Shown here: positions 1 through 64,000 of the stretch, piece by piece | How positions within the stretch are numbered: the stretch's first letter is position 1 | Layout of the letters: every line of letters begins with the position of its first letter | Virus record (IMG/VR): IMGVR_UViG_3300042554_002914 | DNA: 64,000 nucleotides | Strand: one strand, 5' to 3' | DNA from: a virus | Lineage: Duplodnaviria > Heunggongvirae > Uroviricota > Caudoviricetes | The notes under the pieces: generated by a model | Databases searched by the model: none | The model's input: only the letters and a program-made list of their open reading frames with translations | What the model was told of the DNA's origin: nothing | Position numbers and translations under genes: made by a program

Positions 1-805
1 TAAAATTTTTGAATTTTTTAGGACCTAATGAAAAACCATCCAAAAAATTCTACATTTGAATGCATATTCTGCACCCTACTATCATATATTCGCGTAAAAA
101 TTATTTATAGTACACTCTTATCTAAATACCTATATAGATAAGTTTTGTTTATCAATGAGTTTGCTGTTAGTTCTCATCAGCCATCCAACTATCATCAAGC
201 CAATTTAAATACCAAGCCATTTATTCTCCGAAAGATATAGTCAGTAGGTCATCACCCTATCCGCAATCAGCAATCAATCCCCATAGCCAAGCACCAATTA
301 TCAAGGGCACTGTCCCAGACCCAATGGGCCTCATCTTGGAGCCATCTCTCAGGAAGCCCCAAAATATCAATAGCAGCCTCTGCCAAGGCGGTAGCACAAT
401 TGTACTCCCGAGCGTTGCCATACATCCAGCTTGAGATTGAGCGTTGGTTGAAGCCGGGGGTTGAACGGGCCATGGTTGCCTCCGTTAGTGACAGGGAAAT
501 TGTAGCACGGTGTCGGCGGGTTGTCAACTTATTGGCATCAATCCCCTTCGGAAACAACCTCGAAGTCCACCTCAAAGGGGCCATCCCACTCCTGAGCCCA
601 CTGGGGGGCACACTCGCCCATGAAGCGAAGATCATCCGACTGATGAGAGAATGGTTCAGGAACCGTGTCAACTACACAGACCCAAGTTGGAAGATTCCCC
701 CGACGCACAGGATAGGCAGTGTCCCCGACCCATTCTTGAGCTAGGAAGGTGCAGCGTAGGGTGTGGGCCATTGTGAGGTCGGTGGGTTTCGGTTGGTATG
801 GACCT

Positions 806-846
806 ATTGTAGCATGGTTGCCGTGGGACCGTCAACCCCCTAGCTT
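806..846 (-). promoter_or_regulatory. type-I sigma70-like promoter repeat (minus strand reads GGGGGTTGACG-N18-TACAAT with an extended TGC)
   Basis: Plus strand reads tattgtagcatggttgccgtgggaccgtcaaccccc. It is the first copy of a family of more than 30. Confidence 0.6.
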
Positions 847-879
847 CAAGGATTGGCAAGCACGGTTTCCGGTGGGTCG

Positions 880-1053
880 TCAACCCTGCTCTTCTACACT
901 TAAAAAGTCCAGTTGATTGTCTACCCAATCCCAATAACCCAAGTTGGTTGACCCTTCATTAACTTCATCTTGCCATCCCTCTCGTGAAAATTGGGGGTGA
1001 GACCCCCACACCCCACCGTTGGCTTTTTGAAGTTGTTCGGTAGTGGTTTCCAT
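880..1053 (-). CDS. small hypothetical protein (57 aa) lying between two promoter repeats
   Basis: ATG at 1051-1053 and TGA at 880-882 read on the minus strand. It is below the 60-aa cutoff of the ORF track. A type-I promoter copy sits directly upstream at 1097-1138. The stop codon lies inside the -35 box of the next promoter. Confidence 0.25.
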   Translation of the reverse strand: METTTEQLQKANGGVWGSHPQFSREGWQDEVNEGSTNLGYWDWVDNQLDFLSVEEQG

Positions 1054-1096
1054 TGCGGTCGTTGCGTTTGGTTGTGGTTGGCTTGGTTCTGACTTA

Positions 1097-1138
1097 GTTT
1101 AGCATGGTTGCCGATGGGGAGTCAACCCCCTAGCTTCA
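1097..1138 (-). promoter_or_regulatory. type-I promoter repeat
   Basis: Plus strand reads tagcatggttgccgatggggagtcaaccccc. Confidence 0.6.
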
Positions 1139-1198
1139 AGGATTGGCAAGCATGGTTCTGGCAGCGGTATCAATGCCAGGTCATTTACCAAGTGGCAA

Positions 1199-1567
1199 TC
1201 AGCGCCGGCACAAATAACCCCCGGCCCAATCAGCCCGCTGATAGCAACTCTCAGGATCCTCCAACAAATTGTAACGAATACCCTTGGCCGGGGCCTTCCA
1301 ATTGGCTGCCTTGTAAACATTGCCGGTTACCCTATCGATGAAAGCATGAATAGAACGATTGCCGGACGTTGACATTATGATTTTCAGGTACTTGTTCCCT
1401 TCCTCTACTGTGAACACGGGGGCATAACCCTTGCCAACCCCATTAGGATTAAACCGCGCATAGTTATCAGCTAGGGCCGCGCATAGCTTGAGGGTGGCGG
1501 TGAGAACCGGGCTAGGTGCCTTAGGGGTGGTAGCTTCGGGATTCGTGGCCAGTTCGGTAGCAATCAT
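1199..1567 (-). CDS. hypothetical protein
   Basis: 122-aa minus-strand ORF. A consensus TTGACA-N18-TATAAT promoter lies just upstream at 1603-1640. Confidence 0.45.
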   Translation of the reverse strand: MIATELATNPEATTPKAPSPVLTATLKLCAALADNYARFNPNGVGKGYAPVFTVEEGNKYLKIIMSTSGNRSIHAFIDRVTGNVYKAANWKAPAKGIRYNLLEDPESCYQRADWAGGYLCRR

Positions 1568-1602
1568 GGCGGGTCGGGAACGGTGGTGTTTGGTTCCTGC
1601 CT

Positions 1603-1640
1603 ATTATACGCCTTAGGGGCTCAAACTGTCAAGGCATCGT
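1603..1640 (-). promoter_or_regulatory. consensus sigma70 promoter TTGACA-N18-TATAAT (minus strand)
   Basis: Plus strand reads attata...tgtcaa. It lies upstream of 1199..1567. Confidence 0.55.
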
Positions 1641-1934
1641 CAAGGGGCCATCAGGGAGCCAGAATGGCAAAAAAAGCAAAAAGCCAAGGGACCCCCACCG
1701 AGCCGAGGCTCAGAAACCCAGTCACTGTCAGGGATTTTCCCTTACTGTGGTTGTCTTCATTTGAGAATGCCCTAGGTGGGTGTTCCTAATTGTTGTTACC
1801 AAAGTTTCAAACCTAAAAAATTGAAAAATTTGAATTTATTATATTTTTCTAATATACCAACACACTATAATGTCATAATGCCATAACAGTATAACACTAT
1901 CGTTATATGGGCATAAAGCCATTAACCCTGGAAA

Positions 1935-2779
1935 CTATGCTCCAACCACCTGATCATCAAAATACTCATTAAGCAAGAAGTTAATTTCCCGAATAGACAA
2001 GGCCTCAATGAAAGCAACATTATTGTAGAATCTACTGAAATCTACACCCCTCAAAGCATCCAACACAGTATCATCCGCAATCTTCAAAAACATTTGAGTT
2101 GTGTTATTTTCCCTGGAGAAATCTACCTTGAGCCTTCCACAACCCCTACCAAAAATAGTCAAACTAACATCAGCATCTTGAGGCTTTACCTTCTTGATAT
2201 AGCCCCTATCTTCAACCTGAATTTTCTCCCTGACATAATCCCTCTTCTCCCAAATTTGAAACACCGTATTCAACTTTCCTTTACTTGCTTTACCACCATC
2301 GTAAACATAGTCGATGCTTAATTCTTCATCGTAAATGCAATGGAAGTAGGGGTCCAACCTGTCAATAACCGACCATTTTCTCCAACTCTTAGGTACAATA
2401 AACCCTATATAAACAGCAACCTGGGCGCACTTATTGAAAAATGGGATTGATAACTTATTGGCCCTACCAAACGGAGGATTAGTCAGAGTAATGCAACCAC
2501 TGAGACTGGAAATGTCCTCGTCTAAAAATTCCCAGTCAAACGGCAAGCGGGATGCTTAGGTTCGATGTCATAGGACACTATTTTAGTTGGGTTAATTCCA
2601 CTAGCAACTAAAGCATCAATAAATGAGCCAGTCCCACCAGCAGGTTCTAACCACATTCTATTCTTAAGTGTGTTTCCAATACCGTCGAAAATAACCCTAC
2701 CCATAACCTCAACACAATACCCCGAAGTATCCCCTGGAGTATAGTACTGTTCAGTGCCAGTTACTCTGTCCCTTTGCAT
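1935..2779 (-). CDS. N6-adenine DNA methyltransferase split into two ORFs (2522..2779 and 1935..2546); frameshift or pseudogene
   Basis: The N-terminal ORF has QYYTP and motif I (LEPAGGTGSF). The C-terminal ORF has NPPFG (motif IV). The two ORFs overlap by 25 nt in different frames at a T5/A5 run. Combined length is about 281 aa, typical for a Dam-like methyltransferase. Confidence 0.55.
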
Positions 2780-2878
2780 TGATTTACTTCGATTACTTGA
2801 CGATTCTGATTTTAGTGAAAACGATGCAGTGAAGGCATGGTAAGTTTCCAGTAGGAAATGATTACGGCACAGGCAAGG

Positions 2879-3250
2879 TCAGGAAACCGAATAGCCAACA
2901 TAACCGTAACCAACCGCGATGCTAGCATCAACTTTGACTTTCAAGGCGCGGCAGCGGCAGGCTTGCCAGAGCGGCCCCAGTGAATAGCTGCGCTGCTGTG
3001 ACTTAAACCACGACAGGTGCATGTCAAGCTCTTCTGCTGGCCCAAGGTCTTCAAGGCCTAACGTGATACCATGGCGATCGGCAAACCGCCAGGCGGAAGC
3101 GTCAAGGCGCTCACGGTCTTCGGCGGTGGATTTACGGATGACGGATAGGGGCATCGTAGGCGAAACGGTGGGATGAGTGACGGGTAGGTCCCGGCGGCGT
3201 GAGGGAAAAAGGCTGAAATTAAGAATTGAAGTGGTCATATTCGTAATCAT
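2879..3250 (-). CDS. hypothetical protein
   Basis: 123-aa minus-strand ORF. Confidence 0.4.
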   Translation of the reverse strand: MITNMTTSILNFSLFPSRRRDLPVTHPTVSPTMPLSVIRKSTAEDRERLDASAWRFADRHGITLGLEDLGPAEELDMHLSWFKSQQRSYSLGPLWQACRCRALKVKVDASIAVGYGYVGYSVS

Positions 3251-3395
3251 CTAAATCTAGATCCTCCATGGATTGATTCATGAACTCTTTTTCGGTTAGT
3301 GGCATCACACTTTCTGGCAGCGTGGCATACGGATTAGTAGGCCAGCTATTAAGGAGCCGATCTCTAAGCGCATGGTTGACTTTGCGTTTGCCCAT
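3219..3395 (-). CDS. small hypothetical protein (start MGKRKVNH)
   Basis: The ORF track starts this ORF at a GTG inside the promoter -10. The ATG at 3393-3395 after the conserved leader is the more plausible start. Confidence 0.35.
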   Translation of the reverse strand: MGKRKVNHALRDRLLNSWPTNPYATLPESVMPLTEKEFMNQSMEDLDLDDYEYDHFNS

Positions 3396-3480
3396 GGGGA
3401 TTGCGGTTTGTGGAATCTGACTTCCATAGTATAGCACACGGGAGACCGAACCGAACCGAACCCCCCCCCTATGCCAGTTG
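3391..3480 (-). promoter_or_regulatory. promoter plus conserved 5' leader cassette, copy 1 of 3
   Basis: The extended -10 is TGCTATACT. The leader GGAAGTCAGATTCCACAAACCGCAATCCCC-ATG is conserved. The other copies lie at 4711-4795 and 5075-5160. Confidence 0.5.
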
Positions 3481-3491
3481 CTTAATTGTCC

Positions 3492-4352
3492 TTAAATCAA
3501 AGATAAATCAATACCGTGGGTATCATACCACCACTCTTTTGTTTTATCTGGATGTTTGTCTTTAATCTTCAAGTATCGTGAAGTTATTTTACTTTGCCGG
3601 TTAACTTCGTCAGCAAAAAATTGATGCTCAATAGTTTCCCCACTTTTGTAGAGTTGGCGCAATAATTTACGCAAAACATACTCCTGTTTTTGGTTTCCAG
3701 GTTTATACCCAGACTCTATTATTTTGTAGATGGTTTCCTTTAAAGTTTCCGTTGAACTTTTTACTGGATTCCCTAAAATACTTTCAATTCTTTCCAATCC
3801 GAACCCAACATCAATAAACTGTCCAGATGTATTAACAATGTTACCAATTTCTATTCCATTCTTATAAAATTCAGTGCAGTAACCACCGAGTTCACCATCA
3901 CTCCAGACACATTCTGAATCGTATCTAATTTCCAAATCAGGGTAATCGGAATAAAAATACTTCCAAGAGTCATATTTATCTGGATGTATGGTCACATAAT
4001 CTATTTTAACTTTTAGTATATCATTAAGGAACCTCATCCAAAAATGAATGGTTTGTTGCATCGTCAATTCACCAAAGGAAAAAAGACCCAACATATTAAA
4101 ATACAATAAATGAGACCCATCACCAATTTCATCTAAATCCTGTAGGCGGATGCAAGATTGGCTATTAGCGATAGATGTATTATCTGGATTTTTAAACTTG
4201 TCCTTAAACTGTTGCATTCCAGCAGGACAAAATAGGGTAGTGTCGTCATAAGGCTTCACGCTATCGTCCACCTTAAATGAAATGTTATTACTCTCGCAAT
4301 AACTCCGGTACAGGTCTACTACTTCAGTCATTTTTAACGTATGATGAGCCAT
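3492..4352 (-). CDS. alanyl-tRNA synthetase catalytic-core homolog (aminoacylation domain only, 286 aa)
   Basis: TTLFCPAGMQQFKDKF aligns with AlaRS DPTLLFTNAGMNQFKDVF. LGLFSFGE aligns with LGNFSFGD. VGFGLERI aligns with DTGMGLERI. EYVLRKLLRQL aligns with GYVLRRIIRRA. There are no tRNA-recognition, editing or C-Ala domains. Confidence 0.75.
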   Translation of the reverse strand: MAHHTLKMTEVVDLYRSYCESNNISFKVDDSVKPYDDTTLFCPAGMQQFKDKFKNPDNTSIANSQSCIRLQDLDEIGDGSHLLYFNMLGLFSFGELTMQQTIHFWMRFLNDILKVKIDYVTIHPDKYDSWKYFYSDYPDLEIRYDSECVWSDGELGGYCTEFYKNGIEIGNIVNTSGQFIDVGFGLERIESILGNPVKSSTETLKETIYKIIESGYKPGNQKQEYVLRKLLRQLYKSGETIEHQFFADEVNRQSKITSRYLKIKDKHPDKTKEWWYDTHGIDLSLI

Positions 4353-4412
4353 TGCATTGCAAAGTGAATGGTTATGAGTAAATAGTGGTCAGCTAAATTG
4401 TATAAGACATCT

Positions 4413-4716
4413 TTAATCTTCAAAGTTATCCCCAAATTCTCTTCGCAGTACCCTATACTTTTGAAGCCGTCTTTTTCTTTCTTGGCTCGCTTGATACTCA
4501 ATATCAGTTTCTTCACGGTTGAAGTAAGGTATCAATCCGATGATGCACCCATCGTAGTTTTCACACTCTTCAAAATACACATACCCCTTGGTTTTCAATT
4601 CTTGAAACCTCTTAATTGCATCATCAATTGAGCCTGCTAAATGAGCAAAACCAATGCTGCTCCACTTGACGCTAACCATTTTTCTTTTCAGTGTCGTTGA
4701 TGTTGAACTTCCCCAT
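4413..4716 (-). CDS. hypothetical protein (start MGKFNINDTEKK)
   Basis: The ORF extends upstream to the ATG at 4714-4716 directly after the conserved promoter/leader cassette. Confidence 0.45.
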
Positions 4717-4795
4717 TGGGGTTACGGTTTGGGGAATCTGACTCCCATAGTATGGCACCCTCGGCCCCGAACCGAACCTCTCCTATGCCAATTTC
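4711..4795 (-). promoter_or_regulatory. promoter plus conserved 5' leader cassette, copy 2
   Basis: The roughly 90-nt element is conserved and precedes the ATG at 4714-4716. Confidence 0.5.
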
Positions 4796-4848
4796 CCGTG
4801 TGTCACTTTTAATTTAAATCAATACAACCCGGTAAACGACCTAGGAAG

Positions 4849-5079
4849 TCAACCATCCCTCAAATAAGACGTAACAATGACGGGCACCCTATCGGGCCAC
4901 ATATAAGACCCAGTATCCTCCAGACCTTCTATCACACAGGTAACTTCTACTTCACCGCCGTCTGGGGTTTTATAGATCTTAGCGCTACACTCTTCTGCTG
5001 CAGAAGGACTATAAAATGCTAGTCGTTGCTTGGTGGAGTTTGCATCTCTCAAAAACAATTCGGGGCAGAATGAATCCAT
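4849..5079 (-). CDS. hypothetical protein (start MDSFCPELF)
   Basis: ATG at 5077-5079 follows the third copy of the leader cassette. The longer ORF in the track starts inside the cassette. Confidence 0.4.
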   Translation of the reverse strand: MDSFCPELFLRDANSTKQRLAFYSPSAAEECSAKIYKTPDGGEVEVTCVIEGLEDTGSYMWPDRVPVIVTSYLRDG

Positions 5080-5160
5080 TGGGGGTTGCGGTTTGTGGAA
5101 TCTGACTCCCATAGTCTAGCACACGGGAGGCCTAGCCAGACCCCACCTATGCCAATTCTC
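5075..5160 (-). promoter_or_regulatory. promoter plus conserved 5' leader cassette, copy 3
   Basis: The roughly 90-nt element is conserved and precedes the ATG at 5077-5079. Confidence 0.5.
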
Positions 5161-5225
5161 AGGGTGTCACCACCATCCTGCGTGCGATAAATAAATCAGC
5201 ACTACAATAACCACACCATCCAAAA

Positions 5226-5804
5226 TCAACCCGATGGCCCCTTAAGTTTAACCGGAAAGGTAAGTTCCCCAATGTCAACCTTCACCGGTTGTAAATCACC
5301 ATCCTCAATAATCCAAACATTTTTTGCAATATAATCATTTCGGCCCTCTTGCATTGAAAGACCCCTATCAATCCCCACGGTCCTACCTTGATACACCGCA
5401 GTTGAATGATGAACCAACAATTGATTAGTATAGTCTAATTTATACGAAGCATCAACCTCTGACTCAAAATCAATATACTTTTTGTAATCATCTTCATCTT
5501 CAGCAAGAGAACGCACAAAGGCGGATACCCTGTCAAATACCCCCTTACTAACCCATTGAATCTCAACAGGCTCTTTTCTCCCACTTCGAGAAGTAATACA
5601 AATTAGTTCTCCATCAAGATATACCGCATTATCACCTACCCAAGTATCAGTACAGTTCCATGCTGAAACGGGGCGATAAGTAAACCCATTGCTCTCAAGG
5701 TCCACCCAATTATAGCCGCCAAAGATTTCTTCAAAAAATTCACTACCCCCGGTATAAGGGAGTTCTTCGCTATCTAATCTTTGGAGTAGTTCGGATAGTT
5801 TCAT
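5226..5804 (-). CDS. hypothetical protein
   Basis: 192-aa minus-strand ORF. Confidence 0.5.
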   Translation of the reverse strand: MKLSELLQRLDSEELPYTGGSEFFEEIFGGYNWVDLESNGFTYRPVSAWNCTDTWVGDNAVYLDGELICITSRSGRKEPVEIQWVSKGVFDRVSAFVRSLAEDEDDYKKYIDFESEVDASYKLDYTNQLLVHHSTAVYQGRTVGIDRGLSMQEGRNDYIAKNVWIIEDGDLQPVKVDIGELTFPVKLKGPSG

Positions 5805-5858
5805 TTGGTTGATTGACTGGTTTTAATGGTCATTTTTGATAGGCCCAAGGCCCAGGAC

Positions 5859-6539
5859 TCAATAAGAAACGCACCGGACGGAACGCACACAGCTAGTGTT
5901 GCTTTTGTTGAGGCTGCACTGGTAACCATTAAAGAAGCTGACGCAACAAGCGTTGGACGCAATGAACTCGCTAGAACTCCAATACCATGTCTTATTAAAT
6001 TCCTTAGGAATTACTTTATATGCAAGGTTCAGTTGCTCTACTGTAGGAACAAACCACTGAGAAGGAATAAAACCCTGAGAAGCAAGCCTATCAAAAACTT
6101 CCGAAAATTCCTTAGACCAAGGGCAAGAAACTTCCGTCGATTTCGGTGCAGCAACCAAGGCAAGACCGTTCTCTTTCTTCAGAACAATCGAACCATCCTC
6201 AAGGGTATCGCCCACTTCTGCATCTTGGATGCTAGGTGACGGCTCGGACTCAAGTTGCTCCTTTAGTTTTGCCAGTTGTTGTTCGGTGTCCTTAATGGAC
6301 TGGAGTAATTGCCTGTAGGTACTCATTGTTTCTACAATCTTCTCGATCTTCACAATATCCTTTGGGTGTTGGCAATCATAGGAAAGATAATATCCCCCAG
6401 GGCCCCACATACAATCACTAAGTTTGAATGGATAGTAACCACTCTTCGAATTTAATTCAATAGTGCCCGTAAGAACGTCGCCATCACGCAACGTAACCGT
6501 TACTTCTTTGCCGACAAATTGTTCAAGATTGATGTTCAT
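5859..6539 (-). CDS. hypothetical protein with a DUF1566-like C-terminus (WYWSSSEF)
   Basis: The N-terminus (NLEQFVGKEVTVTLRDG) is paralogous to 15805..16317. The C-terminus (VGDTLEDGSIV..WYWSSSEF) is paralogous to 32855..33301. Confidence 0.5.
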   Translation of the reverse strand: MNINLEQFVGKEVTVTLRDGDVLTGTIELNSKSGYYPFKLSDCMWGPGGYYLSYDCQHPKDIVKIEKIVETMSTYRQLLQSIKDTEQQLAKLKEQLESEPSPSIQDAEVGDTLEDGSIVLKKENGLALVAAPKSTEVSCPWSKEFSEVFDRLASQGFIPSQWFVPTVEQLNLAYKVIPKEFNKTWYWSSSEFIASNACCVSFFNGYQCSLNKSNTSCVRSVRCVSY

Positions 6540-6573
6540 TGGTGGTAGGTGGTGGTGGCCCTGGTAACGAACC

Positions 6574-6603
6574 CACTATAGCACAATGCCAAGGCATCGT
6601 CAA
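6574..6603 (-). promoter_or_regulatory. type-I promoter repeat (TTGACG-N17-TATAGT with TGn)
   Basis: Plus strand reads ctatagcacaatgccaaggcatcgtcaacccc. The spacer contains the palindrome ATGCCAAGGCAT. Confidence 0.6.
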
Positions 6604-6996
6604 CCCCGAGGCTCAACCCGAGGCTCAACCCCACCGGCAGTCACAAGCTCCCGCCAGCGTAAATCTGCCGCCTCACCCACAAGATAATCCACACAATCAT
6701 GCCAATCCCCTCCCCTTACCCCGTGACTCAACAATCTCTGCAATGCCACAGCTAAAACCTCAGAAGTCGGCAACGGCCTTCCACTTTCCTTCCGAGACCT
6801 TGCCAATAAGGACACATCCCGGCAGGCTTCATTGCAGGCGGCTTCAATTTTGAGCGATTGATTGCTGCTGGTGGGAGTGGTAGTGGTAGCGGTGGCGGTA
6901 GTTTCCATGGTTGTTTGTAAGTGAGGGGTCGGAAGGTGGCCGATGCAGGTATTATACATGACAAGTTGGCAGCCGCACGGGGCCGATACCAGCTAG

Positions 6997-7614
6997 TCAA
7001 CTGGCCAAATCAGCAAACAGCGGCACAAAAACCGGATTACCAGTACCCGCCATTAGCTCATAAGTAGCATCCTCAGCGGCATACCCGACAACATACCCAG
7101 CGTCATTGGAGGCAACGGACGCGGCCCCTGCCCCCAGGGTGGTGGTTCTGTGGGCACCGCTGATAAGAATCGAACGGGCAACCCAGCGGGCGGTGGGGTC
7201 TAGGGCTCGGTAACGACGAGAAACTTCTAGCCGTTGGTGAGTCGTAAGAGTATCAATAAACCACCAAAACTTCATAACCGCATGGCAATTCTTCCCGAGG
7301 TATTTCTCAGGACTTGTCAAAACATCAGACGGGGCCCCCGGTTGACCGTCGTTAATTAAGCGGAGCAGAACTGAATGGGCAACTGAAATACCCAAAAGTC
7401 TAGCAACTTCGCGGTCTGCCTTACCTGGGGCAGTGTTACGAAGATCCTCTTCGCTATAACCGCCAATCTTGTATAATGCCTGTCCTTGGGCACACATACA
7501 GGTTGTTGGCTCTTTACCGTCGCCAGGCGGCTCTTCGGAGATTAGTCTACGCTTAAAGGGGATATTCCGGGGATCTACCCAAAATGCTAGAAGTGTTTCG
7601 GCTGCGGTGTTCAT
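6997..7614 (-). CDS. hypothetical protein
   Basis: 205-aa minus-strand ORF. Confidence 0.45.
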   Translation of the reverse strand: MNTAAETLLAFWVDPRNIPFKRRLISEEPPGDGKEPTTCMCAQGQALYKIGGYSEEDLRNTAPGKADREVARLLGISVAHSVLLRLINDGQPGAPSDVLTSPEKYLGKNCHAVMKFWWFIDTLTTHQRLEVSRRYRALDPTARWVARSILISGAHRTTTLGAGAASVASNDAGYVVGYAAEDATYELMAGTGNPVFVPLFADLAS

Positions 7615-7685
7615 TGCTGATCTGGTTGTTTACTTAGTAATGGTAACAGAGAGCGGGGTCGTTCGGTTGGCTGGGGCACCAGTTC

Positions 7686-8108
7686 TCAGGTTGTTTCCCC
7701 CGCAATACTAGACATCAATTCTTTGGCTTGTGAAACAAACTCTTTCGTCTCTTCTTCGTGCCAGTAGTAGTTACCCTGCCAATCGTGAGTTTCCAGAAAA
7801 AACAACATTTCCTTGGCATTAAACCACTTGATTTTATTAACCAAGTCTTGACGAAGCTCTTCTACTTCTTCATATGAATTACAACCTTGGAGCCAATCGC
7901 AGCCGCTGCAACTTCCCCAGCCAAAAATAAAAAAGCCATAACTTTCCCCTTTCTTGAGGATGAGACGGCTATCCCCCTGATAATCACTGTCGTCTACTTG
8001 AAGAAGAATTTCGCCAAAACTCTCAAGTAGGGGTTGATAGTCACAGAAACTGAAATAATCCGATTCATTGTCTAGGGGATACAAACTTTTAACGATGGAT
8101 AGTTCCAT
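7686..8108 (-). CDS. hypothetical protein
   Basis: 140-aa minus-strand ORF. Confidence 0.45.
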   Translation of the reverse strand: MELSIVKSLYPLDNESDYFSFCDYQPLLESFGEILLQVDDSDYQGDSRLILKKGESYGFFIFGWGSCSGCDWLQGCNSYEEVEELRQDLVNKIKWFNAKEMLFFLETHDWQGNYYWHEEETKEFVSQAKELMSSIAGETT

Positions 8109-8191
8109 AATGAATTTTTCAAGGATAAAGATAGTATGGTCGGTTAAATGGTCGTTTGGTTGGTCAGTGTACCAGTTGTTAAAGTGTCATG

Positions 8192-8962
8192 TCATTTCGA
8201 TTTGTTCTCAAGAAAGGGAGCAATTCCTAGCCAATCGTTATGCTTTTCCGGGTAGAGCACATGGAGATAGCTACTGATGTGCTCAGGAATCCTACAAGAG
8301 AAAGACTTATCGGCTTTCACAAATTCATAGATTTTTGCATAGGTTTCTTGGTCGGGGCGAATGATAATGTCACTGATGCATTTATCACAACCATCGTGAC
8401 AATTATAATAAGGAATGTTCTCAATCTTCAAATCTTCTTTATTAAGAACCCAGGGATGTCCTTTAAGATACTCCAAAAGTTCGGGGAGAATACAGTGTTC
8501 GTTACTGAATGGAGAGCCATTGTAATCAAACCTATAGGGAAGAGTATATGGAACAGCATTTGAATTAAAAATCATATGACCAGAACTATAAAACCAAATA
8601 AGATTCTTTTCAGAAATGTTACCTTCAAGAATCTCTTCATCACTCATTTCGTGGCATTCACAGTCCCAAAATGGATTATTAGTTTTAATGCGTTCAAAGA
8701 ATGAATCCTTAACAAATGTAGGTCGGCACCCCTTAAGAACTTTCAGGTTCCTATCTTTGACCGCATTGATAACTTCAACTACTGCGGAAGTCTTACCTGA
8801 TGGCTCCACCGTGGAAGTCGTCACTTGAAGATAGGCAAGACTCTTATCCACACCGGGAATAATGTAAGATGCAATCTCCGTAAATGTTGTGTGACGGGTA
8901 TTTTCAAATGATGCGAGTTTCATGGTTGGTTGTGGGGAGCGGTTTAGTGTCAATCTGACCAA
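8192..8962 (-). CDS. hypothetical protein, possible P-loop NTPase (VEPSGKTSA)
   Basis: 256-aa ORF with a Walker-A-like SGKTS near the N-terminus. The C-terminus is cysteine-rich. Confidence 0.4.
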   Translation of the reverse strand: MVRLTLNRSPQPTMKLASFENTRHTTFTEIASYIIPGVDKSLAYLQVTTSTVEPSGKTSAVVEVINAVKDRNLKVLKGCRPTFVKDSFFERIKTNNPFWDCECHEMSDEEILEGNISEKNLIWFYSSGHMIFNSNAVPYTLPYRFDYNGSPFSNEHCILPELLEYLKGHPWVLNKEDLKIENIPYYNCHDGCDKCISDIIIRPDQETYAKIYEFVKADKSFSCRIPEHISSYLHVLYPEKHNDWLGIAPFLENKSK

Positions 8963-9261
8963 AGGCTACTATAGCACGGTGCCAGAGCAGGGGCAATCCC
9001 TTCCCCCACCACATCTTGCAGCATGTTCCTAAGACGGCTCATTTCCTCCTTATCACCAGCCAACAGCCATCCAAAGCGAACATAATTGTTACTATATTCC
9101 TCATCCAAAATTGTAAACAGAACTTTAGCCGTCCTCTCTGGGATGACAATTGTAACACCTTTAGAAACTTCCATGAACCCTCCGGGGTTGTGATTTGAGG
9201 TTGAACAAGCACACTATAGCACAATGCTAAGGCCCTGTCAATGCGATCAAGTGTTGTTGGC

Positions 9262-9545
9262 TGTGTAGGGTTGGTGAGTATTTATACCTAGTGCTTGGCT
9301 AGGATGGGCGCCACTCGATGTCGTTGACTCCTATAAGTTGGTGAGTATTTATACCTAGTGCTGGTTAGGTTAGGGGCCGTTTTGTGTCGTTGACTTCTGG
9401 GGGGCCGTAAGTATTTATACTCACTGCCGGCTAAGTCGGAGTCCCCCCGGTGTCGTTGGCTCCACACAAGTCAGTAAGTATTTATACTCACTGTTTAAAA
9501 ACAAAAAACCCATAATTTTCGGAGGGGGCGTTAGCCCCCGACTGG
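9262..9545 (-). repeat. tandem array of four roughly 68-bp units, each with a GTATTTATAC (TATAAATA on minus) box and a GTCGTTGAC box, ending in a GC hairpin
   Basis: The units start near 9268, 9336, 9407 and 9474. The hairpin ggggcgttagccccc lies at 9524-9539. Confidence 0.6.
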
Positions 9546-9630
9546 TTCGGGCGCCGTAGGCGGTATCCCGAACCCAATCCCAAGGCAATCAACCCTCAGG
9601 CAACCAACCCATCGATCACCAACCCATCGG

Positions 9631-9670
9631 CAACCACCGGCAACCACCGGCAACCACCGGCAACCAACCC
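9631..9670. repeat. (CAACCACCGG)n decamer tandem repeat
   Basis: caaccaccgg occurs 3 times in full plus partial flanking copies. Confidence 0.6.
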
Positions 9671-9699
9671 CCTAACCCCCCCAAACACCCCCCCAACAA

Positions 9700-11085
9700 T
9701 CACAAAACCTCAGGCAAAACATAGCCCTTAATCTTCGCAACCCGCCTATTCAAAATAGCCCAATCATCCAAATCCTTAAACCTAAAGTGAGCAGACCCCT
9801 TTAAGAAAACCTTAAACTCAAAGAAACCCCAATCTTGCCATACCCCTGGTTCCAATCGGTCTTTGCCACAAACGGGGTCTTTAACGGCATCATAATCTTT
9901 GCCAGTCAAAGTAGATAGGACCTTAATTAGATCCGCCACCTTATAGTAATTAGTCTCATAGGACCTAACAGATACGGTCCCCCCACTCCAATCTTTCTCC
10001 GCAAAGTACGGCAAAATAAACTTCTTCCCAAATAAATACTGCTCATTGGTTTTCCACCCTTCTACACCATGCCTATTATCGTGATAATGTTTGGTGAAAG
10101 CATCGAAAACTTGCTCTACAGTCCTATCTAATCGCTGATCCTGAGTTGCAATAACAATTTCCAACATCCTGTAGATATTCCTCATTGTAAACGGAACCTT
10201 ACTTTGTTGCTCCACAAACCTGTTAATATCTTTAAGCAATTCCATAGTTGCCAATTTCTCCATTCCCATCTTACTAAATACAAATTCCCACGCTGATCTT
10301 TGCAGGTCTTTTTGAAAGTCATTCCTTGCTTTTGCCTGGCCATTTTCCGTACAGACAAATGCGATATTTGATTTGTAAAATCCTTTCAGAACCCTATTTA
10401 TACCAACTGCAGACTCAATTTGTTTGTCATAAATCCTGCAGGCTTCCACGTATCTGTTGACGATATCTCTAACAAAATTATACGGAATCAGACCCTCTCC
10501 TTCAGCTTCAATTGCATCGGGACCCATAAAGAACCCATTAAACTCATCATCAGAACCCAAGGCAGGCTTCCTCAAGGTAACTAATCCTATTGCCACATCC
10601 GTAGAACGTTCCGCATCCTTAAAGACCTCACCCAAGTTCTCAACGTGCCCGTAGTTCCTAACTAGGGATCCTAGTTGTCTACGAGCCAAAGAATATTCAT
10701 TCCGCACAGTCTCCCAATTGCATAATGACACAATTTGACACCCTGGTGGTGCAATCTCGAAGGCATAGTTAATATGTTTTTCGTCCCCACTGAAAGGGGG
10801 ATTCATTATGATGAAGTCCACATGGCTTATTGCTTCCGGTTGAACATCCAGGAAGTCGGTTCCAATTAGTTTACATTGTTTTGCTGCCAGGATTGCCCTG
10901 AGGTTATCATCAATTTCACACGCCAGAACTTCACTAGCCCCATATTGCAAACAACCTTCTACCAAATTGCCAGAACCTGCGGATGGCTCCAGAATGACTT
11001 TGCCATTCAAGTCGAATGGCCCCAGCATTGCGCCTATAACTTGGTCGGGAGTCGGATAATAGTCCTTGTTGTTATAGGATGGCAT
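9700..11085 (-). CDS. N6-adenine DNA methyltransferase with a long C-terminal extension
   Basis: Motif I (EPSAGSGNL) precedes motif IV (NPPF) in the N-terminal roughly 100 aa. The protein is 461 aa. Confidence 0.8.
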   Translation of the reverse strand: MPSYNNKDYYPTPDQVIGAMLGPFDLNGKVILEPSAGSGNLVEGCLQYGASEVLACEIDDNLRAILAAKQCKLIGTDFLDVQPEAISHVDFIIMNPPFSGDEKHINYAFEIAPPGCQIVSLCNWETVRNEYSLARRQLGSLVRNYGHVENLGEVFKDAERSTDVAIGLVTLRKPALGSDDEFNGFFMGPDAIEAEGEGLIPYNFVRDIVNRYVEACRIYDKQIESAVGINRVLKGFYKSNIAFVCTENGQAKARNDFQKDLQRSAWEFVFSKMGMEKLATMELLKDINRFVEQQSKVPFTMRNIYRMLEIVIATQDQRLDRTVEQVFDAFTKHYHDNRHGVEGWKTNEQYLFGKKFILPYFAEKDWSGGTVSVRSYETNYYKVADLIKVLSTLTGKDYDAVKDPVCGKDRLEPGVWQDWGFFEFKVFLKGSAHFRFKDLDDWAILNRRVAKIKGYVLPEVL

Positions 11086-11163
11086 TAGGTTGCGGGGGGT
11101 GGTTGGTGGTTGGTAGTGGTGGGACGGCAGGTAGTGGGGAGTAATGGGCTTAGTCGGGTGGTG

Positions 11164-11544
11164 TCACTGCAGGCATTCAATAGCAACATATTCAGCGGCT
11201 TCTGAGTCGCTTTTGATTACTGGAATGCCGTCCAAATACAACGGATCTTGCAGTCCGAAAGGATATTTGCGTAGAATTTCCTTGCGCAATAGCTGTTCAG
11301 CATGATGACCGACAATGATCTCAACTGGGACAAGGCCCCTTTGCTCGACCTCGGCCAAAAGCTCATCAATGCGTTCGCTGACCAGCTTCCCGGATGACAA
11401 GCGCTCTGAGGTGCGCAGCAGCTCGCGGGCGTGATTCATAGCAATGTAGAGCGGGTCATCCTTCTTAAGGCCGTAGGCCATCTGCCACCCGTCAATAGCA
11501 TCAGCAAGCTGCTTCAGGGCGGCGCGAAAGTCGGGTTCAGGCAT
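11164..11544 (-). CDS. hypothetical protein
   Basis: 126-aa minus-strand ORF. Confidence 0.45.
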   Translation of the reverse strand: MPEPDFRAALKQLADAIDGWQMAYGLKKDDPLYIAMNHARELLRTSERLSSGKLVSERIDELLAEVEQRGLVPVEIIVGHHAEQLLRKEILRKYPFGLQDPLYLDGIPVIKSDSEAAEYVAIECLQ

Positions 11545-11611
11545 GGTTGGTCGGTGGCGGGTAGTGGGGGGGGGGTTGTGGTAGGGGGGAACTGGTTTGC
11601 CGTGGCAACGA

Positions 11612-11697
11612 ACCTACTGTAGCATGGTGCCGGGGCCGTGTCAACCCCTAGCTTCAACCTAACAGTAAGCATGGGGCCGTGGCATCGTCAACCCCCC
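11612..11697 (-). promoter_or_regulatory. tandem pair of type-I promoter repeats
   Basis: Two copies of agcatgg(t/g)gcc..gtcaacccc lie 47 bp apart, upstream of 11164..11544. Confidence 0.55.
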
Positions 11698-11702
11698 TAG
11701 GT

Positions 11703-11722
11703 CAGATAAGTATAAATATCTA
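11703..11722. promoter_or_regulatory. palindromic TAAGTATAAATA box (T4 late-promoter-like core)
   Basis: Plus strand reads agataagtataaatatctac. Further copies lie at 12308-12330, 13853-13880, 16747-16768, 17107-17128 and in the 9262-9545 array. Confidence 0.45.
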
Positions 11723-11752
11723 CCCACCCAAACAGTATAAGCACTAAGTCCC

Positions 11753-12280
11753 TCAGTCTACCCTAACAACAATAACCGCACTCTCCAGCAAGGTACCATC
11801 TGGCAACCTGCAAACTACAGAGCTAGTATAAGCCTTGCGCTTGCGATTACCAATCGAAACCACACCTTCCAGCCGATACCCCGTAGGAAAACAACCCTGA
11901 AGTTGCCTCTCCCCGTACAACGTATAAGACTCAATGAGTCCACCCTCGCTATGGCAAATCGAAACCGCCGGAGCTTTGAATCCGATAATAGTATCATGAA
12001 CTCCAACCTTATGACAAATACCCCGACAATCTTCTAGGTTAGGGGAAATATATTGTTGCCATTGCCCTACAGTTAGAGCCAAGGCGTTTTCTTTCCAGTG
12101 GGCTGTAATCGGCGGTTTTTGCTTTCGTGACTTTGGTGGTTTTGAAGTTTTTGTGGTCTTGGGGGTGCGAAGGCTAAATGTTTGCATAGGTGCAGTTTGG
12201 TTGCTGTTTGGTTGTGTACCTACCCTAGCATGATGCCGTGGCAGTGTCAACCCCCATAGCTTCAACCAAACAGCAAGCAT
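11753..12280 (-). CDS. hypothetical protein
   Basis: 175-aa ORF lying downstream of tandem type-I promoters. Confidence 0.45.
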   Translation of the reverse strand: MLAVWLKLWGLTLPRHHARVGTQPNSNQTAPMQTFSLRTPKTTKTSKPPKSRKQKPPITAHWKENALALTVGQWQQYISPNLEDCRGICHKVGVHDTIIGFKAPAVSICHSEGGLIESYTLYGERQLQGCFPTGYRLEGVVSIGNRKRKAYTSSVVCRLPDGTLLESAVIVVRVD

Positions 12281-12306
12281 GGTGCCGGAGCAGTGTCAAC
12301 CCCCCA
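12221..12306 (-). promoter_or_regulatory. tandem pair of type-I promoter repeats
   Basis: ctagcatgatgccgtggcagtgtcaaccccc is followed by aagcatggtgccggagcagtgtcaaccccc. Confidence 0.55.
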
Positions 12307-12334
12307 GGTTAAGTAAGTATTTATACTTAGGCCC

Positions 12335-13018
12335 CTAATCAACCCCCAAAATACCCAAATTCCGATTATCCTGTGGTGTTAACCCCACGGACTTCCTGAC
12401 CCTTAGGTGAACAGTCTCAAACCCCCTCTTGCTTTCTACAATACGACGCACTTTGTCAGACGGGTCATTATAGAGAACTTCTAAAATTTTATCCGAAACA
12501 TCCTTACGCCTAGCAATCTCAATACGAACTCTCTCTTCACTATCTTTATACAACGCTTCAATGAGCCCCAAAGGGAGATTCGGCTTCTTAGCAAGATGAA
12601 ACCTAACCATTTCATAGCCATACAGAGCCAACTTCCATAAAATGAAATCAGGGAGATCTGACTTCAGGGCAAGTTCCATTTGAATATGATTGTTGTGCCC
12701 TAATTTATCAAAAACAGCAAAATACCATTTCTTAGCGTCTTCCCTTTTAAGAATGGCCATTGCGAACTTGAATGCCTTTTTATGGTTAAATGCCTGCTTA
12801 ATTACATCCTCCGATAGTTCCCCCGACGATTTAATAGCCGAAAGAATACCACCCTCAGAAAGTACATTAGGGTCATAGGCACATTTCTGATAACTAAACG
12901 TAACCAATTCCTTAGCACTCAACCCATCCAAAACGCTAATTAACTTATCAGCCTCTTCCTCACTCATTGGGTCGGAATACTCCGAACCTTCATACCAGAT
13001 GCGAAAAAGTTTGTCCAT
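12335..13018 (-). CDS. hypothetical protein
   Basis: 227-aa ORF with a triple tandem promoter upstream. Confidence 0.45.
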   Translation of the reverse strand: MDKLFRIWYEGSEYSDPMSEEEADKLISVLDGLSAKELVTFSYQKCAYDPNVLSEGGILSAIKSSGELSEDVIKQAFNHKKAFKFAMAILKREDAKKWYFAVFDKLGHNNHIQMELALKSDLPDFILWKLALYGYEMVRFHLAKKPNLPLGLIEALYKDSEERVRIEIARRKDVSDKILEVLYNDPSDKVRRIVESKRGFETVHLRVRKSVGLTPQDNRNLGILGVD

Positions 13019-13051
13019 GTTGGTGACTGTTTGGTGACTGTTTGGTTATAG

Positions 13052-13186
13052 ACCTATCCTAGCATGGGGCCATGGTATCGTCAACCCTGTAGCTTTAACC
13101 TAACAGCAAGCATGGTGCCGGAGCAACGTCAACTCCCCTTAGCTTCAACCAAACGGCAAGCACGATGCCGGGGCAGTGTCAACCCC
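13052..13186 (-). promoter_or_regulatory. triple tandem type-I promoter repeats
   Basis: Three copies lie at roughly 50-bp spacing, upstream of 12335..13018. Confidence 0.55.
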
Positions 13187-13413
13187 CTTATTTTGCCCTC
13201 CAGTTTTTACAATTCCAGTCCCCTGGGGTTTTGATGAATGTACCATTTGTGGCAATCCCACTTTTAACAATTAGCTTCCCATTCGGTTTACCTTTAGGTT
13301 GATTAGGAATAGGAATCACAATGGAACTGGCCCTAATGCCAGAACAATTACCAAGATTAAATCCCTGATAACTCCAATACCTGCAGGTTTTACACTTTTT
13401 CATTTTTCCGCTC

Positions 13414-13800
13414 TCATAGATCCAAAAGTTCTCTAATCTGTTCGGCAGTGAGCCTTGAAAGGATAAGCTCCTTTTCTTCTTCACTGAGGTTGTCGATTGT
13501 GACTTCTTTTTTCTTCCTGACAATCTCAAGACAAGTCAAATTCTTAGGATTATCGCCATAGAGAAAGGTATTATCATAATCTTCATCCAAATATTCTTCA
13601 CCCTCAATACAGTCTTGAACTTCAATACTTGGGTTCTTATCATCATTAACAATGGCCTCACGATTTTTGGATGCGACAGAATGGGCATCTTCAAAATCGT
13701 CTGCCATGACCATTACATCATAGGTAATCTTTACCGAATAAAGTTCTTTCATTGGTTGTTGGTTGCTGTTTGGTTGCTGACCGTTTGGTTGTGGACCCAT
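13414..13800 (-). CDS. hypothetical acidic protein
   Basis: 128-aa ORF with a promoter at 13793-13830. Confidence 0.45.
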   Translation of the reverse strand: MGPQPNGQQPNSNQQPMKELYSVKITYDVMVMADDFEDAHSVASKNREAIVNDDKNPSIEVQDCIEGEEYLDEDYDNTFLYGDNPKNLTCLEIVRKKKEVTIDNLSEEEKELILSRLTAEQIRELLDL

Positions 13801-13832
13801 CTTAGCAAGGTTGCCGGTAGGCTGTCAACCCG
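13795..13832 (-). promoter_or_regulatory. type-I promoter repeat
   Basis: Plus strand reads cttagcaaggttgccggtaggctgtcaaccc. Confidence 0.5.
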
Positions 13833-13873
13833 CCATAATTGCTAACTACTGCGGGTCAAATAAGTATAAATAC

Positions 13874-15328
13874 TTACCCCGAAACCCTGCCATCACTAAT
13901 CATTATGCCTTCACTTACCAATAATTCCCGAATCCTATCTGCCTCCTCATAATCACGATTAGCCCTTGCTATGTTGCGCATTTCAATTAGTGCCTGAATT
14001 TCATCGCTTTTTGGTTTTTGAGGCTCGGAAACCTCATGAACCAGTCCCAAAATCCCAGCTAATTCACATAAGAGCCCCCAACGATTTAGAATTTCCCTAT
14101 TTTCATCGCCTGCTGATACAATGGGGCGAGCCAAATAGAATAATTCGCTGATGGCCACAGACGTATTAAGATCATCATTGAGTGCCGAAATGAAGCGGTC
14201 TCGGCTATTTTTTAAGTCTGTAGTTAAAATCAAGGGTTCATTCGTTTGCTGACTAATCCCGTGCCGACTAATTCCATTCCGGCTAGCCCCATGCCAACTA
14301 TCACCATGCCAACCAAACCCCAATGCAGCATTTAATACTTTCCAACCATTGATCGCGGGTATCATTGCCTCTGAATTAAAATCTATCGGCTTCCTGTAAT
14401 GGGCTTGTAATACGAATAACCTAATGGTCATGGGACTAATGCCGGATCCAATTAGGTCTCTAATGGTTGTAAAATTCCCTAGGGATTTAGCCATTTTTTC
14501 TTCACCAACCGTGACAAACCCGTTATGAAGCCAATACCTGGCTAGTTCAGCCCCATTGGCAGCCTCAGATTGGGCGATCTCGTTTTCGTGGTGGGGAAAG
14601 ATCAGATCGGCTCCACCCAAATGAATGTCAATTGTCTCACCTAGTTCTTCCCTAATCATAGCCGAACATTCGATATGCCATCCGGGTCGTCCCCACCCCC
14701 AGGGTGACGGAAAGCCGGGTTCACTCGCCATGGCACTCTTCCAAAGAGCAAAATCAAAAGGGTGGCCCTTCTTTGAGTCGCTATTAACTTGTTGTTGGCC
14801 AAGGTTGCGACCACTTAGTTTCCCGTACCCCTTAAACCCTGTAACCGAGAAGTACATATCCCCGCCCATAGAATAAGCAAATCCCTTATCGGCAAGGTCT
14901 TGAATCATGGCGCGGATTGCATCGAGACTACGGGTAACCCTTGGCATTTTGTCGGCAGGCAGGATGTTCAATGCGCCCATATCCTCCTCAAAGGCCTTAA
15001 TATTACGCTCACTGACGGCCCCGATTGTTGTTCCTTCAGAGTTGGCTTTGGCTAGAATTTTATCATCGATATCCGTATAATTCTGAACAAACGTAACCTC
15101 ATACCCATGCCACATAAAATTACGCCTTAAGACATCCCACACGATATAACTACGGGCGTGCCCTAAGTGGCATAAATCGTAAACGGTAACACCGCAGCAG
15201 TAAATCGAGACCTTGCCTGGAACCAGCGGAGTAAACTTCTCCTTGGCTTTAGTAAGGGTGTTGGTTAGGGTAATGTCGTTAATCATTGTATTTTGTAAGG
15301 TCAATATCCCCATGTCAATCCTTGTCAA
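13874..15328 (-). CDS. cysS: cysteinyl-tRNA synthetase
   Basis: The class-I HIGH motif (CHLGHARSY) and the KMSKS motif (KMAKSLGN) are both present. The protein is 484 aa. Confidence 0.9.
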
Positions 15329-15620
15329 TCTCCCTTTGATACGAAAAAATCACCCACTGTTGCAGTTGGAGGATATCTTCATTTGTGAGGGGTTCCTTCC
15401 CTTCGTAGATTTTCCTCCAATAGTCCACTCCTTGAGGGGTTTTAAACCAAGGAAAGGCATATATTAAAGAACTGACATTGCCATTCAGAACTTTAATGGC
15501 CTCTTCCCGATCTAAACCCGTAGGGAAGTTTGCCATCTCACTCTTTTCTTCACCTTTAAGACGCTCTACTTCTTTTTGGAGATCTGTGATACAGGCTTCG
15601 AGTTGTTCGTACTTTTTCAT
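15315..15620 (-). CDS. hypothetical protein (paralog of 33650..34015)
   Basis: [14 protein letters not shown] in this ORF matches TPQGIDFW..WVIMSY in the paralog. Confidence 0.45.
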
Positions 15621-15804
15621 GGGGGAACCGGTAGTTGGTTTTGTGTGGTTGCTGTTTGGTTACGGGTTCATTGTAGACCCAATGCGAGCCCAATGTGGGC
15701 TCAATGTAGACTCAATGTAGCATAGTACCGGAGCCCAGCCCCTACAATGGTTGCTCTGTGTAGTTGTGGTTACGACCCCACCATAGCATGATTCCGAAGC
15801 AAAA

Positions 15805-16317
15805 TCAATCCCTGCCCTTAGCAAGGTACATCCGGTCAAAAATCATAAACGGCAATTCATTATTTGCGGTACCTAAATTACCTTCCACAAACTCAATAAT
15901 TAGATCCTGCATTACTCTGGCGTACTCCGGGTGAGACTCCACAAACTTGATTGCCCCCGGTGTTAATGCCGATGCAATCGTGGATAGGGCTTCAGGTTCC
16001 AGAGAATTAGCTTTTTCCGGTGTTTGTTGTGTTCCCTGTTCGGGGTTGGCCGGGTCTGGATCTGGGCCAAGAATTTCAATTTCCCTAATATTGTAACCAG
16101 TAGTTGATAGTTGGATTTTCACAATATCATTGCCATGGGGGGTCAAGCCTTCGCAGTAACAGCCATCTATTTTATAGGATAAGCAGCTGCAGATAGTGTA
16201 AGGATAGAATTCGGAGTGATTGGCTGATACTAGGGCATTAAGAATAATTCGTCCGTCACGAAGCTCAACATCAACTTCTTTGCCGACGAATTGTGAGAGG
16301 TTTAGTTTCAGTACCAT
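15805..16317 (-). CDS. hypothetical protein (N-terminal paralog of 5859..6539)
   Basis: NLSQFVGKEVDVELRDG is shared with the paralog. A T10 tract lies immediately upstream of the ATG. Confidence 0.45.
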   Translation of the reverse strand: MVLKLNLSQFVGKEVDVELRDGRIILNALVSANHSEFYPYTICSCLSYKIDGCYCEGLTPHGNDIVKIQLSTTGYNIREIEILGPDPDPANPEQGTQQTPEKANSLEPEALSTIASALTPGAIKFVESHPEYARVMQDLIIEFVEGNLGTANNELPFMIFDRMYLAKGRD

Positions 16318-17123
16318 TGTAAAAAAAAAAGGGGGAGGGTGATCTGAATGGTTGCTATTTAGCTTTAATCGGGGGTACGGTTACTAGGGCTTATCAGTCG
16401 CCCATAACCTCAGCTTACCCACAGTATAACGCTCCCGGCCATGCTTAGCGATGTCCCTACCCTCCAGCAGCTTCCACATCCTACGCTTGGCGCAATCCAA
16501 ACTCCTACATGCCCACGCATGGCAAGCAAGCCCGTACTGAGCCCGCAGGGAGTCGGTTATGGGGTTAAGGGGATGGTCGGATGGTGTGGGCATTGGGTTG
16601 GTTGGTTGGTTGGGGGTTGGTTGGTGAGGCCATTATAGCACGGATGCGCCAAGGGTATGCCCAGGGTATGCCACAGGTGCAGGGTGCTAATACCCGGTAA
16701 GATACTACCCTGTGGGGCATCGTGTTGCTAACACCCCCCCCCGAAGTCAATAAGTATAAATACCTACTTAACCCTGGGGCCAATAACACCCTTCCGCACC
16801 AATCCTAGAGTCAATACCCCGAGGCTAATAACACCCTGCCGCACCAATCCTGGAGTCAATACCCCGAAGTCAATACCCCGAAGTCAACTACCACGCAGCG
16901 CCAACCTACCACTACTGCCACCAACCTGAGTATTTAATCCCACTCCATTGGCCGCCTGAGCACCCATTCGAGTTCCACGGAGATCATTTTGATTGTCGGG
17001 GGGGACAGGGATGGCCGGGGCACCAAAGCAGCGCCCTCACCCCGTAATTATACCACGCTGGGGGACCTTGGCAAGATGCTATCGGGGATCGCTGACTGTT
17101 ACGGGTGAGATAGGTATTTATAC

Positions 17124-17426
17124 TCAGTGCCGTTTCTTTGAGTTTCTGCCACTGTACCCACTGACTGGGATTGGGTTACCGTTTAGCTCTCTTTCGTCTG
17201 CCAAATGCCATGCGATGGCCTCTGCTATTGCGGCTAATTTTTTACGTGCTGGTTTAGTGTAGAGGTATAATCCTTCCATTTCTTTGTTATTTGGGTCTCC
17301 TTCAATTTCAGATGTCAATTGGACAAGTTCCTGCTTTGAGTATTTTTTGTAGTATGTGTTTGAAGTTGGCATTATGTTAAGGGGAAAAGAAAGGGCCATC
17401 GCCATGCAGCAACAACCCCACAACAA
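17124..17426 (-). CDS. hypothetical protein
   Basis: 100-aa minus-strand ORF. Confidence 0.35.
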   Translation of the reverse strand: MLWGCCCMAMALSFPLNIMPTSNTYYKKYSKQELVQLTSEIEGDPNNKEMEGLYLYTKPARKKLAAIAEAIAWHLADERELNGNPIPVSGYSGRNSKKRH

Positions 17427-17483
17427 TCAGTGGGGGTCCTAGTCAGCCCGAGGGCCATCACTGTGGCCCCCCTAACGGGTATG

Positions 17484-18665
17484 TCACTTCCTGGTTTGAA
17501 CAGGCATCACCAAATATGCGTAACATGCCCCATCATTGGAATTAATCGGAGTCAAAACTGCTGGTGTTGTCGGTGCGTTCATTTGAATTTGAACTTTATC
17601 TGCGCCCATAACCTTAGTTTTCAGGACTTCGATTAGGTAACGCACGTTGAATGCGATTGTGATTTCCGGGCTATCACCAATGACTGGCAGATCCTCATTG
17701 AATTGCATTAATCCATCGGCATCGGCTCTAATTGTGGCCCCAACTTCAGTAAACTCAAACTTGACTACATTGTTATGATGCGCAGCCACAACAGCAGCTT
17801 GCTCAAGTGTAGTCAGCAGAGAAAGACGATCAAAGACAGCGACCGACATAAAATTATTAGGAATCAACTGCCGATAGTTAGGGTATTGCCCATCTACCAA
17901 TCGGAATTGAACCTTATAGGTGCCGTACACCATGGTAACATCTTGCTTGGATACAGTGAAGGAAACCGGACTAAACTTAGGCTTAGCACCAATAATCCTG
18001 GCAATCTCTGCTAGGATCTTAGCGGGCATCGTAAAGTTAAATTCTGTTTCCTCAGTATCAACAATGTCATCCAAAGTCAAAACTGATAACCTGTGCCCGT
18101 CCGTAGCAGCAAAAGTCAAAGAATTGCCAGCAAGTTGTAGGTTGACCCCGGTAAGGAGCATCTTGGCCTGGTCCGAACTTGCCGAAAACAGGGTACTACC
18201 CAGGCCACTAACAAACTCAGCAGGTTGCACGCCGAATGTTACTGTGTCGGTGGCACCACTGGCTGTGACTGGCACACTCGGAAAATCATCTGCTGAGATC
18301 GTATTGATCTTAACTGCTGCACCTTTATCTGAAGAAACCAACAACTTACCTTCAGAATCGTCGGGGTCAAAACTAAGGATGACCGCCGAAGTCTTAGGCA
18401 TCCCGTTTACGATATCCTTAAGGGTGGACACCGAAGCAGTAATTGAACCTGGAGACTCCACCGATGCAGCAATATCGACTGATACTTGTTTGATGAAACC
18501 GGAATTATTTCCCAGATCATACACCGTGGCCACCAACTTACCTGTATCAGGAACAGCGGTAAGCAACACATTGAAGAGAACAGGATGCTTAGCCCGCTTA
18601 TCATAGTTCCGTGCTAGAACTTTCAAGGCTTGGCTGAAATCAGATTGGGCAACTACGGCTTTCAT
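17484..18665 (-). CDS. dnaN: DNA polymerase III beta sliding clamp-like protein
   Basis: The 393-aa length and the N-terminal pattern (MKAVVAQSDFSQALKVLARN) are typical of bacterial beta clamps. The call rests on overall pattern only. Confidence 0.55.
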   Translation of the reverse strand: MKAVVAQSDFSQALKVLARNYDKRAKHPVLFNVLLTAVPDTGKLVATVYDLGNNSGFIKQVSVDIAASVESPGSITASVSTLKDIVNGMPKTSAVILSFDPDDSEGKLLVSSDKGAAVKINTISADDFPSVPVTASGATDTVTFGVQPAEFVSGLGSTLFSASSDQAKMLLTGVNLQLAGNSLTFAATDGHRLSVLTLDDIVDTEETEFNFTMPAKILAEIARIIGAKPKFSPVSFTVSKQDVTMVYGTYKVQFRLVDGQYPNYRQLIPNNFMSVAVFDRLSLLTTLEQAAVVAAHHNNVVKFEFTEVGATIRADADGLMQFNEDLPVIGDSPEITIAFNVRYLIEVLKTKVMGADKVQIQMNAPTTPAVLTPINSNDGACYAYLVMPVQTRK

Positions 18666-18902
18666 GTGACAGGGGGGTAGATGGTTTGGTGACGGTGGGC
18701 TTAAGGGGGGGGGTCCAAAACCCGCTACTCACAAGGTAATTATAGGGGACAGGGGGCCAAATGTCAACCCCCATGCCCTTGGTTTCGGTGCTGGCATTGC
18801 TGGTATTGCTTGCATTGCTGGTATTCGATCAATTCTTAGCCAATTCTTAGCCAACTCGTGGTCAACTATCAATCGGCCATTAGAATTAACGCATGGCCAC
18901 AA

Positions 18903-19226
18903 TCAAACCGCTAGCATAGCCGCTAAACGGGCCGCCTGTTTCTGGCTACGGGCTTGCGCTTGACGGCGATATTGGGCCTTTGCAGTTGCAATCAGGGAAG
19001 TAGCTTCAAGCAAGTTGACTGCAAGGGAGGCAGCACCGATGGCATTGGCCCATTTGAGCAGAGATGCACGATTCATGGCAACTGTGGGCCAGCCTGGTAC
19101 ATTATACACCCCCTTAGCCACAACTTCAAGCGGCTGTTTGAGGATTTCCTGGATTTGGGCGATCGTAGTGATTTTCATGGTAGTTTTCATGGTTGTTTTC
19201 ATGGTTGTTGCGTTCAATGAATACAA
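18903..19226 (-). CDS. hypothetical protein with an N-terminal MKTT tandem repeat
   Basis: 107-aa ORF. The repeat atgaaaac(t/c)acc x3 lies at 19180-19210. Confidence 0.35.
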   Translation of the reverse strand: MYSLNATTMKTTMKTTMKITTIAQIQEILKQPLEVVAKGVYNVPGWPTVAMNRASLLKWANAIGAASLAVNLLEATSLIATAKAQYRRQAQARSQKQAARLAAMLAV

Positions 19227-19607
19227 GTCCGGTGCCGCGTTCCCCGGCGTGATCGGCAGTTGGGTCGAACCGGCGCTTTGCCGATGGGTGCATTATAGGG
19301 TGGATTCCCCGAGGTGTCAACCCCCCTGCCCCAGGCATCGATGTCAACTCCCTGGGCCCCATTCGAGTCACTAGCTCAATTCCTTGAACTCCCCTAACCC
19401 ATCAAAGATGCAAATCTCTAGCGAACTACATAAAAGTAAAATTGCAGCAAAAAGGAACTCACCATGCGCAGCAAGCAGGGCTACCCCAAATCCATGCCCA
19501 TAGGACATCATTAAAAAGCCACAGATACATGAGGTAAAATTCTGCGCCATTTGTAGCGTACCAAGCTAATGCTCTGGTGGTTTTTTGATTCATTGGGGGG
19601 ATAGGGT

Positions 19608-19913
19608 TCAGGGTGCAAGTCGAAGGTAGTTAACCACATGGTTAACGAAGTAGTCATCGGTATGTCCGTTCCCATTAATCAGAACACACTCACGAAGACT
19701 ATTCCGAATTTCACTGTGAGATACAGCGCCGTTATCGAGAAGATCAATCAGTTCTCCAGCGATGGATACGCAAAGTTCGTTTTCTTCACGAGCACTGAGG
19801 CACTGGATGCTGCCGAAGGAGGTTTCAGTCATTGAAAAGAATTCGTTTTTCATGGTCCTATCATAGCATAAGGCGCACGCCTCAGGGTGCCATAGGGTGT
19901 CACAGTGTGACAA
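19608..19913 (-). CDS. hypothetical protein
   Basis: 101-aa minus-strand ORF. Confidence 0.35.
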   Translation of the reverse strand: MSHCDTLWHPEACALCYDRTMKNEFFSMTETSFGSIQCLSAREENELCVSIAGELIDLLDNGAVSHSEIRNSLRECVLINGNGHTDDYFVNHVVNYLRLAP

Positions 19914-20238
19914 TCAGTCGGGTGCCCATCAACCTATCAACTTCTTCGGGAACATTAACCAACCAAGCCAAACGAAATCCGGCACTAAATCGGTCCGAAA
20001 TGTATTCGAGACTGTTATCAATACTTTCAATTGATTCATAGCCATAAGTCTCGTAACCACTCCGATAATCATCTTGATTCCGTTGATAATAAGACTTCAT
20101 TCTTTGAATGTATTTGCGATACTTTCTGATTTTTGAGCAAGTTACCTTAATGTCAATGTCACGGCCATTCATATGGCAATTATTGAAAACTTCCCTAAAG
20201 ATGAGGTTCCAATACTTTCGGCGGATTCGGCGCTTCAT
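19900..20238 (-). CDS. hypothetical protein
   Basis: 112-aa minus-strand ORF. Confidence 0.35.
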   Translation of the reverse strand: MKRRIRRKYWNLIFREVFNNCHMNGRDIDIKVTCSKIRKYRKYIQRMKSYYQRNQDDYRSGYETYGYESIESIDNSLEYISDRFSAGFRLAWLVNVPEEVDRLMGTRLIVTL

Positions 20239-20243
20239 TTTGG

Positions 20244-20576
20244 TTAGATGTATGAAAAGTAAGGACTAATAACTGAATTAACAAGATCTAAATGCTCTTT
20301 TACTCTTTCTCTTTCGTACTCAAGGTCTATGCTATTCCATACCCCATCAGTATGCTGATTTATCCATTGACAATACCTTCGTCGTACTGCTTCGTGTCCA
20401 CCATCAGGCTCATTAGCCTCTGGGTTGTAAGACAAACAAATGAAAGTTACCCAAGTTGGTGTTTGCCAAAGGGGAATTTGCGGCCCATCTTCGCTACTAT
20501 GTAAAGTAAGATTGAAACTCACTTCAGGAGTCCTCCTGATAACGAAATACTTTGGCAAACTCCTCTGCAGCTTCAA
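20244..20576 (-). CDS. hypothetical protein
   Basis: 110-aa minus-strand ORF. Confidence 0.35.
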   Translation of the reverse strand: MKLQRSLPKYFVIRRTPEVSFNLTLHSSEDGPQIPLWQTPTWVTFICLSYNPEANEPDGGHEAVRRRYCQWINQHTDGVWNSIDLEYERERVKEHLDLVNSVISPYFSYI

Positions 20577-20828
20577 ATGATGCTTCTGCGATAAACTTGA
20601 AGACTAACCTTCGTTCCTCTTCAGTAGTGGATGTGGCATTAGCCATTGAAACTGAACTCAACCACTCAGTATAGAGTGTCTGCCCCAAGTCAACAAAACG
20701 TTTTTGAGAAAATTCAGTCATTGGTTTTTCTGTAGGGGGGTTGTTCTGGGGTTGTTGGTGGAACGTGTCCATTATAGAAAGAAGCGTGTTACTCTGGGGC
20801 AACGTGCCAGTTGGTCAAGCGTCTTCAA

Positions 20829-21677
20829 TCACTTAAAGATATTATCGGAAAGTGAAAGAACGTTAGCGCCGTTAATTAGGATCTTCTGAATGCTACCATT
20901 CTTCATCGCTTCACGAAGAACTTCAAGGCGTTGATACTCAAGAGATTGTGCCGTCACAGTAGATGCTAGTGCCCTGTTTTCCTCTGCTTTGAGTTGTGCA
21001 GTCTGCGTCTTAACTTGCTGTTCTTTATTCGCAGATTGTGCTGCAACCACACGGTTGATAGATTCAACAAGAGTATCAGGAAGGTCTGCCTTACCTACGA
21101 TGATGGAATCAATGGTGATCTTACCTTCAAGACCATTTTTCTTCAAGGCATCAGAAAGATTGGCTTTAATTGAGTCTTGAACTTGACCAAGGCTGCTGTT
21201 TACAACCAAAGCCGGGAATTCGTCTACAGATTGGTTTACAGCAGAAGTAATCAGGCGAGCAATGTAACTACTCATAAGTTGAACTTGGTTACCATCACTA
21301 ATCGCATGATTAGTCATATCATAACCAGTATAAAACTCATAAAGAGAAGTAGGGTTGATACTGTAGGTTACAGTCACATCCATCTCTTTCATAATGGTGT
21401 TATCTTTAGTTTTGGGGCGAAGGTCATTTGCCGTTACCGTAATCTTACGTGTATTGAAGACTTTGATGCTACCAAAGCCATCATATTTAATTCCAGGTGT
21501 AAGAACTTTATTCTTCACCTGGCCATCAAAACCTACGAATAGGCCATTTTCACCAGTGCTAATTGTGGTGAATTGTCCTGCCGTAAGTGCAAGAGTAAGA
21601 GCACCAACACCGACGCCAATACCAATTTTTGCGAGAGACATGATTAAGGGGGGGGTAGTTAAGGGGGTAAAGAACAA
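20829..21677 (-). CDS. SPFH/band-7 (prohibitin/HflC-like) membrane protein
   Basis: An N-terminal transmembrane segment is followed by an SPFH-like core (ENGLFVGFDGQV..PGIKY) and a C-terminal coiled-coil. Confidence 0.65.
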   Translation of the reverse strand: MFFTPLTTPPLIMSLAKIGIGVGVGALTLALTAGQFTTISTGENGLFVGFDGQVKNKVLTPGIKYDGFGSIKVFNTRKITVTANDLRPKTKDNTIMKEMDVTVTYSINPTSLYEFYTGYDMTNHAISDGNQVQLMSSYIARLITSAVNQSVDEFPALVVNSSLGQVQDSIKANLSDALKKNGLEGKITIDSIIVGKADLPDTLVESINRVVAAQSANKEQQVKTQTAQLKAEENRALASTVTAQSLEYQRLEVLREAMKNGSIQKILINGANVLSLSDNIFK

Positions 21678-21983
21678 TTAGTCAGATGTTACGCCTGCGT
21701 ATATAAACGCAATCGCAACAAAGAGTAGAAAAGCGAGAGGAATCATCTTAAGAAAGAACAACACTGGTAGTCCTCTCAAAAGAAGAATGTAGAGTAGAGA
21801 AGCTACTCCGATAGAGATACCTATAATTCGGATTACCATTTTCAATTGTAAGTGCAGAGTTGTGCCATGTGCTTTAGTTGGATGGAACAAAGATTGCGAA
21901 TGTTGATTTTCATAAGAGTTCGTGGTTGTTTGGACTGAAGCCAGTATAGCGGGGATTTGGGAGACAAGGTGCCATAACCACAA
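21678..21983 (-). CDS. small membrane protein downstream of the SPFH gene
   Basis: 101-aa ORF with two hydrophobic segments, adjacent to the SPFH gene on the same strand. Confidence 0.35.
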   Translation of the reverse strand: MWLWHLVSQIPAILASVQTTTNSYENQHSQSLFHPTKAHGTTLHLQLKMVIRIIGISIGVASLLYILLLRGLPVLFFLKMIPLAFLLFVAIAFIYAGVTSD

Positions 21984-22756
21984 CAGTCAAAACAAACCCC
22001 ATACCCTACCTATGCCTCCAACCATCTTCGCAATGCAATCAGCATTGGATTCTTCCGGTGCTAAAATAGCGGATGTCCTGCTGTCAGCAAGTACCAAATC
22101 GCCGTCAAAATTGAAAGACAGGTATAAGCCGGGAATCAAACAAAGTTCCCCGTGGTGATCCCCGTGATTCAAAAAGTTCTCAATTTTGTCTTTCATGGCT
22201 GGTTGCGGCTAGTTAAAATTACGGTAAGTTCAAAATCTGGAGCAACATCTTTAACTCAATTCGTTCCCCATCATTATAATTACCGTAGAACCCTTTAAAT
22301 CTATCGAAAGCACCCATTTGGACTGCAATACTAACAGCAGACAGGTAGGATACTTTACCGTGAGGATCAATAACCATGAGCAATTGCCCTGGCGGGATCT
22401 TATCGGCTTTAACTAAGGGTTGATCGGAAAATTCCATGGTTTTTGAGGTTGTGAACTGAGGTTGTGAACTAATGGCCCTTAATTAAGCTGGACCCTATAC
22501 GCGACCAACAACACCCATATACCGATCAAATTCGTCCATGAAAGCAGTAACGTCATCCTCGTAAGAAGAATCAGGATCCACCCAATCAAGTTGAACTTTT
22601 TTACTTACATTGTCTGAGAAAATCAAATCAAACTTAGCTTCCCAAGATAGTTTAGAGTCGAAGATCCTCCTAGCCTCGCTGTAGATTAAATGAAGCCCAT
22701 CGAAGGTTGGTTGGTTTGTCATTGGTTTTGGTAGGGAGTGGTTGTTGGCTGGTAGC

Positions 22757-22800
22757 GAACCCATCTTAGCACAGTGCCGGGGTCAGTGTCAACCCCTGTG
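22757..22800 (-). promoter_or_regulatory. type-I promoter repeat
   Basis: Plus strand reads cttagcacagtgccggggtcagtgtcaacccc. Confidence 0.5.
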
Positions 22801-23148
22801 GCTACGGCACCCATCACTTCACCCCCAACTTAACCAGTAGGCAAGTACGACGAGCCTTAGCAGCCCTGGCCGCCTGTGGCTTACGTTTGCCCTTGGATTT
22901 ACGGCCCTTCTCACGGGGCCCTAGTTTGCTGTGGTTGCTGGTCATGGCATTAGCGGTCCGGTTCTTCCTTATTATAGGGGGTAGTTCCGGCTCTGTCAAC
23001 CCCCTTGCCTTGACTTTACTTTGACTTTAACTTTGTGGCCACAACCCCCTTGCCTGACACCGTGGCAACAAACCCCTTGCCTTGCCTTTGCCTCTACAGC
23101 GCTTAGCGTTGACCCCCCGTAGCTACTACCGGGAAACCAAACCCCTAT

Positions 23149-23727
23149 TTAGTCACCCATCAAAATACGATTAGGAACATAAATCCACTTAGCATCATGG
23201 CTAATGTTCGTGTCCAAAATACAAACTTCTAGCTTTTTCCCTTCATTTTTAGACGCAAAATCGGTGAAAGGTTTTTCGTAGGAGCGCATAGTCCCAGCTA
23301 ACTTACCCGTAAACAGATTCCTACTTACATTGTAACCCCTAAAACTTTCTGCAGAAGGGTCAGGCAGGTCAAAATGTGTTTCAATGTAGATACCGCTATC
23401 GGCACACTCAGGTTTGAATTCGCGTTCGATTTTGACCCTGTTAAGGGTAGTCCGATTAAAATGCGAAAGCAAATGCCCAATGTGCCCGATAGCCAATTCA
23501 TCCCTATCAAAAGATGCCTTATATGAGGTCATCCAGTCAACTTGCACCACCTCTTTTCTATGGTTCAAAAGTTCAAAGGCAATAACTGGAATTTGCTGCA
23601 AAGCAGAATAGGGATACGTATTAAGCATCACAATGGCTTCTTTGGGCGCTGTGATGTGAAATTCGTAGGTACTCATGGTTGTTGTTGGTTGTTGTTGTTG
23701 GTTGTTGCTGGGTATGGACATGAGCAT
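23149..23727 (-). CDS. hypothetical protein
   Basis: 192-aa ORF directly downstream of the CCA-adding enzyme gene. Confidence 0.45.
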   Translation of the reverse strand: MLMSIPSNNQQQQPTTTMSTYEFHITAPKEAIVMLNTYPYSALQQIPVIAFELLNHRKEVVQVDWMTSYKASFDRDELAIGHIGHLLSHFNRTTLNRVKIEREFKPECADSGIYIETHFDLPDPSAESFRGYNVSRNLFTGKLAGTMRSYEKPFTDFASKNEGKKLEVCILDTNISHDAKWIYVPNRILMGD

Positions 23728-23776
23728 GTGCCTGGGACGGTAACTTGTGATAAACCGTATTGAGGCAAAACCACAA

Positions 23777-24526
23777 TTACATTTTCATTGTAGCATCTAG
23801 ACGCAAGCCCCCAGAGAAGATAACCTTAGCCATTGTGTCAGGTAGCGTCCCCAGTAGGTGCAGAGAGTCTAAAGTGGAAAACATAAACATTTTGTTTAGT
23901 TCTTCCCTTACCCTCTCCTTGGAGACACCCGCTAGCATTTCCTCCGCCAGACCACTACGCAATGCAGCATGAGTTTCAACCTCGGGGACAAAACCTTTGG
24001 TGATTTGGAACCTGAACCCTCTTAGAACTCTGAGCCCATCTTCTTTGATTCGTTGCTCAGGATCCCCAACAAACCGAAGAATTTTGTTTTCGATGTCGGA
24101 AACCCCGTCAACAAAGTCAATTAGGTTACCTTGAATGTCCCTACAAAGTGCATTTACTGAAAAGTCTCTGCGAAAAATGTCATCTTCCAGGGTACCCGGC
24201 TTCACCCAATCAGGGCGACGGCCATCGCTGTAGGGACCATCTTTGCGGGCTAGTACAAAGTCAGCGACGGTAGTGCGGGCCTCTAGCACATGGCCCTTTG
24301 GGACCCGCGCACGAATGGTTAGAAACTCACGGCGAGACTCGAAAATCTGGAAACCTTGCTCGGCAAGCTGAGCTTCCATCGCAAGGAAAGCACTATCGGC
24401 CGTGGCGAAGACACCCTCGGGAGCAACAACAGAGAAGTCAATGTCCTTGGATGGAATCCCAAGTAAACTATCCCTGACACAACCCCCCACCTCAAAAAAT
24501 TGAAATTTTTCCACTTGCTTTGCCAT
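23777..24526 (-). CDS. cca: tRNA nucleotidyltransferase (CCA-adding enzyme), minimal head/neck form
   Basis: GGCVRDSLLG..DIDF is a class-II nucleotidyltransferase motif. RRDFSVNAL is a CCA-enzyme signature. The protein is 249 aa. Confidence 0.75.
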   Translation of the reverse strand: MAKQVEKFQFFEVGGCVRDSLLGIPSKDIDFSVVAPEGVFATADSAFLAMEAQLAEQGFQIFESRREFLTIRARVPKGHVLEARTTVADFVLARKDGPYSDGRRPDWVKPGTLEDDIFRRDFSVNALCRDIQGNLIDFVDGVSDIENKILRFVGDPEQRIKEDGLRVLRGFRFQITKGFVPEVETHAALRSGLAEEMLAGVSKERVREELNKMFMFSTLDSLHLLGTLPDTMAKVIFSGGLRLDATMKM

Positions 24527-24931
24527 TTATGCCTCGGTTTTTGATTACTGGTATTTTAGCATAGGGGGTGGCAAGCTGTCAAGGGGTGGTGCTTATGAGG
24601 TAGCCTAGGGTGGCCGATGCGGTTGTTTACGCCTACCATGGTACATTAAGTTTTGTTACAGTCATAATCCCGTGGCAAAGTGACGCTTACAAACCTTAAG
24701 TAACACTAACTCCCCCAAATATCTATCACTATGTTCCAAAAATGCACTCATTGCTTCCCCCTCAGAATTATAACCACCATAGGAATTTAAACGTTCACCA
24801 AACATATTCCTATCATCAGGGTCTACAAGGCGCCCTTCATCTGTCAATTCGCGCCAAATGTAGGAAGTTGTTATTTTGGTGGCTTTTCTAGATTGATACA
24901 TTATTGGGGGAGGTTAATATACTGGATACAA

Positions 24932-25813
24932 TCAAATCTTAGGCAATTCAACTACTTTGCCGACAGGTTCTGGGGGTACCATGGCATCGGCCCCACCATC
25001 GGCCCCACCATCGGCCCCACCATCGGCCCCACTAATCATCTTACTGCCGTCAACCATGGCCGCCATAGCACCTACACCATAACTATGAGCAGTTTGGATA
25101 AAATGGGCTTCAACTTCTGCCTTAGCTTCTTCGACCATGACCTCAGTTGCTTCCTTGAAGGACTCTACCGCAAAGTCCAGGTTTTTAGGTAAATTACTAG
25201 CCTGGGATTTCAAATTAGCCACAATTCCCTTCAGTTTAACCTTGCTGATAGACTTATCATTAAGTACCCCCTCTAGTTGGCCTGCAATGTCATTGATCCC
25301 TTGCATAGCCTGTTCAAGTTTAACCCCAAACTCCTCATTGAAACTATCCTTCCGGTTCTTCTCTGGTGGTTTAATCCCAGGAACAGCAACCAGTGGCCCC
25401 TCAGAAAGGCGATTCAAAGTAATTGGGGTAGCTTGACTTCTACCTGCTCCGCTGACAAATTTCCCCCATTGAGCTTCACTCATTGAGAACTCAACAACTT
25501 GTCCCCTAGGGAATACCCAATCCCTATGCAAATTCCTTTCCATCTCTGCTGTTTGAATGGTTACCGATATGTAGTGATTATGGCTTAAATCAGACCCGAA
25601 CAAATAAACCCCAGGTGTACATTGCGGGCGAGTAACTGTGATCACCCCATAAGCAGGATGGCTGTAAACTTGGTTGTTGTCTTTGGTGGTGATGGTAGGT
25701 GCTTGATTGCTCATTGATTTTGGTGGGGTTGTCTTTGGTGGGGATGTGTGTCGCTGTTGATACTGTCGCTGCTGTCGTTGCTGTCGGGTTATATGGAAAG
25801 GGCTTACATTCAC
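24932..25813 (-). CDS. hypothetical protein with a (GGAD)n repeat and a Q/R-rich N-terminus
   Basis: 293-aa ORF. The tandem 12-mer ggccccaccatc lies at 24990-25030. Confidence 0.45.
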   Translation of the reverse strand: MNVSPFHITRQQRQQRQYQQRHTSPPKTTPPKSMSNQAPTITTKDNNQVYSHPAYGVITVTRPQCTPGVYLFGSDLSHNHYISVTIQTAEMERNLHRDWVFPRGQVVEFSMSEAQWGKFVSGAGRSQATPITLNRLSEGPLVAVPGIKPPEKNRKDSFNEEFGVKLEQAMQGINDIAGQLEGVLNDKSISKVKLKGIVANLKSQASNLPKNLDFAVESFKEATEVMVEEAKAEVEAHFIQTAHSYGVGAMAAMVDGSKMISGADGGADGGADGGADAMVPPEPVGKVVELPKI

Positions 25814-25829
25814 TGCATACTATCGGCGA

Positions 25830-26351
25830 TTAGCGACTAGCAGTAACTTTAGAGCGACTGAGGATCGTAGCAACATAAATGCGCCCCTTTTTAGCCATGG
25901 CAGATACTGCTTTGTTACGATTAAATACCGGAACTTTCTTAACGGTGGGCTCCATTTTAGCCTTGGCAGCATCTTCTAGGGCCTTCAGTTTGGCTTTGGC
26001 AACTTCCACCGTTTGGGTAGCCTTTTGGATCTTAGTATTGCCAGAAAAATCATATTCCTTATCCTCCCGCAGAATGAAATTACCGTAAATCGTCTCAATT
26101 TTCTTAAGATCGGCAGCCTCCAGCTTCTCAGCAATGGAAGCCTTAACAGCACTCCTGCGCTCAGTCAGGGCAGCAATACGCTCGTCCAGCGAAGACAAGC
26201 GACGGACAAGGTTCTCGGTGGTTTGGGCTTGGGTTTGGGTTTGGATTGTAGTTTGGGCGATAGCCATGGCTTCGGTGTGTGTGTCAACTGAACCCAGTAT
26301 AAGGGGTGCCTGCCCCCTTGTCAACCCCCCTAACCAAAACGCAACCATCAC
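25830..26351 (-). CDS. hypothetical coiled-coil protein
   Basis: 173-aa minus-strand ORF. Confidence 0.45.
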   Translation of the reverse strand: MMVAFWLGGLTRGQAPLILGSVDTHTEAMAIAQTTIQTQTQAQTTENLVRRLSSLDERIAALTERRSAVKASIAEKLEAADLKKIETIYGNFILREDKEYDFSGNTKIQKATQTVEVAKAKLKALEDAAKAKMEPTVKKVPVFNRNKAVSAMAKKGRIYVATILSRSKVTASR

Positions 26352-26389
26352 CCGTCGTCTTAGTACGGGGGCAGCGGCGACAATGGCTA

Positions 26390-26797
26390 CTAAACCAACT
26401 TAGCTTGAATTTTAACTAACTTTTCCAACAGGGCACCCATGGACTTGGCTTCCCCCACTGCAAGGTCTAATTGCCCCCTGGTCACATACGTAGCAATCCG
26501 CTCACTATGCCTTGTGCGAGATACAGAACAAAAAGACTCAGCGCATTGTGCTAAGATGCCCCATTCTTCATTACTTAATTCAATCGAACGCTTAATCGGG
26601 CTATTTGCACCATTGTCAAAATCCCTATAACCCTCAGACTCGATTGCACATGGTTCTAAAAGCAAGCGTTGTAGCCTGGGAAGCGGGCGGGGCGGTGCAT
26701 CAAGGGCGGCATTAAATGCGTCCCAATTCGCCGTATCCAAAATAATAGGCTGTTGGTCTCCCTGGTCTCCGCCGGAAAACTCACTTGGTGTGGTCAT
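26390..26797 (-). CDS. hypothetical protein
   Basis: 135-aa ORF. An N-terminal stretch (WDAFNAALDAPPRP) resembles the C-terminus of DUF1778-type antitoxins; the match is weak. Confidence 0.4.
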   Translation of the reverse strand: MTTPSEFSGGDQGDQQPIILDTANWDAFNAALDAPPRPLPRLQRLLLEPCAIESEGYRDFDNGANSPIKRSIELSNEEWGILAQCAESFCSVSRTRHSERIATYVTRGQLDLAVGEAKSMGALLEKLVKIQAKLV

Positions 26798-27084
26798 TTG
26801 GTGTTATGCAATTTATGTAGTTTATTCAGAAATAGGAAACCAGCATATTTATGGAAAACTTCAACAGGTCTCCAATCATTGAAGTATTCAGATGACAGAA
26901 ACCATTTGCCACTTTCCGATTTATAGACTCTGCCACACTCTGACATTGTATTTGAGCTACGGTAAATGACTAGGGAAGGTTTATTTACTGAGATGTAGAG
27001 GGGGGATTGGTACTTTGTTTGTGGTTTGTCCATGGTGGAGGCGGAAAGGAGAGGTGGGATGGGCTTAAATGAATGTAAAGGCAA
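26794..27084 (-). CDS. hypothetical protein
   Basis: 96-aa minus-strand ORF. Confidence 0.35.
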   Translation of the reverse strand: MPLHSFKPIPPLLSASTMDKPQTKYQSPLYISVNKPSLVIYRSSNTMSECGRVYKSESGKWFLSSEYFNDWRPVEVFHKYAGFLFLNKLHKLHNTK

Positions 27085-27103
27085 TCAACAAATGTAGAGA
27101 CAA

Positions 27104-27826
27104 TCAACTAAAGATATCTTCTGTTTCCTTTTTCTTAATCTGCCAGTAAGTGTCCCGGGTAGCATTATACGCGGTTAAAATACCTGAGAATACAGCCCCG
27201 GTATCAATCCCGATACGGTCATTAGTTATGTCCGGATCTTTACCTACGATAGTATGACCATGGACAACTTTCTTTATTTTGGCGGTCCATTCATGCAGTT
27301 CAGGTCCCAGGCTAAGGAATGGTTCACGTATCCATAGTAGGTTGTCGGCCTTTTTAGTTTTAATTTGTTCAAAGGGATCATGCCCAGGAAACACTCCAGC
27401 ATGGATAAACATTGTGTCCCCCACAGTCATGTAGATAGGTAGTTGTTTGATCCATTCATAGTGATTGGCTTTCATGTCTTCAAACTGTTTAAGATTTCCG
27501 CCATTTCTCACCCAAATCGCCAAAGAATTGTATCCCCACATGGTTTCGGATCCTGCAACAACATCGACAAACATACGTTCATGGTTACCCATCAGCACAT
27601 TGAAACTTTCTAGTCCTGCACTTTCGGGATCGTCCATTAGTTCTTTGACTTTGTTAAGGACATCCATATCTTCGCCACCCCGGTCAATCAAGTCCCCCAG
27701 CAGAATCACTCGCGCCCCAGTTCCATTAAGCCACTTTAATGCGGCAGTTAAAACATCATAACGAGCGTGGATGTCACCAATGGCTACTACATCACCGACA
27801 TTTACTTTTTTCCTCAGCCTGGTCAT
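27104..27826 (-). CDS. calcineurin-like metallophosphoesterase (lambda-phosphatase / Pnkp-phosphatase type)
   Basis: GDIHA, GDLIDRG and GNHE motifs are all present. Confidence 0.75.
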   Translation of the reverse strand: MTRLRKKVNVGDVVAIGDIHARYDVLTAALKWLNGTGARVILLGDLIDRGGEDMDVLNKVKELMDDPESAGLESFNVLMGNHERMFVDVVAGSETMWGYNSLAIWVRNGGNLKQFEDMKANHYEWIKQLPIYMTVGDTMFIHAGVFPGHDPFEQIKTKKADNLLWIREPFLSLGPELHEWTAKIKKVVHGHTIVGKDPDITNDRIGIDTGAVFSGILTAYNATRDTYWQIKKKETEDIFS

Positions 27827-27969
27827 TTTACTTCGGGGTTTGTACTTTGGGGGTTTTACTTTGGGGTTCTTGCTTTGGGGTTAATATCCCGGTGTTTATC
27901 CTGTGGGTCATCCTGTGGATATCCTATGGGTAATCATGCGGGGTCACCATACGGGACCACACTACGGGT

Positions 27970-28464
27970 TCATTGGGTCCGGCCACCAACATATTCTACC
28001 ATAGAAAAACCTTCCGTGTCAACCCCCCTTAAGGACGCTTGCAAGGCAGAGTGCATCTTTTCAATAACCAACTCAGGTACATTGCGACTCCTAGCTGCAT
28101 TTTGCTTAAGACAAATGTCTAAGGGTGGGTTCACTACGATGGCCCTAATGTCGTGGTAGCCATAACCCTGAAGCAAAGCAATTACGTCCTTGCGGTATTT
28201 TGCCCTATAATGGGTGCCATCCATAATGAGTACCTTGCCAACATTTTCCTCAATTAAGTTCTCAATACGATCTTGAATAACCATCCATTCGCCCTGAATA
28301 TTGGCATCCCCATATAATTCTGCTCGGATTTGGTCCCCGGAGATGATTACTGCGTTTTCACATTCAGCAAGCCTAGCAGCATAGGTGGATTTACCGGAAC
28401 CAGGAGCCCCCACCATGATGTAGGCGTGGTTGTGGTTGTAGGTGAGGGTATTTTCAGGAGTCAT
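27970..28464 (-). CDS. P-loop kinase, polynucleotide kinase (T4 Pnk kinase domain)-like
   Basis: The Walker A (VGAPGSGKST) is at the N-terminus. The protein is 164 aa. It lies immediately upstream of the phosphoesterase gene on the same strand. Confidence 0.55.
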   Translation of the reverse strand: MTPENTLTYNHNHAYIMVGAPGSGKSTYAARLAECENAVIISGDQIRAELYGDANIQGEWMVIQDRIENLIEENVGKVLIMDGTHYRAKYRKDVIALLQGYGYHDIRAIVVNPPLDICLKQNAARSRNVPELVIEKMHSALQASLRGVDTEGFSMVEYVGGRTQ

Positions 28465-28809
28465 AAGGGGGTTTAGAAGGGGTCTAAGGGCCCCGGGGGG
28501 GTGTCAAAACCACATCAATTACACTTAGTATAGCATACCGCCAACCAAAGTCAATGCCCGAAAGTCAAAAACCTATACCTGTCTAACCAATCCTTAAGCA
28601 AATCATCATCTTCGACTACTTGGGGGTTTTGATTTACAAAATCTTCAACTACCCACGCAACTTCTTTGAATTGCAATTCGTTACAGTCCGGTTTGAATGG
28701 GACTTTAAGGTTTGGATACTTGGGTAGTATTGCGGCTAGTTGTGACTTTAGACTTAATGGTACGGCCATCTTGTAAACCTCAAGGATTCAACAAACTTAC
28801 CCATTACCC

Positions 28810-29112
28810 TCAAAGGTCAGTCTCTAGGGCAATTTCCCCCAGGTTAAACTTTTCCATAATATCCAAATAACCAGCATTCAAAATACCTTGAATAAGGTCA
28901 CCGTCGTCTAGTTCCTTCAGATTTGCAGTCAAGGCTTCGCAATAAACACGAATAAGTTCCTTAACTGGTGCATTTTCTGCAACACGGGACACCACAATGT
29001 CGATCAGTTCGTTGCGATTTTCAATAGGTTCAGGGGCCATTTTTTGTCTGTTTGGTTTGTTTAGTCTGTTCGGTCTGTTTAGTCCGTTCGGTCCATAAAT
29101 GTAATTATACAA
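28810..29112 (-). CDS. hypothetical protein
   Basis: 100-aa minus-strand ORF. Confidence 0.3.
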   Translation of the reverse strand: MYNYIYGPNGLNRPNRLNKPNRQKMAPEPIENRNELIDIVVSRVAENAPVKELIRVYCEALTANLKELDDGDLIQGILNAGYLDIMEKFNLGEIALETDL

Positions 29113-29154
29113 TTACCTTAATATAACCAAGATGTAACCCCCAGGGATTACAAA

Positions 29155-29243
29155 GGAAGAAGGGGGATTCGAACCCCCGGAGCCGCGAAAGCGACTCTGC
29201 AGTTTTCAAGACTGCCGCTATCAGCCACTCAGCCACTCTTCCA
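29155..29243 (-). tRNA. tRNA-Ser (anticodon UGA), type II with a long variable arm
   Basis: The reverse complement gives acceptor GGAAGAG, anticodon stem GCAGU/ACUGC and loop CUUGAAA. The variable arm is long. The T-arm is GGGGGUUCGAAUCCCCC. CCA is not encoded. Confidence 0.85.
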
Positions 29244-29279
29244 GTGGTTCATCTAATGGGCCTTCAATTGGGCCAGAAC

Positions 29280-30140
29280 CTATGGCTTTGTCTCACCTTG
29301 TTCTAATTCACTTGGGGTTTCTTTCTTTGGCCCCTTTGAAATTTTACGATTAGATTTGTAGCCGCACTTGCTTAATTTGTCTAGGAACAAAAATAGTCTA
29401 TCTAACCAAGTTAGAGTGGGCAAGGTAGCTTTCGGTCCGAACATCGGGGTTTTTCTGCCTTTCCAATTTAGGCCGATTCCGGCTTCACTTTCGATATGAA
29501 TGACCACGATTTCCGGTAGTAACTCTCTTTTTTCTCGTGGCCACTTTTTGCAATGCAAAACATCTGTGCGGTCCGCAAATCCGTGTTTGCTCGGGTATTG
29601 ACTTACCCCTGAACCTACTGGATTCCACATTTGGAAGTAACCGATTGGCTCATAGCCCCCTTGCCAAGATTTGTATTCAGCAATTCTGACCCCGACCGGA
29701 TACCTGTCTAAATGGATAAAAATCCAAGAATCTTGAATGGGAGATGGCTTATCTACAAACTTTATCCAATCTTCATAACCAGGGCACATCAAACGGTCGG
29801 CACCATAGATCTTTTCCTTATCTAGGGGTAAATTCTCTAGAATTGATCGTGTTTGAGGGGGCAAGTAGATATCTGAGTCCAGGTGCAGAACCCATCCATC
29901 TAGGCTCAGTTTTTCTAACCCTGCATTTATTCCTTTGCCTTTATTAAATGCGTCACCGTTCTCATAAAAAACATCCGTTTGAACACACTCTACATTGTAG
30001 TATTCGCATAGCTTCTTAGTATCGTTATCCTTAGTATCGGTAACGACTACGAGTTTATCAAACTGATTTCGGGTGCTGGGCAAGGTATGGGCCAGGAAGT
30101 CAGAGTAGTTGACGCAAATAATGACGGCTTCGAGTTTCAC
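29280..30140 (-). CDS. glycosyltransferase-like protein (GT-A fold)
   Basis: The N-terminal pattern (AVIICVNYSDF..LVVVTDTKDND) is followed by a DSD motif. The protein is 286 aa. Confidence 0.4.
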   Translation of the reverse strand: MKLEAVIICVNYSDFLAHTLPSTRNQFDKLVVVTDTKDNDTKKLCEYYNVECVQTDVFYENGDAFNKGKGINAGLEKLSLDGWVLHLDSDIYLPPQTRSILENLPLDKEKIYGADRLMCPGYEDWIKFVDKPSPIQDSWIFIHLDRYPVGVRIAEYKSWQGGYEPIGYFQMWNPVGSGVSQYPSKHGFADRTDVLHCKKWPREKRELLPEIVVIHIESEAGIGLNWKGRKTPMFGPKATLPTLTWLDRLFLFLDKLSKCGYKSNRKISKGPKKETPSELEQGETKP

Positions 30141-30544
30141 GGTTGGAGGGGGTGGGGTAGCCTACCCTGAATTTTACCCCCCCGTTCATTAACCTTTCAA
30201 ATTAGATTTGGCAAGGTCTAATGCAATCCAGTTTTTCAGGGTTTGAAGACTGCGAATTTTTGCCTGAAGGTGTGATAATCCCTCTTCGGAAAAAGACTCA
30301 GGACATAACTCTCGTTCAGCAATTAGTTCCCCTGCATACATTTCAAGGGCTTCGATTGCGAGTTCTTTATCTTGTTTGGAAATTAGTGACATGGCCTATG
30401 AGTTGAAACCTTTGGGTGCGTTAATTAGCTTGGTGTTTGCCATTTTTTTTATAGTTGTTAGCGTAGGTTGTTAGCGTAGATTGCTAATGCAGGTTGTTAA
30501 TGCAATGAGTACAAACCCTGGCCATTATTACCCATTGTCAAATA

Positions 30545-30632
30545 GGCGTGTAGGGAGTCGAACCCTAACTAGCCGGTAATCTGCCGGAGTGGCCTTCATA
30601 AGGGGCCCTGTGCTACCGTACACCACACGCCC
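30545..30632 (-). tRNA. type-II tRNA (long variable arm) with a noncanonical anticodon arm; anticodon ambiguous (UAU if the stem is 4 bp plus a C.A mismatch)
   Basis: Acceptor GGGCGUG, U8, D-stem GUGU/GCAC and T-arm UAGGG-UUCGACU-CCCUA are canonical. The variable arm is a hairpin, CCGGCAGAUUACCGG. The anticodon region is GGCCC-CUUAUGA-AGGCC, which can also be read as a 9-nt loop. Confidence 0.6.
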
Positions 30633-31047
30633 GAATTTCTAGGAGTTAAATAACCGTGTTAATTACCATGTTGGTTTCCAATTAGTTTTTAATTAGGTGA
30701 AAAAATTGCCCCTGGCTTTGTTAGAGCCATTGTTTAATGTTGTTTGGTTATGGACGTATCCATGGAACCCTAAGTTGTATTATCAATGGGGCGTTTCCTA
30801 AACGTTAATCGCTTCTATAGCGGCCAACTTAAATCAAGTCAGCCATCAACATCTTGGTCGTAAAGATCAAGAGCCTCTAGAACTTCTACCCCCGTCTCAG
30901 CAGCATCTAGCCGAAGAAGCAAATCTGCAGTAGCAGGATTACTTTCAGACAGTACAGCTGCCTTAGCAGCAATCAGAGCATTAGCCATTTTTGTTTGTTT
31001 TTGTGAGCTTTGTTTAACACTTGGTATGGCTGCATCTCAGCAACCAA

Positions 31048-31119
31048 CACCCTGAGAGGGATTTGAACCCCCGACCGACGACTTAGAAGGTCGCTGCTCT
31101 TCCACTGAGCTACCAGGGC
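31048..31119 (-). tRNA. tRNA-Arg (anticodon UCU)
   Basis: D-arm is GCUC-AGUGGAA-GAGC. Anticodon stem-loop is GCGAC-CUUCUAA-GUCGU. T-arm is GGGGG-UUCAAAU-CCCUC. The acceptor has G.U pairs. Confidence 0.8.
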
Positions 31120-31280
31120 TTGATATTTGGTTGATGGCTGCGGGGGGCCACAGGGGGGCCAAAACGGGTTCCCAACACTATTGTAGCATACACTGGGGCA
31201 AAGTCAATGGGTCTGCCGGGAACCTGCTAGGCACTACCGGAAACTGCCCGACACTGCTGAATGATGCCGAATGCAACCAA

Positions 31281-31565
31281 TCAAATGATGTAATAATGAA
31301 TTAAACTGAATGATCCAGGGAATTTTCGGGTAGCACCATCCAAGGCAGCAATCTCCTGAACCTTGCCGTAGGCCCTATCCATGTTTGCCAAGGAGTCCCA
31401 AAATAGCAAAATCGTAACCTGATCGCCCCTAACTGAGCCTATTTGCTTTCTGATGAACCCTTGCTGTTGTCTTAGCCATGGCTCCCAGACCTTGCCGTAT
31501 GTATCAAGAAAGACTGCCTTGGATGATGACGGCGTAATCTGAAATGTTAAACTTTCGATTTTCAC
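31281..31565 (-). CDS. hypothetical protein
   Basis: 94-aa minus-strand ORF. Confidence 0.35.
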   Translation of the reverse strand: MKIESLTFQITPSSSKAVFLDTYGKVWEPWLRQQQGFIRKQIGSVRGDQVTILLFWDSLANMDRAYGKVQEIAALDGATRKFPGSFSLIHYYII

Positions 31566-31595
31566 TTTGGGTTTAGGTGTGTTGTTTTTCTTAAC

Positions 31596-31931
31596 TTATT
31601 TGCCATTGGCTTCGGGCGCACTTACTGATCGCTTCCATTCCGTCCAATGATCAAATGGGCACCTCATGTTCGCCATTGTCGTTTTTAGTGGCATGAAACA
31701 ATCACAATCCCCACACTGAGATGACTCCGGCTTAAACAAACCGCAAATGTTGCTTTCGCAAATTGCTAACCTATCCTTTGCAACTTGGCGAGGAGCAATT
31801 GTAGGGTCGGCCAGCAGTCTAGCGGCGGTATCTCTGATGGAAGCACCGAAACTACGGCGACAACATTCCGGGTTTTCGTTGGTGCCTTCTAAGTTTTCTA
31901 AGTTTTCCATAGGTGACCCAGGTTGTCCCAA
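31596..31931 (-). CDS. hypothetical Cys-rich protein
   Basis: 111-aa ORF with a cysteine cluster (CESNICG..CGDCDC..C). Confidence 0.35.
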   Translation of the reverse strand: MGQPGSPMENLENLEGTNENPECCRRSFGASIRDTAARLLADPTIAPRQVAKDRLAICESNICGLFKPESSQCGDCDCFMPLKTTMANMRCPFDHWTEWKRSVSAPEANGK

Positions 31932-31971
31932 TTGTTTAACATGATTACTTCCCGGTTAAATACTACCCTGA

Positions 31972-32490
31972 TCAATTCGTAAAAGAATCCAACGTGGTTA
32001 GATGGGAATGGAGGGTGGATTCTTTATGGAACCTATACACAGATGAAAACTCACCCGTTTGCTGAAAATACCTTAGTTCATCTAGCACTACCCTAACTAC
32101 AGGGCAATCAGAAACCCATGCCTTCATCCAAAAGGTTTGGAACTTTTCCAGGTACTCCCATTTTTGGTCGTGAGGTGTCCAAACTTTTGTGTACTTTGGT
32201 GGGTTCTTCCAAGGATCACTATAAGATGAGGGGTCATCAATTGCCAGTCCTTCAATAACATCGTGTGAATCCCTTAGAAACCTGAAAAAATAAAAGTCAC
32301 ATTCAGGGATTTTCCAAGTTATATTGACTATTAGGAATGGAATATCAGGGTAGTTGCCCTTAGACTTTGTAATTCCTTCAGTTACCTTCAGGCTAGTTAT
32401 CTGAGTGTCCACGGTGTCATTCACCCTCATCGCCAGCCTGTTCTGAATCTTCGGGCACCGTACCCAAAAGCAAACCCTCAAAGAAACCAA
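31972..32490 (-). CDS. hypothetical protein
   Basis: 172-aa minus-strand ORF. Confidence 0.4.
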   Translation of the reverse strand: MVSLRVCFWVRCPKIQNRLAMRVNDTVDTQITSLKVTEGITKSKGNYPDIPFLIVNITWKIPECDFYFFRFLRDSHDVIEGLAIDDPSSYSDPWKNPPKYTKVWTPHDQKWEYLEKFQTFWMKAWVSDCPVVRVVLDELRYFQQTGEFSSVYRFHKESTLHSHLTTLDSFTN

Positions 32491-32701
32491 CTACATCGAA
32501 GCGATTAGACGGGTCCACACCGACTTTACGGCAGACTTCAATCGCTGCCTCTTCGAAGGGTAAGTAAGGGTCCGCCAATCCAAAGGTTCTGAGACGTTGT
32601 AGGAAGCAATCTCGGATTGCAGCATATAGGGGTGGCAACTCGGACTCGTCAAGTTCGACTGTCCGTTCAATGGCTGTTGGGGCCTTGTATGTGATTTGCA
32701 T
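32417..32701 (-). CDS. hypothetical acidic protein
   Basis: 94-aa ORF with coherent composition. The overlapping ORF 32491..32835 looks spurious. Confidence 0.35.
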   Translation of the reverse strand: MQITYKAPTAIERTVELDESELPPLYAAIRDCFLQRLRTFGLADPYLPFEEAAIEVCRKVGVDPSNRFDVVGFFEGLLLGTVPEDSEQAGDEGE

Positions 32702-32854
32702 TTTTGGTCTTTAAGTAGGAAACGAATGTTTGCGTTTGTTGCCAGGGTTAAGTCTTTTGGCATTAAGATGGTGCCACCCCTCTCGATAAATCGGACAGAT
32801 TTGAGGAAGGCATGAGGGCGGATCTTTGTGGCCATTACGGTCAGGAGTTGGGTT

Positions 32855-33301
32855 TCAGAAAGTCAAGACACGGAATGGCCGTACTTTAAATCTAAAAAGT
32901 TTAGGGACAACATCCGCATAATTTTGGCGGACATTCACCGCATGTGCGTCCAAGAAATTAAATTCAGATGAACTCCAATAGCTGTGGTTGTCACCGAAGA
33001 ACTTAGGAATTTGTTTGTGTGCTAGGAGCAGAAGGTCTTTTGACGGAATGAACCATTCTGGGTCTGCCAATCCAAAGGTCCTACTCATTATATCACTCCA
33101 ACTAGACTCAAACTCCCTTTCCTTGGAGCAAACGACAATAGCGTGATTGTCTCCCTTAACCAAGACGATGCTTCCATCTTCAAGTACGTCCCCTACCTGG
33201 GTATCGGAAACTTTTTTGTAGTTGCGTAGGTCTTGCCTTAGGGTTTCTAGTTGTCTTTCGGTTTCTTGAATTTTTTGAGTGATGCCAGTCAAACGATCCA
33301 T
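32855..33301 (-). CDS. DUF1566-like protein (paralog of the C-terminus of 5859..6539)
   Basis: VGDVLEDGSIV and SYWSSSEF are shared with the paralog. Confidence 0.45.
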   Translation of the reverse strand: MDRLTGITQKIQETERQLETLRQDLRNYKKVSDTQVGDVLEDGSIVLVKGDNHAIVVCSKEREFESSWSDIMSRTFGLADPEWFIPSKDLLLLAHKQIPKFFGDNHSYWSSSEFNFLDAHAVNVRQNYADVVPKLFRFKVRPFRVLTF

Positions 33302-33649
33302 GATACTGTTTGGGTGATTTTCCTAGGGAAAAAGATGGGGAGCTAATGGTACCTCACCTCAGTGGTGGGGGTTCGGTAGTGTTCTAGGATAGCCATGCGA
33401 GCTTCTCGTTTTGTGTTAAAACAAACCTGAATCAATGGCGAACACTCATCGTCTAAATCGTCATAAAGGTATTGGAAGAACATATTACTCCAGCCTAACA
33501 ACCAAGACTTGGTTTCACAATAGAAGCGACTAATTTCCCGATTGTTTTCACGGGTGATTTCTTCCCGAATACGAAATGTAACTTTCATTGGTGAGGGGGG
33601 GGTGGGTTGGTTGGTTGGTGATGGTTGCCGTAGCACCATACCACAAAAC

Positions 33650-34015
33650 TCAAGGAAAGGCAATGCGGTAAGACATAATGACCCACTTCTGGATTTGAAT
33701 AATTGCTTCATCTGATAGGGGCTTTCCATAATGCGTATAATTATGATATTCATTATGCCAAAAGTCAATACCTTGAGGGGTGGTACACCAGTGGAAGGTA
33801 CCCGATAATTTCCACCTATCAAATCCCGTTGGATTATCTAAAATCGACATGAGGGACTCCCTATCGAACCCCTTTGGCAAGGTGTGAGACAGCTCTTTTG
33901 TCCTTTCTGCTTCCGTTGCCACCTTAAGTTCTCTCTCAAGTTGGGCGATTTGAAGCTTGATTTGTTCTGATTTTTTCACGAGTCTTTGGGTTGGTTTCGG
34001 CTGGTTGGTTACCAA
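33650..34015 (-). CDS. hypothetical protein (paralog of 15315..15620)
   Basis: 121-aa ORF with a coiled-coil N-terminus and the TPQGIDFW motif. Confidence 0.4.
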   Translation of the reverse strand: MVTNQPKPTQRLVKKSEQIKLQIAQLERELKVATEAERTKELSHTLPKGFDRESLMSILDNPTGFDRWKLSGTFHWCTTPQGIDFWHNEYHNYTHYGKPLSDEAIIQIQKWVIMSYRIAFP

Positions 34016-34084
34016 TGATAGTATAGCACAAGGTTAAAACGAAGTCAAGGGGCCAACCCGAAAGTCAACCCCCCCCCAAGGGAT

Positions 34085-34915
34085 TCAGACAGCCGCCATC
34101 TCCAGAGCCACTTGCATCGCCCGCTGATTGATAGATACACCTTGGCCAAAATTGGAATAGTTAAAGCAACCGTCGTTAGTCTTACGGACTTCGTGACTGG
34201 AAAATTCAGTGACCGCATTGAGCGCATCGTATAGGGTGTGCCCCTCGTTGCCTTTACCATTATAGAAAAGGTGGTTAAGCCTATCAATGTTGCGAATCTT
34301 ATCGCCCTCCTTCTTATTGTAGGTAGCTTCCAGGAAGCGGGTGAATTGTGCCCCGGTGCAAGTGGCATTGGCAATGGTTTCCACATTTTGGGCATAACGT
34401 GCCATGTCTTCATTGACGAGATCCATTACCATACTAGACCCAATAACAAGCTCGTTTACACCTCTATTATGTCGGAATTTTTGACCGATCTCCCTGTAGG
34501 CCATGGTGAACGTATTGGCGCAGATAACGCGAACTGCTGATGAACCGATGGCCACCGATGCGTTGGCTGTGTGGCCGTTTAGTAGTGTAATAAAGGCATT
34601 GTAGTCTTCGCCAATAACTTGGAAACCTTGGCTGATGCGAGCCTGGATAAATACCTTGGCTCCATTTTGGAGGTGCCCCATGTTTTCCACTGTAAGAATA
34701 CCTTCTTCCACCAAAGGGCTAACTTTACCTAGAAGGACTTCGTTTTGAACAGATTCGTAGCCCGTGGAAACATACCCGAGGCGATAATCATTATCATCAC
34801 GGTGAACAGCAACTGTGGAAGGATCAACTTCCCACTCCCCCTTGAAGTTCATGGATGCGACGGCCCGATTAGAAACGGTCCAGTCTAGGTTGTTGGTGAT
34901 GGCGAAAGCAGTCAT
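34085..34915 (-). CDS. phage/plasmid DUF932-like protein
   Basis: 276-aa ORF. The N-terminal NLDWTVS resembles the DUF932 GLDWxV start. Confidence 0.45.
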   Translation of the reverse strand: MTAFAITNNLDWTVSNRAVASMNFKGEWEVDPSTVAVHRDDNDYRLGYVSTGYESVQNEVLLGKVSPLVEEGILTVENMGHLQNGAKVFIQARISQGFQVIGEDYNAFITLLNGHTANASVAIGSSAVRVICANTFTMAYREIGQKFRHNRGVNELVIGSSMVMDLVNEDMARYAQNVETIANATCTGAQFTRFLEATYNKKEGDKIRNIDRLNHLFYNGKGNEGHTLYDALNAVTEFSSHEVRKTNDGCFNYSNFGQGVSINQRAMQVALEMAAV

Positions 34916-35117
34916 GGTTGGTTGCGGATCGTTGGTTGCGGTTGGGTGGTTACTGGGTTATTCTAGCAGGGTTGGTCCTGGTTGTCAATGCCTGCCGGGG
35001 GTGAAGGCTGACTGGGAACCAATTTCAAGTTAGTTTAGCGCGGTATGGGGTAATTGTCAATGCTTGCCAGGTGCCATGACTCAGAAGTCGAGAGGTGCGA
35101 AGTTAGCGCAAAGTCAA

Positions 35118-35552
35118 TCAATAGTCATAACCATAGTCAGAGGAAAACTCATACTCGTCGCCATCTTTCCCGTCGATCTCATCCTTAAAGCCATACTTGA
35201 TTGCCGTTGCCTTGAAGAGAGGCAAACCATATTGAGCGTAATTATCGTCAGAAAAGTCCTCAAGACCATCCTCAAGAACCCAATTCCACATCTTGACGAC
35301 ATTGAACATTAACCCTGAGCTAATCCCACGCTGATTCAGTGCCTTCTCAAAGCCAAAGGCAACATCTTTTTCAAGCTGTGCAAGAACATTTTTCCGTGTG
35401 TACGGAATAACTTCATGAGTTGCGCCCTCTTGAAGGGTTAATCCAAAGTCCTTAAGCTGCTCTTGTGGGATAAACTGGGCAAGTCTATAAATATCGCGTC
35501 CGTCGAGGGTTCCCGATTTGTAAAGCTTTTGGACCTGTTTAAGAGTTTTCAT
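35118..35552 (-). CDS. hypothetical protein with an acidic/aromatic C-terminal tail (start MKTLKQ)
   Basis: The long ORF 35118..35960 overlaps the phosphoesterase gene. The internal ATG at 35550-35552 gives a coherent 145-aa product. Confidence 0.4.
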   Translation of the reverse strand: MKTLKQVQKLYKSGTLDGRDIYRLAQFIPQEQLKDFGLTLQEGATHEVIPYTRKNVLAQLEKDVAFGFEKALNQRGISSGLMFNVVKMWNWVLEDGLEDFSDDNYAQYGLPLFKATAIKYGFKDEIDGKDGDEYEFSSDYGYDY

Positions 35553-35691
35553 GGTTGAAGAAATTGGTTGTAGGGCCATTATAGCATGGGGCCGTAGGGA
35601 TGGGACCAGGGGTATGGGGTTTGGGTAGCGCCTAACGGCGCTCAAACCCGGTCGGGGGCTAGCGCCCCCTCCCGAAAATTCCGGGTCTTTG

Positions 35692-36462
35692 TCAAGGCTG
35701 GAGCCTGCCATCGTGGCCAAAATACCGGAGCACCTTGGTTTCCACATCGTACAGACAAAGTTTGGTATCTTCAGGGTTGATTTCGCTATGGGAAGACCCA
35801 CCCATTTGACCGTCGAGGACGATGTTTTTCTCGCTGATGTAAACATTATGATAATGTCCAGCGACTCGGACCCATTCCTTATCATCATCTTCCAACCACC
35901 ATGGGAGGCGATCAGATGTAACTTTCCCATCTTCCAAGGTAACCTTATAGAAAGGCCCATAGATCATGGTTTCAAGTTCCCTGCGGGTAATAGCATTGGA
36001 CATTACTTGGTGGGTGCCATTATATTTCGGGATGGGCAATCTGCGGGGGAAACAAGCGTGAGCGCACCGGTATTCAGTACCTTCCGCACCCCTAAATACA
36101 AAGCCATAAGGCATCGAATCGAGCCAAGGCAATACCTCGGCGACCAAATCAATGCCACCTTTTTCAAAGTCATCTATGGTAGTTCGCAAGTCTTGGAAAA
36201 CCTTGACTTTATTTCCCTTGAGATAGCGAATCAGTTTATTTTGGTGATTGCTTTGCAGGATGATAGTGCCAGGGATTTCCTTTTGAATTTGCCTCACTGC
36301 ATGATAAACCCCGACAGAATCTGAGGTTTCGCACCTTGAATCAAAAAGGTCCCCCAGTAGAATTGGGGTTAGCCTTTCCGACAAGCAGAGCTTTAGGGCC
36401 GCTTCCAGGGGGAGCAACTGGGAATGGATGTCACCAATGATGGCGTAACGAGTGTGTGTCAT
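35692..36462 (-). CDS. calcineurin-like metallophosphoesterase (second copy, divergent)
   Basis: GDIHS and GDLFD are present, and SNHQ occupies the GNHE position. Confidence 0.7.
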   Translation of the reverse strand: MTHTRYAIIGDIHSQLLPLEAALKLCLSERLTPILLGDLFDSRCETSDSVGVYHAVRQIQKEIPGTIILQSNHQNKLIRYLKGNKVKVFQDLRTTIDDFEKGGIDLVAEVLPWLDSMPYGFVFRGAEGTEYRCAHACFPRRLPIPKYNGTHQVMSNAITRRELETMIYGPFYKVTLEDGKVTSDRLPWWLEDDDKEWVRVAGHYHNVYISEKNIVLDGQMGGSSHSEINPEDTKLCLYDVETKVLRYFGHDGRLQP

Positions 36463-36558
36463 GGACCCATTGTAGCATGTTTGATGGGGGTTGCCCCTCA
36501 GGGTATGACTGCTGGGGTCATCACTGAGGGCATTATATCCCGTGATTTAATAGTCCCA

Positions 36559-36807
36559 TTACTCATGGTTTAAAAAGTCTAGTAAAAGTTGGATGATGTT
36601 TCTTTTATACTTACGTTTTTTGCTCTGTGGAGTAAACCTACCAAATACCTCAAGTTCTTCGATAGATGCTCCCTGAAGCCAGTATTGAAAGGAGTCTTCG
36701 TCCATGAGGCAAATATCGTTGTAGGGGCCAAATGACGGATCTAATGGTCTTAGGGAACTGCCACCGTAAGGCGCATAGTGGCCATTCGAATTACGATAGA
36801 GGACCAT
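36559..36807 (-). CDS. hypothetical protein
   Basis: 82-aa ORF. A homopolymer A/T tract lies immediately upstream of the ATG and a C11 run lies further upstream. Confidence 0.35.
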   Translation of the reverse strand: MVLYRNSNGHYAPYGGSSLRPLDPSFGPYNDICLMDEDSFQYWLQGASIEELEVFGRFTPQSKKRKYKRNIIQLLLDFLNHE

Positions 36808-36994
36808 AAAAAAATTTTTTTTTTAGGAAAGCAATCTTCTACAGCGAGCCACCCCCCCCCCATGAGTCGTGCTGACAGCGCTTTAAGGTTGTGATAGGCA
36901 TTTTGCTGTGGGGGTTGTTTGGAACTGTTATCAGTGCCACTCTAGCATGGTTGCTGCTAGGTGTCAACTCTTAACCAAGTTATAAATGTAGTGA

Positions 36995-37109
36995 ATGGGA
37001 CCGGCAGGATTTGAACCTACAACCTCTCCTTTATCATAGGAATTTTAATTGCTGATGTATCTTTGACAAGATAACTTTCTTTAGCGCTCTGTCGTTGAGC
37101 TATGGTCCC
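36995..37109 (-). ncRNA. tRNA-like RNA gene in which a roughly 40-nt insertion replaces the anticodon arm
   Basis: Minus-strand reading is GGGACCA-UA-GCUC-AACGACA-GAGC, then the insertion, then GUAGG-UUCAAAU-CCUGC-CGGUCCC-A. The insertion holds a UAUCUU-GUCA-AAGAUA hairpin and the motif CAGCAAUUAAAAUUCC. No canonical 7-nt anticodon loop is present. Confidence 0.5.
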
Positions 37110-37216
37110 TTGTTTGCTTCGCAAATAGCTTGTTGAAACACGGTTTAGCTAGATAGTTGGTTTTCCGATTTTGAAGGGGATGGTTGCTGAACTATCTACG
37201 TTTGCCGAAGGCAAAG

Positions 37217-37346
37217 TCGAAGAGGCAAGATTCGAACTTGCGTATGGCGGTTCCTTTTAGCGTATTGGGGTATTGCTGAACTATCTAAGGTATCACTAGA
37301 TGGTCTTTTTGCATTACCGCTGCCTTACCCACTTGGCTACTCTTCG
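37217..37346 (-). ncRNA. tRNA-like RNA gene with a roughly 57-nt insertion between anticodon-stem halves GCGGU/ACCGC
   Basis: CGAAGAG-UA-GCC-AAGUGGGUAA-GGC-A-GCGGU precedes the insertion, which holds an AUCUAG..UUAGAU hairpin and CAGCAAUACC. ACCGC-CAUAC-GCAAG-UUCGAAU-CUUGC-CUCUUCG-A follows it. Confidence 0.5.
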
Positions 37347-37401
37347 TTGTTGGTTGTTGGTTGTTGGTCTAGTGTTTTAACTGTTTAAGGTCAACAAGGT
37401 G

Positions 37402-37480
37402 AGCTTGCTGGATTTGAACCAGCTAACCAGGCGTATCACGTACTCCTTGTATTATCCTATTTGGAATGGCTGCCTCACCT
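37402..37480 (-). ncRNA. partial tRNA-like element (T-arm plus a 7-bp closing helix) carrying the same CAGC..AUUCC motif
   Basis: A GCUGG-UUCAAAU-CCAGC T-arm is present. The ends AGGUGAG and CUCACCU pair. No D-arm is recognisable, and 3 nt lie between the T-stem and the closing helix. Confidence 0.3.
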
Positions 37481-37592
37481 TAGGCTTTGAGCTTGTTAAG
37501 CAAGCCCGACACTTCTATTATAGTGTGTATGGACAGGGAGTAAAGGGGTGAAAACCGAACATTGCCACTGAGTGTAGAATTCCGTGGACAAA

Positions 37593-37710
37593 TAGGGGAA
37601 GAAGGAATCGAACCTCCGTCACGTCCGTATGATGGAATTTTTGTAATTGCTGTCTGCACCTTATTCAAGGTAACCGTTAATTACGTGTGCTGCCACCGCA
37701 CTATTCCCCT
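37593..37710 (-). ncRNA. tRNA-like RNA gene in which a roughly 43-nt insertion replaces the anticodon arm
   Basis: AGGGGAA-UA-GUGC-GGUGGCA-GCAC-A precedes the insertion, which holds a UUACCUU-GAAU-AAGGUG hairpin and CAGCAAUUACAAAAAUUCC. GGAGG-UUCGAUU-CCUUC-UUCCCCU-A follows, with a perfect 7-bp acceptor. Confidence 0.5.
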
Positions 37711-37996
37711 TTGTTGCCCTGGTGAATTACCAGGGAAGCTAACTTTATTTAAACAAGATGGTTGGTTTTTCTGTTACAAAGAAAGGTTAGATTGCTGAAC
37801 CATCTTACGGGCCTGCCTTACTTACCGCCCATTAACCCCAGGATTAATGCGAGGGTGAACAATCCTAACCCGAAAATCACAATTAAAGTAGGGCCAAACA
37901 CTGATAGCCATGGCCACGTTATCTGGCCCGTTAATTTCAACCCGAGAAGTAGCCCTTGAGCTGATATTAACGCAGTTGCAAAGGTCCCCATTTCCA

Positions 37997-48192: not shown

Positions 48193-48882
48193 TCACCCCC
48201 CTAAGTGTTTCTGCCATTTGTCCCATACCAACCAGTCCCCGTAGCTTCCTTCAAAGTCCAACGGATAGGGTTTCAGCAAACTGAATCGTGCGGCCTTTTC
48301 TAGGGCGTCAAGAGCTTTGTCCTTATTTAGGGAGACGGTTATACCCCAATCTGGGGCTGCAACTTCCCCCTGAATGAATTTTGCCCTCTTGTATCTACCC
48401 TCGTGAACCACTCCCCAACATCTTCCGGAGCCTTTATGCACTCTTGCGTGAGAAATCCACTTATGCCCCTGAAGATTAACCACCCGTCTGGCATCTGCAG
48501 GGACAACCAGTTCGATTAAACCAGAATCAGCTATTGCGTATGCCTGAAATTCACCCCGGTCCGGAAGACCCTCGGCGTGAGGCATTATGGCGCCCTCAAA
48601 AGAAGATTTGTGCAGGTATGACCCGAAATCACAACCCTCAAACAAAGCATCTTTGAGAATGGCCCCATTAAAGTTGCAACAGCGAACGAGGGAATCTCGA
48701 AAGTCAGCACCAGTCAAGTCGGTATGGCTGAAATTAACATTCCAGAGTTCAGACCTGTAGAAAGTGCTATAGGACAAGTCGGAGCCAGAAAAACTCTTGA
48801 AAGTTAAATGTTTCCTAGAGAAATTGGATTCCCGTATGTTATTAGTGAAAGTTTTCATTAAAAAGAGTCCATATCTATACAA
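48193..48882 (-). CDS. pentapeptide-repeat protein with a C-terminal non-repeat domain
   Basis: The N-terminal half has A(D/N)LxX-type repeats (DLTGADFRDSLV, and similar). Confidence 0.6.
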   Translation of the reverse strand: MYRYGLFLMKTFTNNIRESNFSRKHLTFKSFSGSDLSYSTFYRSELWNVNFSHTDLTGADFRDSLVRCCNFNGAILKDALFEGCDFGSYLHKSSFEGAIMPHAEGLPDRGEFQAYAIADSGLIELVVPADARRVVNLQGHKWISHARVHKGSGRCWGVVHEGRYKRAKFIQGEVAAPDWGITVSLNKDKALDALEKAARFSLLKPYPLDFEGSYGDWLVWDKWQKHLGG

Positions 48883-49063
48883 TCGCTTAAAATCAGTTCC
48901 TCAGGCAACAACCCTTTGGCCACAACTTCCTGATGGTCTATGCAACGATCAAATACCAAGGGCCTTGCCTTGTAACAATCCCATAACAACAGATTCCGAA
49001 ACCATCCACCCGGTCGCATGTCTAGTTTGGTTGCGATTTCAGGCGTTATTTTGCGGGTTGGTA

Positions 49064-49444
49064 TCACAATGACCGGTTCAAGAATTTCCTCAGTAAGTTA
49101 ACCCACATATTGTCATTAGGGTCATTAAAGTCAAAGTCAATCTCAACATAACCTAATTTACTACTGGGTACTATAGCGTGTAACCATCCTGTTTTTTCTG
49201 GGGAAATGTCCAAACCGGGTTGAAGCCCCAGTAGAAACCATTCCAGGACTAATCCGCCCTCAAACTCTGGGAATAAGGTCGGGTAATCCAGCCCAAGGAA
49301 ATTTTCTTTGTAAAAGTCAAAGAACCAACATTCAAACCAATCTAGCAACTCGACTGTGGGGGCTTTCCCCTCACCGTCCAACCACCCATCTTGCAATGAG
49401 CGGACCCTAAGTAGGTTGGCTTTGAATTTGCTTTCGGTTTGCAT
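49064..49444 (-). CDS. hypothetical protein
   Basis: 126-aa minus-strand ORF. Confidence 0.4.
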   Translation of the reverse strand: MQTESKFKANLLRVRSLQDGWLDGEGKAPTVELLDWFECWFFDFYKENFLGLDYPTLFPEFEGGLVLEWFLLGLQPGLDISPEKTGWLHAIVPSSKLGYVEIDFDFNDPNDNMWVNLLRKFLNRSL

Positions 49445-50148
49445 TTTGGTTTGTGGTTGGCTTGTGGTTGGCTTGTGGTTGGCTGGTTAATACAACTCAA
49501 AAGTTTAAGGAGATGGCGCCAGAGTCACTTGTCAAGAAAGGCAGCCAAAACCAGGAGCAAGGCAATGAAAGAGATACCAATTAGAACAGAAATCCACAGA
49601 GGAGAAAGCACCCAAATCCAGGGCCAAGTGATGTGACCGGTAAGTTTGAGACCAATAAACAAAACAGTAAGCAAACCATAGAATCCAATCCCTGAAGAAG
49701 ATGATGAGGACATTTGTGTGCGGCGGCGAGATTGTAGTGATATTTTGATTGGGTGTAGGGTAGCTGAGGGGGTATGGACTCACACCTAGTATAGGAGACC
49801 CTAGGCAAGTGACTAGTGGTGAAAACCGAACATGCCACCCTGGCCAAACTCCCCCTAGCCACTTCTATCTGGGATGAACAAGGTTCGTCAAATCCGCAGG
49901 CAGTAGTTCTATCATATAGATTGAATCCCGGAGGATAAATGGATTCAGCACAATTGCATTACCCTTTTCATCTTGTAAGGTATAGGAGTTACCTCCCTTA
50001 TGGCATCCATCCCCTAACTCTTCCAGCTCTGTGGTTAAGACTTCGTACCTCTCCCTGGAATAAGGCTCGTGTCTTGTTGCGATGATTCCGAAATCTTTTG
50101 TAATAATTTTTACTCTCATTTTGCTTGTGGGTGTGGATTCAGTTGTTG

Positions 50149-50994
50149 TCAATCTTCGTCGTTATCGCTGCCATCGGTATCGTACCAGCTATCGTCCCCA
50201 TCGGTATCATCCTCGATGTCATCATCCCCATCGGCATCATCATCACCACCGGTACCGTACCAGCCATTGCCGCCATCGGTATCTTCCTCGATATCGTCAT
50301 CATCACTACCGGCACCATCCCCATCAGTATCCCTAAGTCTCAAAACTCTGGCTGATCTATAATTGAAGGTCTTGTTTGGGTCCCCACCTAATTTTTTCAT
50401 CCTGTTATATTGAGCTTCAATCTCTCCAAACTCTACCATTTTAGCCAACAAGTATAACCTCTCACATGAGGAAATAAAAGTAGTGGCCGACCCGCAGAGA
50501 TAAGTCAAACGGGCTTCTTCCATAATTTTTTCTTTATCATCGGGGTTATCATCGAGCCAAACAAGCATCTTTTTATACGCGTCTTTGCTATTCTTGTGCC
50601 AGATCTTGCTAGATGTTTTTTCTTTCCCTTTCCAAGACGGTGATGGAACTTCTAGCCAATCTGGATATTCCCCTATGAAGCGACTTCGGACGATTCTGGT
50701 GATACTTTGAGTGTGCCTGGCCCCGGAAATTACCCTAATCTCTTCAATCAGGTCCTTGGCATCTTGAAATTCTTTGAATAGCTTTTTAAGACTCCTCATT
50801 GCATTAGGGTAGTTATCACTCCCCATTGCTTCGGTGAAGGCATCAAGCTTTTCTTTGTACCGGGCAAGGAGTTTAAATCTGGATTGTATTACCCTGATAG
50901 CATTAATTAGAAGCTTAGTGTCGGTTAGCTTCATTAGTTCGTCTTGAACTTCAAGGAGATAAGTCCTTGAGTATTTCATATTTTGTATCGTCAT
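50149..50994 (-). CDS. hypothetical protein with a poly-acidic (Asp-rich) C-terminal tail
   Basis: 281-aa ORF. The final roughly 60 aa are D/G/E-rich, and the plus-strand overlapping ORFs there are mirror-image His/Arg-rich artefacts. Confidence 0.45.
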   Translation of the reverse strand: MTIQNMKYSRTYLLEVQDELMKLTDTKLLINAIRVIQSRFKLLARYKEKLDAFTEAMGSDNYPNAMRSLKKLFKEFQDAKDLIEEIRVISGARHTQSITRIVRSRFIGEYPDWLEVPSPSWKGKEKTSSKIWHKNSKDAYKKMLVWLDDNPDDKEKIMEEARLTYLCGSATTFISSCERLYLLAKMVEFGEIEAQYNRMKKLGGDPNKTFNYRSARVLRLRDTDGDGAGSDDDDIEEDTDGGNGWYGTGGDDDADGDDDIEDDTDGDDSWYDTDGSDNDED

Positions 50995-51677
50995 TTTGTT
51001 TCGTAGTAGTTTTGGTTTAAGGGGATTTTACTGCTTAGATTTTACCCCTTGCTATTGGGTTAATTGCTGTTGGGACGAATAGGATACAGGCTGACCCTTA
51101 CTTGAGTTTGGTGTTCGTCATTTGACCAGATAGTCCAATCAGCGTATCCAACCCGGTAAGACTTGCCATCCAGAGTTAGGAAGCTTTCTCTTGCGGGAAT
51201 TGCGGGGAGTTCTAGCTGGCGGTGATCAATATAAGAATCGTTATCGTCAGCGTTTGTGAATTGAATTGGAATCATTATGCAATAAAGATTAGAAAGGCCA
51301 TTGGGTCTGCATTAATTGAAAAAGAAGCATGGAATTTACCAACTATGTTCAAATCGAATTTTATGAACACCTTGGGGAATCTCCGAAAGGATGATCTCAT
51401 AGCCTTCGGAACCAGGGCAAGGGACAACTTCATGGACCGGGATTTTTACTTCCAGGGTACTATCTGGGTCGATATACTCGGGTTTGATGCCGCCGAAATA
51501 GTCCGAAGTTTCTTCCGGCAAGGACACCCCAACTTCTTGACAAACTCGTAGAACTTTGAGATGTTTTTGATGCTCTGCATCGTCAGGGGAACGGTAGCCT
51601 TTGACGTAGGTTGACATTGACATTTTGTGGTCGGGTTATTGTCGTGGTAGTGAGCAGAGTTTAAAGGTTTCGGAAAT

Positions 51678-51983
51678 TCAGCGGGGAACGTGTTCCCTCT
51701 TATCAAGTTCTGCCTTGAGGTTGTCTCTTAAGAATATGAGGTCCCTAACCTGTGAAGCTCGGTACAGGGGGTTAGGCTGGTAAATTCCTAGTTCATTCAA
51801 TACTTGCTTGGGTATTACCGCAGTTTCAGGATAACCCTCCAGGTCCTTTTTGTGGACTTCATAGGCATTCCAATCCCAATCATGCAGCACGCTGAGCTGG
51901 CCACTAACCATTCGAAATACCTTAAGCAGCCTGGGTGTAGGTAGCTTCAAGAGGTAGTCTAGATTGTTGTTGTTTGGGTTCAT
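51678..51983 (-). CDS. hypothetical protein (paralog of 55946..56176)
   Basis: The N-terminus (MNPNNNNLDYLLKLPTPRLL) matches the paralog (MDPNRNSLETILKLPTHRLL). Confidence 0.35.
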   Translation of the reverse strand: MNPNNNNLDYLLKLPTPRLLKVFRMVSGQLSVLHDWDWNAYEVHKKDLEGYPETAVIPKQVLNELGIYQPNPLYRASQVRDLIFLRDNLKAELDKREHVPR

Positions 51984-52049
51984 AGTTTCGTTGGGCGCAC
52001 GGGTTAGAAAATCCGGGCATCAACCCGAAGTCACCAATCCAGGGCCATC

Positions 52050-53219
52050 CTACCGGATCCCAAGCAGTTTGTCAAGTTGTTGGGGCCGTAGGTCTGCTAG
52101 CCACTGCCGGAAGGTAGGGTACCTACCGGAGCGTATTGCGAAACAGGCTGCCGATACCGAGGGGGCATCTTTGAGAATTGCAATGGCGAATTCCTTTTGC
52201 GTTAAGGCTCCATACTTATGAAGCATCATCTCACATAAAGATTGCATCGCAGGGATAGCAGAGTCCAGATGAATCGAAAACTTATCTCTATATTCAGGGA
52301 AGTGCAATAGGAACTCTTCCAAGTCGTCATTAAGGAACAATTCCGAAAAGTCAGGCTCGCCATTATTCCATGCCCGGTGTAGTTGGCAGTATAACCTAGA
52401 CTTAATCTTAACCCTTCCAACCCCATCAAACAATACATAACCTTCATGATTTGAATCTCGCTTTTCAACTTTGGTAAGTACAGAGTCAAGGTCACTGAAT
52501 TCGTAAGATGGGGCCACCACATAGCCATACCACCCAAACTCTTCCAGATCACACTCTTCGAAGTCCTGATCTCGGTCTCGTACTGCTAGTAAGGGAAGTT
52601 TGGGCGCATCGTAGTTAATAACATCTTTATTATCTAGGTGACATAACTCAAAGATGTAGCAAATTGACGGGTCTAGGCATTCCTTTAAGTACCCTACTTT
52701 TTCGAATACATCCCAGAATAATTCATCAAAGGTTTTTTTAGTTTTTCCTACTAGGCCATCCCCTGCTACTGAACCAGAAGTTGAAACGAGCCATTGCCCC
52801 CTATACTCAAACAATTTAATTAAGGAGCCGGAAAATTTCTCATAAACCTTGGTGCGAGACCAATCTAGTTCGTGACAGTAACCTTCCCCAACGTTGAAAA
52901 ATCTATCGAACGCATATGCAACCAAGCGATAGTACGGCGAGTGGTCACCATCGTTATCAACACGCTCGACCACAGCACCACGGCAGGCACAAACCAGCGG
53001 ATTTGATTTGGATGCTAAAATCGTCCCATATTTCAAATTAAAAAGGTTCGGATACCTTTCATCGCGAGTAACACGAATGTCATACTCAGCTAGGGCGTCT
53101 AGGGCATTGTAACCCCTCTCGTTAAGCCAGTCAATCAAGTAGTGGCGCAAGTTTTCCATGGTTGTAGTATAGGTGGTTTTTACTGGCAGGGTAAGGCGGT
53201 TTACCGAACTCATTTCCAA
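52050..53219 (-). CDS. T4 Rnl1-family RNA ligase (tRNA-repair ligase) with a variant motif I
   Basis: CRGAVVE aligns with T4 ECRGIMFE. FDRFFNVGE aligns with MEKFFNLNE. EGYVLFDGVGRVKIKSRLYCQLH aligns with T4 [24 protein letters not shown]. Motif I reads EKFSGSL instead of KEDGSL. Confidence 0.7.
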   Translation of the reverse strand: MEMSSVNRLTLPVKTTYTTTMENLRHYLIDWLNERGYNALDALAEYDIRVTRDERYPNLFNLKYGTILASKSNPLVCACRGAVVERVDNDGDHSPYYRLVAYAFDRFFNVGEGYCHELDWSRTKVYEKFSGSLIKLFEYRGQWLVSTSGSVAGDGLVGKTKKTFDELFWDVFEKVGYLKECLDPSICYIFELCHLDNKDVINYDAPKLPLLAVRDRDQDFEECDLEEFGWYGYVVAPSYEFSDLDSVLTKVEKRDSNHEGYVLFDGVGRVKIKSRLYCQLHRAWNNGEPDFSELFLNDDLEEFLLHFPEYRDKFSIHLDSAIPAMQSLCEMMLHKYGALTQKEFAIAILKDAPSVSAACFAIRSGRYPTFRQWLADLRPQQLDKLLGIR

Positions 53220-53280
53220 GAAATGGTTGTTTTACAATCATAATCATCAACTTTTACTTCAAAACCTTTATTTCGTGCGT

Positions 53281-53676
53281 TCATTGTGCCACCTCATTTT
53301 CTTGATTCCATTTCCACTGATAATACTTATCCAGGGCAATTTTCTCTGCGTGTTCTTTGTCCCGTGCCCAACAGTATACTTCAAAGCAAGAATACACAAC
53401 ATTATCATAATACTTTTCATTTGGTTCAGAATAAACACCAAGGGAAATTTGTTGAGCCGTGTAATTAATGGCATTAGTTTTTGCGTTGATATTCACACGC
53501 CATGCAAAATGACCCGGGGGGTGCTCGGGAATTTCTAGTGCGTCCAACTCATATTCTTCAATATCTGAATTTGGGCAGTGCTTTTGCGCTTCTTCTGCCA
53601 GTTCACGAGTTGAATATGTTGCAATAATGTGGTAATCTGAATATTCTCCTTCAGTTAGAATGTAGATGGTTTTCAT
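53281..53676 (-). CDS. hypothetical protein (paralog of 47757..48122)
   Basis: A C-terminal motif is shared with the paralog. Confidence 0.45.
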   Translation of the reverse strand: MKTIYILTEGEYSDYHIIATYSTRELAEEAQKHCPNSDIEEYELDALEIPEHPPGHFAWRVNINAKTNAINYTAQQISLGVYSEPNEKYYDNVVYSCFEVYCWARDKEHAEKIALDKYYQWKWNQENEVAQ

Positions 53677-54176
53677 TTTGTTATAGGTTGATTGAGTGAG
53701 GGGTGAATTGAATAGCTATCGTAACACAAATTGCCCTACCCACGTAGAACAGTGTGCCAGTTGGCCAAGTGTCCACACATGGGTTAGTCTTGTGGCTGTT
53801 TTGCCATGTTCAGTTGTGCAATATGAAGAAGTTTTTCCTTCCTTGCTTTTTGCTTTAGGTAGATAACAAAAGAAATATTCATTTTGCCACCTTCACATTT
53901 TTTGCAAGGGCGATGAGTTTGGTTATACCAATCTGCGTACTCTTGTTTTGCAACATCGGTATCATAAGCGACACCGCGATAGACTGCTTTAGACATTTTT
54001 TTCCTCTATGGTGAAATCATGAGTCCCGTTCCTTCGGAAGGCGATTGCGTTTCTCGTCGTCCTACTTGCGTCCACTGTGTGTTAATAGCGGATGAACGAT
54101 GGTAGTTTAGGTCTCTGATATCTTGTATAGCTTATAATACCCATCTATTTAGAAATCAGGTTCACTCAATACCCCG

Positions 54177-54590
54177 TTATCCAAACTCCTTCTTAAGTTC
54201 CTCATAAGCCATCCTGCGACTCTCTTTCCACTCATTTTCTTTGTCGATGCGGGCGTTATATTCGGAGTCAGTTTCTGGGCGGGTTTTAGTTACTTGGACG
54301 TAGAAAATATCGCCTTCATAGACTTCTGCCCTTCTCAACTCAATTCTTTCCCACCCTTCTGATTGAAGGTTCCGGAGATGTTCGATAAAAACGGAAATGT
54401 CATGGGAGTCATATTCCCCCATAACGGTTCTAAAGTCATTAACTTGTTTACGGTCAGTCATTTTTTTATTTGGGGTGTTAAGTGAAACTACGATACTTCG
54501 GCAGATGTCTAGGATTTGACTTCGGGAGGTAGGCACAGTTAGGAAAACACAGTTAGGAAAACTTTGTATGCAAGCCGGTACTTGCACCAC
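54177..54590 (-). CDS. hypothetical protein
   Basis: 137-aa minus-strand ORF. Confidence 0.35.
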   Translation of the reverse strand: MVQVPACIQSFPNCVFLTVPTSRSQILDICRSIVVSLNTPNKKMTDRKQVNDFRTVMGEYDSHDISVFIEHLRNLQSEGWERIELRRAEVYEGDIFYVQVTKTRPETDSEYNARIDKENEWKESRRMAYEELKKEFG

Positions 54591-54885
54591 AATTTATGAT
54601 AACTAGCTGCCAACCATTTTGGCTGTTTAGGGTGGGGCTTTAGGTACCAGTTTGCATACCCGATTTGAATAGCCATTTGCCCCCTATTGACAGACAACCC
54701 AGTTAGCTTCTCAGCTTCTTTCACTGCTGTTTCTATGCTGTCAGAAATTATTTCACAGTGAATCGGGCAAGGGGTAGAAGTCCATGGTTCCCACTTATAG
54801 GGGCCAGGTTCAACGAACACATAACAATCTTTCAGTTTCATGGTTTCCAAGGAAGAGTCGTTCATAAACTAAGGGTACCGTCTCT

Positions 54886-55185
54886 TCAAGGGTCAGTCAG
54901 ACCCAATGCCTCTTTCTCTTCTTTTGAGAGTTTCTTGAGGGCGGCCTGCCGGACTTTTTCCTTGTCGGATTCCAGCTCAACTATGTCGTAATCGATTACG
55001 TTAACCGGTATGATGTCCCAGTCTCCGTACTGATTCAAAGACCATTTGCCCCTTCGCCCCATGACTCCAGGTTGCTCGTCGATGTACCTCTCAGCATGTT
55101 GCCTGTGAAGGAAAGCGAGATCTGGAACCATTGGTCCCCTACCCTCTGTTTCATCAGCGTTGCGATAAGTTTGCCAGATTTGCAT
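54886..55185 (-). CDS. hypothetical protein (paralog of 56542..56856)
   Basis: MQIWQTYRNADETEGRGPM..HAERYIDEQPG is shared with the paralog. Confidence 0.4.
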   Translation of the reverse strand: MQIWQTYRNADETEGRGPMVPDLAFLHRQHAERYIDEQPGVMGRRGKWSLNQYGDWDIIPVNVIDYDIVELESDKEKVRQAALKKLSKEEKEALGLTDP

Positions 55186-55215
55186 TGATTTGTGCGGTAG
55201 GGTGTTTATGTAATA

Positions 55216-55281
55216 ATCATACTGTGTCTGCGTGGCAGAAACAAGCCGGGGAACCGAGCCGGGTAGGGCGGTTTACCGCCC
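55216..55281 (-). promoter_or_regulatory. class-III cassette (TTGTTT-N17-TATGAT plus GGGCGGTTTACCGCCC palindrome)
   Basis: -10 is at 55216-55221 and -35 at 55239-55244. The palindrome is at 55266-55281. Confidence 0.55.
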
Positions 55282-55945
55282 CTCAGTCAAAGTGTATCTT
55301 GGCCACCCTTGGCTTGGACGCAACAATGTAGTAATCAGGGACGTGATCGGTTGGATTAGCCTTGTTGACTTCTATGAATCTAGCCTGGGCTTCTTCAAAG
55401 GTAGTGTAATACTCATTCCAGTTTTCACTACCCCATCCACGTTCAGACTCACGGACTTCAACAAGCCAAAGTTCGCCGATTGTGCTCAGGATTTGTTCTT
55501 CTGTGATTCGTGCCATTTTGCTGTGGGGTAGTAATGCGAATGGGTCAATTGCGGGGCAGATGCTCACGACGAGCCAGTTGATTTCAAGAATATGTCGAAT
55601 CTGGAAGTTTGTCTACAACATTTAATCACCCTCAAAAACGAATGGAACCACTGGCATTTCATAATTCCAATTGAACTTTTCTACAAGTTTGGTCATCAAA
55701 TACTCAGCATCTAAAGTTTTTTTACTGAAAGTAACACCACAAGAGGTAATTTTATACTCAATTACGTCTTTATCTCTCTCCAAAAGACTGCAAAAAGATA
55801 TTAAATCGTCCATACTTGTGCATACCACTTGGGGTGGTGCATCATAACAAACTACACCAACTCGGTATTCGACTGTAAAAACTTTAAATGTCATTGCTGC
55901 TATGATTGTTTACGATCAGTTATTCGTTTTTATTGAAAGAGAAGG

Positions 55946-56176
55946 TCAATTTCGGATAAGGTGCTCACGCCGAGCCAGTTCCTCCCTCATTGGGTCTAAT
56001 CTTTTTTCTACTTCTTGCCTGTGTGCGCGAATATTCACACATTTCGAACAATCACAAGACCACACCCAATCTTCCACGTAGAAGTGGTTTTGGCTTCTTT
56101 CGGACCTGTATGCCGCAAGTAGGCGGTGTGTCGGCAGCTTGAGGATGGTTTCGAGTGAGTTACGGTTGGGGTCCAT
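55946..56176 (-). CDS. hypothetical protein (paralog of 51678..51983)
   Basis: The N-terminus is shared with the paralog. Confidence 0.35.
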   Translation of the reverse strand: MDPNRNSLETILKLPTHRLLAAYRSERSQNHFYVEDWVWSCDCSKCVNIRAHRQEVEKRLDPMREELARREHLIRN

Positions 56177-56541
56177 GCTAGATTTGTAGTTGCTTAGCTA
56201 GTATAGCACCTTTCGTGGTGGAGGCAAGGGTAGAAAACCGCCCTGTAAAAGTCACGGGAACTACCGGTAAACTACTGGTAAACTACTGGTAAACTACCAG
56301 AAAGGCAACCGGAAAAGTCTCTCGAAAACTTGACGTATTAAGGGAGATGGCCCTGTGCGAACCATTCGGGACGAAAAAGCCTTAAGGGGCCTCCAGGAAA
56401 ACAGTGTAAGGCACCCTGACGAAAAAGCTTCATCGGTATAAGTCAATTGGGATAGATCGTCCCGGATTAGCATAACCCAACTTGCCTCATTCTCGTTTTC
56501 TACCCGGATGTTGCGTCCAAGATTCCACCAACTTTGGATTG

Positions 56542-56856
56542 TCATTGTCTCAGTTGTTCCTCAATCACATCATAATCTACAACCTCTATCCGCCTAATCC
56601 CCCGGTCTCCATATTTCCCCCGGGACCATAAAGTTTGTCTGCCTATAATATTGATGTCGCAGTCTTTGTATTCCTCCCGCATGACTACCCAATCCCCATG
56701 CCTTAATTGGGACCACTTCTCTCTACGCCCCATGATGCCCGGTTGTTCGTCAATGAACCGTTCGGCATGTTCTTTGTGGAGGAAGGCTAGATCAGGTTCC
56801 ATTGGCCCCCTGCCCTCGGTTTGATCAGCGTTGCGATAAGTTTGGTAGATTTGCAT
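56542..56856 (-). CDS. hypothetical protein (paralog of 54886..55185)
   Basis: MQIYQTYRNADQTEGRGPM is shared with the paralog. Confidence 0.4.
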   Translation of the reverse strand: MQIYQTYRNADQTEGRGPMEPDLAFLHKEHAERFIDEQPGIMGRREKWSQLRHGDWVVMREEYKDCDINIIGRQTLWSRGKYGDRGIRRIEVVDYDVIEEQLRQ

Positions 56857-56886
56857 TGGTTTGTGCGTTGTGGTGTTTACGAAATG

Positions 56887-56951
56887 ATTATACCGCTTTT
56901 GCCTCTCACAAACAAGGGTCTAAACCGAAGGTTTAGGTTCGGTTATCCGCC
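56887..56951 (-). promoter_or_regulatory. class-III cassette (TTGTTT-N17-TATAAT plus CTAAACC/GGTTTAG hairpin)
   Basis: -10 is at 56887-56892 and -35 at 56910-56915. The hairpin is at 56920-56936. Confidence 0.55.
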
Positions 56952-57605
56952 CTCACCGCAAATAGCTTCTTGAACTTCTGCAGGAAACATAGCGATTCTT
57001 TGTTGGTTAATTTCATTAAAGTCATATCCAGCAACTTTCGTATCCCCGTAATGGAGCAACCAAAGGAAAGGTTGTTCGATCCATTTTTTCATGAAAATCC
57101 CCGTATCCCTGTAGTTGTCAAGGCGGTGTTTAAACCCCTCCCGCGCATCAAAGTCTCCACACCAGACGTATTTACCGTTCGGCCCTTCAACTGCAGTACC
57201 ACTAAAGCCACCCCTATATGAATTGTCACTAGCTGGCAAATAGTTAAAGAATGCTTTGGCACCATTTAGAGATCCTCTAAAAGAATCATAAACCACCAAA
57301 ATACCATCCTTCCAGTCAATAAACCATTCGTCTTCACTATTTGGAATGAATCCACTGGCAACCGATTTGAACCCCATACTATCCATTAAAACAACAAATT
57401 CAGCAAACTCCATCCCGTAATAAGAGTCTTTGTTGGTCTTCAGTAGTTCTTTTTTCTTTTGATTGTTGTCAACTGCCAAAAGAAGTCCAATACTGGAAGT
57501 TGCTTTATCATGTTTGTAGCTGCGGCCTGTCATGATTTCAGCTTCTTGCAAGGGGTCAAATCCTAGAAGCTCGTCCAGGTTGTCGTTGGGGAACTGTTGG
57601 GTCAT
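56943..57605 (-). CDS. hypothetical protein
   Basis: 220-aa minus-strand ORF. Confidence 0.4.
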   Translation of the reverse strand: MTQQFPNDNLDELLGFDPLQEAEIMTGRSYKHDKATSSIGLLLAVDNNQKKKELLKTNKDSYYGMEFAEFVVLMDSMGFKSVASGFIPNSEDEWFIDWKDGILVVYDSFRGSLNGAKAFFNYLPASDNSYRGGFSGTAVEGPNGKYVWCGDFDAREGFKHRLDNYRDTGIFMKKWIEQPFLWLLHYGDTKVAGYDFNEINQQRIAMFPAEVQEAICGEGG

Positions 57606-57656
57606 TGACTTTTGGGGTACGGGTTTGTAAAAAAGGGGGGGGGGTCAAATCCAAGG

Positions 57657-58208
57657 TCATCCTACACTGACTGTCTCCTGGGGGCTATGGCGGTTAACCG
57701 CCCCCCAGATAGCTGCATTCCTAGCTGCGGATAACGCAACAGGGTTACGCGAACTATTTCCACTACCATTGAACCACTTGCAACACTCAAGGTGAAAGTC
57801 CGGCTGATCCAGTGGAGAAGCCCCAATGTAGCCCCCAGATGAACGCCACTCAGGTTGGTTTCCGCAAAAGGGGCAATTCGTATTTTTCACACCTACGATT
57901 TCAAGTATCTTCCCGTTGAGGTGGGAAATGCCAACCGGAATTTCGGCCCATTCTATCAAACCTTCTGGTAAGAGCAGGCTGTATCCGTCCCAGTAGTCGA
58001 ATTCAGGAGAAATTACGTCTCTGTAACCAGCCCATCGAGCCCGTTGTTCCGATGTGAAGATTAATGTAAAGGATTTACTTTTGTGAAGCATTCTCCAAAT
58101 GTATCGGCCTTCGGGCGGTTTGCTTTTGGAGTAATCATGAAAGACCAACCCCTCAAGACCAGGTAGGTCAGACTTAGATTCAGGCATGGGGTGAGGGGTG
58201 TCGTTCAT
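57657..58208 (-). CDS. hypothetical protein (leaderless start)
   Basis: 183-aa ORF. The ATG lies about 6 nt after a TATAGT -10 box. Confidence 0.4.
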   Translation of the reverse strand: MNDTPHPMPESKSDLPGLEGLVFHDYSKSKPPEGRYIWRMLHKSKSFTLIFTSEQRARWAGYRDVISPEFDYWDGYSLLLPEGLIEWAEIPVGISHLNGKILEIVGVKNTNCPFCGNQPEWRSSGGYIGASPLDQPDFHLECCKWFNGSGNSSRNPVALSAARNAAIWGAVNRHSPQETVSVG

Positions 58209-58213
58209 ACCTA

Positions 58214-58279
58214 TACTATACTACCTTCGCCCCGCAAAAACAAGGGTCTAAACCGGGGGTTTAGGTTCGGTTAACCGCC
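58214..58279 (-). promoter_or_regulatory. class-III cassette (TTGTTT-N17-TATAGT, hairpin, CGGTTAACCGCC palindrome), leaderless
   Basis: -10 is at 58214-58219 and -35 at 58237-58242. The hairpin is at 58248-58264 and the palindrome at 58268-58279. The ATG is at 58206-58208. Confidence 0.55.
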
Positions 58280-59466
58280 TACTATCCACATAGAGCGACC
58301 ATCGCCCTGCCCAAATGATTCTCCCTCGGGGGTTAAAACTATTTGAAGGGTTAGAGTTAATCCATCTGAAGTTTCCGATTCCCCCAGAGTCTGAACTAAT
58401 GAAGCCAAATCTGCAATCAATGAGCGGTGGAATGTTTGACTCACTATGGTCATAGTTGCTGGGGCAACCCATAACCTCAAAAGAGGACTTTACTCGTTGA
58501 AGCCAACGAAGGAAATTTGTAAGGGGGCTCATTTTTTTAATTGCGCAGAGTAAGCTTCGTCATTCAACTATAATAGAAACCATTGCTTTTAAACTTTACT
58601 TTGCCACCTTTCAAGGTCACAACCCACTCTTTCTTTGTATAAGTTAGGAATTTACCATCGAATTTAAAAGACTTGATGGCAGTCAGGATGATGGTGTGGC
58701 CAGGGTCCCGGAGAAAGAGGCTCTTGGCATAAGAACGGGCTCGTTTCGAAGTGTCGAAAGTTTTGCCTATACTGAAATTTAATTCTTCAACTAGTTCTTC
58801 ATTGAGATGTAAATCACCTACACTCCACCGCCCGCGTGATAGTATGTCCTTGTGTTTAATTTTCATGGTCCTCATTCTCGTACTCTTGCAGAACCAAGGG
58901 GATTCCAGAGATGAGTACCGTTACACCCAGTAATATAGGTGGCCAGCCCTGTAGCAATGCTGCGAATGTTGACACTGCTGCCAAAAGTAGAAAGTAGGTA
59001 GTTTCGGTGTGATTCATTTTCTAGGGGTAATTTTTTGGAATGTTGACTCAAAGAGTATATCCTCAGCTAGCTCCTTCGGTGAAGCGTACTCTAGAAAAAC
59101 TAGGTAGCTATCTGTGGTGAAATCCTCGGACGGTATAATCTGATTATAAGAGCAAACCTTTTTACGGGCTCGCATAAGTAGGATTTCATGCTTAGTTTCT
59201 TCATGCAACCAGAAATCACCCATATTGATCTCAAGAGTCATATAAGTCCCAGAGATTTTCCCGAAGGGTACGTTCGAAATCAGGGTCAAGGTTCTTTGAT
59301 TTTTCAAGTAAGTCGTGGTGGATATTCCTTAGTTCCTCAATCACTTTACTATCCAACCTCCGGCTAGTTTCATGGCCTGAGACCCGTCCCAGGGCTACCA
59401 ATTCACACTCATTCAGTAAATCATCTTCGCTAAGAAAATCATCAAAGCTGCTACCCACATGGCAAA

Positions 59467-60279
59467 TCATGGCTGCACCCTCCGAAACCCGATAACCCAC
59501 ACCCAAGGGTTCGCTTCCCATGACCCTTCACCATTTATGGATTCCCAGAGCCTGGCGTAGACGCTGGCAAGGCAGTCGCCGGACAACATGCTATCAGTCG
59601 AGCAACCCTCAGCCAAAGCATCCGCATCGCTAATTGCATTCAGTCGCTCCACCCGAATATCAGTAACCTCCAACAAGATGCGGCTGGCCCAGCGGGGCAT
59701 AAAGATAGATTGGCGAAGTTTAATCCCTTCGGATATTCTGTCGGTTGATGGGTACAAGACTTTGGTTGGTGCGTGGCCAGGACCCTTCGGCAAGTCCTTG
59801 CAAATAGCCGATGGTGCAAGTTTGTCATAAATGTTACTAACTGCCCAGGTTTCGCGAACCCATAGCATGTCCCCAGGTTGCTTCCACTGCATGTTTTCTG
59901 GTGTTATGTCAGAATCAGGCCCGATAGATTCAGGGTCGTCGCACTCTGTGAAACCCCACGTAAAGTAATGAGGGTTTACCCACACTGCTCGGTTATCTCC
60001 GCCAATAGATTCGTTAAGAAGCCCGCGCACGTAATACATGCCATCCTTCGGAGGTAATCCGGTGTTCCAGTCGCGGTCACCTGGTTTGCCGTAGGGGTTG
60101 TGCGCAACTTGATTCACCCATTCGGCATCATCATCTGCAGGCACCTCAATCATGCGCCCGCCGCAAACACGCATTTTGGCCACACGCCGCGTTTGAGTTT
60201 TGCTGCCGTCCAAAATGGCGCGAACCATTTCACCCTTAAACAAGATGGGCCTTTCTTTTGTTGGGATTGGGGTTGTCAT
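59467..60279 (-). CDS. hypothetical protein with an ASCH-like N-terminus
   Basis: PILFKGEMVRAILDGSKTQTRR resembles the ASCH GxKxxExR motif. Confidence 0.4.
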   Translation of the reverse strand: MTTPIPTKERPILFKGEMVRAILDGSKTQTRRVAKMRVCGGRMIEVPADDDAEWVNQVAHNPYGKPGDRDWNTGLPPKDGMYYVRGLLNESIGGDNRAVWVNPHYFTWGFTECDDPESIGPDSDITPENMQWKQPGDMLWVRETWAVSNIYDKLAPSAICKDLPKGPGHAPTKVLYPSTDRISEGIKLRQSIFMPRWASRILLEVTDIRVERLNAISDADALAEGCSTDSMLSGDCLASVYARLWESINGEGSWEANPWVWVIGFRRVQP

Positions 60280-60746
60280 GGTTGGTTGGTTGGTTGCATC
60301 GTGCCTAGGGGGTAATCATAGCATTTTTTGCTAATGGGTGCCCATGGGGGGGGTAGGGTTTGGTATGCCTTTAAAGTGGTTTCCACCCACAGTCTATTCC
60401 ATAAATCGATTGGGATGTCTAACCGCAAATTGTACGCATCTTCACCCATTTCTACAACAGTGAAACTAAAGCTATTGTTGGTTGTCAGCTCGGCCTCTTG
60501 TGATATCCGACGTATACTTCTGATAGAAACATAATCTGTCTGCTCAAAACCATTATAGTTTTCCTTTATATACTTCTTTATTTTATCCATGTAAATAATA
60601 CTTCGGTATTTTAATGAGTCCAGGAATAGATATCCCCCGATGGCATCCCGTCTACTTCTCAATCGGGTGCCAAGTTTATGGGGCCATGGGGACATTCGGA
60701 CCTGAGGACGCCTAGTATAATGTACCAAATAGAGTGGTTCCGGCAT
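60276..60746 (-). CDS. hypothetical protein
   Basis: 156-aa minus-strand ORF. Confidence 0.35.
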   Translation of the reverse strand: MPEPLYLVHYTRRPQVRMSPWPHKLGTRLRSRRDAIGGYLFLDSLKYRSIIYMDKIKKYIKENYNGFEQTDYVSIRSIRRISQEAELTTNNSFSFTVVEMGEDAYNLRLDIPIDLWNRLWVETTLKAYQTLPPPWAPISKKCYDYPLGTMQPTNQP

Positions 60747-60958
60747 GTGGTTAAGTTTCGGTGTCTTTCTGGCTGTGGGAACTCATAGCATCCAGCAATG
60801 ACTCTACCCGAATCAATCGATTAGAAATGGCAACTAAAATGTCCGTCAAACCCTCAATCTCCTCATGAATGTCTTGGTGGTGGAATCGTAATGGCTTTTG
60901 AATTAGCTTGTTGAATTTAGATTTTTTCATCGTGGCGTAGTAATAAGGATTGTGACAA

Positions 60959-61552
60959 TTATGCGTAGATATACTCACGCCATTCCGCAACTTCAGCCAT
61001 GCTGATAGTCACTGTGATTTTATTGAATGGGGCTTTAGGGTTCCCTGCCAAGGTGGTCCCACGGCTATTTACTCTGGCATCCATCATACCGACTTGAAAA
61101 CTATCCCAAGTGAATGGCAATGGCGCAACATTCGTAGTTTCCTTAGCAAATACCTTCTTCAAGGCCATAGCCCATTCTTCTGGGGTACGATTATCCTTGC
61201 AATTGTTGCATTCCAGGCAGCTAGTAACTAGGTTTTGCCAAGTATCTTGGCCACCTCTGGACTTTGGAATTACGTGGTCGATTGTAAGGTTTGGACCTGA
61301 ATACCCGCAATATTGGCAAACATGCCTATCTCGCTTCAGGATCAAGGAACGGGAGGGTTTCCCGGCAAAGAGTTTAGATTGGGGGACTTTGACATAGTGC
61401 TTTAGGCGGATAGTGCGTTTGGACACAACGTGTGCTTTATTTTTCAACACCAAAATAGTCGCCCTCTTCCAACTCAACATCGTCAAAGGTTGGTATGTAG
61501 CATTGAGTAATAAAATAGTCGAACCAACTTTGACAGGGATTTCTTTAGGCAT
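60959..61552 (-). CDS. HNH endonuclease
   Basis: The HNH core is present (CQYCG..LTIDHVIPKSRGG..NLVTSCLECNNCK). Confidence 0.7.
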   Translation of the reverse strand: MPKEIPVKVGSTILLLNATYQPLTMLSWKRATILVLKNKAHVVSKRTIRLKHYVKVPQSKLFAGKPSRSLILKRDRHVCQYCGYSGPNLTIDHVIPKSRGGQDTWQNLVTSCLECNNCKDNRTPEEWAMALKKVFAKETTNVAPLPFTWDSFQVGMMDARVNSRGTTLAGNPKAPFNKITVTISMAEVAEWREYIYA

Positions 61553-61619
61553 TCTTCGAGGTCTTTTTCAAATAGTGAGCATATGGTTCTATTGCGCCAT
61601 TAGTCCCATGTTCTTAAGG

Positions 61620-61928
61620 CTATACAACAGGGTCCTTAACTTCCCCAATGTCAAGGTCCACCAATCGTGTAAAATCATTGGCTTCCATTTGGGTAAATGG
61701 ATTGAACCGAATTTCCCTACGGTTACCAGCCTCATCAATGCTAAAATGCCTGTAGTATTCAACAGAGTCCTCATACTCAACATCAAACTGATACCCAAAC
61801 ATTGAGCCATTGCGCCCAGTAATTACGAATTTGCAATTTGCGTAACGAAAGTTGAATGCGTCTGGGATTTCCATTTGGTTGGTTGTTGGTGGTTGGTGGT
61901 TGGTGGTTGGTAGGTGTCTAAATAGCAA
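61620..61928 (-). CDS. hypothetical protein
   Basis: 102-aa minus-strand ORF. Confidence 0.35.
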   Translation of the reverse strand: MLFRHLPTTNHQPPTTNQMEIPDAFNFRYANCKFVITGRNGSMFGYQFDVEYEDSVEYYRHFSIDEAGNRREIRFNPFTQMEANDFTRLVDLDIGEVKDPVV

Positions 61929-62171
61929 TCAGTCAGAAACCGGTAGCAATCTATTGACGGCCACTCCCAAGGTTCTTAAGGTTTCTCAAAGCCATAATAG
62001 CCAATGGCAAGACCATAACCCCCACAAGCAAGAAATTGACTACGGGGTCTGGCAAGTTGACGGGGTCGTTAATTGTTGTGGGTTGGATTTGGGTGGTTCG
62101 TTGGGTGGCCATAAGGGGTGGCTTGGGGGTTGTTTGGTGATTGCTGGAGGGGGAAGTTGCCCAGTTATGGA

Positions 62172-62212
62172 CCCACTCTAGCCTGATGCCTTGGCAATGT
62201 CAACCCCCCTCC
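62172..62212 (-). promoter_or_regulatory. type-I promoter repeat upstream of the HNH/hypothetical block
   Basis: Plus strand reads ctctagcctgatgccttggcaatgtcaacccccc. Confidence 0.45.
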
Positions 62213-62304
62213 CCGAATCGCGCCAGAATTTGCGCCAAAATGGCGGGATAGGTCCCCATCTAATCAAGGTAGCCTGATTCCCAACCCGCGTCAACCCTTT
62301 GGCC

Positions 62305-63810
62305 TTAACCAAGTAGGCGACTGCGAACGTTCGCTAAACCGTTGGTATCTTCACCGTAAATCACACTATTTAGAAATACGGTTTGGAGCGCACCTCGCTG
62401 CTCTTGCTCACGAGTTTGCTGTTGATAGAGGACAAAGTCATCTCCTTCTTTTTCAACACGGAGTAAACCCTTGGCCGACTTTTTGGTGCCACGGTCGGTA
62501 ACCGGATCCTTCATGGTCTCAATCGGGACACCTTTGATCTGGCCCCAAGTTGTTTTGTAAGCGATTCCGAAAGTATCACGAGTGTGGTATTGATAGGTGT
62601 AAGAACCGATCCCAAACACGATGTTTTCGGATGCCCAACCTTGTTGCCTCATGTGCTCCAAAATAGCTCTGGCACGGGGTAGAGTGATGGAATCCCCATA
62701 AATAAGTCCAATCCGAGGGTTCAAGACTTTGAATCCCTTTTCGTTCACTGTCCCACCGAAGACTTCCCACAGGAGTTGAAGGGAGCCCTTGAACTCACGG
62801 CTACCTGGCTCAGTGCCGTTGTCACCGCAAATGATTTTCTCGGGGGATCCCGAGTCGGGTCTGACGGTTACCTTGGCTAGTCCCAATTCATTAGGCTGAC
62901 GGTTTAGGATTTCATCTTTAAGGGTAGGGAGAATTACCGTCAGTGTATCCCAGTAATTCCAAGTGTCACTGACTACGCTAACAATCCCTTTTGGGTACAC
63001 CTTCGTGATGATCCGTCGAATAGTCTCCAATTCATTTTCCCGTCCCCCTAGGCAGGTAACACTATGCTCCGTAGCGGGGACACTACCCCCAATGAACTCG
63101 GAACCGCAATCATAATAATCGTCAAGGTAATCAATCGAAAGGATAGTGTCAGTACCCTTAAAACTATACAAGTGCCCAATCTGGTGAGCTGCCGCATCAT
63201 GAATGCCCCCTACTCCGCGAGCAGAAAAGTCATGCCCCTGAAAGTCAACGAACTGAGGACTACTACCTGTGAGTTCAGCGTAGTGGTCTAAAAGACGGCG
63301 AAATTCATAGGCAATGGTGGCTACGTTGACTGCTTTCCAAATTTCCGAAGATTTAGCAGTTTCAATATAGTTAGTGGCCCATGGAGCCATCCACTTGAAG
63401 TCTTTATGAGTGTTTTGTGCCGTCAGAAAGGGGACGCCAATGTTCACACGACTACCTTCTGGGAGAGCTTTAATGTGAAGGGGCAGGTAACCAAGGTCGT
63501 GTAATTCCGCAAAGTGATCAGTTCCCACTACGCCTTCCCCCAGCGAAGAATCCATTCGCCGCTTATACTTATCAAGGACTTTAGCCTTAGGCTGGTGAAA
63601 GAAGGTTTCATTCCAAAGATCCCTCAACATCCATTTCATGGTCCCCTGGATATTAGCCACAACTACCTTATGGTCGAATCCCTCAGGCATATTTGCTAGG
63701 CGATCAGACCTAGCTGTCATGTTGGCATAGATAATCTCAGTGCCTTCTGGGTTTTGAAAGGGGTGTCCAGTCTTGTAAAAGTCTGTTGCGTGGGGGGCGA
63801 AAAGTTTCAT
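62305..63810 (-). CDS. nadV: nicotinamide phosphoribosyltransferase (NAMPT/NadV)
   Basis: TDFYKTGH matches NAMPT TDSYKVTH. The 501-aa length fits the NAPRTase/NAMPT family. Confidence 0.8.
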   Translation of the reverse strand: MKLFAPHATDFYKTGHPFQNPEGTEIIYANMTARSDRLANMPEGFDHKVVVANIQGTMKWMLRDLWNETFFHQPKAKVLDKYKRRMDSSLGEGVVGTDHFAELHDLGYLPLHIKALPEGSRVNIGVPFLTAQNTHKDFKWMAPWATNYIETAKSSEIWKAVNVATIAYEFRRLLDHYAELTGSSPQFVDFQGHDFSARGVGGIHDAAAHQIGHLYSFKGTDTILSIDYLDDYYDCGSEFIGGSVPATEHSVTCLGGRENELETIRRIITKVYPKGIVSVVSDTWNYWDTLTVILPTLKDEILNRQPNELGLAKVTVRPDSGSPEKIICGDNGTEPGSREFKGSLQLLWEVFGGTVNEKGFKVLNPRIGLIYGDSITLPRARAILEHMRQQGWASENIVFGIGSYTYQYHTRDTFGIAYKTTWGQIKGVPIETMKDPVTDRGTKKSAKGLLRVEKEGDDFVLYQQQTREQEQRGALQTVFLNSVIYGEDTNGLANVRSRLLG

Positions 63811-64000
63811 TGTTTGTTAGGGGTTTGGTTGCGTTTGGTTGCGTTTAACGGTAGTTGCGTCCGGGTTAATAAGGCCTAGTTCACCCTAAGACAAGTCAAG
63901 TTGGCGGGTAGTTCCCGATAAAAGTCCCGATTCGGCAACAAGTTCGCCACATAGAAGTGATCGATAAGGCCATCAAAAACCTCAAAGCCCTTCGAGAAGA

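Follow-up and report, generated by a model that had tools for sequence, protein, structure and literature searches.

Repeated sigma70-like elements in an uncultured freshwater phage are probably strong early promoters that recombine with one another

Does a sequence element that recurs ahead of many genes of one phage serve only as a promoter, or does its conservation point to something more? The window examined here is a stretch of 64,000 nucleotides from an uncultured freshwater phage of ~280 kb, whose lineage is found in Lake Mendota-type metagenomes. We argue that the elements are probably strong early promoters for the host RNA polymerase with its primary (sigma70/SigA-type) sigma factor, and that their similarity would come from selection on polymerase contacts and from recombination among copies. 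There are ~35-40 predicted near-consensus promoters before small genes, and 10-16 of them appear to be copies of one recombining promoter-plus-leader cassette.

The window was searched with a two-block position weight matrix (PWM), in which a G-rich/TTGACA block is joined to a TGCTAnnnT block with the hexamers 15-19 bp apart. At a threshold of at least 12 bits there are 40 sites on the minus strand and 0 on the plus strand across the whole 64 kb, and at 16 bits or more there are 34 and 0. First-order Markov simulations give 3.45 and 0.55 expected sites at these two thresholds. The simpler pattern TTGAC-N14-20-TGNTANNNT has 18 matches where 1.04 are expected, all on the minus strand, and an independent consensus scan of 1-40 kb also places TG-extended sites exclusively there. 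Every gene in the window is on the minus strand, so the sites are co-oriented with the genes. Intergenic DNA holds 32 of the 40, though by our own gene calls only ~22% of the window is non-coding. The remaining 8 are mostly at gene ends or within miscalled start codons. An initial annotation had described the element as strand-specific and intergenic, and in this it was right.

The sites have the features of a sigma70-type promoter. A TTGACA-like -35 (column frequencies 0.76-0.94 for TTGAC) and a TAnnnT -10 (0.94-0.96 for TA...T) are separated by 15-19 bp, mostly 16-18, and TG is frequent (0.71-0.78). The spacer sequence varies among sites, which together with the spacing fits this promoter type. 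The -10 region is extended, YRTGC-TAnnnT, often with a GGG discriminator. Between -40 and -36 the sequence is rich in G (0.45-0.73), and GGTTGAAGCTA lies farther upstream. Several details of the initial description need revision. Its formula, with N17/18 between TTGACR and TGCTA, has zero matches if read literally, since 17/18 is the hexamer-to-hexamer spacing. Counted with a crude gene caller, a site is present in 23 of the 50 gaps of at least 40 nt in 1-37 kb and not in nearly every gap. By the same caller the ATG follows the end of the -10 at a median of 44 nt (interquartile range 35-73), and in 8 of 33 cases at the supposed 25-35 nt.

The more than 30 strongly conserved copies that had been reported are not one family. 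Extended homology is common to only 10 full copies (nhmmer E<=2e-9), 5-6 partial tandem units and ~7 weak relatives (Table 1). Sites beyond this set share generic sigma70 features only and belong to other local sub-types. The core family has, beyond the polymerase contacts, the spacer GCC..GGCA, an upstream GGTTGAAGCTA-GGGGG, similar flanks and a CA-rich leader. The conserved spacer motif (GCC-NN-GGCA, including ATGCCTTGGCAT) is real within this family but absent from the other sub-types. The family also extends past the range of 800-36970 first given for the element, with a copy far outside it at 62175-62203.

Tandem arrays at three loci were correctly recognised. However, where the P copies have TGCTAnnnT, TGCTTGC or TGCTTAC is found in the upstream units, which score below 12 bits and so are not duplicated working promoters. 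They would be partial copies, with the -35 and spacer retained and a usable -10 missing. One -10-less sequence is common to all of them, which suggests more than random decay. In the three-unit array the TTGAC starts are separated by 50 and 48 nt, and TRF reports a repeat at 13079-13190 (period 50, 2.3 copies, 80% match). Two-unit arrangements resembling these arrays are found at 806-896 and 1096-1173.

Table 1. Promoter-like elements and palindromes in the window (P, copy with TGCTAnnnT; U, upstream tandem unit)
Feature	Position	Strand	Details
Core P copy	806..835	-	GGGGG-TTGACG, 18-bp spacing, TGCTACAAT; E=1.3e-16, 27.9 bits; ATG of 77-aa ORF 34 nt on
U copy	859..896	-	-35 and spacer kept, TGCTTGCCAAT instead of -10; E=0.005
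Core P copy	1096..1125	-	TTGACT, 18, TGCTAAACT; E=1e-13
Degenerate U unit	~1126-1173	-	TTGATA..TGCTTGCCAAT; upstream of 1096..1125 P copy
Core P copy	6575..6603	-	Palindromic spacer ATGCCTTGGCAT; E=6.9e-15, 28.6 bits
Diverged core-family relative	8968..8996	-	TTGCCC, 17, TGCTATAGT; 25.3 bits; overlaps 3' end of upstream ORF
Core P copy	9213..9241	-	Without G-run; upstream, four 67-bp repeats carrying the 16-bp palindrome
Second TGCCACGGCA dyad	11598-11607	-	In leader of 11616..11707 array
Two-unit array	11616..11707	-	U (TTGACG..TGCTTACTGT) then P (TTGACA, 17, TGCTACAGT); 29.6 bits
Two-unit array	12222..12316	-	U then P; E=3.9e-17
Three-unit array	13056..13197	-	U, U, P; -35 starts 13182, 13132, 13084
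Core P copy	13799..13828	-	18-bp spacing; 17-bp paralogue type in its place in 279-kb relative
Diverged core-family relative	15780..15808	-	TTGATT, 17, TGCTATGGT; E=2.2e-6
Sub-type B	18739..18767	-	GGGGG-TTGACA, 17, CCCTATAAT; ahead of DnaN-like gene
Further sub-type B copies	19292-19320, 22971-22999, 26296-26324	-	
Core P copy	22763..22792	-	18-bp spacing; E=3.2e-14, 28.7 bits
Sub-type E	28527..28554	-	GCA-TTGACT-TT.., 16-17, TGCTATACT
Further sub-type E copies	31180-31207, 34020-34048, 34960-34988, 35032-35060, 39894-39921	-	
Last site within the range first given	36939..36967	-	TTGACA, 17, TGCTAGAGT; 25.4 bits; just downstream of tRNA cluster
Core P copy	62175..62203	-	GGCTAGAGT -10 region; E=6.7e-14
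16-bp palindrome TAAGTATAAATACTTA	12314..12329	.	14 nt upstream of U-copy -35; candidate operator
Other 16-bp palindrome sites	9275-9490 (x4), 11707-11722, 13861-13876, 16751-16766, 17111-17126	.	

Comparison with related strains shows which parts of the element are constrained. Pooled orthologue identity is 0.921 for the -35, 0.964 for TGn and 0.900 for the -10. It is 0.823 for the upstream flank, 0.835 for the leader and 0.829 for the spacer, and since third codon positions give 0.815 the spacer as a whole diverges at a near-neutral rate. In aligned orthologous pairs both hexamers and their spacing are preserved, and the spacer bases vary. This is the pattern of a sigma70-type promoter, with hexamers under purifying selection, spacing preserved and spacer sequence free. 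Much of the extra conservation is presumably known polymerase contacts (the YRTG extended -10 and the GGG discriminator), assigned from what is known of E. coli and B. subtilis. Co-orientation, intergenic position, a bipartite motif and conservation of the hexamers and TGn but not of the spacer together support the promoter reading well at the sequence level. It must be noted that known strong promoters have an A/T-rich UP element where these have, just upstream of the -35, a G-run (orthologue identity 0.862). This contrast counts against our explanation.

Comparison with relatives shows exchange between copies. In a 279-kb relative the promoter at 13828 is replaced together with its leader between identical flanks, and the new type is nearly identical to the relative's own paralogue. 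A 227-aa gene (12335-13018) sits between two arrays in the window. The relative lacks this gene and has a single, chimeric array at that place. The promoter at 39921 and its 66-aa ORF are jointly absent in more distant relatives. The number of tandem copies varies between strains, indels between strains are concentrated in the promoter-repeat region, and at non-contact positions neighbouring sites are more alike (Mantel p=0.0045). For synteny breakpoints, the elements show no significant enrichment relative to intergenic DNA (10/47 vs 13.6%, p=0.10). We argue that the core copies are homogenised by recombination between sites.

If so, the similarity of the core family beyond polymerase contacts would reflect common descent and continuing recombination or gene conversion of promoter-plus-leader cassettes. 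The same recombination would alter tandem copy number and shuttle gene cassettes in and out. The promoters would serve many small, mostly orphan genes of an early/accessory region. Near-consensus -35 elements (TTGACA), 16-18 bp spacing, an extended -10 and a frequent GGG discriminator would allow very efficient polymerase capture right after infection. We infer promoter activity, strength, start sites and early timing, and likewise the identity of the host. The fit to the host's sigma factor is assumed.

It had been proposed that the additional conservation reflects a dedicated regulator or sigma factor, or RNA processing. Contact points, a near-neutral spacer, recombination and the lack of an RNA fold all speak against this. 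One can still imagine that a phage-encoded regulator has a site in these promoters and turns all of them on or off at once. Candidates for the operator are the spacer dyad TGCC-NN-GGCA, an upstream 16-bp palindrome and the G-run, and the -10-less units would be additional binding sites. We consider this unlikely. An operator in the spacer sits badly with its near-neutral divergence, and many copies carry only an imperfect dyad or none, such as GGGCCTTAGC, ACCATGGCC and the 18-bp sub-type CCACGGCAACC. Other promoter sub-types of the same region have no dyad at all, a dimeric DNA-binding protein would rarely have its half-sites as close together as 6 bp, and a scan of ten small neighbouring proteins revealed no DNA-binding domain. 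On the other side, recent substitutions avoid the GCC/GGCA arms (1/42 vs 7/42 positions in 6 close sequence pairs; p ~0.06, an estimate). The full 10-bp palindrome TGCCNNGGCA occurs five times and only within these units, one of them in a leader ~30 bp downstream of a spacer copy. Since the arms are avoided and TGCCNNGGCA is confined to these units, the dyad may keep some function. The upstream units also retain the -35, spacer and dyad when the -10 is lost.

The separate 16-bp palindrome would be a better candidate for an operator than the spacer dyad. It has 19 strand matches vs 1.07 expected. It occurs nine times. At two arrays it precedes the U-copy -35 by 14 nt, elsewhere it is near promoters, and it may be tied to them. 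It is symmetric, with AAA or TTT at its centre whichever way it is read, and is conserved among relatives. In its fullest form this argument gives the core family a second role beside that of strong promoters, as a coordinated switch. A phage protein would recognise the TGCC-NN-GGCA dyad and/or TAAGTATAAATACTTA and silence or boost the early-gene block, with the -10-less units as docking sites for the regulator or polymerase. That is quite unlikely in our judgement. If true, a giant uncultured cyanobacterial phage would switch from early to middle genes by a new mechanism.

Host polymerase with its primary sigma factor is also a better reading than a phage-encoded sigma factor or phage RNA polymerase, which we regard as very improbable. 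The promoter family is lineage-specific, with no match among 185,579 species genomes, and its conserved positions extend beyond the hexamers, as such a scenario would have it. However, the hexamers, with TGn and 16-18 bp between them, follow the textbook consensus for a primary sigma factor. The first genes to be transcribed depend on host polymerase, except where the virion injects one of its own. Promoters of single-subunit phage polymerases are contiguous, ~20 nt long and of fixed length. No sigma factor or polymerase gene is among the 20 window proteins scanned (the window is 64 of ~280 kb).

An RNA-level element, that is a processing site, attenuator or terminator in read-through transcripts, is hard to credit at all and is disfavoured. 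In some copies the G-run could pair with a C-run in the spacer, but the lengths of the two runs are uncorrelated (rho 0.03). A 5-bp hairpin (CGGCA..TGCYG) followed by TTTGGTT is possible in 4 of 6 upstream units, and two of these units receive a weak terminator-like flag, but 1-40 kb shows no enrichment of terminator-like sites (26 vs 21.6 expected, in both halves). A single copy has a more stable fold than its shuffles (z=-2.43), but the other five z values are +1.05, -0.29, -0.33, -0.60 and +0.18, the arrays (+1.05 to -0.60) do no better, and over 34 sites the mean is -0.05 with no consistent structure. None of the elements matches an Rfam family at gathering score, and we know of no viable RNA hairpin with a 3-4 bp stem and a 2-nt loop.

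The host is probably a cyanobacterium, given that the closest cultured-phage proteins are from Synechococcus, Nodularia and Microcystis phages, that a glutamine riboswitch is present and that a Shine-Dalgarno-like motif precedes only 8 of 98 genes. The leaders are CA-rich. The core pattern has 0 matches in the 185,579 bacterial and archaeal species genomes, and in IMG/VR and metagenomes it is confined to this lineage except for one unrelated match (L036). One window protein is 58% identical to a protein of Kyanoviridae phage B3, with a similar tRNA cluster downstream in both, and two others have their best matches in unrelated phages. There is no T4 core gene within the 64-kb window. Ten proteins downstream of promoters were scanned; none reaches a Pfam curated threshold and two have weak sub-threshold matches.

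The design is familiar from large phages and is not a new regulatory system; nothing here challenges current understanding. Mycobacteriophage stoperators, 13-14 bp long, are sites for the repressors of temperate phages, not promoters. They too are short conserved sites recurring in many intergenic regions, but here a bipartite promoter forms the conserved core, resemblance to an operator is limited to the separate 16-bp palindrome, and the scan of ten neighbouring proteins gave no DNA-binding domain for a repressor. T7, too, has strong early promoters in tandem. The early promoters of T4 (Pe) and of other large lytic phages (T5, T7 A1-A3) likewise stand in many coding-strand copies before small early genes. 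Those of T4 are 'uber' UP/-35/TGn/-10 promoters with additional consensus regions, and like ours they combine close -35/TGn/-10 matches with consensus positions exceeding the needs of the host enzyme (PMC2988021). The differences here are a G-run upstream of the -35 instead of an A/T-rich UP element, the GC-rich spacer motif (GCC..GGCA), upstream tandem units without a -10, a probable cyanobacterial host, CA-rich leaders without Shine-Dalgarno motifs, and early activity that is predicted. Early promoters of cyanophage Ma-LMM01 are SigA-like (PMC5780444).

Another close parallel is the PeSL (promoter-early stem-loop) cassettes of the T4-type phages RB49, phi1, PST and nt-1. These are ~100-bp repeated sigma70-like early promoters ahead of orphan genes in a variable region, and they mediate gene shuffling (PMC2839356, PMC4122927). 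In both cases recombination between copies inserts, deletes and replaces the flanked gene cassettes, and G-rich and C-rich tracts surround the promoter. However, folding and terminator scans do not detect the defining stable stem-loop/terminator of PeSL in the core family here, and the A/T-rich upstream region is absent.

If our reading is right, it gives a promoter map for this ~280-kb lineage, and the idea of promoter cassettes as recombination modules would reach past the T4-type coliphages and vibriophages for which it was put forward. Near-consensus SigA-type promoters with CA-rich leaders that lack Shine-Dalgarno motifs could also be strong cyanobacterial expression parts. For annotation, the ORFs at 668-934 and 1099-1320 are best removed. 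They had rightly been called spurious, and each reads ..PCLPILEARGLT.. where it crosses the repeat. Several start codons should be shifted downstream of the promoters; the gene after the 12222..12316 array most likely starts at 12187 rather than 12280. A different repeat in the window, at 46936-47002, 55216-55282, 56887-56953 and 58215-58281, unites a hairpin, a T-run and a promoter.

The interpretation of the element as a promoter is well supported at the sequence level, and we consider it quite probable, together with the view that recombination made the copies alike. The consensus as literally written in the initial annotation (TTGACR-N16-19-TGCTAYART) has 0 matches in the window, because its 17/18 is the spacing from hexamer to hexamer. 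TTGAC-N14-20-TGNTANNNT occurs 18 times, each time on the minus strand, against an expected 1.04. A two-block PWM was trained iteratively and set against simulated sequence. At >=12 bits it finds 40 sites on the minus strand and 0 on the plus strand (3.45 in simulated sequence), and at >=16 bits 34 and 0 (0.55). A second, consensus-based scan gave TG-extended matches in 1-40 kb on the minus strand without exception, and no enrichment of promoter-like matches in 44-64 kb. All credible genes are on the minus strand too: a codon-usage caller places 115 ORFs there, covering 78% of the window, and the ORFs that it finds on the plus strand all score low. The preference for intergenic DNA holds, since 32 of the 40 PWM sites lie between genes and the window is only about 22% non-coding. 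Most of the other 8 are at gene ends or miscalled starts. The tandem arrays are borne out at 11616-11707, 12222-12316 and 13056-13197, and the two spurious ORFs do carry PCLPILEARGLT across the repeat. Other claims were too strict. Not nearly every intergenic gap in the first 37 kb but about half of those of at least 40 nt has a site, and the -10 end lies a median of 44 nt before the start codon (interquartile range 35-73), not 25-35 nt. The promoter element is real, but in a looser form than claimed.

The window was aligned to related strains and identity was pooled by position category. First, second and third codon positions have identities of 0.917, 0.932 and 0.815. The -35 hexamer (0.921), TGn (0.964) and -10 hexamer (0.900) can be compared with the G-run (0.862), discriminator and start region (0.850), leader (0.835), spacer (0.829) and upstream flank (0.823). 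Aligned pairs keep the spacing while the spacer bases drift. Constrained predicted hexamers and TGn beside a free spacer is, on these alignments, the classic promoter signature.

The claim of more than 30 copies of the same element stands for the 40 promoter-like sites, but not for their sameness. An HMM built from ten copies recovers only 10 full copies (E<=2e-9); it also picks up five tandem units that are partial and some seven relatives with weak matches. Sites outside the core family have only generic promoter features in common and form local sub-types (see table). The 89-nt repeats resemble extended -10 promoters and might depend on an activator. In the 47-58 kb repeat a GC-rich hairpin is combined with a TATAAT-like -10 and with a T-run that also serves as a TTGTTT -35; two of its copies are flagged as terminator-like, and relatives at 75% identity use this type. 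Neighbouring sites are more similar at non-contact positions (Mantel p=0.0045), which points to local spread. The core pattern has no match in 185,579 species genomes and occurs only in this phage lineage, plus one unrelated match (L036), so it is a lineage-specific family and not a host element. The HMM had no match in the first set of relatives (L001-L018). These loci span 28-49 kb, a part of the window with few core-family copies; for the left part, relatives were retrieved separately. Relatives further away, with protein identities of 38-55% and about 75%, do not have the family and give no deep comparative test of the spacer.

Features of the window discussed in the text
Feature	Position	Strand	Remarks
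Core-family full copies	835, 1125, 6603, 9241, 11644, 12250, 13084, 13828, 22792, 62203	-	HMM
Sub-type GGGGG-TTGACA..CCCTATAAT	18.7-26.3 kb		
Sub-type GCA-TTGACT-TT..TGCTATACT	28-40 kb		
Extended -10 sub-type without -35, three 89-nt repeats	3397-3485, 4718-4806, 5082-5170	-	ATTGGCATAGG, GGTTCGGTTCGG, TGTGCTATACT
Hairpin, T-run and promoter repeat family	46936-47002, 55216-55282, 56887-56953, 58215-58281	-	
Near-perfect 16-bp palindrome TRAGTATWWATACTYA	9275-9290, 9342-9357, 9408-9423, 9475-9490, 11707-11722, 12314-12329, 13861-13876, 16751-16766, 17111-17126		
Repeat-built leaders, examples	13020-13046, 27826-27882, 29042-29093, 30454-30499, 49446-49484, 61876-61911		
Cysteinyl-tRNA synthetase	13874-15328	-	full-length
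286-aa protein	3492-4352	-	matches N-terminal part of alanyl-tRNA synthetase only
Three tRNA matches, 114-130 nt	36996-37109, 37217-37346, 37593-37710	-	Rfam tRNA, 38-47 bits; uncalled by ARAGORN
CAAAGTTGATACAGCTATTATTTGTATCC, dyad GATACA..TGTATC	about 39535-39565	-	5' of 500-aa DUF2828/DUF7788 gene
Glutamine riboswitch	54023-54100	-	Rfam RF01739, 46.4 bits (gathering score 35); 5' of 70-aa ORF at 53784-53996

From 5' to 3' the core unit consists of GGTTGAAGCTA, GGGGG, TTGAC(A/G), the spacer, (A/G)TGC-TAnnnT, (A/G)GGTYC, a CA-rich leader and ATG. The spacer has two forms, NN-GCC-NN-GGCA-NNN or NNCC-NNN-CGGCAACC-N. Several of the conserved positions that seemed to be extra appear to fall on known polymerase contacts. 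From what is known of E. coli and B. subtilis, we take the YRTG 5' of the -10 to be the extended -10 or "-16 region", and the GGG 3' of it is presumably the discriminator that contacts sigma region 1.2. Polymerase contacts give no explanation for the G-run, the spacer motif or the upstream GGTTGAAGCTA. The 25 nt 5' of most start codons are 35% A, 32% C and 13% G, and these CA-rich leaders often consist of short AACCAAAC-like tandem repeats (7-18 nt). The upstream units of the tandem arrays keep the G-run, -35 and spacer, read TGCTTGCYGTTWGGTTRAAGCTA in place of the -10, and score <12 bits. This one variant is common to all of them. It therefore seems that upstream unit and promoter spread together as a dimer, and that the arrays did not each arise from a new duplication of a functional promoter.

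Comparison of strains bears on why the copies are so alike. At the 13828 promoter the window shares the 18-bp sub-type with one metagenome strain. A 279-kb IMG/VR contig (3300044846_005229; 85-93% nucleotide identity to the window) has at the orthologous site a sub-type of 17 bp which, with its leader, is almost the same as the neighbouring paralogue in that contig, and the flanks are identical on either side. Two arrays enclose a 227-aa gene (12335-13018) in the window and in related contigs L033 and L037; the gene is missing in the 279-kb contig. The single three-unit array of that contig resembles the upstream array of the window at its start and the downstream array at its end. The 39921 promoter and its 66-aa ORF are jointly absent in relatives at 75-88% protein identity, and arrays have one to three units among strains. 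We read the 13828 difference, the absence of the 227-aa gene, the joint absence at 39921 and the array variation as direct evidence for exchange. Synteny breakpoints fall in elements in 12 of 67 cases, against 4% for the whole region (p=1e-5). Against intergenic DNA alone the excess is not significant (10 of 47 vs 13.6%, p=0.10), and breakpoint enrichment is weak backing for recombination.

The initial annotation had suggested a dedicated regulator or sigma factor, or a role at the RNA level. The available tests give no support for these. A regulator bound to the spacer dyad (the GCC and GGCA arms) or to the nearby 16-bp palindrome is possible but improbable. Six close copy pairs from different strains have substitutions at 1 of 42 dyad-arm positions and 7 of 42 other spacer positions, which are thin single-position data. 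TGCCNNGGCA, the perfect palindrome, is present five times, in every case within these units and in one case in a leader. The sparing of the arms and this distribution are no more than a hint. TRAGTATWWATACTYA has 19 strand matches at 9 sites, where 1.07 are expected, and its positions are kept in relatives. Four copies are within 67-bp tandem repeats that also bear a second box, AGYCAACRACA; the others are just 5' of promoter arrays. It includes TATAAATA, which is the late-promoter sequence of T4. Since its centre occurs in both orientations (6 vs 3), it resembles a symmetric site for protein binding, and we consider it a candidate for one. A Pfam scan of ten proteins adjoining the palindromes and arrays found no regulator. 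Two palindrome copies also bound a 530-nt gap that holds tandem repeats of 45 and 14 nt with TTGACT-TCGGGGTA units (16771-16892, minus strand).

An RNA structure or stem-loop is disfavoured by folding z-scores (+1.05, -0.29, -0.33, -0.60, -2.43 and +0.18 for arrays and single copies; mean -0.05 at 34 sites folded from -44 to -13) and by the lack of correlation between G-run and C-run lengths at 34 sites. Terminator-like sites are not enriched, and no Rfam family matches the elements. A 5-bp hairpin followed by TTTGGTT is possible in four upstream units and is too weak to count. Other promoter classes fail on spacing: a sigma54-like reading of GGCA..TGCT has GG-to-GC spacing of 8 nt by eye, not 12, a MotA box at TGCTT in upstream units has no TAnnnT 11-13 nt downstream, and the 22-nt spacing found here does not suit an ECF-type element.

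Comparable systems are known. T4 early promoters have been described as "uber" UP/-35/TGn/-10 promoters with further consensus regions (PMC2988021), and SigA-like early promoters have been reported for cyanophage Ma-LMM01 (PMC5780444). In RB49, phi1 and other T4-type phages, the promoter-early stem-loop (PeSL) cassettes join repeated sigma70-like early promoters to stem-loops; the cassettes precede orphan genes, and genes are shuffled when cassettes recombine (PMC2839356, PMC4122927). The window's family would work in a similar way, and it agrees with the sequence-level promoter tests and with the recombination test. It lacks two features that define PeSL, namely an A/T-rich upstream region and the stem-loop. 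It is the 47-58 kb units, not the reported elements, that have the full PeSL layout of terminator plus promoter. We argue that the family is probably a new member of a general kind, the strong early promoters that large phages carry in repeated copies; it behaves like PeSL without being PeSL. As an example it is a clean one: the design is familiar, the phage lineage unstudied.

Close relatives are uncultured contigs only; 11583-14705 is 100% identical in L033, a Lake Mendota-series contig. The phage is itself uncultured, and GenBank phages gave no megablast match to 11 kb of the window. The closest cultured-phage proteins are those of Synechococcus phages B3 and B23 (58% identity; family Kyanoviridae). 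Literature searches turned up nothing about these two phages, and nothing about the promoter motif. The window encodes a DnaN-type clamp, whose closest cultured-phage proteins are from Synechococcus, Nodularia and Microcystis phages, as well as a nicotinamide phosphoribosyltransferase, two RNA ligases, a DUF2828/DUF7788 protein, many small orphan ORFs and tRNA genes. We infer a cyanobacterial host, which fits the glutamine riboswitch and the near absence of Shine-Dalgarno-like motifs (8 of 98 genes, below the 13% of random windows). Translation-related genes of the cysteinyl- and alanyl-tRNA synthetase type are typical of very large phages. CAAAGTTGATACAGCTATTATTTGTATCC and the leader 3' of it are kept even in relatives with 75% protein identity, and the surrounding DNA is not. 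The three long tRNA matches seem to contain insertions of 40-60 nt. In phage B3 the corresponding position, 3' of the DUF2828 gene, is taken by a "pseudo-tRNA" of 110 nt.

Follow-up and report, generated by a model that had tools for sequence, protein, structure and literature searches.

The window analyzed here is a 64,000-nucleotide stretch of the virus record IMGVR_UViG_3300042554_002914 (Caudoviricetes), and the locus of interest lies on its minus strand. A 192-aa gene assigned to phrog_4518 (5226–5804) is followed by gene A (4849–5079, 76 aa), gene B (main ORF 4413–4679, 88 aa), a 286-aa AlaRS-like gene that comprises the catalytic core only (3492–4352), and gene C (3219–3395, 58 aa). Pfam and PHROG returned no matches for genes A, B, and C. 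The GC content is 35% for the AlaRS-like gene and 39% for gene B, compared with 46% for the window as a whole. Genes A, B, and C are each preceded by one copy of a minus-strand repeat, 90 to 99 nt in length, that starts just past the preceding stop codon and has an ATG at its 3′ end (cassette A, 5076–5172; cassette B, 4713–4806; cassette C, 3392–3491). An earlier examination of this DNA from the letters alone, hereafter the sequence-only reading, had proposed three copies of a roughly 90-bp element in front of three consecutive small genes, and the copies are present at the positions it gave. The genes are small as described, but they are not strictly adjacent, as the AlaRS-like gene, which has no cassette of its own, separates gene B from gene C. 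Pairwise identity among the copies is 74–78% over ≈90 nt and reaches ≈90% between the −10 element and the ATG. The 25-mer GGAAGTCAGATTCCACAAACCGCAA matches the minus strand at 3401–3425 (no mismatches), 5086–5110 (one mismatch), and 4722–4746 (three mismatches), giving three sites in the window versus none in 100 shuffles, and a search with the 20-mer TGCTAKACTATGGRAGTCAG recovers the same three sites and no others.

The copies share a fixed order of elements: an upstream box (GTGACAC-N8-AAYTGGCAT), a G/C-rich spacer, an extended −10, an ATGGRAGTCAG block, and a C/A-rich leader. In cassette A, the two parts of the box, GTGACAC (box1, 5164–5170) and AATTGGCAT (box2, 5149–5157), are followed by a G/C-rich spacer of 30 nt and the extended −10 TGCTAGACT (TGC+TAGACT, 5113–5121), with transcription predicted to start from the G at 5106, the leader at 5080–5106, and the ATG at 5077–5079. 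Cassette B has the same box1 (4800–4806) and box2 (4785–4793), again a 30-nt spacer, the −10 TGCCATACT (TGC+CATACT, 4749–4757), a predicted start at the G at 4742, and its ATG at 4714–4716. In cassette C, a degenerate box1 (GGACAA, 3486–3491) and the box2 AACTGGCAT (3471–3479) are set off by a 37-nt spacer, which holds a run of nine Gs and three GGTTC repeats, from the −10 TGCTATACT (TGC+TATACT, 3428–3436), the predicted start at the G at 3421, and the ATG at 3393–3395. The exact −10 and leader that had been quoted as common to all copies are those of copy C only. The quoted upstream motifs, CACGGGAG..CCGAACC..CCUAUGCCA, proved to be a plus-strand reading of a minus-strand element; the block CCTATGCCA (equivalent to TGGCATAGG) is indeed common to all three copies, whereas CACGGGAG occurs in A and C only and CCGAACC in B and C only. 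At 16–18 nt from the −10, the best match to a −35 hexamer in the three copies is 1–2 of 6 positions, the region upstream of the −10 is G/C-rich, and none of the three leaders contains a Shine–Dalgarno sequence.

The predicted ORFs of genes A and C run through the cassette, as had been pointed out. The over-long start of gene A is the ATG at 5112 versus the true ATG at 5079, and that of gene C is the GTG at 3437 versus the ATG at 3395. Copy B is different: its ATG (4716) opens a uORF of 14 codons (4672–4716, MGKFNINDTEKKNG*) whose stop overlaps the start of gene B. Three independent related metagenomic genomes (L001, L004, and L019), and only these, cover the locus. In L001, gene B starts in frame at the cassette-B ATG, the difference being a 1-nt change in an A-run, and gene C is conserved in the same genome from the cassette ATG onward. 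Compared with L004 and L019, gene A has lost an internal segment. The upstream ATG within ACTATGG was considered as the true start and set aside: copy A alone has it in frame, and transcription is predicted to begin downstream of it. If the cassettes are what they appear to be, three gene starts would be corrected, and genes A, B, and C would be separately transcribed accessory genes.

Each copy can be drawn with a GGRAG-UCAGA-UUCC hairpin, one pair longer in copy B. The sequence-only reading proposed that this structure coordinates the three genes post-transcriptionally, for example as a translational operator bound by an RNA-binding phage protein or as a site of RNase processing. The AGTCAG within this hairpin is invariant across all related copies, and on transcripts made by read-through the structure would lie upstream of the start codon. 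Shuffled sequences fold equally well, however: the predicted energies are −4.1, −7.0, and −4.6 kcal/mol, with z-scores of +0.9, −0.2, and −0.2, respectively. A covariation test of the related copies found no compensatory changes, and an Rfam scan of the whole window gave no match in the cassette region (3000–5300). The promoter block is conserved in related phages but the 3′ arm of the hairpin is not, with ATTCC replaced by CAACC or CAATC in 3 of 10 related copies (L001_a, L004_a, and L019_a) while the 5′ block stays. The invariant part is also the −10-to-start stretch and first transcribed bases of a wider promoter family, in which a purine and a T occupy positions 7 and 8 after the −10. The start is predicted at the G of GTCAG on the basis of this purine-T signature, so most of the 5′ arm of the hairpin would probably not be transcribed from the cassette promoter. 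The evidence gives no support to the leader hairpin as a new post-transcriptional control element, and we regard an operator or RNase site as very improbable. The description of the element as a promoter plus 5′ leader is itself supported by anatomy and comparison, that is, by the shared −10, the fixed distance to the box, and the C/A-rich leader that lacks a Shine–Dalgarno sequence.

The cassettes resemble other transcription signals of the window in some parts and differ in others. The −10 motif TGCTAnAnT is also found in ≈16 canonical promoters of the window that carry TTGAC(A) at 16–18 nt, and GGGTTGAC is found at 21 minus-strand sites and two plus-strand sites. One such sister promoter lies on the minus strand at 6575–6603 (TTGACG-N17-TGCTATAGT). 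The last 20 nt of the cassette leaders are 84% A+C, compared with 83% for 17 other leaders in the window. Two further minus-strand promoters are of the same class as the cassettes: one at 20771–20812, with AACTGGCAC, 27 nt, TATAAT, and then a C/A-rich leader, and one at 53718–53762, with GGACAC-N6-AACTGGCAC, 30 nt, (TGT)TACGAT, and then a leader and ATG. Only five to six sites of this class are found within the 64-kb window.

Beyond the window, the upstream box recurs in a wider family of cyanophage sequences. The 21-mer GTGACACCYTGAGAAYTGGCA of copy A (5150–5170) is found exactly in 18 IMG/VR viral contigs, where a looser form of the box is present in up to 8–9 copies per 10–15 kb; the one contig of this set that was examined resembles T4-like cyanomyoviruses. 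The box matches 80 phage records, 75 of which are cultured cyanophages (including Synechococcus phages); S-SRM01 and ACG-2014f are among the cultured carriers, and in Syn9 a variant box, GTGACAC-N7-GTGTCCAC, lies upstream of small genes at 43–49 kb. A literature search for the box sequence returned nothing relevant. The family box can be written [G/A][T/G]G[A/C]CA[C/G]-N6-8-AAYTGGCAY, with box2 ending in T (TGGCAT) rather than C in the window copies, and box1 provides many different upstream ORFs with stops in two of the frames. Between box and −10, the spacer measures 30–32 nt in 47 of 54 instances and varies in sequence; after the −10 hexamer, 57 of 58 instances have a purine at position 7 and 47 of 58 have a T at position 8. 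The window copies fit this description to different degrees. Copy A has the exact 21-mer, copy B an exact box1 with AATTGGCAT, and copy C the degenerate GGACAA with AACTGGCAT. Measured to a −10 of the form TAnnnT or CATACT, the latter of which serves as the −10 in other family members besides copy B, the spacers of A and B fall inside the 30–32-nt range, at 30 nt, and that of C falls outside, at 37 nt. Positions 7 and 8 are G-T in every one of the three copies, and their ATG lies 32–33 nt from the hexamer (22–33 nt in the family).

On this anatomy, host sigma-70-type RNA polymerase would read the extended −10 (TGnTAnACT), with the two-part box GTGACAC-N8-AAYTGGCAY ≈30 nt upstream standing in for a −35 element and presumably bound by the polymerase or by an accessory factor. 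Transcription would probably begin 7 nt past the −10, with the G of GTCAG, yielding a C/A-rich leader of ≈27 nt that, as in the majority of leaders of this phage, lacks a Shine–Dalgarno sequence. If this is true, the arrangement points to some factor that reads the box, and the layout of box, 30–32 nt, −10, and purine-T start could help to mark transcription units and mosaic boundaries when cyanophage metagenomes are annotated. The missing −35 counts against a promoter, as do the spacer of copy C, which lies outside the 30–32-nt optimum, and the degenerate box1 of that copy.

A possible refinement, compatible with this mechanism, is that the cassettes belong to a separately timed class of early or middle promoters, in which a dedicated host or phage factor reads the box, GTG(A/C)CA-N10-TGGCAC, in place of −35 recognition, and the TTGACA promoters form another temporal class. 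The fixed 30–32-nt spacing despite a variable spacer would suit such a factor, as would the retention of the box across lineages with 36–52% GC, its partly palindromic sequence (GTGCCA and TGGCAC are reverse complements), and the position of the Syn9 variant before small genes. We consider this refinement possible but less likely than not: no candidate factor was identified, sites of the class are few in the window, and the window copies have TGGCAT, not TGGCAC. T4-like cyanophages are said to carry a novel early-gene regulatory element and host-like middle promoters, reportedly described by Doron and colleagues in ISME J in 2016. The cassette promoters may be the same element: their layout of box, fixed spacer, and −10 recurs in many copies in contigs that resemble T4-like cyanomyoviruses and in cultured Synechococcus phages, a variant precedes small Syn9 genes, and a −35 hexamer is missing. 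The window phage itself is not evidently T4-like, and its box2 ends in T. Two other kinds of promoter were considered and rejected. A sigma-54 reading of TGGCAC fails because no −12 GC element is suitably spaced from it, and cyanobacteria are not known to have sigma-54. The conserved ≈22-mer followed by G-runs suggested a promoter read by a single-subunit polymerase of the T7 or Syn5 type, but this does not fit the carrier contigs, which resemble T4-like cyanomyoviruses, or the sigma-70-type −10 at a fixed distance downstream; T4-like cyanomyoviruses are not known to encode an RNA polymerase.

The spacer between box and −10 is itself predicted to fold in each copy, at 5117–5154 in A, at 4753–4790 in B (with TGGCAT pairing to GTGCCA), and at 3432–3476 in C. 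These stems, at −25.6, −15.1, and −21.2 kcal/mol with z-scores of −1.7, −0.9, and −2.1, respectively, overlap the TGCTA of the −10. A covariation test of the spacer stem-loop found no compensatory substitutions, and a spacer stem-loop is present in about half of the wider-family instances. Such a G/C-rich structure may damp read-through from upstream.

Comparison with the three relatives shows that they differ from the window exactly at the cassettes, and the locus layout is different in every one of them. In L001 and L019, an additional small gene lies between two cassettes; at the corresponding place in the window there is the single copy C, which is a chimera of the L001_a/L019_a type and L001_b, joined between AGTCAG and ATTCC at 3417; similarity to all three relatives stops at this point. 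Breakpoints relative to the relatives lie at 3417, 3439, 4731, 5096, and 6572; the canonical sister promoter (6575–6603) is a mosaic breakpoint as well. Other promoters precede gene A in L019 and gene B in L001, with the breakpoints inside the leader. L004 has lost the phrog_4518 gene by deletion, and L019 has an extended version whose end falls within box1. L004 also carries a 1.7-kb insert with a promoter module at each end, one nearly identical to the 6575–6603 promoter and the other of a different canonical type. The AlaRS-like gene is similar to AT-rich phage contigs, and this similarity breaks off at 3472, a position within box2 of cassette C. Some local rearrangements use microhomology inside genes instead of the cassettes.

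We therefore favor, at a probability of roughly 70%, the reading that the cassettes are promoter and leader modules for the gene that follows and double as joints for homologous recombination. Their promoter activity is predicted from anatomy and comparison. Their action as joints is shown by the comparison: the modules share 20–50 nt of near identity, and the genes between them are deleted, inserted, or swapped among related genomes. A dedicated site-specific recombination system, with the copies as attC-like sites or the ends of mobile elements and not mainly promoters, might also account for copies that flank single-gene slots, for box1 with its stops in two frames, and for the strand bias of folding in the window, where the imperfect inverted repeats reach −15 to −26 kcal/mol on one strand versus −7 to −9 on the other. 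The crossover points vary by event, however, falling in the −10-to-start stretch, the leader, or box2, which fits homologous exchange rather than one fixed site. Canonical promoters also serve as breakpoints, the folding asymmetry vanishes in the wider family, and no recombinase was seen among the neighboring genes scanned. We consider such a system extremely improbable.

The cassettes could instead be neutral remains of duplication that took place locally and recently, without a function today. The relatives carry the 20-mer core at this locus only (two copies in a 279-kb contig), and degenerate remnants such as L004_b exist. Remnants decay, however, where the gene arrangement has changed, and the intact copies all keep the box, spacing, −10, purine-T, and ATG as in more than 50 unrelated family members, which makes this explanation very improbable. 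Scanned with the 20-mer, a genome collection gave four unrelated metagenome-assembled genomes, taken as chance, and metagenomes gave mostly unrelated promoter look-alikes, with only L008, L019, and L020 being relatives. A megablast of 20 kb against cultured phages found no match, and a protein-seeded search for the locus with the 192-aa neighbor found nothing.

Repeated promoter modules that serve as joints for gene exchange are of a kind already known, and the window cassettes are most likely a further case. The closest parallel to the favored promoter-and-joint reading is the promoter-early stem-loop (PeSL) cassette of T4-type phages (Arbiol et al. 2010, PMC2839356; Comeau et al. 2014, PMC4122927). 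Both are ≈100-bp intergenic modules that extend from an upstream stop codon to a downstream start codon and cluster in variable regions before genes that lack known relatives. In both, the modules are where close relatives differ by indels and replacements, and a gene between two modules in one genome corresponds to one chimeric module in another. PeSLs join a sigma-70-type promoter to a G-run/C-run stem-loop, which can overlap the −10; the window copies have a predicted counterpart of this stem-loop with modest z-scores and no covariation. For PeSLs, promoter and terminator activity and the formation of mini-circles have been demonstrated by experiment. PeSLs also have a −35 and an AT-rich upstream region, whereas the window cassettes have neither, relying instead on the two-part box, and have leaders that lack a Shine–Dalgarno sequence; the sister modules in the window, unlike the cassettes, do carry TTGACA-N17-TGCTAnAnT. 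The host genomes may differ as well: the window phage encodes a beta clamp of the bacterial type, and no gene of the T4 core was seen in the window. If the likeness holds, PeSL-type gene shuffling would extend beyond T4-type coliphages and vibriophages to a large cyanophage-like genome.

Two other systems are less similar. The SAS and ESAS repeats of Cluster K mycobacteriophages are 13-bp blocks that lie within bases of the start codon and are thought to be linked to translation (Pope et al. 2011, PMC3203893). Like the cassettes, they are repeats in one orientation right before the starts of some genes, sometimes with an imperfect inverted repeat upstream, and their function is unproven. The conserved blocks of the window cassettes are promoter-like (box, −10, and start region), however, and the part nearest the ATG is a generic C/A-rich leader. 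Phage morons, as described by Juhala and Hendrix, are inserted single accessory genes with their own promoter and a deviating G+C content, and the low GC of the AlaRS-like gene and gene B is reminiscent of them. What defines a moron is the gene unit that was inserted, in contrast to a shared, repeated regulatory module that doubles as a recombination joint.

It is conceivable, if doubtful, that the module is a self-contained unit that moves horizontally among unrelated cyanophage lineages, read by its own factor in place of a −35, providing stop codons for whichever ORF precedes it, and serving as a preferred exchange joint, which would make it a pan-cyanophage equivalent of the PeSL. Structural genes of the window phage lie outside the window, which encodes a DnaN-type clamp, CysRS, RNA ligases, and NAPRTase. 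The lineages in question are T4-like myoviruses and the large phage of the window, with its aminoacyl-tRNA synthetases and DnaN clamp.

In their sequence, the three cassettes form a real repeat that belongs to a conserved family of fixed architecture and coincides with mosaic breakpoints. To the sequence-only reading, which saw promoters with structured 5'-leaders, this adds a putative role as recombination joints and a connection to a promoter architecture that is widespread in cyanophages. Cassettes A (5172-5076), B (4806-4713), and C (3490-3392), written 5'→3', lie on the minus strand, which carries almost all coding in the window, and end at the ATG codons at 5079, 4716, and 3395, respectively. 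The three copies proposed earlier were recovered: the 25-nt leader described for them matches A, B, and C alone, with 1, 3, and 0 mismatches (none in 100 shuffles), and a window search with the 20-mer TGCTAKACTATGGRAGTCAG likewise finds these cassettes and nothing else. The copies are 74-78% identical globally and ≈90% identical over the half that runs from the −10 to the ATG. Each begins with box1, GTGACAC (degenerate in C), and continues through a linker of 8-10 nt, box2 (AAYTGGCAT), a G/C-rich spacer of 30, 30, and 37 nt in A, B, and C, the triplet TGC with the hexamer TAGACT (A), CATACT (B), or TATACT (C), and ATGGRAGTCAG followed by ATTCCMCAAACCGYAAYCCCC(A) and the ATG.

The gene order is a 192-aa gene, cassette A, gene A (76 aa), cassette B, gene B, an AlaRS-like gene (286 aa), cassette C, and gene C (58 aa). 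Because the AlaRS-like gene separates gene B from cassette C, the small genes are not strictly consecutive, contrary to what had been stated. The suggestion that ORF calls over-extend through the cassette holds for genes A and C in the mechanical ORF list. The ATG of cassette B instead opens a 14-codon uORF (4672-4716, minus strand), the stop codon of which overlaps the gene B ATG; in the related viral contig L001, the same ATG is in frame with gene B. A one-base difference in an A-run accounts for this, the window having one extra A relative to L001 and to a second relative, L019, which turns the gene B N-terminus into the uORF. The extra A may stem from an assembly error or else be a genuine frameshift accompanied by coupled re-initiation.

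The interpretation of the repeats as candidate promoters with leaders is supported by their likeness to the canonical promoters of the window, with which they share a TGCTAnAnT-type −10 and the kind of leader (84% A+C in the cassettes). Many such promoters, of the form GGGTTGAC(A)-N17-TGCTAnAnT, lie on the minus strand, and GGGTTGAC occurs there 21 times as against twice on the plus strand. Their leaders are 25 to 70 nt long, are 83% A+C over the last 20 nt, and mostly miss a Shine-Dalgarno sequence. No −35 was found in cassettes A, B, and C, the best match being 1-2 of six positions.

The structured-leader half of the earlier reading, in which a hairpin serves as a translational operator or RNase site, fared less well. 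Folding of the GGRAG/UUCC leader hairpin in A, B, and C gives −4.1, −7.0, and −4.6 kcal/mol, with z-scores near zero (+0.9, −0.2, and −0.2). A second stem-loop pairs TGGCAT(AGG) of box2 with (CCC)GTGTGCTA of the extended −10, enclosing the G/C-rich spacer; its minus-strand energies are −25.6, −15.1, and −21.2 kcal/mol, those of the plus strand are just −7 to −9, and the z-scores are modest (−1.7, −0.9, and −2.1). An alignment of ten related copies contains no compensatory changes in either helix and shuffles score equally well, so that both structures are unproven and the operator reading is not supported. With the predicted start at the G of GTCAG, moreover, transcripts from the cassette would lack most of the 5' arm of the leader hairpin, and the invariant half, ATGGRAGTCAG, would be the −10-to-start stretch plus the first transcribed bases.

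The architecture recurs well beyond the window. As the pattern GTGACACCYTGAGAAYTGGCA, the opening 21 nt of cassette A have exact matches in 18 IMG/VR contigs (36-52% GC). There a looser box, [G/A][T/G]G[A/C]CA[C/G]-N6-8-AACTGGCAC-A, recurs in many copies on a single strand, with up to 8-9 in 10-15 kb, and is always intergenic. Its first bases, at box1, often form the last codons and stop of unrelated upstream ORFs (...GTG ACA CCC TGA; VTP*). The gene content of these contigs includes small unknown genes, homing endonucleases, and an anti-restriction gene, and the one tested (L047) is ≈72% identical to T4-like Synechococcus phages, e.g. S-SRM01. Of the 80 phage records matched by a 34-mer with the box, 75 are cultured cyanophages. 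In phage Syn9 (L060), small genes at 43-49 kb are preceded by a variant, GTGACAC-N7-AGTGTCCAC, that lies 28-29 nt from a −10; its box2 reads GTGTCCAC. The IMG/VR contigs L043-L059, which resemble T4-like cyanomyoviruses by the one tested, carry many copies of GTGACAC-N8-AACTGGCAC, each 30-32 nt upstream of a −10. The box family is probably the "novel regulatory element" that Doron et al. 2016 reportedly describe for early genes of T4-like cyanophages.

Among 54-58 non-redundant instances, 30 have a box2-to-−10 spacer of 31 nt, 12 one of 30 nt, and 5 one of 32 nt. Downstream of the hexamer, position 7 holds a purine in 57/58 and position 8 a T in 47/58, and the ATG comes 22-33 nt beyond the hexamer. 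A spacer hairpin scores z < −1 in 26/54 and is absent in ≈10. Cassettes A and B obey every one of these rules, and cassette C departs in spacing alone; two further members lie on the window's minus strand at 20771-20812 and 53718-53762. The variable spacer of cassette C (window 3441-3470; L001 1125-1155; L019 8205-8230) has a G-run of 9, 7, and 5 and GGTTC repeats numbering 3, 3, and 2 in the window, L001, and L019, respectively, with box-to-−10 distances of 37, 35, and 28 nt, all outside the 30-32-nt optimum. In unrelated metagenome contigs (L006/L007/L018/L021/L023, L009/L015, L010/L011, and L012/L022), the 20-mer TGCTAKACTATGRRAGTCAG also follows good −35 boxes, and Syn9 carries TATAGTATGGGAGTC and CATACTATAAGAGTCAA; the motif "ATGGGAGTC / AGAGTCA" after the −10 could thus represent a broader consensus of the start region.

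Scans with sequence patterns yielded three independent genomes of relatives (80-93% identity): L001 with L034, from a 279-kb viral contig; L004, L008, and L020; and L019, from a 113-kb contig. Breakpoints were taken from BLAST maps and direct reading of the sequences. The single copy C of the window corresponds in L001 and L019 to two cassettes with an extra gene of ≈63 aa between them. Up to and including ...TATACTATGGAAGTCAG, copy C matches the upstream cassette of these relatives, and from ATTCC... on it matches the downstream one; similarity to all three relatives stops at 3417, and by this comparison copy C is a chimera. In L001, gene B has a canonical TTGACG-N17-TGCTACAAT promoter instead, identity with cassette B starting only at AAACCGTAACCCCAATGG. 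The gene A promoter of L019 keeps box1 and box2 with a different spacer and leader and a −10 of TGCTATAAT, and that of L004 is deleted. Also absent from L004 are the 192-aa gene, genes B and C, and most of the AlaRS-like gene; most L004 junctions hold cassettes or their remnants, and one deletion runs via AAGTTCAAC microhomology inside genes. The cassettes are themselves mosaic, the apical spacer of A being found again at another position in L004_a. In these alignments the canonical promoter at 6575-6603 is also a breakpoint: similarity to L001 breaks exactly at its −10, and L004 has there a 1.7-kb insert with a promoter module at each end, one nearly identical to the window's promoter and the other of a different canonical type.

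The genes in these slots deviate in G+C (AlaRS-like gene 35%, gene B 39%, window 46%). AT-rich viral contigs match the AlaRS-like gene at 83-90% DNA identity, and the similarity stops at 3472, inside box2. The encoded protein (window 3492-4352, minus strand; contigs L028, L029, and L030-L040) comprises the AlaRS class II catalytic core alone (PF01411, residues 29-125), and many large viral contigs encode relatives with 43-63% protein identity. The L001 copy contains stop codons, and in L004 just a 3' fragment remains.

We propose that the module is a −35-less promoter in which a sigma-70-type polymerase would read the extended −10, assisted by the upstream box. Transcription would start at the G of GTCAG, the position-7 purine, giving a leader of what would be the phage's ordinary C/A-rich, SD-less type. 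That the distance stays fixed at 30-32 nt while the spacer sequence is free points to a geometric constraint between protein and DNA, and GTGCCA and TGGCAC, being mutual reverse complements, suggest a dimeric binder. Where present, the G-run/C-run stem-loop could serve as a terminator or insulator; at that site a few members of the family, e.g. L043, have a genuine T-tract terminator.

Among known systems, the cassettes resemble the promoter-early stem-loop (PeSL) cassettes of T4-type phages in size, position, a predicted stem-loop beside the promoter, association with variable regions and orphan genes, and breakpoint mapping (PMC2839356, PMC4122927). The single copy C as against two cassettes and a gene is the excision/insertion picture drawn for PeSLs. 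Unlike PeSLs, however, the cassettes depart from the −35/AT-rich pattern, and the phage is not evidently T4-like. A PeSL search in cyanophage S-PM2 found few (PMC4503421). With the start-associated sequences (SAS/ESAS) of Cluster K mycobacteriophages (PMC3203893), the sole likeness is that both are start-codon-associated repeats.

The window resembles an accessory region in a large cyanophage-like genome. It codes for CysRS, a DnaN clamp (best matches in cyanophages, 27-32% identity), two RNA ligases, a CCA-adding enzyme, NAPRTase, tRNAs, and a glutamine riboswitch (glnA RNA; 54023-54100, minus strand; 46 bits), the last consistent with a cyanobacterial host. No DNA-level similarity to cultured phages was found. 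Canonical minus-strand promoters (6566-6603, 8959-8996, 9204-9241, 11607-11644, 12213-12250, 13047-13084, 22750-22795, and others) share a conserved YGGCAY or TGCC-NN-GGCA palindrome within the −35/−10 spacer, unusual for sigma-70 spacers, and often a G-run/C-run around the −35 (GGGGTTGAC...CCCC). Promoter-like units of ≈50 bp (TTGACA...GGCACCATGCTTGCTG...) stand head to tail two to three times between genes at 11644-11696, 12203-12304, and 13085-13187. An AT-rich, repeat-dense non-coding stretch with TATAACGATAGTGTTATACTGTTATGGCATTATGACATTATAGTGTG and GTGTCAAGGTGCC repeats, conserved in all relatives (window ≈1650-1950; L001 1-260; L004 6150-6420; L019 6400-6900), could be an origin or regulatory region. 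Three Rfam tRNA matches within 700 bp (36996-37109, 37217-37346, and 37593-37710, minus strand), with insertions of ≈42-57 nt in the anticodon-loop region and no ARAGORN call, may be interrupted or intron-containing tRNA genes. Finally, a 75-nt tandem repeat (50156-50305; two copies, 76% identical) lies within the coding region of an acidic protein (minus-strand ORF 50149-50994).

What the first reader, a model, noticed from the sequence alone, without database searches (positions are those of the whole stretch)
3492..4352. Stand-alone AlaRS catalytic-core homolog with no tRNA-binding, editing or C-Ala domains
The 286 aa align block by block with the N-terminal aminoacylation domain of bacterial AlaRS. 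The alignment covers the AGMNQFK ATP/alanine pocket, the FSFG region and the GFGLERI motif-3 region. Everything after about residue 320 of the canonical enzyme is missing. Free-standing AlaRS editing domains (AlaX) are well known. A free-standing AlaRS activation domain is not a standard phage gene. It could activate alanine, or another small amino acid, for transfer to a non-tRNA acceptor, or act on the unusual tRNA-like RNAs. It sits 10 kb from a complete CysRS.
Basis: partly seen in the sequence, partly recalled or inferred. Interest (0 to 1): 0.75.

Follow-up and report, generated by a model that had tools for sequence, protein, structure and literature searches.

The report
Ultra-small phage alanyl-tRNA synthetase
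This 286-residue phage gene is a drastically shrunken but apparently intact alanyl-tRNA synthetase, from a large unstudied family of phages and Rhizobium plasmids; if active, it would be the smallest natural enzyme of its kind.

Summary
The ORF is real: window 3492..4352, minus strand, 286 aa (or 279 aa from Met8). It is an AlaRS homolog (Pfam PF01411 E=8e-24; profile-profile E=6e-44) and not a gene fragment. It belongs to a conserved family of 273-310 aa proteins. I found more than 120 sequence clusters, 77 IMG/VR viral loci and 89 Rhizobium plasmids. NCBI's PGAP pipeline already names it 'alanine--tRNA ligase-related protein'.

All alanine/ATP pocket residues (E. coli R69, W170, N212, V214, D235, G237 and the motif-3 Arg) are invariant in 153 members. 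A basic ~90-residue helical tail keeps the PSN...GYVLRR helix (Asn303 equivalent) and a C-terminal WW(F/Y)DTHG motif matching LYD400TYGFP. These are the two elements that read the G3:U70 pair.

In other phages the gene sits beside tRNA-Ala genes (13 of 45 tRNAs within 1 kb versus 14 of 203 farther away, p=1.4e-4). In two lineages it sits beside tmRNA genes. These RNAs carry G3:U70 and A73.

The best reading is a minimal, editing-free AlaRS that reads only the acceptor stem (confidence about 0.6). Activity is untested. It is a new variant of a known kind.

The parts
3492..4352 (-). Mini-AlaRS ORF, 286 aa plus stop codon at 3492-3494. An alternative start at Met8 (4329-4331) would give 279 aa.
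3768..4352 (-). Class II catalytic core, residues 1-195, acidic (pI 4.6). It carries AGMQQFK (residues 44-50), motif-2 Arg69 (4146-4148), Trp150 (3903-3905), Glu168 (3849-3851), Asn171 (3840-3842), Val173 (3834-3836), Asp181 (3810-3812), Gly183 (3804-3806) and motif-3 Arg188 (3789-3791). All are invariant in 153 family members.
3495..3767 (-). Reduced tRNA-recognition module, residues 196-286, basic (pI 9.3), predicted as four helices. It holds the PGN220QKQxYVLRKLLR helix (Asn220 = 3693-3695, equivalent to E. coli Asn303) and the C-terminal EWWYD277THGIDL motif (Asp277 = 3522-3524, equivalent to E. coli Asp400).
13874..15328 (-). Full-length class I CysRS, 484 aa. This is context and not part of the mini-AlaRS.
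23777..24526 (-). Context: a protein with a CCA-adding/poly(A) polymerase head domain. It belongs to the window's tRNA maintenance gene set.

Best explanation
The gene encodes a minimal, self-sufficient alanyl-tRNA synthetase. The acidic class II core (residues 1-195) binds ATP and L-alanine and makes alanyl-AMP. This step is inferred from complete conservation of the canonical pocket. The basic four-helix tail (residues 196-286) is a stripped-down version of the canonical tRNA-recognition domain. It docks on the acceptor stem and reads the G3:U70 pair through the Asn220 loop and the Asp277-Thr-His-Gly loop. Alanine is then transferred to A76. These steps are inferred from motif and fold correspondence and from genomic linkage. 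The enzyme does not bind the tRNA elbow and does not proofread. Mischarged Ser- or Gly-tRNA(Ala) would have to be cleared in trans by host AlaRS, AlaX or DTD. In the phage it probably keeps Ala-tRNA(Ala), and where present Ala-tmRNA, supplied during infection. It would work alongside the window's other tRNA-related genes: tRNAs, CysRS, a CCA-adding-like enzyme and two RNA ligases.
For: The homology is unambiguous. All 153 family members keep the equivalents of E. coli R69, W170, E209, N212, V214, D235, G237 and the motif-3 Arg. The Asn303 equivalent is Asn in 107 of 153 members. The Asp400 equivalent is Asp in 138 of 153, and the flanking Thr and Gly are nearly invariant. MAFFT aligns WWYDTHGIDL with RLYDTYGFPVDL. 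Divergent members carry LWDTYGVPVEI or LFDTYGID, which bridges the two motifs. The isolated 47-aa C-terminal profile maps best to canonical residues 389-414 out of 840 columns (E=0.0022). The Foldseek alignment spans ~400 of 441 target columns. The tail has pI 9.3 and the core pI 4.6. Genomic linkage was measured in 43 dereplicated viral and metagenomic loci. Within 1 kb of the gene, 13 of 45 tRNAs are tRNA-Ala, against 14 of 203 farther away (Fisher p=1.4e-4). Nine of the 13 loci with any tRNA within 1 kb have tRNA-Ala, almost always on the same strand. Of 31 distinct phage tRNA-Ala, 27 have G3:U70 plus A73. A permuted tmRNA lies ~300 nt downstream in L016 and L018, and a standard tmRNA lies 1.9 kb downstream in L086. 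Both have G3:U70 and A73. No partner gene is conserved in phages or in Rhizobium, which fits an autonomous enzyme. There are precedents: the Tupanvirus mini-AlaRS and the A. aeolicus N453 fragment charge through the acceptor stem alone, and the N. equitans alpha subunit (core plus part of the recognition domain) charges weakly (PMC10036535). The window also encodes CysRS, tRNAs, a CCA-adding-like enzyme and Rnl1/Rnl2-like ligases.
Against: No activity data exist for any member. About 100 residues of the recognition domain are deleted: the equivalents of E. coli 255-285, 326-355 and everything beyond 410. From my own recollection, E. coli fragments ending before residue ~461 lose tRNA charging. 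The motif-2 loop lacks GGKH, including the Lys that I recall was cross-linked to the tRNA 3' end. The C-terminal motif match taken alone is weak (hhalign probability 13%). HMMER and hhalign local alignments stop at residue ~242. I had no residue-level structural superposition. No tRNA-Ala or tmRNA lies in this 64-kb window. In many viral loci, and in all bacterial loci, there is no nearby tRNA-Ala. The tRNA enrichment test does not correct for shared ancestry of the loci. The protein scores far below the alaS equivalog cutoff (85.5 bits against 457).
Confidence: 0.6

Rival explanations
1. The protein is an alanine-adenylating enzyme that passes alanine to a non-tRNA acceptor such as a small molecule, a carrier protein or modified DNA. 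This would resemble other truncated aaRS paralogs (AsnA, aa:carrier-protein ligases, PoxA).
For: The activation pocket is intact. The recognition domain is heavily reduced and the GGKH loop is lost. The bacterial copies coexist with a normal chromosomal AlaRS, which I assume because AlaRS is essential; I did not check it. These copies are not next to tRNA genes. Some phage copies sit beside sulfotransferases, glycosyltransferases or nucleotide-metabolism genes.
Against: No conserved neighbour could serve as an acceptor or carrier. The elements that read G3:U70 are conserved, which is unexplained if no tRNA is bound. The gene is linked to tRNA-Ala and tmRNA genes.
Confidence: 0.13
2. The protein is a catalytic subunit that needs a partner supplied in trans, such as host full-length AlaRS, AlaX, a C-Ala-like protein or an unidentified phage protein. 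This would resemble the N. equitans split AlaRS alpha/beta pair or bacterial GlyRS alpha/beta.
For: The N. equitans alpha subunit alone is weak and non-specific (PMC10036535). GlyRS alpha, about 300 aa, is the next-best structural match (TMq 0.48). Much of the recognition domain is missing.
Against: No beta-like ORF lies nearby or anywhere in the 64-kb window. No co-conserved neighbour occurs in phages or Rhizobium. Unlike the description of the N. equitans alpha subunit, this family keeps the Asp400-motif equivalent itself.
Confidence: 0.12
3. The protein is an Ala-tRNA(Ala)-dependent transferase like AcmF of ascamycin biosynthesis. In this reading a truncated AlaRS-like fold binds charged tRNA and moves alanine onto another molecule.
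For: AcmF is also a truncated AlaRS-like protein with only the aminoacylation and tRNA-recognition domains (PMC12945691). Phage enzymes that use aminoacyl-tRNA exist, for example Mom with Gly-tRNA(Gly) (PMC13219725).
Against: AcmF has lost most ATP and alanine-binding residues and carries N219Q and D232E. In this family the equivalent Asn171 and Asp181, and both motif Arg residues, are invariant in 153 sequences.
Confidence: 0.04
4. The ORF is a decaying fragment or an assembly artefact of a full-length alaS gene.
For: The protein is short compared with the canonical ~875 aa. The gene has the lowest GC of 56 ORFs in the window.
Against: The length is conserved at 273-310 aa across more than 120 clusters down to 40% identity, with clean stops. 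The identical protein is found on 12 independent contigs. Purifying selection on active-site residues is strong. No downstream AlaRS-like sequence exists.
Confidence: 0.01

Closest known systems
Tupanvirus mini-AlaRS (TuAlaRS, 461 aa; PMC10036535)
   Same: It is a virus-encoded AlaRS without editing and C-Ala domains, and motifs 1-3 are retained. It is shown to work through the acceptor stem alone, charging both the microhelix and tRNA(Ala).
   Different: TuAlaRS keeps a full-size tRNA-recognition domain but has lost the Asn/Asp pair (it has Pro321 and Thr416 instead). [quoted passage not shown] The present family is about 175 residues shorter, with internal deletions in both domains. It mostly keeps the Asn and Asp. 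It occurs in tailed phages and Rhizobiaceae, and it is untested.
Engineered AlaRS aminoacylation fragments (E. coli 1-441/461N, A. aeolicus N453; PDB 3HXU, 1RIQ)
   Same: These are the best structural and sequence matches. They have the same pocket and the same recognition motifs, and the fragments charge G3:U70 minihelices.
   Different: They are laboratory truncations of about 440-465 aa. The natural family here is 276-290 aa and lacks the equivalents of E. coli 72-75, ~160-169, 187-206, 217-228, 255-285, 326-355 and everything beyond 410.
Nanoarchaeum equitans split AlaRS alpha subunit
   Same: [quoted passage not shown] Alone, it can charge tRNA(Ala) weakly.
   Different: It has a dedicated beta subunit that restores activity and G3:U70 specificity. 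No beta-like partner is seen here.
AcmF, the AlaRS-like Ala-tRNA-dependent transferase (PMC12945691)
   Same: It is a free-standing truncated AlaRS-like protein with catalytic-like and tRNA-recognition domains only.
   Different: AcmF has degenerated ATP and alanine sites (N219Q, D232E) and sits in a biosynthetic cluster. This family has an invariant canonical site and no such cluster.
Bacterial GlyRS alpha subunit (GlyQ, about 300 aa) and 'small-AlaRS' (bioRxiv 10.1101/2023.05.29.542759)
   Same: GlyQ is a stand-alone catalytic core of about 300 aa and is homologous to the AlaRS core. Small-AlaRS shows that AlaRS can lose domains naturally.
   Different: There is no Pfam GlyQ (PF02091) hit, and TMq against GlyQ is only 0.48, compared with 0.76-0.79 against AlaRS. 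Small-AlaRS keeps the editing domain.
AlaX (free-standing AlaRS editing domain)
   Same: It is a stand-alone piece of AlaRS.
   Different: It is the opposite piece. No editing-domain sequence is present here.

Membership tests
Alanyl-tRNA synthetase, class IIc catalytic domain (Pfam PF01411) | Score above the Pfam gathering threshold | tested here: met
   84.5 bits against a cutoff of 30.3, E=8.2e-24. hhalign against canonical AlaRS gives probability 100% and E=6e-44.
Alanyl-tRNA synthetase, class IIc catalytic domain (Pfam PF01411) | Class II motif-2 and motif-3 arginines and the alanine pocket (E. coli R69, W170, N212, V214, D235, G237) | tested here: met
   R69, W150, N171, V173, D181, G183 and R188 are invariant in 153 family sequences.
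Canonical full-length AlaRS (NCBIfam TIGR00344 alaS equivalog) | Score above the equivalog cutoff, which reflects the four-domain architecture | tested here: not met
   85.5 bits against a cutoff of 457.05.
Canonical full-length AlaRS (NCBIfam TIGR00344 alaS equivalog) | Editing domain (HxxxH/CxxxH zinc site) and C-Ala domain | tested here: not met
   The protein ends at residue 286. A tblastn search with an 876-aa AlaRS finds nothing else in the window.
Canonical full-length AlaRS (NCBIfam TIGR00344 alaS equivalog) | tRNA-recognition domain carrying the G3:U70-reading Asn and Asp (E. coli N303, D400) | tested here: inconclusive
   The Asn220 helix aligns with high confidence. The Asp277 motif aligns by MAFFT, through bridging sequences, by the extent of the Foldseek alignment and by a weak hhalign hit with E=0.0022. 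About half of the domain is deleted, and no residue-level superposition was available.
Canonical full-length AlaRS (NCBIfam TIGR00344 alaS equivalog) | Catalyses ATP-dependent alanylation of tRNA(Ala) | not testable with these tools
   Only indirect evidence is available: linkage to tRNA-Ala and tmRNA genes that carry G3:U70.
Viral mini-AlaRS (Tupanvirus type) | Catalytic domain plus an intact, full-size tRNA-recognition domain (about 460 aa), with no editing or C-Ala domain | tested here: not met
   [quoted passage not shown] The recognition domain is reduced to about 90 residues and the total length is 286 aa.
AcmF-type AlaRS-like aminoacyl-tRNA transferase | Degenerate ATP/alanine site (N219Q, D232E) and a biosynthetic-cluster context | tested here: not met
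   The equivalent Asn171 and Asp181 are invariant, and no such cluster is present.
Bacterial GlyRS alpha subunit (PF02091) | Pfam tRNA-synt_2e match and a GlyS partner | tested here: not met
   There is no PF02091 hit at E<1. Foldseek TMq is 0.48, against 0.76-0.79 for AlaRS.

The most novel reading that the evidence does not exclude
This family of 276-290 aa proteins is a fully functional, free-standing AlaRS and the smallest natural one. It would read only the acceptor-stem 'operational code' through a recognition module of about 90 residues, and it would charge both tRNA(Ala) and tmRNA. It would also be one example of a wider, undescribed set of miniaturised class II synthetases in huge phages. 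Mini-GlyRS-like (246 aa) and mini-HisRS-like (210 aa) proteins were seen beside their cognate tRNA genes in related loci. One clade has been domesticated on Rhizobiaceae plasmids and chromosomes.
Probability: 0.45. Interest if true: 0.8.

Novelty: new variant of a known kind. Interest (0 to 1): 0.62.

Why it matters
AlaRS is the textbook case for the idea that early synthetases read an 'operational RNA code' in the acceptor stem. The authors of the Tupanvirus paper state that their 461-aa enzyme is the only known natural aaRS made of the aminoacylation domain alone. A natural family about 40% smaller, abundant and diverse, would define how little protein is needed for specific alanylation. It keeps every catalytic residue and both G3:U70-reading motifs. 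It would offer a compact orthogonal charging module for synthetic biology. It would also show how large phages keep alanine-accepting RNAs (tRNA-Ala and tmRNA) charged without proofreading. Surveys that rely on equivalog HMM cutoffs will probably miss these genes, because this one scores 85 bits against a cutoff of 457. Counts of phage tRNA synthetases may therefore be too low. The conserved Rhizobium copy gives a genetically tractable system for testing the function.

Tried and rejected
- **Fragment or artefact.** Rejected because the length is conserved, identical copies occur on 12 contigs, and there is no downstream AlaRS sequence.
- **GlyRS-alpha identity.** Rejected: no PF02091 hit and a lower TM-score.
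- **AcmF-like transferase.** Rejected on the invariant Asn and Asp.
- **Action on the window's three long tRNA-like RNAs (36996-37710).** None has G3:U70.
- **A conserved operon partner.** Neighbourhoods differ between lineages: RNR and adenylate kinase, sulfotransferases, tRNA arrays, and metabolic genes in Rhizobium.
- **A prophage origin for the bacterial copies.** The Rhizobium and Neorhizobium contexts are metabolic or housekeeping genes (pdxA, glpK, serA-like).
- **A mini-GlyRS or Thg1 homolog in this window.** None was found.
- **Megablast of the first 20 kb against GenBank phages.** No match.
- **HMMER and hhalign extension to the C-terminal motif.** Local alignments stop at about residue 242 because of the large deletion. 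The motif was tested separately and the support is weak.
- **Literature searches.** Nine searches on phage or Rhizobium mini-AlaRS and related terms found no study of this family. The searchable library lacks most subscription journals.
- **Not done.** I could not obtain model coordinates for a residue-level superposition. I did not scan the rest of the 284-kb phage genome for tRNA-Ala.
Full report
**The observation.** The window holds an ORF at 3492..4352 on the minus strand, 286 codons plus a stop. Most homologs begin at the position of its Met8, and a 279-aa version sits in the same 90% cluster. The true start may therefore be 4331.

The protein matches Pfam tRNA-synt_2c (PF01411) with E=8.2e-24 and 84.5 bits against a cutoff of 30.3. 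It matches solved AlaRS N-terminal fragments by sequence, with 1RIQ at E=2e-13. A 32-member family profile aligns to a 21-member canonical AlaRS profile with probability 100% and E=6e-44. An AlphaFold2 model (mean pLDDT 87.2, pTM 0.82) hits the E. coli AlaRS 1-441 fragment first in the PDB, with E=8e-16 and TMq 0.76-0.79. GlyRS alpha subunits follow far behind at TMq 0.48.

A tblastn search with a full 876-aa AlaRS finds only this one AlaRS-like segment in the 64 kb.

**Not a fragment, and not rare.** The exact protein occurs on 12 contigs, including a 284-kb JGI contig of which this window is a part. A near-identical copy (97%) lies on a 279-kb IMG/VR viral contig.

A search of 5.8 billion proteins returned 986 hits. 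The best 120 clusters are all 259-311 aa, 56-100% identical, and carry PF01411 only. At 50% clustering, 61 representatives score E<=1e-30. The full-length ones are 275-330 aa, and canonical AlaRS proteins only start to appear near 117 bits. The few longer members (358-403 aa) add no recognisable domain.

IMG/VR gave 77 loci on contigs up to 608 kb. The best GenBank phage hit is the 635-kb uncultured phage LR745206.1 at 60% identity.

Unexpectedly, the family is also found in cellular genomes. It occurs in 78 loci from GTDB species representatives, mostly Rhizobium, Neorhizobium, Inquilinus and Phyllobacterium. It also occurs on 89 Rhizobium plasmids, including R. etli CFN42 p42b and R. johnstonii 3841 pRL9, where PGAP calls it 'alanine--tRNA ligase-related protein'. 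In these bacteria it is a stand-alone gene among metabolic or housekeeping genes. It is not in a prophage and not next to tRNA genes. A rough NJ tree places the Rhizobiales clade inside the viral diversity.

In this window the gene has the lowest GC of 56 ORFs: 35.0% against a mean of 45.4% with sd 4.2. That fits a mobile, horizontally exchanged gene.

**Anatomy.** I aligned the family against Salmonella AlaRS, which has 876 residues like the E. coli enzyme (E. coli length from my own knowledge) and carries the expected residues at the E. coli positions checked. The catalytic machinery is complete:
- AGMQQFK corresponds to AGMNQFK.
- QSCIR69 corresponds to motif-2 R69.
- W150 corresponds to W170.
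- E168-I-G-N171-I-V173 corresponds to E-I-W-N212-I-V214.
- D181-V-G183-F-G-L-E-R188 corresponds to D235-T-G237-M-G-L-E-R.

Across 153 sequences (82 viral or metagenomic and 71 bacterial), R69, W150, E168, N171, V173, D181, G183 and R188 are all invariant. This differs from AcmF, a known truncated AlaRS-like enzyme. AcmF has lost these residues (N219Q, D232E) and acts as an Ala-tRNA-dependent transferase (PMC12945691). I infer that the protein forms alanyl-AMP.

Residues 196-286 form four predicted helices. This region is basic (pI 9.3), whereas the core is acidic (pI 4.6).

The segment 211-240 (KPGN220QKQxYVLRKLLR) aligns confidently with the canonical PSN303ENRGYVLRRIIRR helix.

The strongly conserved C-terminus KEWW(F/Y)D277THGIDL aligns with canonical AFRLYD400TYGFPVDL in a MAFFT alignment. 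Divergent family members bridge the two motifs: P0241 has LWDTYGVPVEI, P0182 has LFDTYGID and P0146 has WIDTYGIS. A profile of the last 47 residues alone finds canonical positions 389-414 as its best match among 840 columns (E=0.0022, but probability only 13%). Foldseek's alignment to the 441-residue E. coli fragment runs over about 400 columns.

E. coli N303 and D400 are the residues that hydrogen-bond the G3:U70 identity pair (PMC10036535). In the family, the Asn position is Asn in 107 of 153 sequences and Pro in 29. The Asp position is Asp in 138 of 153.

Several segments are deleted relative to E. coli:
- GGKH in the motif-2 loop
- about 160-169
- 187-206
- 217-228
- 255-285
- 326-355
- everything beyond about 410

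The protein is therefore a miniaturised version of the whole aminoacylation domain, not a bare catalytic core. The C-terminal correspondence is well supported but not proven, because I had no residue-level superposition.

**Genomic linkage to alanine-accepting RNAs.** I ran ARAGORN on all fetched viral and metagenomic loci and dereplicated them to 43 clusters at 90% protein identity. Within 1 kb of the gene, 13 of 45 tRNAs are tRNA-Ala, compared with 14 of 203 farther away (Fisher p=1.4e-4). Nine of the 13 loci with any tRNA within 1 kb contain tRNA-Ala, and tRNA-Ala is the most frequent nearest tRNA. The tRNAs are almost always on the same strand as the gene. Examples are L001 (about 400 nt downstream by the tblastn match, about 370 nt from the ORF stop), L006 (about 280 nt upstream of the match), L039 (6 nt downstream) and L066 (71 nt upstream).

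Of 31 distinct phage tRNA-Ala sequences, 27 carry G3:U70 with discriminator A73. Only 2 of 234 other tRNAs have a G3:U70 pair.

In two further lineages a tmRNA gene lies next to the mini-AlaRS gene. tmRNA is the other natural AlaRS substrate. A permuted tmRNA (RF04321, 66.8 bits) lies about 300 nt downstream in L016 and L018. A standard tmRNA (RF00023, 97.4 bits) lies 1.9 kb downstream in L086. Both have G3:U70 and A73.

There are caveats. The statistics ignore phylogenetic non-independence. Many loci have no tRNA at all. This window has no tRNA-Ala or tmRNA in its 64 kb. The three long tRNA-like RNAs at 36996-37710 have C, U and C at position 70 and no G3:U70 pair, so they are not predicted substrates.

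**Context in the window.** The surrounding DNA is phage-like and rich in RNA and tRNA functions:
- tRNA-Ser, tRNA-Ile(UAU) and tRNA-Arg
- CysRS
- a CCA-adding/poly(A) polymerase head-domain protein at 23777-24526
- an Rnl1-like ligase at 52050-53219 and an Rnl2-like ligase at 44371-45468
- NAMPT

Huge phages are known to carry tRNAs, synthetases and genes for ligating tRNAs cleaved by host defences (PMC7162821). In that study the synthetases were confirmed with TIGRFAM HMMs. This protein scores 85.5 bits against the alaS cutoff of 457, so it would probably be missed.

**Mechanism.** The reading I favour (about 0.6) is that the protein is a self-sufficient, editing-free AlaRS. It would form Ala-AMP in a canonical class II pocket. 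It would dock its basic helical tail on the acceptor stem and read G3:U70 through the Asn220 and Asp277 loops. It would then transfer alanine to A76 of tRNA(Ala), and of tmRNA where the phage has one. Proofreading would be left to host factors.

What is shown: the homology, conservation of the pocket and the recognition motifs, and the gene linkage. What is inferred: adenylation, tRNA binding, specificity and the biological role.

Precedents make this plausible. TuAlaRS (461 aa) and A. aeolicus N453 charge through the acceptor stem alone. The N. equitans alpha subunit, a core plus part of the recognition domain, charges weakly by itself.

The rivals are:
- an adenylating enzyme with a non-tRNA acceptor (0.13)
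- a subunit that needs a partner in trans (0.12)
- an AcmF-like transferase (0.04)
- a gene fragment (0.01)

**Comparison with what is known, and novelty.** The protein works like the aminoacylation fragment of AlaRS. It passes the Pfam family test. It fails the full-length alaS equivalog test and lacks two of the four canonical domains. It is not a Tupanvirus-type mini-AlaRS, because its recognition domain is reduced to about 90 residues while, unlike TuAlaRS, it keeps the Asn/Asp pair.

I found no paper on this family in the searchable library. Automated annotation already labels it as AlaRS or AlaRS-related. I therefore rate it a new variant of a known kind.

It is interesting for three reasons. 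It would set a new lower size limit for a specific AlaRS; from my own knowledge, its length is comparable with the smallest stand-alone aaRSs such as deltaN PylRS at about 275 aa. It is abundant. And it appears with other miniaturised class II cores in the same phages (see the items noticed in passing).

Noticed in passing
L001 7220-7960 (+); L009 7033-7773 (+); L006 2380-3012 (+): Other miniaturised class II synthetase cores occur in the same huge phages. A 246-aa tRNA-synt_2b protein lies immediately upstream of the mini-AlaRS and near tRNA-Gly genes; its best PDB sequence matches are class IIa GlyRS (7e-8). A 210-aa HisRS-like core (PF13393, 5.5e-27) is followed by tRNA-His. A Thg1 (tRNA-His guanylyltransferase) homolog lies nearby in L001 and L009. 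This suggests a general class of mini-aaRS in huge phages. No such gene is in this window.
   Followed up: partly
L016 11138-11316; L018 11144-11318; L086 2291-2670: Phage-encoded tmRNA genes lie next to the mini-AlaRS gene: permuted RF04321 in L016 and L018, standard RF00023 in L086. The L016 and L086 acceptor stems, which I inspected, have G3:U70 and A73.
   Followed up: partly
window 36996-37109, 37217-37346, 37593-37710 (-), and ORF 37997-39499 (-): Three tRNA-like RNAs match the Rfam tRNA model at both ends but carry inserts of 55-64 nt in place of the anticodon region. They lie just downstream of a 500-aa DUF2828/DUF7788 protein (phrog_850 'RNA-binding protein'). They could be intron-bearing tRNAs or Y-RNA-like tRNA mimics paired with a Ro-like protein. 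None has G3:U70.
   Followed up: partly
window 54023-54100 (-): A glutamine riboswitch aptamer (RF01739, 46.4 bits against a gathering score of 35) lies in a phage genome. The regulated gene was not examined.
   Followed up: no
window 23777-24526, 44371-45468, 52050-53219, 62305-63810 (all -): These ORFs encode a CCA-adding/poly(A) polymerase head-domain protein (249 aa), an Rnl2-like RNA ligase, a T4 Rnl1-like RNA ligase and a nicotinamide phosphoribosyltransferase. Together with the tRNAs and CysRS, they form a tRNA repair and maintenance plus NAD salvage set.
   Followed up: partly
L093-L170 (for example NC_007763.1 28836-29678; NC_008379.1 92660-93562): A conserved clade of the family sits on Rhizobium plasmids (89 PLSDB records) and on Neorhizobium, Phyllobacterium and Inquilinus chromosomes. 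It is a stand-alone gene among metabolic or housekeeping genes, annotated 'alanine--tRNA ligase-related protein'. Its role in bacteria, which I assume also carry a normal essential AlaRS (not checked), is unknown.
   Followed up: partly
window 3492-4352: The mini-AlaRS ORF has the lowest GC of 56 ORFs of at least 120 aa in the window: 35.0% against a mean of 45.4% (z=-2.4). Its GC3 is 32.8%. This is consistent with relatively recent horizontal acquisition.
   Followed up: yes
L032 about 20 nt upstream of the gene; L088; L068 and L069 tRNA-'Ala'(AGC): A few ARAGORN 'tRNA-Ala' calls next to the gene lack G3:U70. One type has the acceptor GCAGCAT/CTGTTCC with only 5 of 7 pairs. The other has an AGC anticodon with U3:A70. 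These may be miscalled, or unusual tRNAs whose charging enzyme is unclear.
   Followed up: no
window 9700-11085 (-): A 461-aa protein carries DUF4942 (E=1.8e-27) and a weak N-terminal methyltransferase-like match (Cons_hypoth95). It is conserved in synteny with the mini-AlaRS in the closest related contigs.
   Followed up: no
window 3440-3470: Immediately downstream of the ORF's stop codon lies a short GAACC x3 repeat followed by a C8 run (read on the + strand). No terminator-like hairpin was detected there by the scan.
   Followed up: no

What the first reader, a model, noticed from the sequence alone, without database searches (positions are those of the whole stretch)
23777..53219. Dispersed but complete RNA healing-and-sealing toolkit
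The window encodes:
- a T4 Rnl1-family ligase (52050..53219);
- a second ATP-dependent ligase with a KLDGSS motif I and an EGLVFK motif (44371..45468);
- a Pnk-like P-loop kinase (27970..28464) immediately followed by a calcineurin-type phosphoesterase (27104..27826), which is the split equivalent of the Clostridium thermocellum Pnkp kinase-phosphatase arrangement;
- a second divergent phosphoesterase (35692..36462) right next to the tRNA-like cluster;
- a minimal CCA-adding enzyme (23777..24526).
In T4, Rnl1 plus Pnkp repair tRNA cut by the host anticodon nuclease PrrC. Here the toolkit is richer, with two ligases and two phosphoesterases. It is also combined with tRNAs that lack encoded CCA and with the insertion-bearing tRNA-like genes. 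That is consistent with anti-defence tRNA repair, with processing of those RNAs, or with both.
Basis: partly seen in the sequence, partly recalled or inferred. Interest (0 to 1): 0.7.

Follow-up and report, generated by a model that had tools for sequence, protein, structure and literature searches.

The report
Jumbo-phage RNA repair gene set
A large uncultured phage, probably a cyanophage relative, carries the enzymes needed to mend broken RNA ends: two RNA ligases, a kinase, two phosphoesterases and a CCA-adding enzyme; such gene sets are already described for jumbo phages, so this is a solid but fairly ordinary example.

Summary

- **44371-45468:** an Rnl5-type nick-sealing RNA ligase (Naegleria NgrRnl, E 3.8e-82). 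It is not a DNA ligase.
- **52050-53219:** a divergent Rnl1-family ligase. T4 Rnl1 is the top fold match over the full length. In this sub-lineage motif I reads KFSG rather than KxDG.
- **27970-28464:** a Clostridium thermocellum Pnk-type 5' kinase with all essential residues.
- **27104-27826:** a lambda-phosphatase/Pnkp-type metallophosphoesterase. It stays adjacent to the kinase in relatives about 50% identical.
- **35692-36462:** a member of a separate, previously unnamed Pnkp-phosphatase-like family.
- **23777-24526:** the head and neck of a class II CCA-adding enzyme.

The gene order is kept in about 20 related contigs of up to 279 kb. The same region also holds a Ro60-fold DUF2828 protein followed by three tRNA-like RNAs, plus Macro, NADAR and tRNA genes.

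The most likely role is repair and upkeep of tRNA/RNA during infection, as counter-defence. This is inferred, not shown. Iyer et al. 2021 already describe such gene sets in jumbo phages, so this is a new member of a known kind. The tRNA-like RNAs are the unusual part.

The parts
52050..53219 (-). Rnl1-family ATP-dependent RNA ligase. The probable true start is the ATG at 53159. Motif I is K128-F-S130-G, motif III E191, motif IV E259-G260, motif V K271/K273. A C-terminal helical domain is present.
   Evidence: dN/dS is about 0.08 against close relatives.
44371..45468 (-). Rnl5-family (DraRnl/NgrRnl type) nick-sealing RNA ligase with an N-terminal OB-like domain and a C-terminal nucleotidyltransferase domain. 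K185 is the predicted adenylylation site.
   Evidence: The counterparts of NgrRnl K121, R149, K170, D172, E227, E312 and K326 are all conserved in the alignment.
27970..28464 (-). Stand-alone polynucleotide 5'-kinase of the Clostridium thermocellum Pnk type (164 aa). P-loop GAPGSGKS 19-26; D44 and R47 correspond to CthPnk D38 and R41; lid R125 and R127 correspond to R120 and R123.
   Evidence: Residue roles are taken from PMC3902929.
27104..27826 (-). Binuclear metallophosphoesterase of the lambda-phosphatase/ApaH/Pnkp type, lying 143 nt downstream of the kinase. It is the candidate 2',3'-cyclic phosphodiesterase / 3'-phosphatase. Motifs: GDIH 17, GDLIDRG 44, GNHE 80, HAG 142, GHT 190.
   Evidence: Adjacency to the kinase is conserved (gap 10 nt) in L015-L017.
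35692..36462 (-). Second metallophosphoesterase, from a distinct family of at least 347 metagenomic proteins. The family is Pnkp-phosphatase-like. Predicted metal ligands are D10, H12, D37, N71, H134, H202 and H204. Motifs II and III are atypical (GDLFDSR and SNHQ).
23777..24526 (-). Short class II tRNA nucleotidyltransferase (249 aa) with head and neck only. Motifs: GGCVRD 14, DID 28, RRD 119, EDGLR 162. The body and tail domains are absent.
   Evidence: The short length is conserved in relatives of 61-86% identity.
37997..39499 (-). DUF2828/DUF7788 protein with a Ro60 (TROVE + vWA) fold. It is a probable RNA-binding platform and lies immediately upstream of the tRNA-like genes.
36996..37710 (-). 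Three tRNA-like genes: tl1 37593-37710, tl2 37217-37346, tl3 36996-37109. Each has intact acceptor, D and T arms and a 42-64 nt insertion (a hairpin followed by the invariant CAGCAAU) in the anticodon-arm region. None encodes CCA.
   Evidence: Conserved downstream of the DUF2828 gene in all clade relatives. Covariation in the tl2 hairpin.
39943..40548 (-). Macro-domain protein (phrog_335 'phosphatase'). It is a candidate ADP-ribose / ADP-ribose-1''-phosphate hydrolase and is syntenic with Rnl5 and the Ro-like gene.
   Evidence: weak Pfam Macro, 2.7e-3; phrog_335, 1.1e-44.
42981..43469 (-). NADAR-domain protein (T4 gp30.3-like), about 900 nt downstream of Rnl5.
   Evidence: (passes the TIGR02464 cut-off).
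29154..31119 (-). Phage tRNA genes: Ser(UGA) 29154-29242, Arg(UCU) 31048-31119, and a 90-nt ARAGORN-only call 'Ile(UAU)' at 30543-30632. None encodes CCA.

Best explanation
The window comes from a jumbo phage. Near-identical genes lie on a 279-kb IMG/VR contig. The closest cultured relatives, found only for single genes, are Synechococcus phages.

The phage encodes an RNA end-healing and end-sealing repertoire in its early/accessory region.

Proposed mechanism (inferred throughout):
1. Host or competitor ribonucleases, such as anticodon nucleases and other metal-independent RNases, cut tRNA or other RNA. [quoted passage not shown]
2. The two Pnkp-type metallophosphoesterases open and remove the cyclic phosphate to give a 3'-OH.
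3. The CthPnk-type kinase phosphorylates the 5'-OH.
4. The Rnl1-type ligase rejoins breaks in single-stranded loops, and the Rnl5-type ligase seals nicks in duplex regions.
5. The short CCA-adding enzyme rebuilds or adds 3' CCA ends on repaired tRNAs and on the phage's own tRNAs, none of which encodes CCA.
6. The Ro60-fold DUF2828 protein with its tRNA-like RNAs, together with the Macro and NADAR hydrolases, probably belongs to the same RNA-maintenance and counter-defence region.

What is shown: the family, fold and active-site assignments, and the conserved synteny.
What is inferred: the activities, the substrates and the cooperation between the genes.
For: Family and active-site assignments:
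- Rnl1 family.
- Rnl5 equivalog with all probed catalytic residues.
- CthPnk-type kinase with K25, S26, D44, R47, R125 and R127.
- Two metallophosphoesterases with complete metal-ligand sets. One stays adjacent to the kinase; the other matches only the Pnkp phosphatase among solved structures.
- CthPnkp and lambda phosphatase both have 2',3'-cyclic phosphodiesterase activity (PMC2190708).
- CCA-adding enzyme motifs are present.

Linkage between the genes:
- The order Rnl1 .. Rnl5 - (NADAR) - Macro - MPE2 - Ro-like - tRNA-like .. Pnk - MPE1 .. CCA recurs in about 20 IMG/VR contigs, at Ro-like identities of 74-97%.
- MPE2-family and Rnl1-family proteins share several metagenomic contigs of identical length: 268832, 90599, 42196, 26684 and 76322 bp.
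- Homologues of this Rnl1 and this kinase are adjacent in unrelated Streptomyces (Wofford gp202/gp206) and Bacillus (Kirov gp99/gp98) phages.

Selection, expression and precedent:
- The genes are under purifying selection (Rnl1 dN/dS about 0.08).
- Sigma-70-like promoters are enriched on the coding strand (39 against 24.2 +/- 5.1), including one directly upstream of the CCA gene. This fits early expression.
- The same combination of functions is described as a counter-defence theme of jumbo phages (PMC7824862).
Against: - No activity, substrate or host nuclease is known.
- The genes are spread over 29 kb among more than 40 ORFs of unknown function. Co-residence in one conserved accessory region is weaker evidence than an operon.
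- The Rnl1 of this sub-lineage has Ser in place of the motif I Asp. The whole family also has Ser where T4 Rnl1 has the essential motif Ia Lys119 (alignment). Its ligase chemistry may therefore differ from T4 Rnl1.
- Phosphoesterase 1 scores as well or better against ApaH and the PrpA/PrpB protein phosphatases than against Pnkp.
- The CCA enzyme lacks the tRNA-binding body and tail domains.
- No Hen1, RtcB, Tpt1/KptA, 2H phosphoesterase or RlaP was found among the roughly 80 window ORFs scanned.
Confidence: 0.62

Rival explanations
1. The healing and sealing enzymes mainly process the phage's own RNAs. The 42-64 nt insertions in the tRNA-like genes would be cut out, and the halves healed by the kinase and phosphoesterase and joined by the Rnl1-type ligase. 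This would be protein-catalysed tRNA splicing of the fungal/plant Trl1 kind, in a bacterial virus.
For: - Deleting the insertion from tl3 and tl1 in silico leaves canonical 72-nt and 71-nt cloverleaves. These have 5-bp anticodon stems and 7-nt loops with U33 and A37 (sequences; alignments).
- Kinase, cyclic-phosphate esterase and Rnl1-type ligase is the enzyme set of Trl1. Trl1 ligase domains are the next-best fold matches after T4 Rnl1.
- MPE2 lies 534 nt from the cluster.
Against: - No splicing endonuclease or known self-cleaving ribozyme was detected (Rfam E-value scan; Pfam scans).
- tl2 does not reduce to a canonical tRNA.
- Cyanophage B3 has the DUF2828 gene and a tRNA-like gene with the same insertion module, but no detectable Rnl1 or Pnk homologue.
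- The hairpin-CAGCAA(T/C) element also occurs free-standing between the genes. This suggests a repeated regulatory or binding element rather than an intron.
Confidence: 0.1
2. The genes are functionally unrelated passengers of a hypervariable accessory region. Under this reading:
- The metallophosphoesterases are protein phosphatases, Np4N hydrolases, or degrade cyclic-nucleotide defence signals.
- The kinase acts on a small molecule or on DNA ends.
- The CCA enzyme only matures phage tRNAs.
- The ligases have separate roles, for example the tail-fibre attachment role known for T4 gp63.
For: - MPE1's best NCBIfam scores are to ApaH (1.7e-16) and PrpA/PrpB (about 3e-12), and its best PHROG is NinI-like phosphatase.
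- Calcineurin-like phosphodiesterases are proposed as counter-signalling enzymes in jumbo phages (PMC7824862).
- The genes are dispersed, with many independent promoter-like sites.
- NAMPT, Macro and NADAR point to NAD/ADP-ribose conflicts that need not involve RNA repair.
Against: - The kinase's best matches in three libraries are polynucleotide kinases: CthPnk, bacter_Pnkp and phrog_505.
- Kinase-MPE1 adjacency is conserved at about 50% identity with a 10-nt gap.
- Rnl1-like and Pnk-like genes are neighbours in two unrelated phage groups.
- MPE2's only significant solved relative is the Pnkp phosphatase.
- The kinase carries the acceptor-site Asp/Arg pair specific to polynucleotide kinases.
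Confidence: 0.2

Closest known systems
Bacteriophage T4 tRNA repair (Pnkp + Rnl1, with Rnl2) against the PrrC anticodon nuclease
   Same: The logic is the same: 5' kinase, 3' end healing and an Rnl1-family ligase, plus a second ligase specialised for nicks. All are encoded by a large lytic phage that also carries tRNA genes and a NADAR (gp30.3-like) gene.
   Different: - The kinase is a stand-alone CthPnk type, not fused to a HAD-type phosphatase.
- 3' healing is assigned to binuclear metallophosphoesterases.
- The nick-sealing ligase is Rnl5, not Rnl2.
- The Rnl1 scores 23.8 bits against the T4 RnlA equivalog model, whose cut-off is 242, and has KFSG at motif I.
- The genes are dispersed.
- CCA-adding and Ro60-fold genes are added.
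Bacterial Pnkp-Hen1 RNA repair system (Clostridium thermocellum Pnkp)
   Same: The kinase and the phosphoesterases are the closest sequence relatives of the Pnkp kinase and phosphatase modules. The gene order, kinase then phosphatase, mirrors the domain order.
   Different: - The modules are split into separate genes.
- There is no Pnkp-type C-terminal ligase domain.
- No Hen1 methyltransferase was found in the window.
- Sealing would be done by Rnl1/Rnl5-type ligases.
RNA-repair gene sets of jumbo phages (Iyer, Anantharaman, Krishnan, Burroughs, Aravind 2021, PMC7824862)
   Same: The paper describes combinations of several RNA ligases, polynucleotide kinases, phosphoesterases (rarely calcineurin-like), a CCA-adding enzyme, a ROT/TROVE protein with a tRNA-like partner, Macro, NADAR and NAMPT. 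This is the kind the finding belongs to.
   Different: - This particular lineage has no near match in the 50,697 phage records.
- The MPE2 family has only 8 cultured-phage hits, all cyanophages.
- The Ro-fold protein belongs to the DUF2828 family, and its partner RNAs keep the normal tRNA arm order.
Ro60 (Rsr)-Y RNA modules, including the Salmonella rsr-yrlBA-rtcBA operon (PMC4201824, PMC7790460)
   Same: A Ro60-fold protein gene is followed directly by tRNA-like non-coding RNA genes and lies near RNA repair enzymes.
   Different: - The protein matches DUF2828/DUF7788, not Pfam TROVE.
- The RNAs have a 7-bp acceptor stem at their own 5'/3' ends, rather than the permuted YrlA layout.
- The RNAs lack the GNCGAAN0-1G Ro-binding motif.
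- The linked repair enzymes are ATP-dependent ligases with a kinase and phosphatases, not RtcB/RtcA.
Rnl5 nick-sealing RNA ligases (Deinococcus DraRnl, Naegleria NgrRnl)
   Same: 44371-45468 aligns over its full length with NgrRnl (E 3.8e-82) and has all the catalytic residues probed in the NgrRnl mutant structures.
   Different: It is phage-encoded. Its physiological substrate is unknown, as it is for DraRnl and NgrRnl.

Membership tests
Rnl1 family (T4 RnlA / Pfam PF09511) | Sequence profile match above the curated threshold | tested here: met
   PF09511 scores 53.2 bits against a cut-off of 28.3. The family profile hits T4 Rnl1 at 8.9e-13.
Rnl1 family (T4 RnlA / Pfam PF09511) | Canonical nucleotidyltransferase motif I KxDG, plus motifs III, IV and V | tested here: not met
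   Motifs III (E191), IV (E259-G260) and V (K271, K273) and the motif I Lys (K128) are present. However, motif I reads K-F-S-G in the window, L002-L004 and P0122, whereas 29 of 31 family representatives have KxDG.
Rnl1 family (T4 RnlA / Pfam PF09511) | Two-domain fold: N-terminal adenylyltransferase and C-terminal all-helical domain | tested here: met
   AF2 model with pLDDT 87. Foldseek top hit is 2c5u, about 396 aligned columns, TM 0.62/0.64.
Rnl1 family (T4 RnlA / Pfam PF09511) | Orthology to T4 RnlA (NCBIfam equivalog TIGR02308) | tested here: not met
   23.8 bits against a cut-off of 242.25. It is a distant clade, not an RnlA ortholog.
Rnl1 family (T4 RnlA / Pfam PF09511) | ATP-dependent sealing of 3'-OH/5'-PO4 breaks in tRNA anticodon loops | not testable with these tools
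   Needs a biochemical assay.
Rnl5 family (DraRnl / NgrRnl) | N-terminal OB-like domain fused to a C-terminal nucleotidyltransferase domain, above the equivalog threshold | tested here: met
   PF21189 and PF09414. TIGR02306 scores 170.6 against 151.15. NgrRnl matches over its full length at 3.8e-82.
Rnl5 family (DraRnl / NgrRnl) | Catalytic residues (NgrRnl K121, R149, K170, D172, E227, E312, K326) | tested here: met
   All are conserved in the alignment, as query K135, R163, K185, D187, E246, E336 and K350. The residue list comes from the PDB mutant titles.
Bacterial Pnkp (C. thermocellum type, Pnkp-Hen1 system) | P-loop polynucleotide kinase with acceptor-site Asp38/Arg41 and lid arginines | tested here: met
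   K25, S26, D44, R47, R125 and R127 align to K21, S22, D38, R41, R120 and R123.
Bacterial Pnkp (C. thermocellum type, Pnkp-Hen1 system) | Binuclear metallophosphoesterase module following the kinase | tested here: met
   MPE1 lies 143 nt downstream with complete motifs. It matches bacter_Pnkp at 6.8e-11 but also matches ApaH and PrpA/B. The MPE2 family profile hits 4j6o at 5.9e-8.
Bacterial Pnkp (C. thermocellum type, Pnkp-Hen1 system) | Single trifunctional polypeptide with a C-terminal ligase domain and a Hen1 methyltransferase partner | tested here: not met
   The kinase is a 164-aa stand-alone protein. No Pnkp-type ligase domain or Hen1 was found among the ORFs scanned. Small ORFs and the rest of the genome were not scanned.
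T4-type Pnkp | Kinase fused to a DxDxT (HAD) 3'-phosphatase | tested here: not met
   The kinase ORF has no HAD domain, and no ORF scanned in the window has one.
Class II CCA-adding enzyme | Head-domain motifs A-E (GGxVRD..DxD, RRD, EDxxR and the rest) | tested here: met
   GGCVRD 14, DID 28, RRD 119 and EDGLR 162. The best solved relatives are CCA-adding enzymes 6ibp and 1miv.
Class II CCA-adding enzyme | Body and tail domains that hold the tRNA | tested here: not met
   The protein ends at residue 249. Alignments stop at about residue 203-248 of enzymes 400-420 aa long. The short form is conserved in relatives and in phrog_24229 (profile length 245).
Class II CCA-adding enzyme | CCA (as opposed to A-only, CC-only or poly(A)) addition | not testable with these tools
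   Needs an assay.
Ro60/TROVE-Y RNA module | Ro60 fold (HEAT-repeat ring plus vWA domain) | tested here: met
Ro60/TROVE-Y RNA module | Pfam TROVE sequence signature, and a Y RNA carrying the Ro-binding motif GNCGAAN0-1G | tested here: not met
   Pfam gives DUF2828/DUF7788, not TROVE. The motif is absent from tl1-tl3. No Rfam Y RNA/YrlA match was found.

The most novel reading that the evidence does not exclude
The repair enzymes may be the effector arm of a conserved phage ribonucleoprotein module. The module would be built around the Ro60-fold DUF2828 protein and its tRNA-like RNAs.

The RNAs keep a full tRNA body and carry an inserted hairpin-CAGCAAU element. In tl1 and tl3 they also have an anticodon-like 7-nt loop. 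Its middle three bases change between close relatives, while positions 32, 33, 37 and 38 mostly stay the same:
- tl1: CAU, UAC or UCC.
- tl3: GAU, GUU or UUU.

Two readings follow:
1. The RNAs are decoys, sensors or scaffolds for host anticodon nucleases, with the breaks then healed and sealed.
2. They are interrupted tRNA genes that need enzyme-catalysed cut-and-rejoin, which would be the first protein-dependent tRNA splicing in a bacterial virus.
Probability: 0.12. Interest if true: 0.8.

Novelty: new member of a known kind. Interest (0 to 1): 0.36.

Why it matters
If the inference holds, this phage lineage counters RNA-cleaving host defences with an enzyme set that is assembled differently from the T4 paradigm:
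- a bacterial Pnkp-type kinase;
- two metallophosphoesterases;
- an Rnl1-type and an Rnl5-type ligase;
- a truncated CCA-adding enzyme.

It offers several things to test:
- a natural split version of Pnkp;
- a large, uncharacterised Pnkp-like phosphoesterase family (at least 347 members);
- an Rnl1 clade with a natural motif I Asp-to-Ser change.

As a general phenomenon it is already described for jumbo phages, so the gain is incremental. The adjacent DUF2828 and tRNA-like RNA module is the part most likely to teach something new.

Tried and rejected
- **Near-identity DNA search.** A megablast of 24 kb against 50,697 phage records found nothing, so no annotated close relative exists.
- **Rnl1 against the PDB by single sequence.** phmmer found nothing. 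A family profile and a fold search were needed instead.
- **DNA ligase reading of 44371-45468.** Rejected. DNA_ligase_A_M scores 19.4 bits, below its cut-off, against a full-length Rnl5 match.
- **Adenylate, shikimate or gluconate kinase reading of 27970-28464.** Rejected. Those hits are P-loop-only, at E of 1e-3 to 1e-6, against CthPnk/Pnkp over the full length.
- **35692-36462 as a spurious ORF overlapping 35118-35960.** Rejected. It has 347 homologues, two paralogues in relatives, and invariant metal ligands.
- **Known ribozymes, group I introns or Y RNA models in the tRNA-like cluster.** None found.
- **Group I intron in the split Rnl1 of L006.** None found. It is a split intein instead.
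- **YrlA Ro-binding motif in tl1-tl3.** Absent.
- **Burroughs & Aravind 2016 (NAR 44:8525).** This is the primary comparative study of RNA repair systems, but it is not held in the library. What I say about it comes from its citation in PMC7824862 and from memory.
- **Literature on DUF2828.** Nothing relevant found.
- **Literature on T4 Rnl1 Asp101.** Not found in the library. The statement that Asp101 substitutions block later ligation steps is from memory (Heaphy et al. 1987, Biochemistry 26:1688).

Full report
**What is there.** Nearly all genes in the 64-kb window (45.7% G+C) lie on the - strand. No annotated phage is close at the DNA level. IMG/VR holds near-identical genes on contigs of up to 279 kb (IMGVR_UViG_3300044846_005229; 94-97% protein identity) and more distant relatives on contigs of 190-277 kb. 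Metagenomic homologues also sit on contigs of 268-282 kb. The element is therefore a jumbo phage. The closest cultured relatives, found only for single genes, are Synechococcus phages: S-CREM1 for the Rnl5 ligase (60%), B3/B23 for the DUF2828 protein (58%), and S-CBWM1 and B3 for phosphoesterase 2. A glutamine riboswitch is present, which fits a cyanophage-like origin.

**The ligases.**
- *44371-45468.* This ORF has an N-terminal PHA02142 OB domain and a PF09414 nucleotidyltransferase domain. It aligns end to end with the Naegleria gruberi nick-sealing RNA ligase (3.8e-82). It passes the NCBIfam equivalog threshold for RNA_lig_DRB0094, the Deinococcus founder of the Rnl5 family. Every residue mutated in the NgrRnl crystal series (K121, R149, K170, D172, E227, E312, K326; titles) is conserved.
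- *52050-53219.* This ORF matches Pfam RNA_lig_T4_1 and the T4 gp63 PHROG. A profile of 31 homologues hits T4 Rnl1 (8.9e-13). A confident model (pLDDT 87) superposes on T4 Rnl1 over its full length, C-terminal helical domain included. Fungal Trl1 ligase domains come next. It is a distant clade, well below the T4 RnlA equivalog cut-off.
- *Deviations in the Rnl1.* The whole clade has Ser where T4 has the motif Ia Lys119. The window's sub-lineage (window, L002-L004, P0122) reads K128-F-S130-G at motif I, where 29 of 31 representatives have KxDG. The gene is nevertheless under strong purifying selection (dN/dS about 0.08). From memory of Heaphy et al. 1987, Asp101 substitutions in T4 Rnl1 allow enzyme adenylylation but block the later steps. 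Full ligase activity of this copy therefore cannot be assumed.
- *Start codon.* The start is probably the ATG at 53159.

**The healing enzymes.**
- *Kinase.* The 164-aa kinase is closest, in three independent libraries, to polynucleotide kinases: the C. thermocellum Pnk domain (3.5e-13), NCBIfam bacter_Pnkp (8.3e-18) and phrog_505. It keeps the residues shown to be essential in CthPnk: Lys21, Ser22, Asp38 and Arg41, plus lid residues Arg120 and Arg123 (PMC3902929). These map to K25, S26, D44, R47, R125 and R127.
- *Phosphoesterase 1.* 143 nt downstream lies a metallophosphoesterase with all five motifs. It is related to lambda phosphatase, ApaH, PrpA/B and the Pnkp phosphatase. Both CthPnkp and lambda phosphatase hydrolyse 2',3'-cyclic phosphates (PMC2190708).
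- *Adjacency.* The kinase-phosphoesterase pair stays adjacent, with a 10-nt gap, in relatives only 49-55% identical (L015-L017).
- *Phosphoesterase 2.* 35692-36462 looked weak alone but belongs to a family of at least 347 metagenomic proteins. All seven predicted metal ligands are invariant and motifs II and III are unusual. The family's only significant solved relative is the CthPnkp phosphatase domain (5.9e-8). Relatives carry one or two paralogues between Rnl1, Rnl5 and the Ro-like gene.
- *CCA enzyme.* 23777-24526 carries the class II head and neck motifs but stops at residue 249, without the body and tail domains. The short form is conserved. None of the six tRNA or tRNA-like genes encodes CCA.

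**Are the genes linked?**
- The order Rnl1 .. Rnl5 - (NADAR) - Macro - MPE2 - Ro-like - tRNA-like - DUF932 .. GT2 - Pnk - MPE1 .. CCA recurs in about 20 contigs of this clade.
- Homologues of this Rnl1 and this kinase are neighbours in two unrelated groups: Streptomyces phage Wofford gp202/gp206 and Bacillus phage Kirov gp99/gp98.
- MPE2-family and Rnl1-family proteins share several metagenomic contigs.

This is guilt by association, not proof. In this phage the genes are spread over 29 kb with many promoter-like sites.

- It is followed directly by the three tRNA-like genes. This pairing is conserved in all clade relatives and in cultured cyanophage B3 (gp345 followed by a 110-nt 'tRNA-Pseudo-GCA' with the same hairpin + CUGCAAU module). 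More distant DUF2828 loci sit beside tRNA arrays.
- Ro60-Y RNA modules linked to RNA repair genes are known in bacteria (PMC4201824, PMC7790460). A ROT/TROVE protein with a tRNA-like partner is noted for some jumbo phages (PMC7824862).
- These RNAs are not YrlA. They keep the normal arm order and lack the Ro-binding motif.
- Macro (phrog_335) and NADAR genes lie between Rnl5 and the Ro-like gene.

**Mechanism and rivals.**
- *Best-supported reading (0.62).* This is a counter-defence RNA repair and tRNA upkeep repertoire: cyclic-phosphate removal by the metallophosphoesterases, 5' phosphorylation by the kinase, loop sealing by Rnl1, nick sealing by Rnl5, and CCA restoration.
- *Processing of the phage's own tRNA-like RNAs (0.10).* This is attractive because removing the insertion from tl1 and tl3 leaves canonical cloverleaves. 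However, no endonuclease or ribozyme was found. tl2 does not fit. B3 has the RNA without Rnl1 or Pnk. The hairpin-CAGCAA element also occurs free-standing.
- *Unrelated functions for the phosphoesterases and kinase (0.20).* This cannot be excluded, mainly because phosphoesterase 1 resembles ApaH and protein phosphatases as much as Pnkp.

**Novelty.** Iyer et al. 2021 describe combinations of several RNA ligases, polynucleotide kinases, phosphoesterases (rarely calcineurin-like), a CCA-adding enzyme, a ROT/TROVE protein, Macro, NADAR and NAMPT as a conflict adaptation of jumbo phages. The finding is therefore a new member of a known kind. The incremental points are the split CthPnkp-type healing pair, an unnamed Pnkp-like phosphoesterase family, the Rnl1 plus Rnl5 pairing, and a natural KxSG motif I. 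The adjacent DUF2828 and tRNA-like RNA module, with its variable anticodon-like loops, is the most unusual feature and deserves its own study.

Noticed in passing
window 36996-37710 (-); orthologues in L009-L022: In tl1 and tl3 the insertion lies on the 5' side of an otherwise intact anticodon-like stem-loop. The three central loop bases differ between close orthologues (tl1: CAU, UAC, UCC; tl3: GAU, GUU, UUU). Positions 37 and 38 stay the same throughout, and positions 32 and 33 stay the same in tl1 but vary in tl3. The rest of each RNA is 82-96% identical. The tl2 insertion hairpin shows compensatory changes.
   Followed up: partly
window about 37755-37808 (-) and about 37150-37199 (-); L027 about 21752-21830 and 21978-22030: Free-standing copies of the element found inside the tRNA-like genes lie in the spacers between them: a 9-bp inverted repeat whose 5' arm is followed directly by CAGCAA(T/C). 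Similar repeats flank the tRNA-like gene of cyanophage B3. This suggests a repeated binding, processing or mobile element.
   Followed up: no
window 13874-15328 (-) and 3492-4352 (-): There is a full-length cysteinyl-tRNA synthetase (tRNA-synt_1e 2.9e-122, DALR_2, CysS_C). There is also a 286-aa protein containing only an N-terminal piece of the alanyl-tRNA synthetase catalytic core (8.2e-24). The invariant CAGCAAU of the tRNA-like RNAs contains GCA, the Cys anticodon, and tRNAscan called GCA in the B3 homologue. A link to the phage CysRS is untested.
   Followed up: no
L006 8212-10777 (IMGVR_UViG_3300044645_002359): The Rnl1 gene of this relative is fractured exactly at motif I. The N-terminal half ends KYDG followed by CLHAETKV... 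The C-terminal half begins with ...AEGVLVHN followed by SLIKLF. A 366-aa ORF with weak DUF559 (Vsr-like endonuclease) matches lies between them on the opposite strand. This looks like a split intein with a free-standing homing endonuclease. No group I intron was detected.
   Followed up: partly
window 54023-54100 (-): A glutamine riboswitch (glnA RNA, 46.4 bits against a gathering score of 35) lies upstream of a 70-aa ORF (53784-53996), just upstream of the Rnl1 region. This motif is typical of cyanobacteria and marine phages.
   Followed up: no
window 26390-26797 (-): An ORF with a TacA1-like antitoxin domain (1e-5, above the cut-off) lies between phosphoesterase 1 and the CCA gene. From my own knowledge, TacA neutralises TacT toxins, which acetylate aminoacyl-tRNA, so this could be another tRNA-protecting counter-defence. 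S-CREM1 also has a Tac antitoxin gene near its Rnl5.
   Followed up: no
window 30543-30632 (-): ARAGORN calls a 90-nt 'tRNA-Ile(UAU)' with a long extra arm and an irregular anticodon position. Rfam does not report it at gathering score. Its fold is no better than shuffled sequence (z -0.58).
   Followed up: partly
window 62305-63810, 60959-61552, 20829-21677, 17484-18665, 9700-11085 (all -): Other conflict or housekeeping genes are present: NAMPT (phrog_448, 8.5e-178), an HNH endonuclease, an SPFH/Band 7 protein, a DNA polymerase III beta-clamp homologue, and a methyltransferase-like DUF4942 protein.
   Followed up: no
window 23500-40000, - strand: Sigma-70-like promoter matches are enriched (39 against 24.2 +/- 5.1 in shuffles). 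Almost all lie on the coding strand. They include 11/12 matches just upstream of the CCA gene and the DUF932 gene, and one inside the 3' end of the kinase gene that could drive phosphoesterase 1.
   Followed up: no
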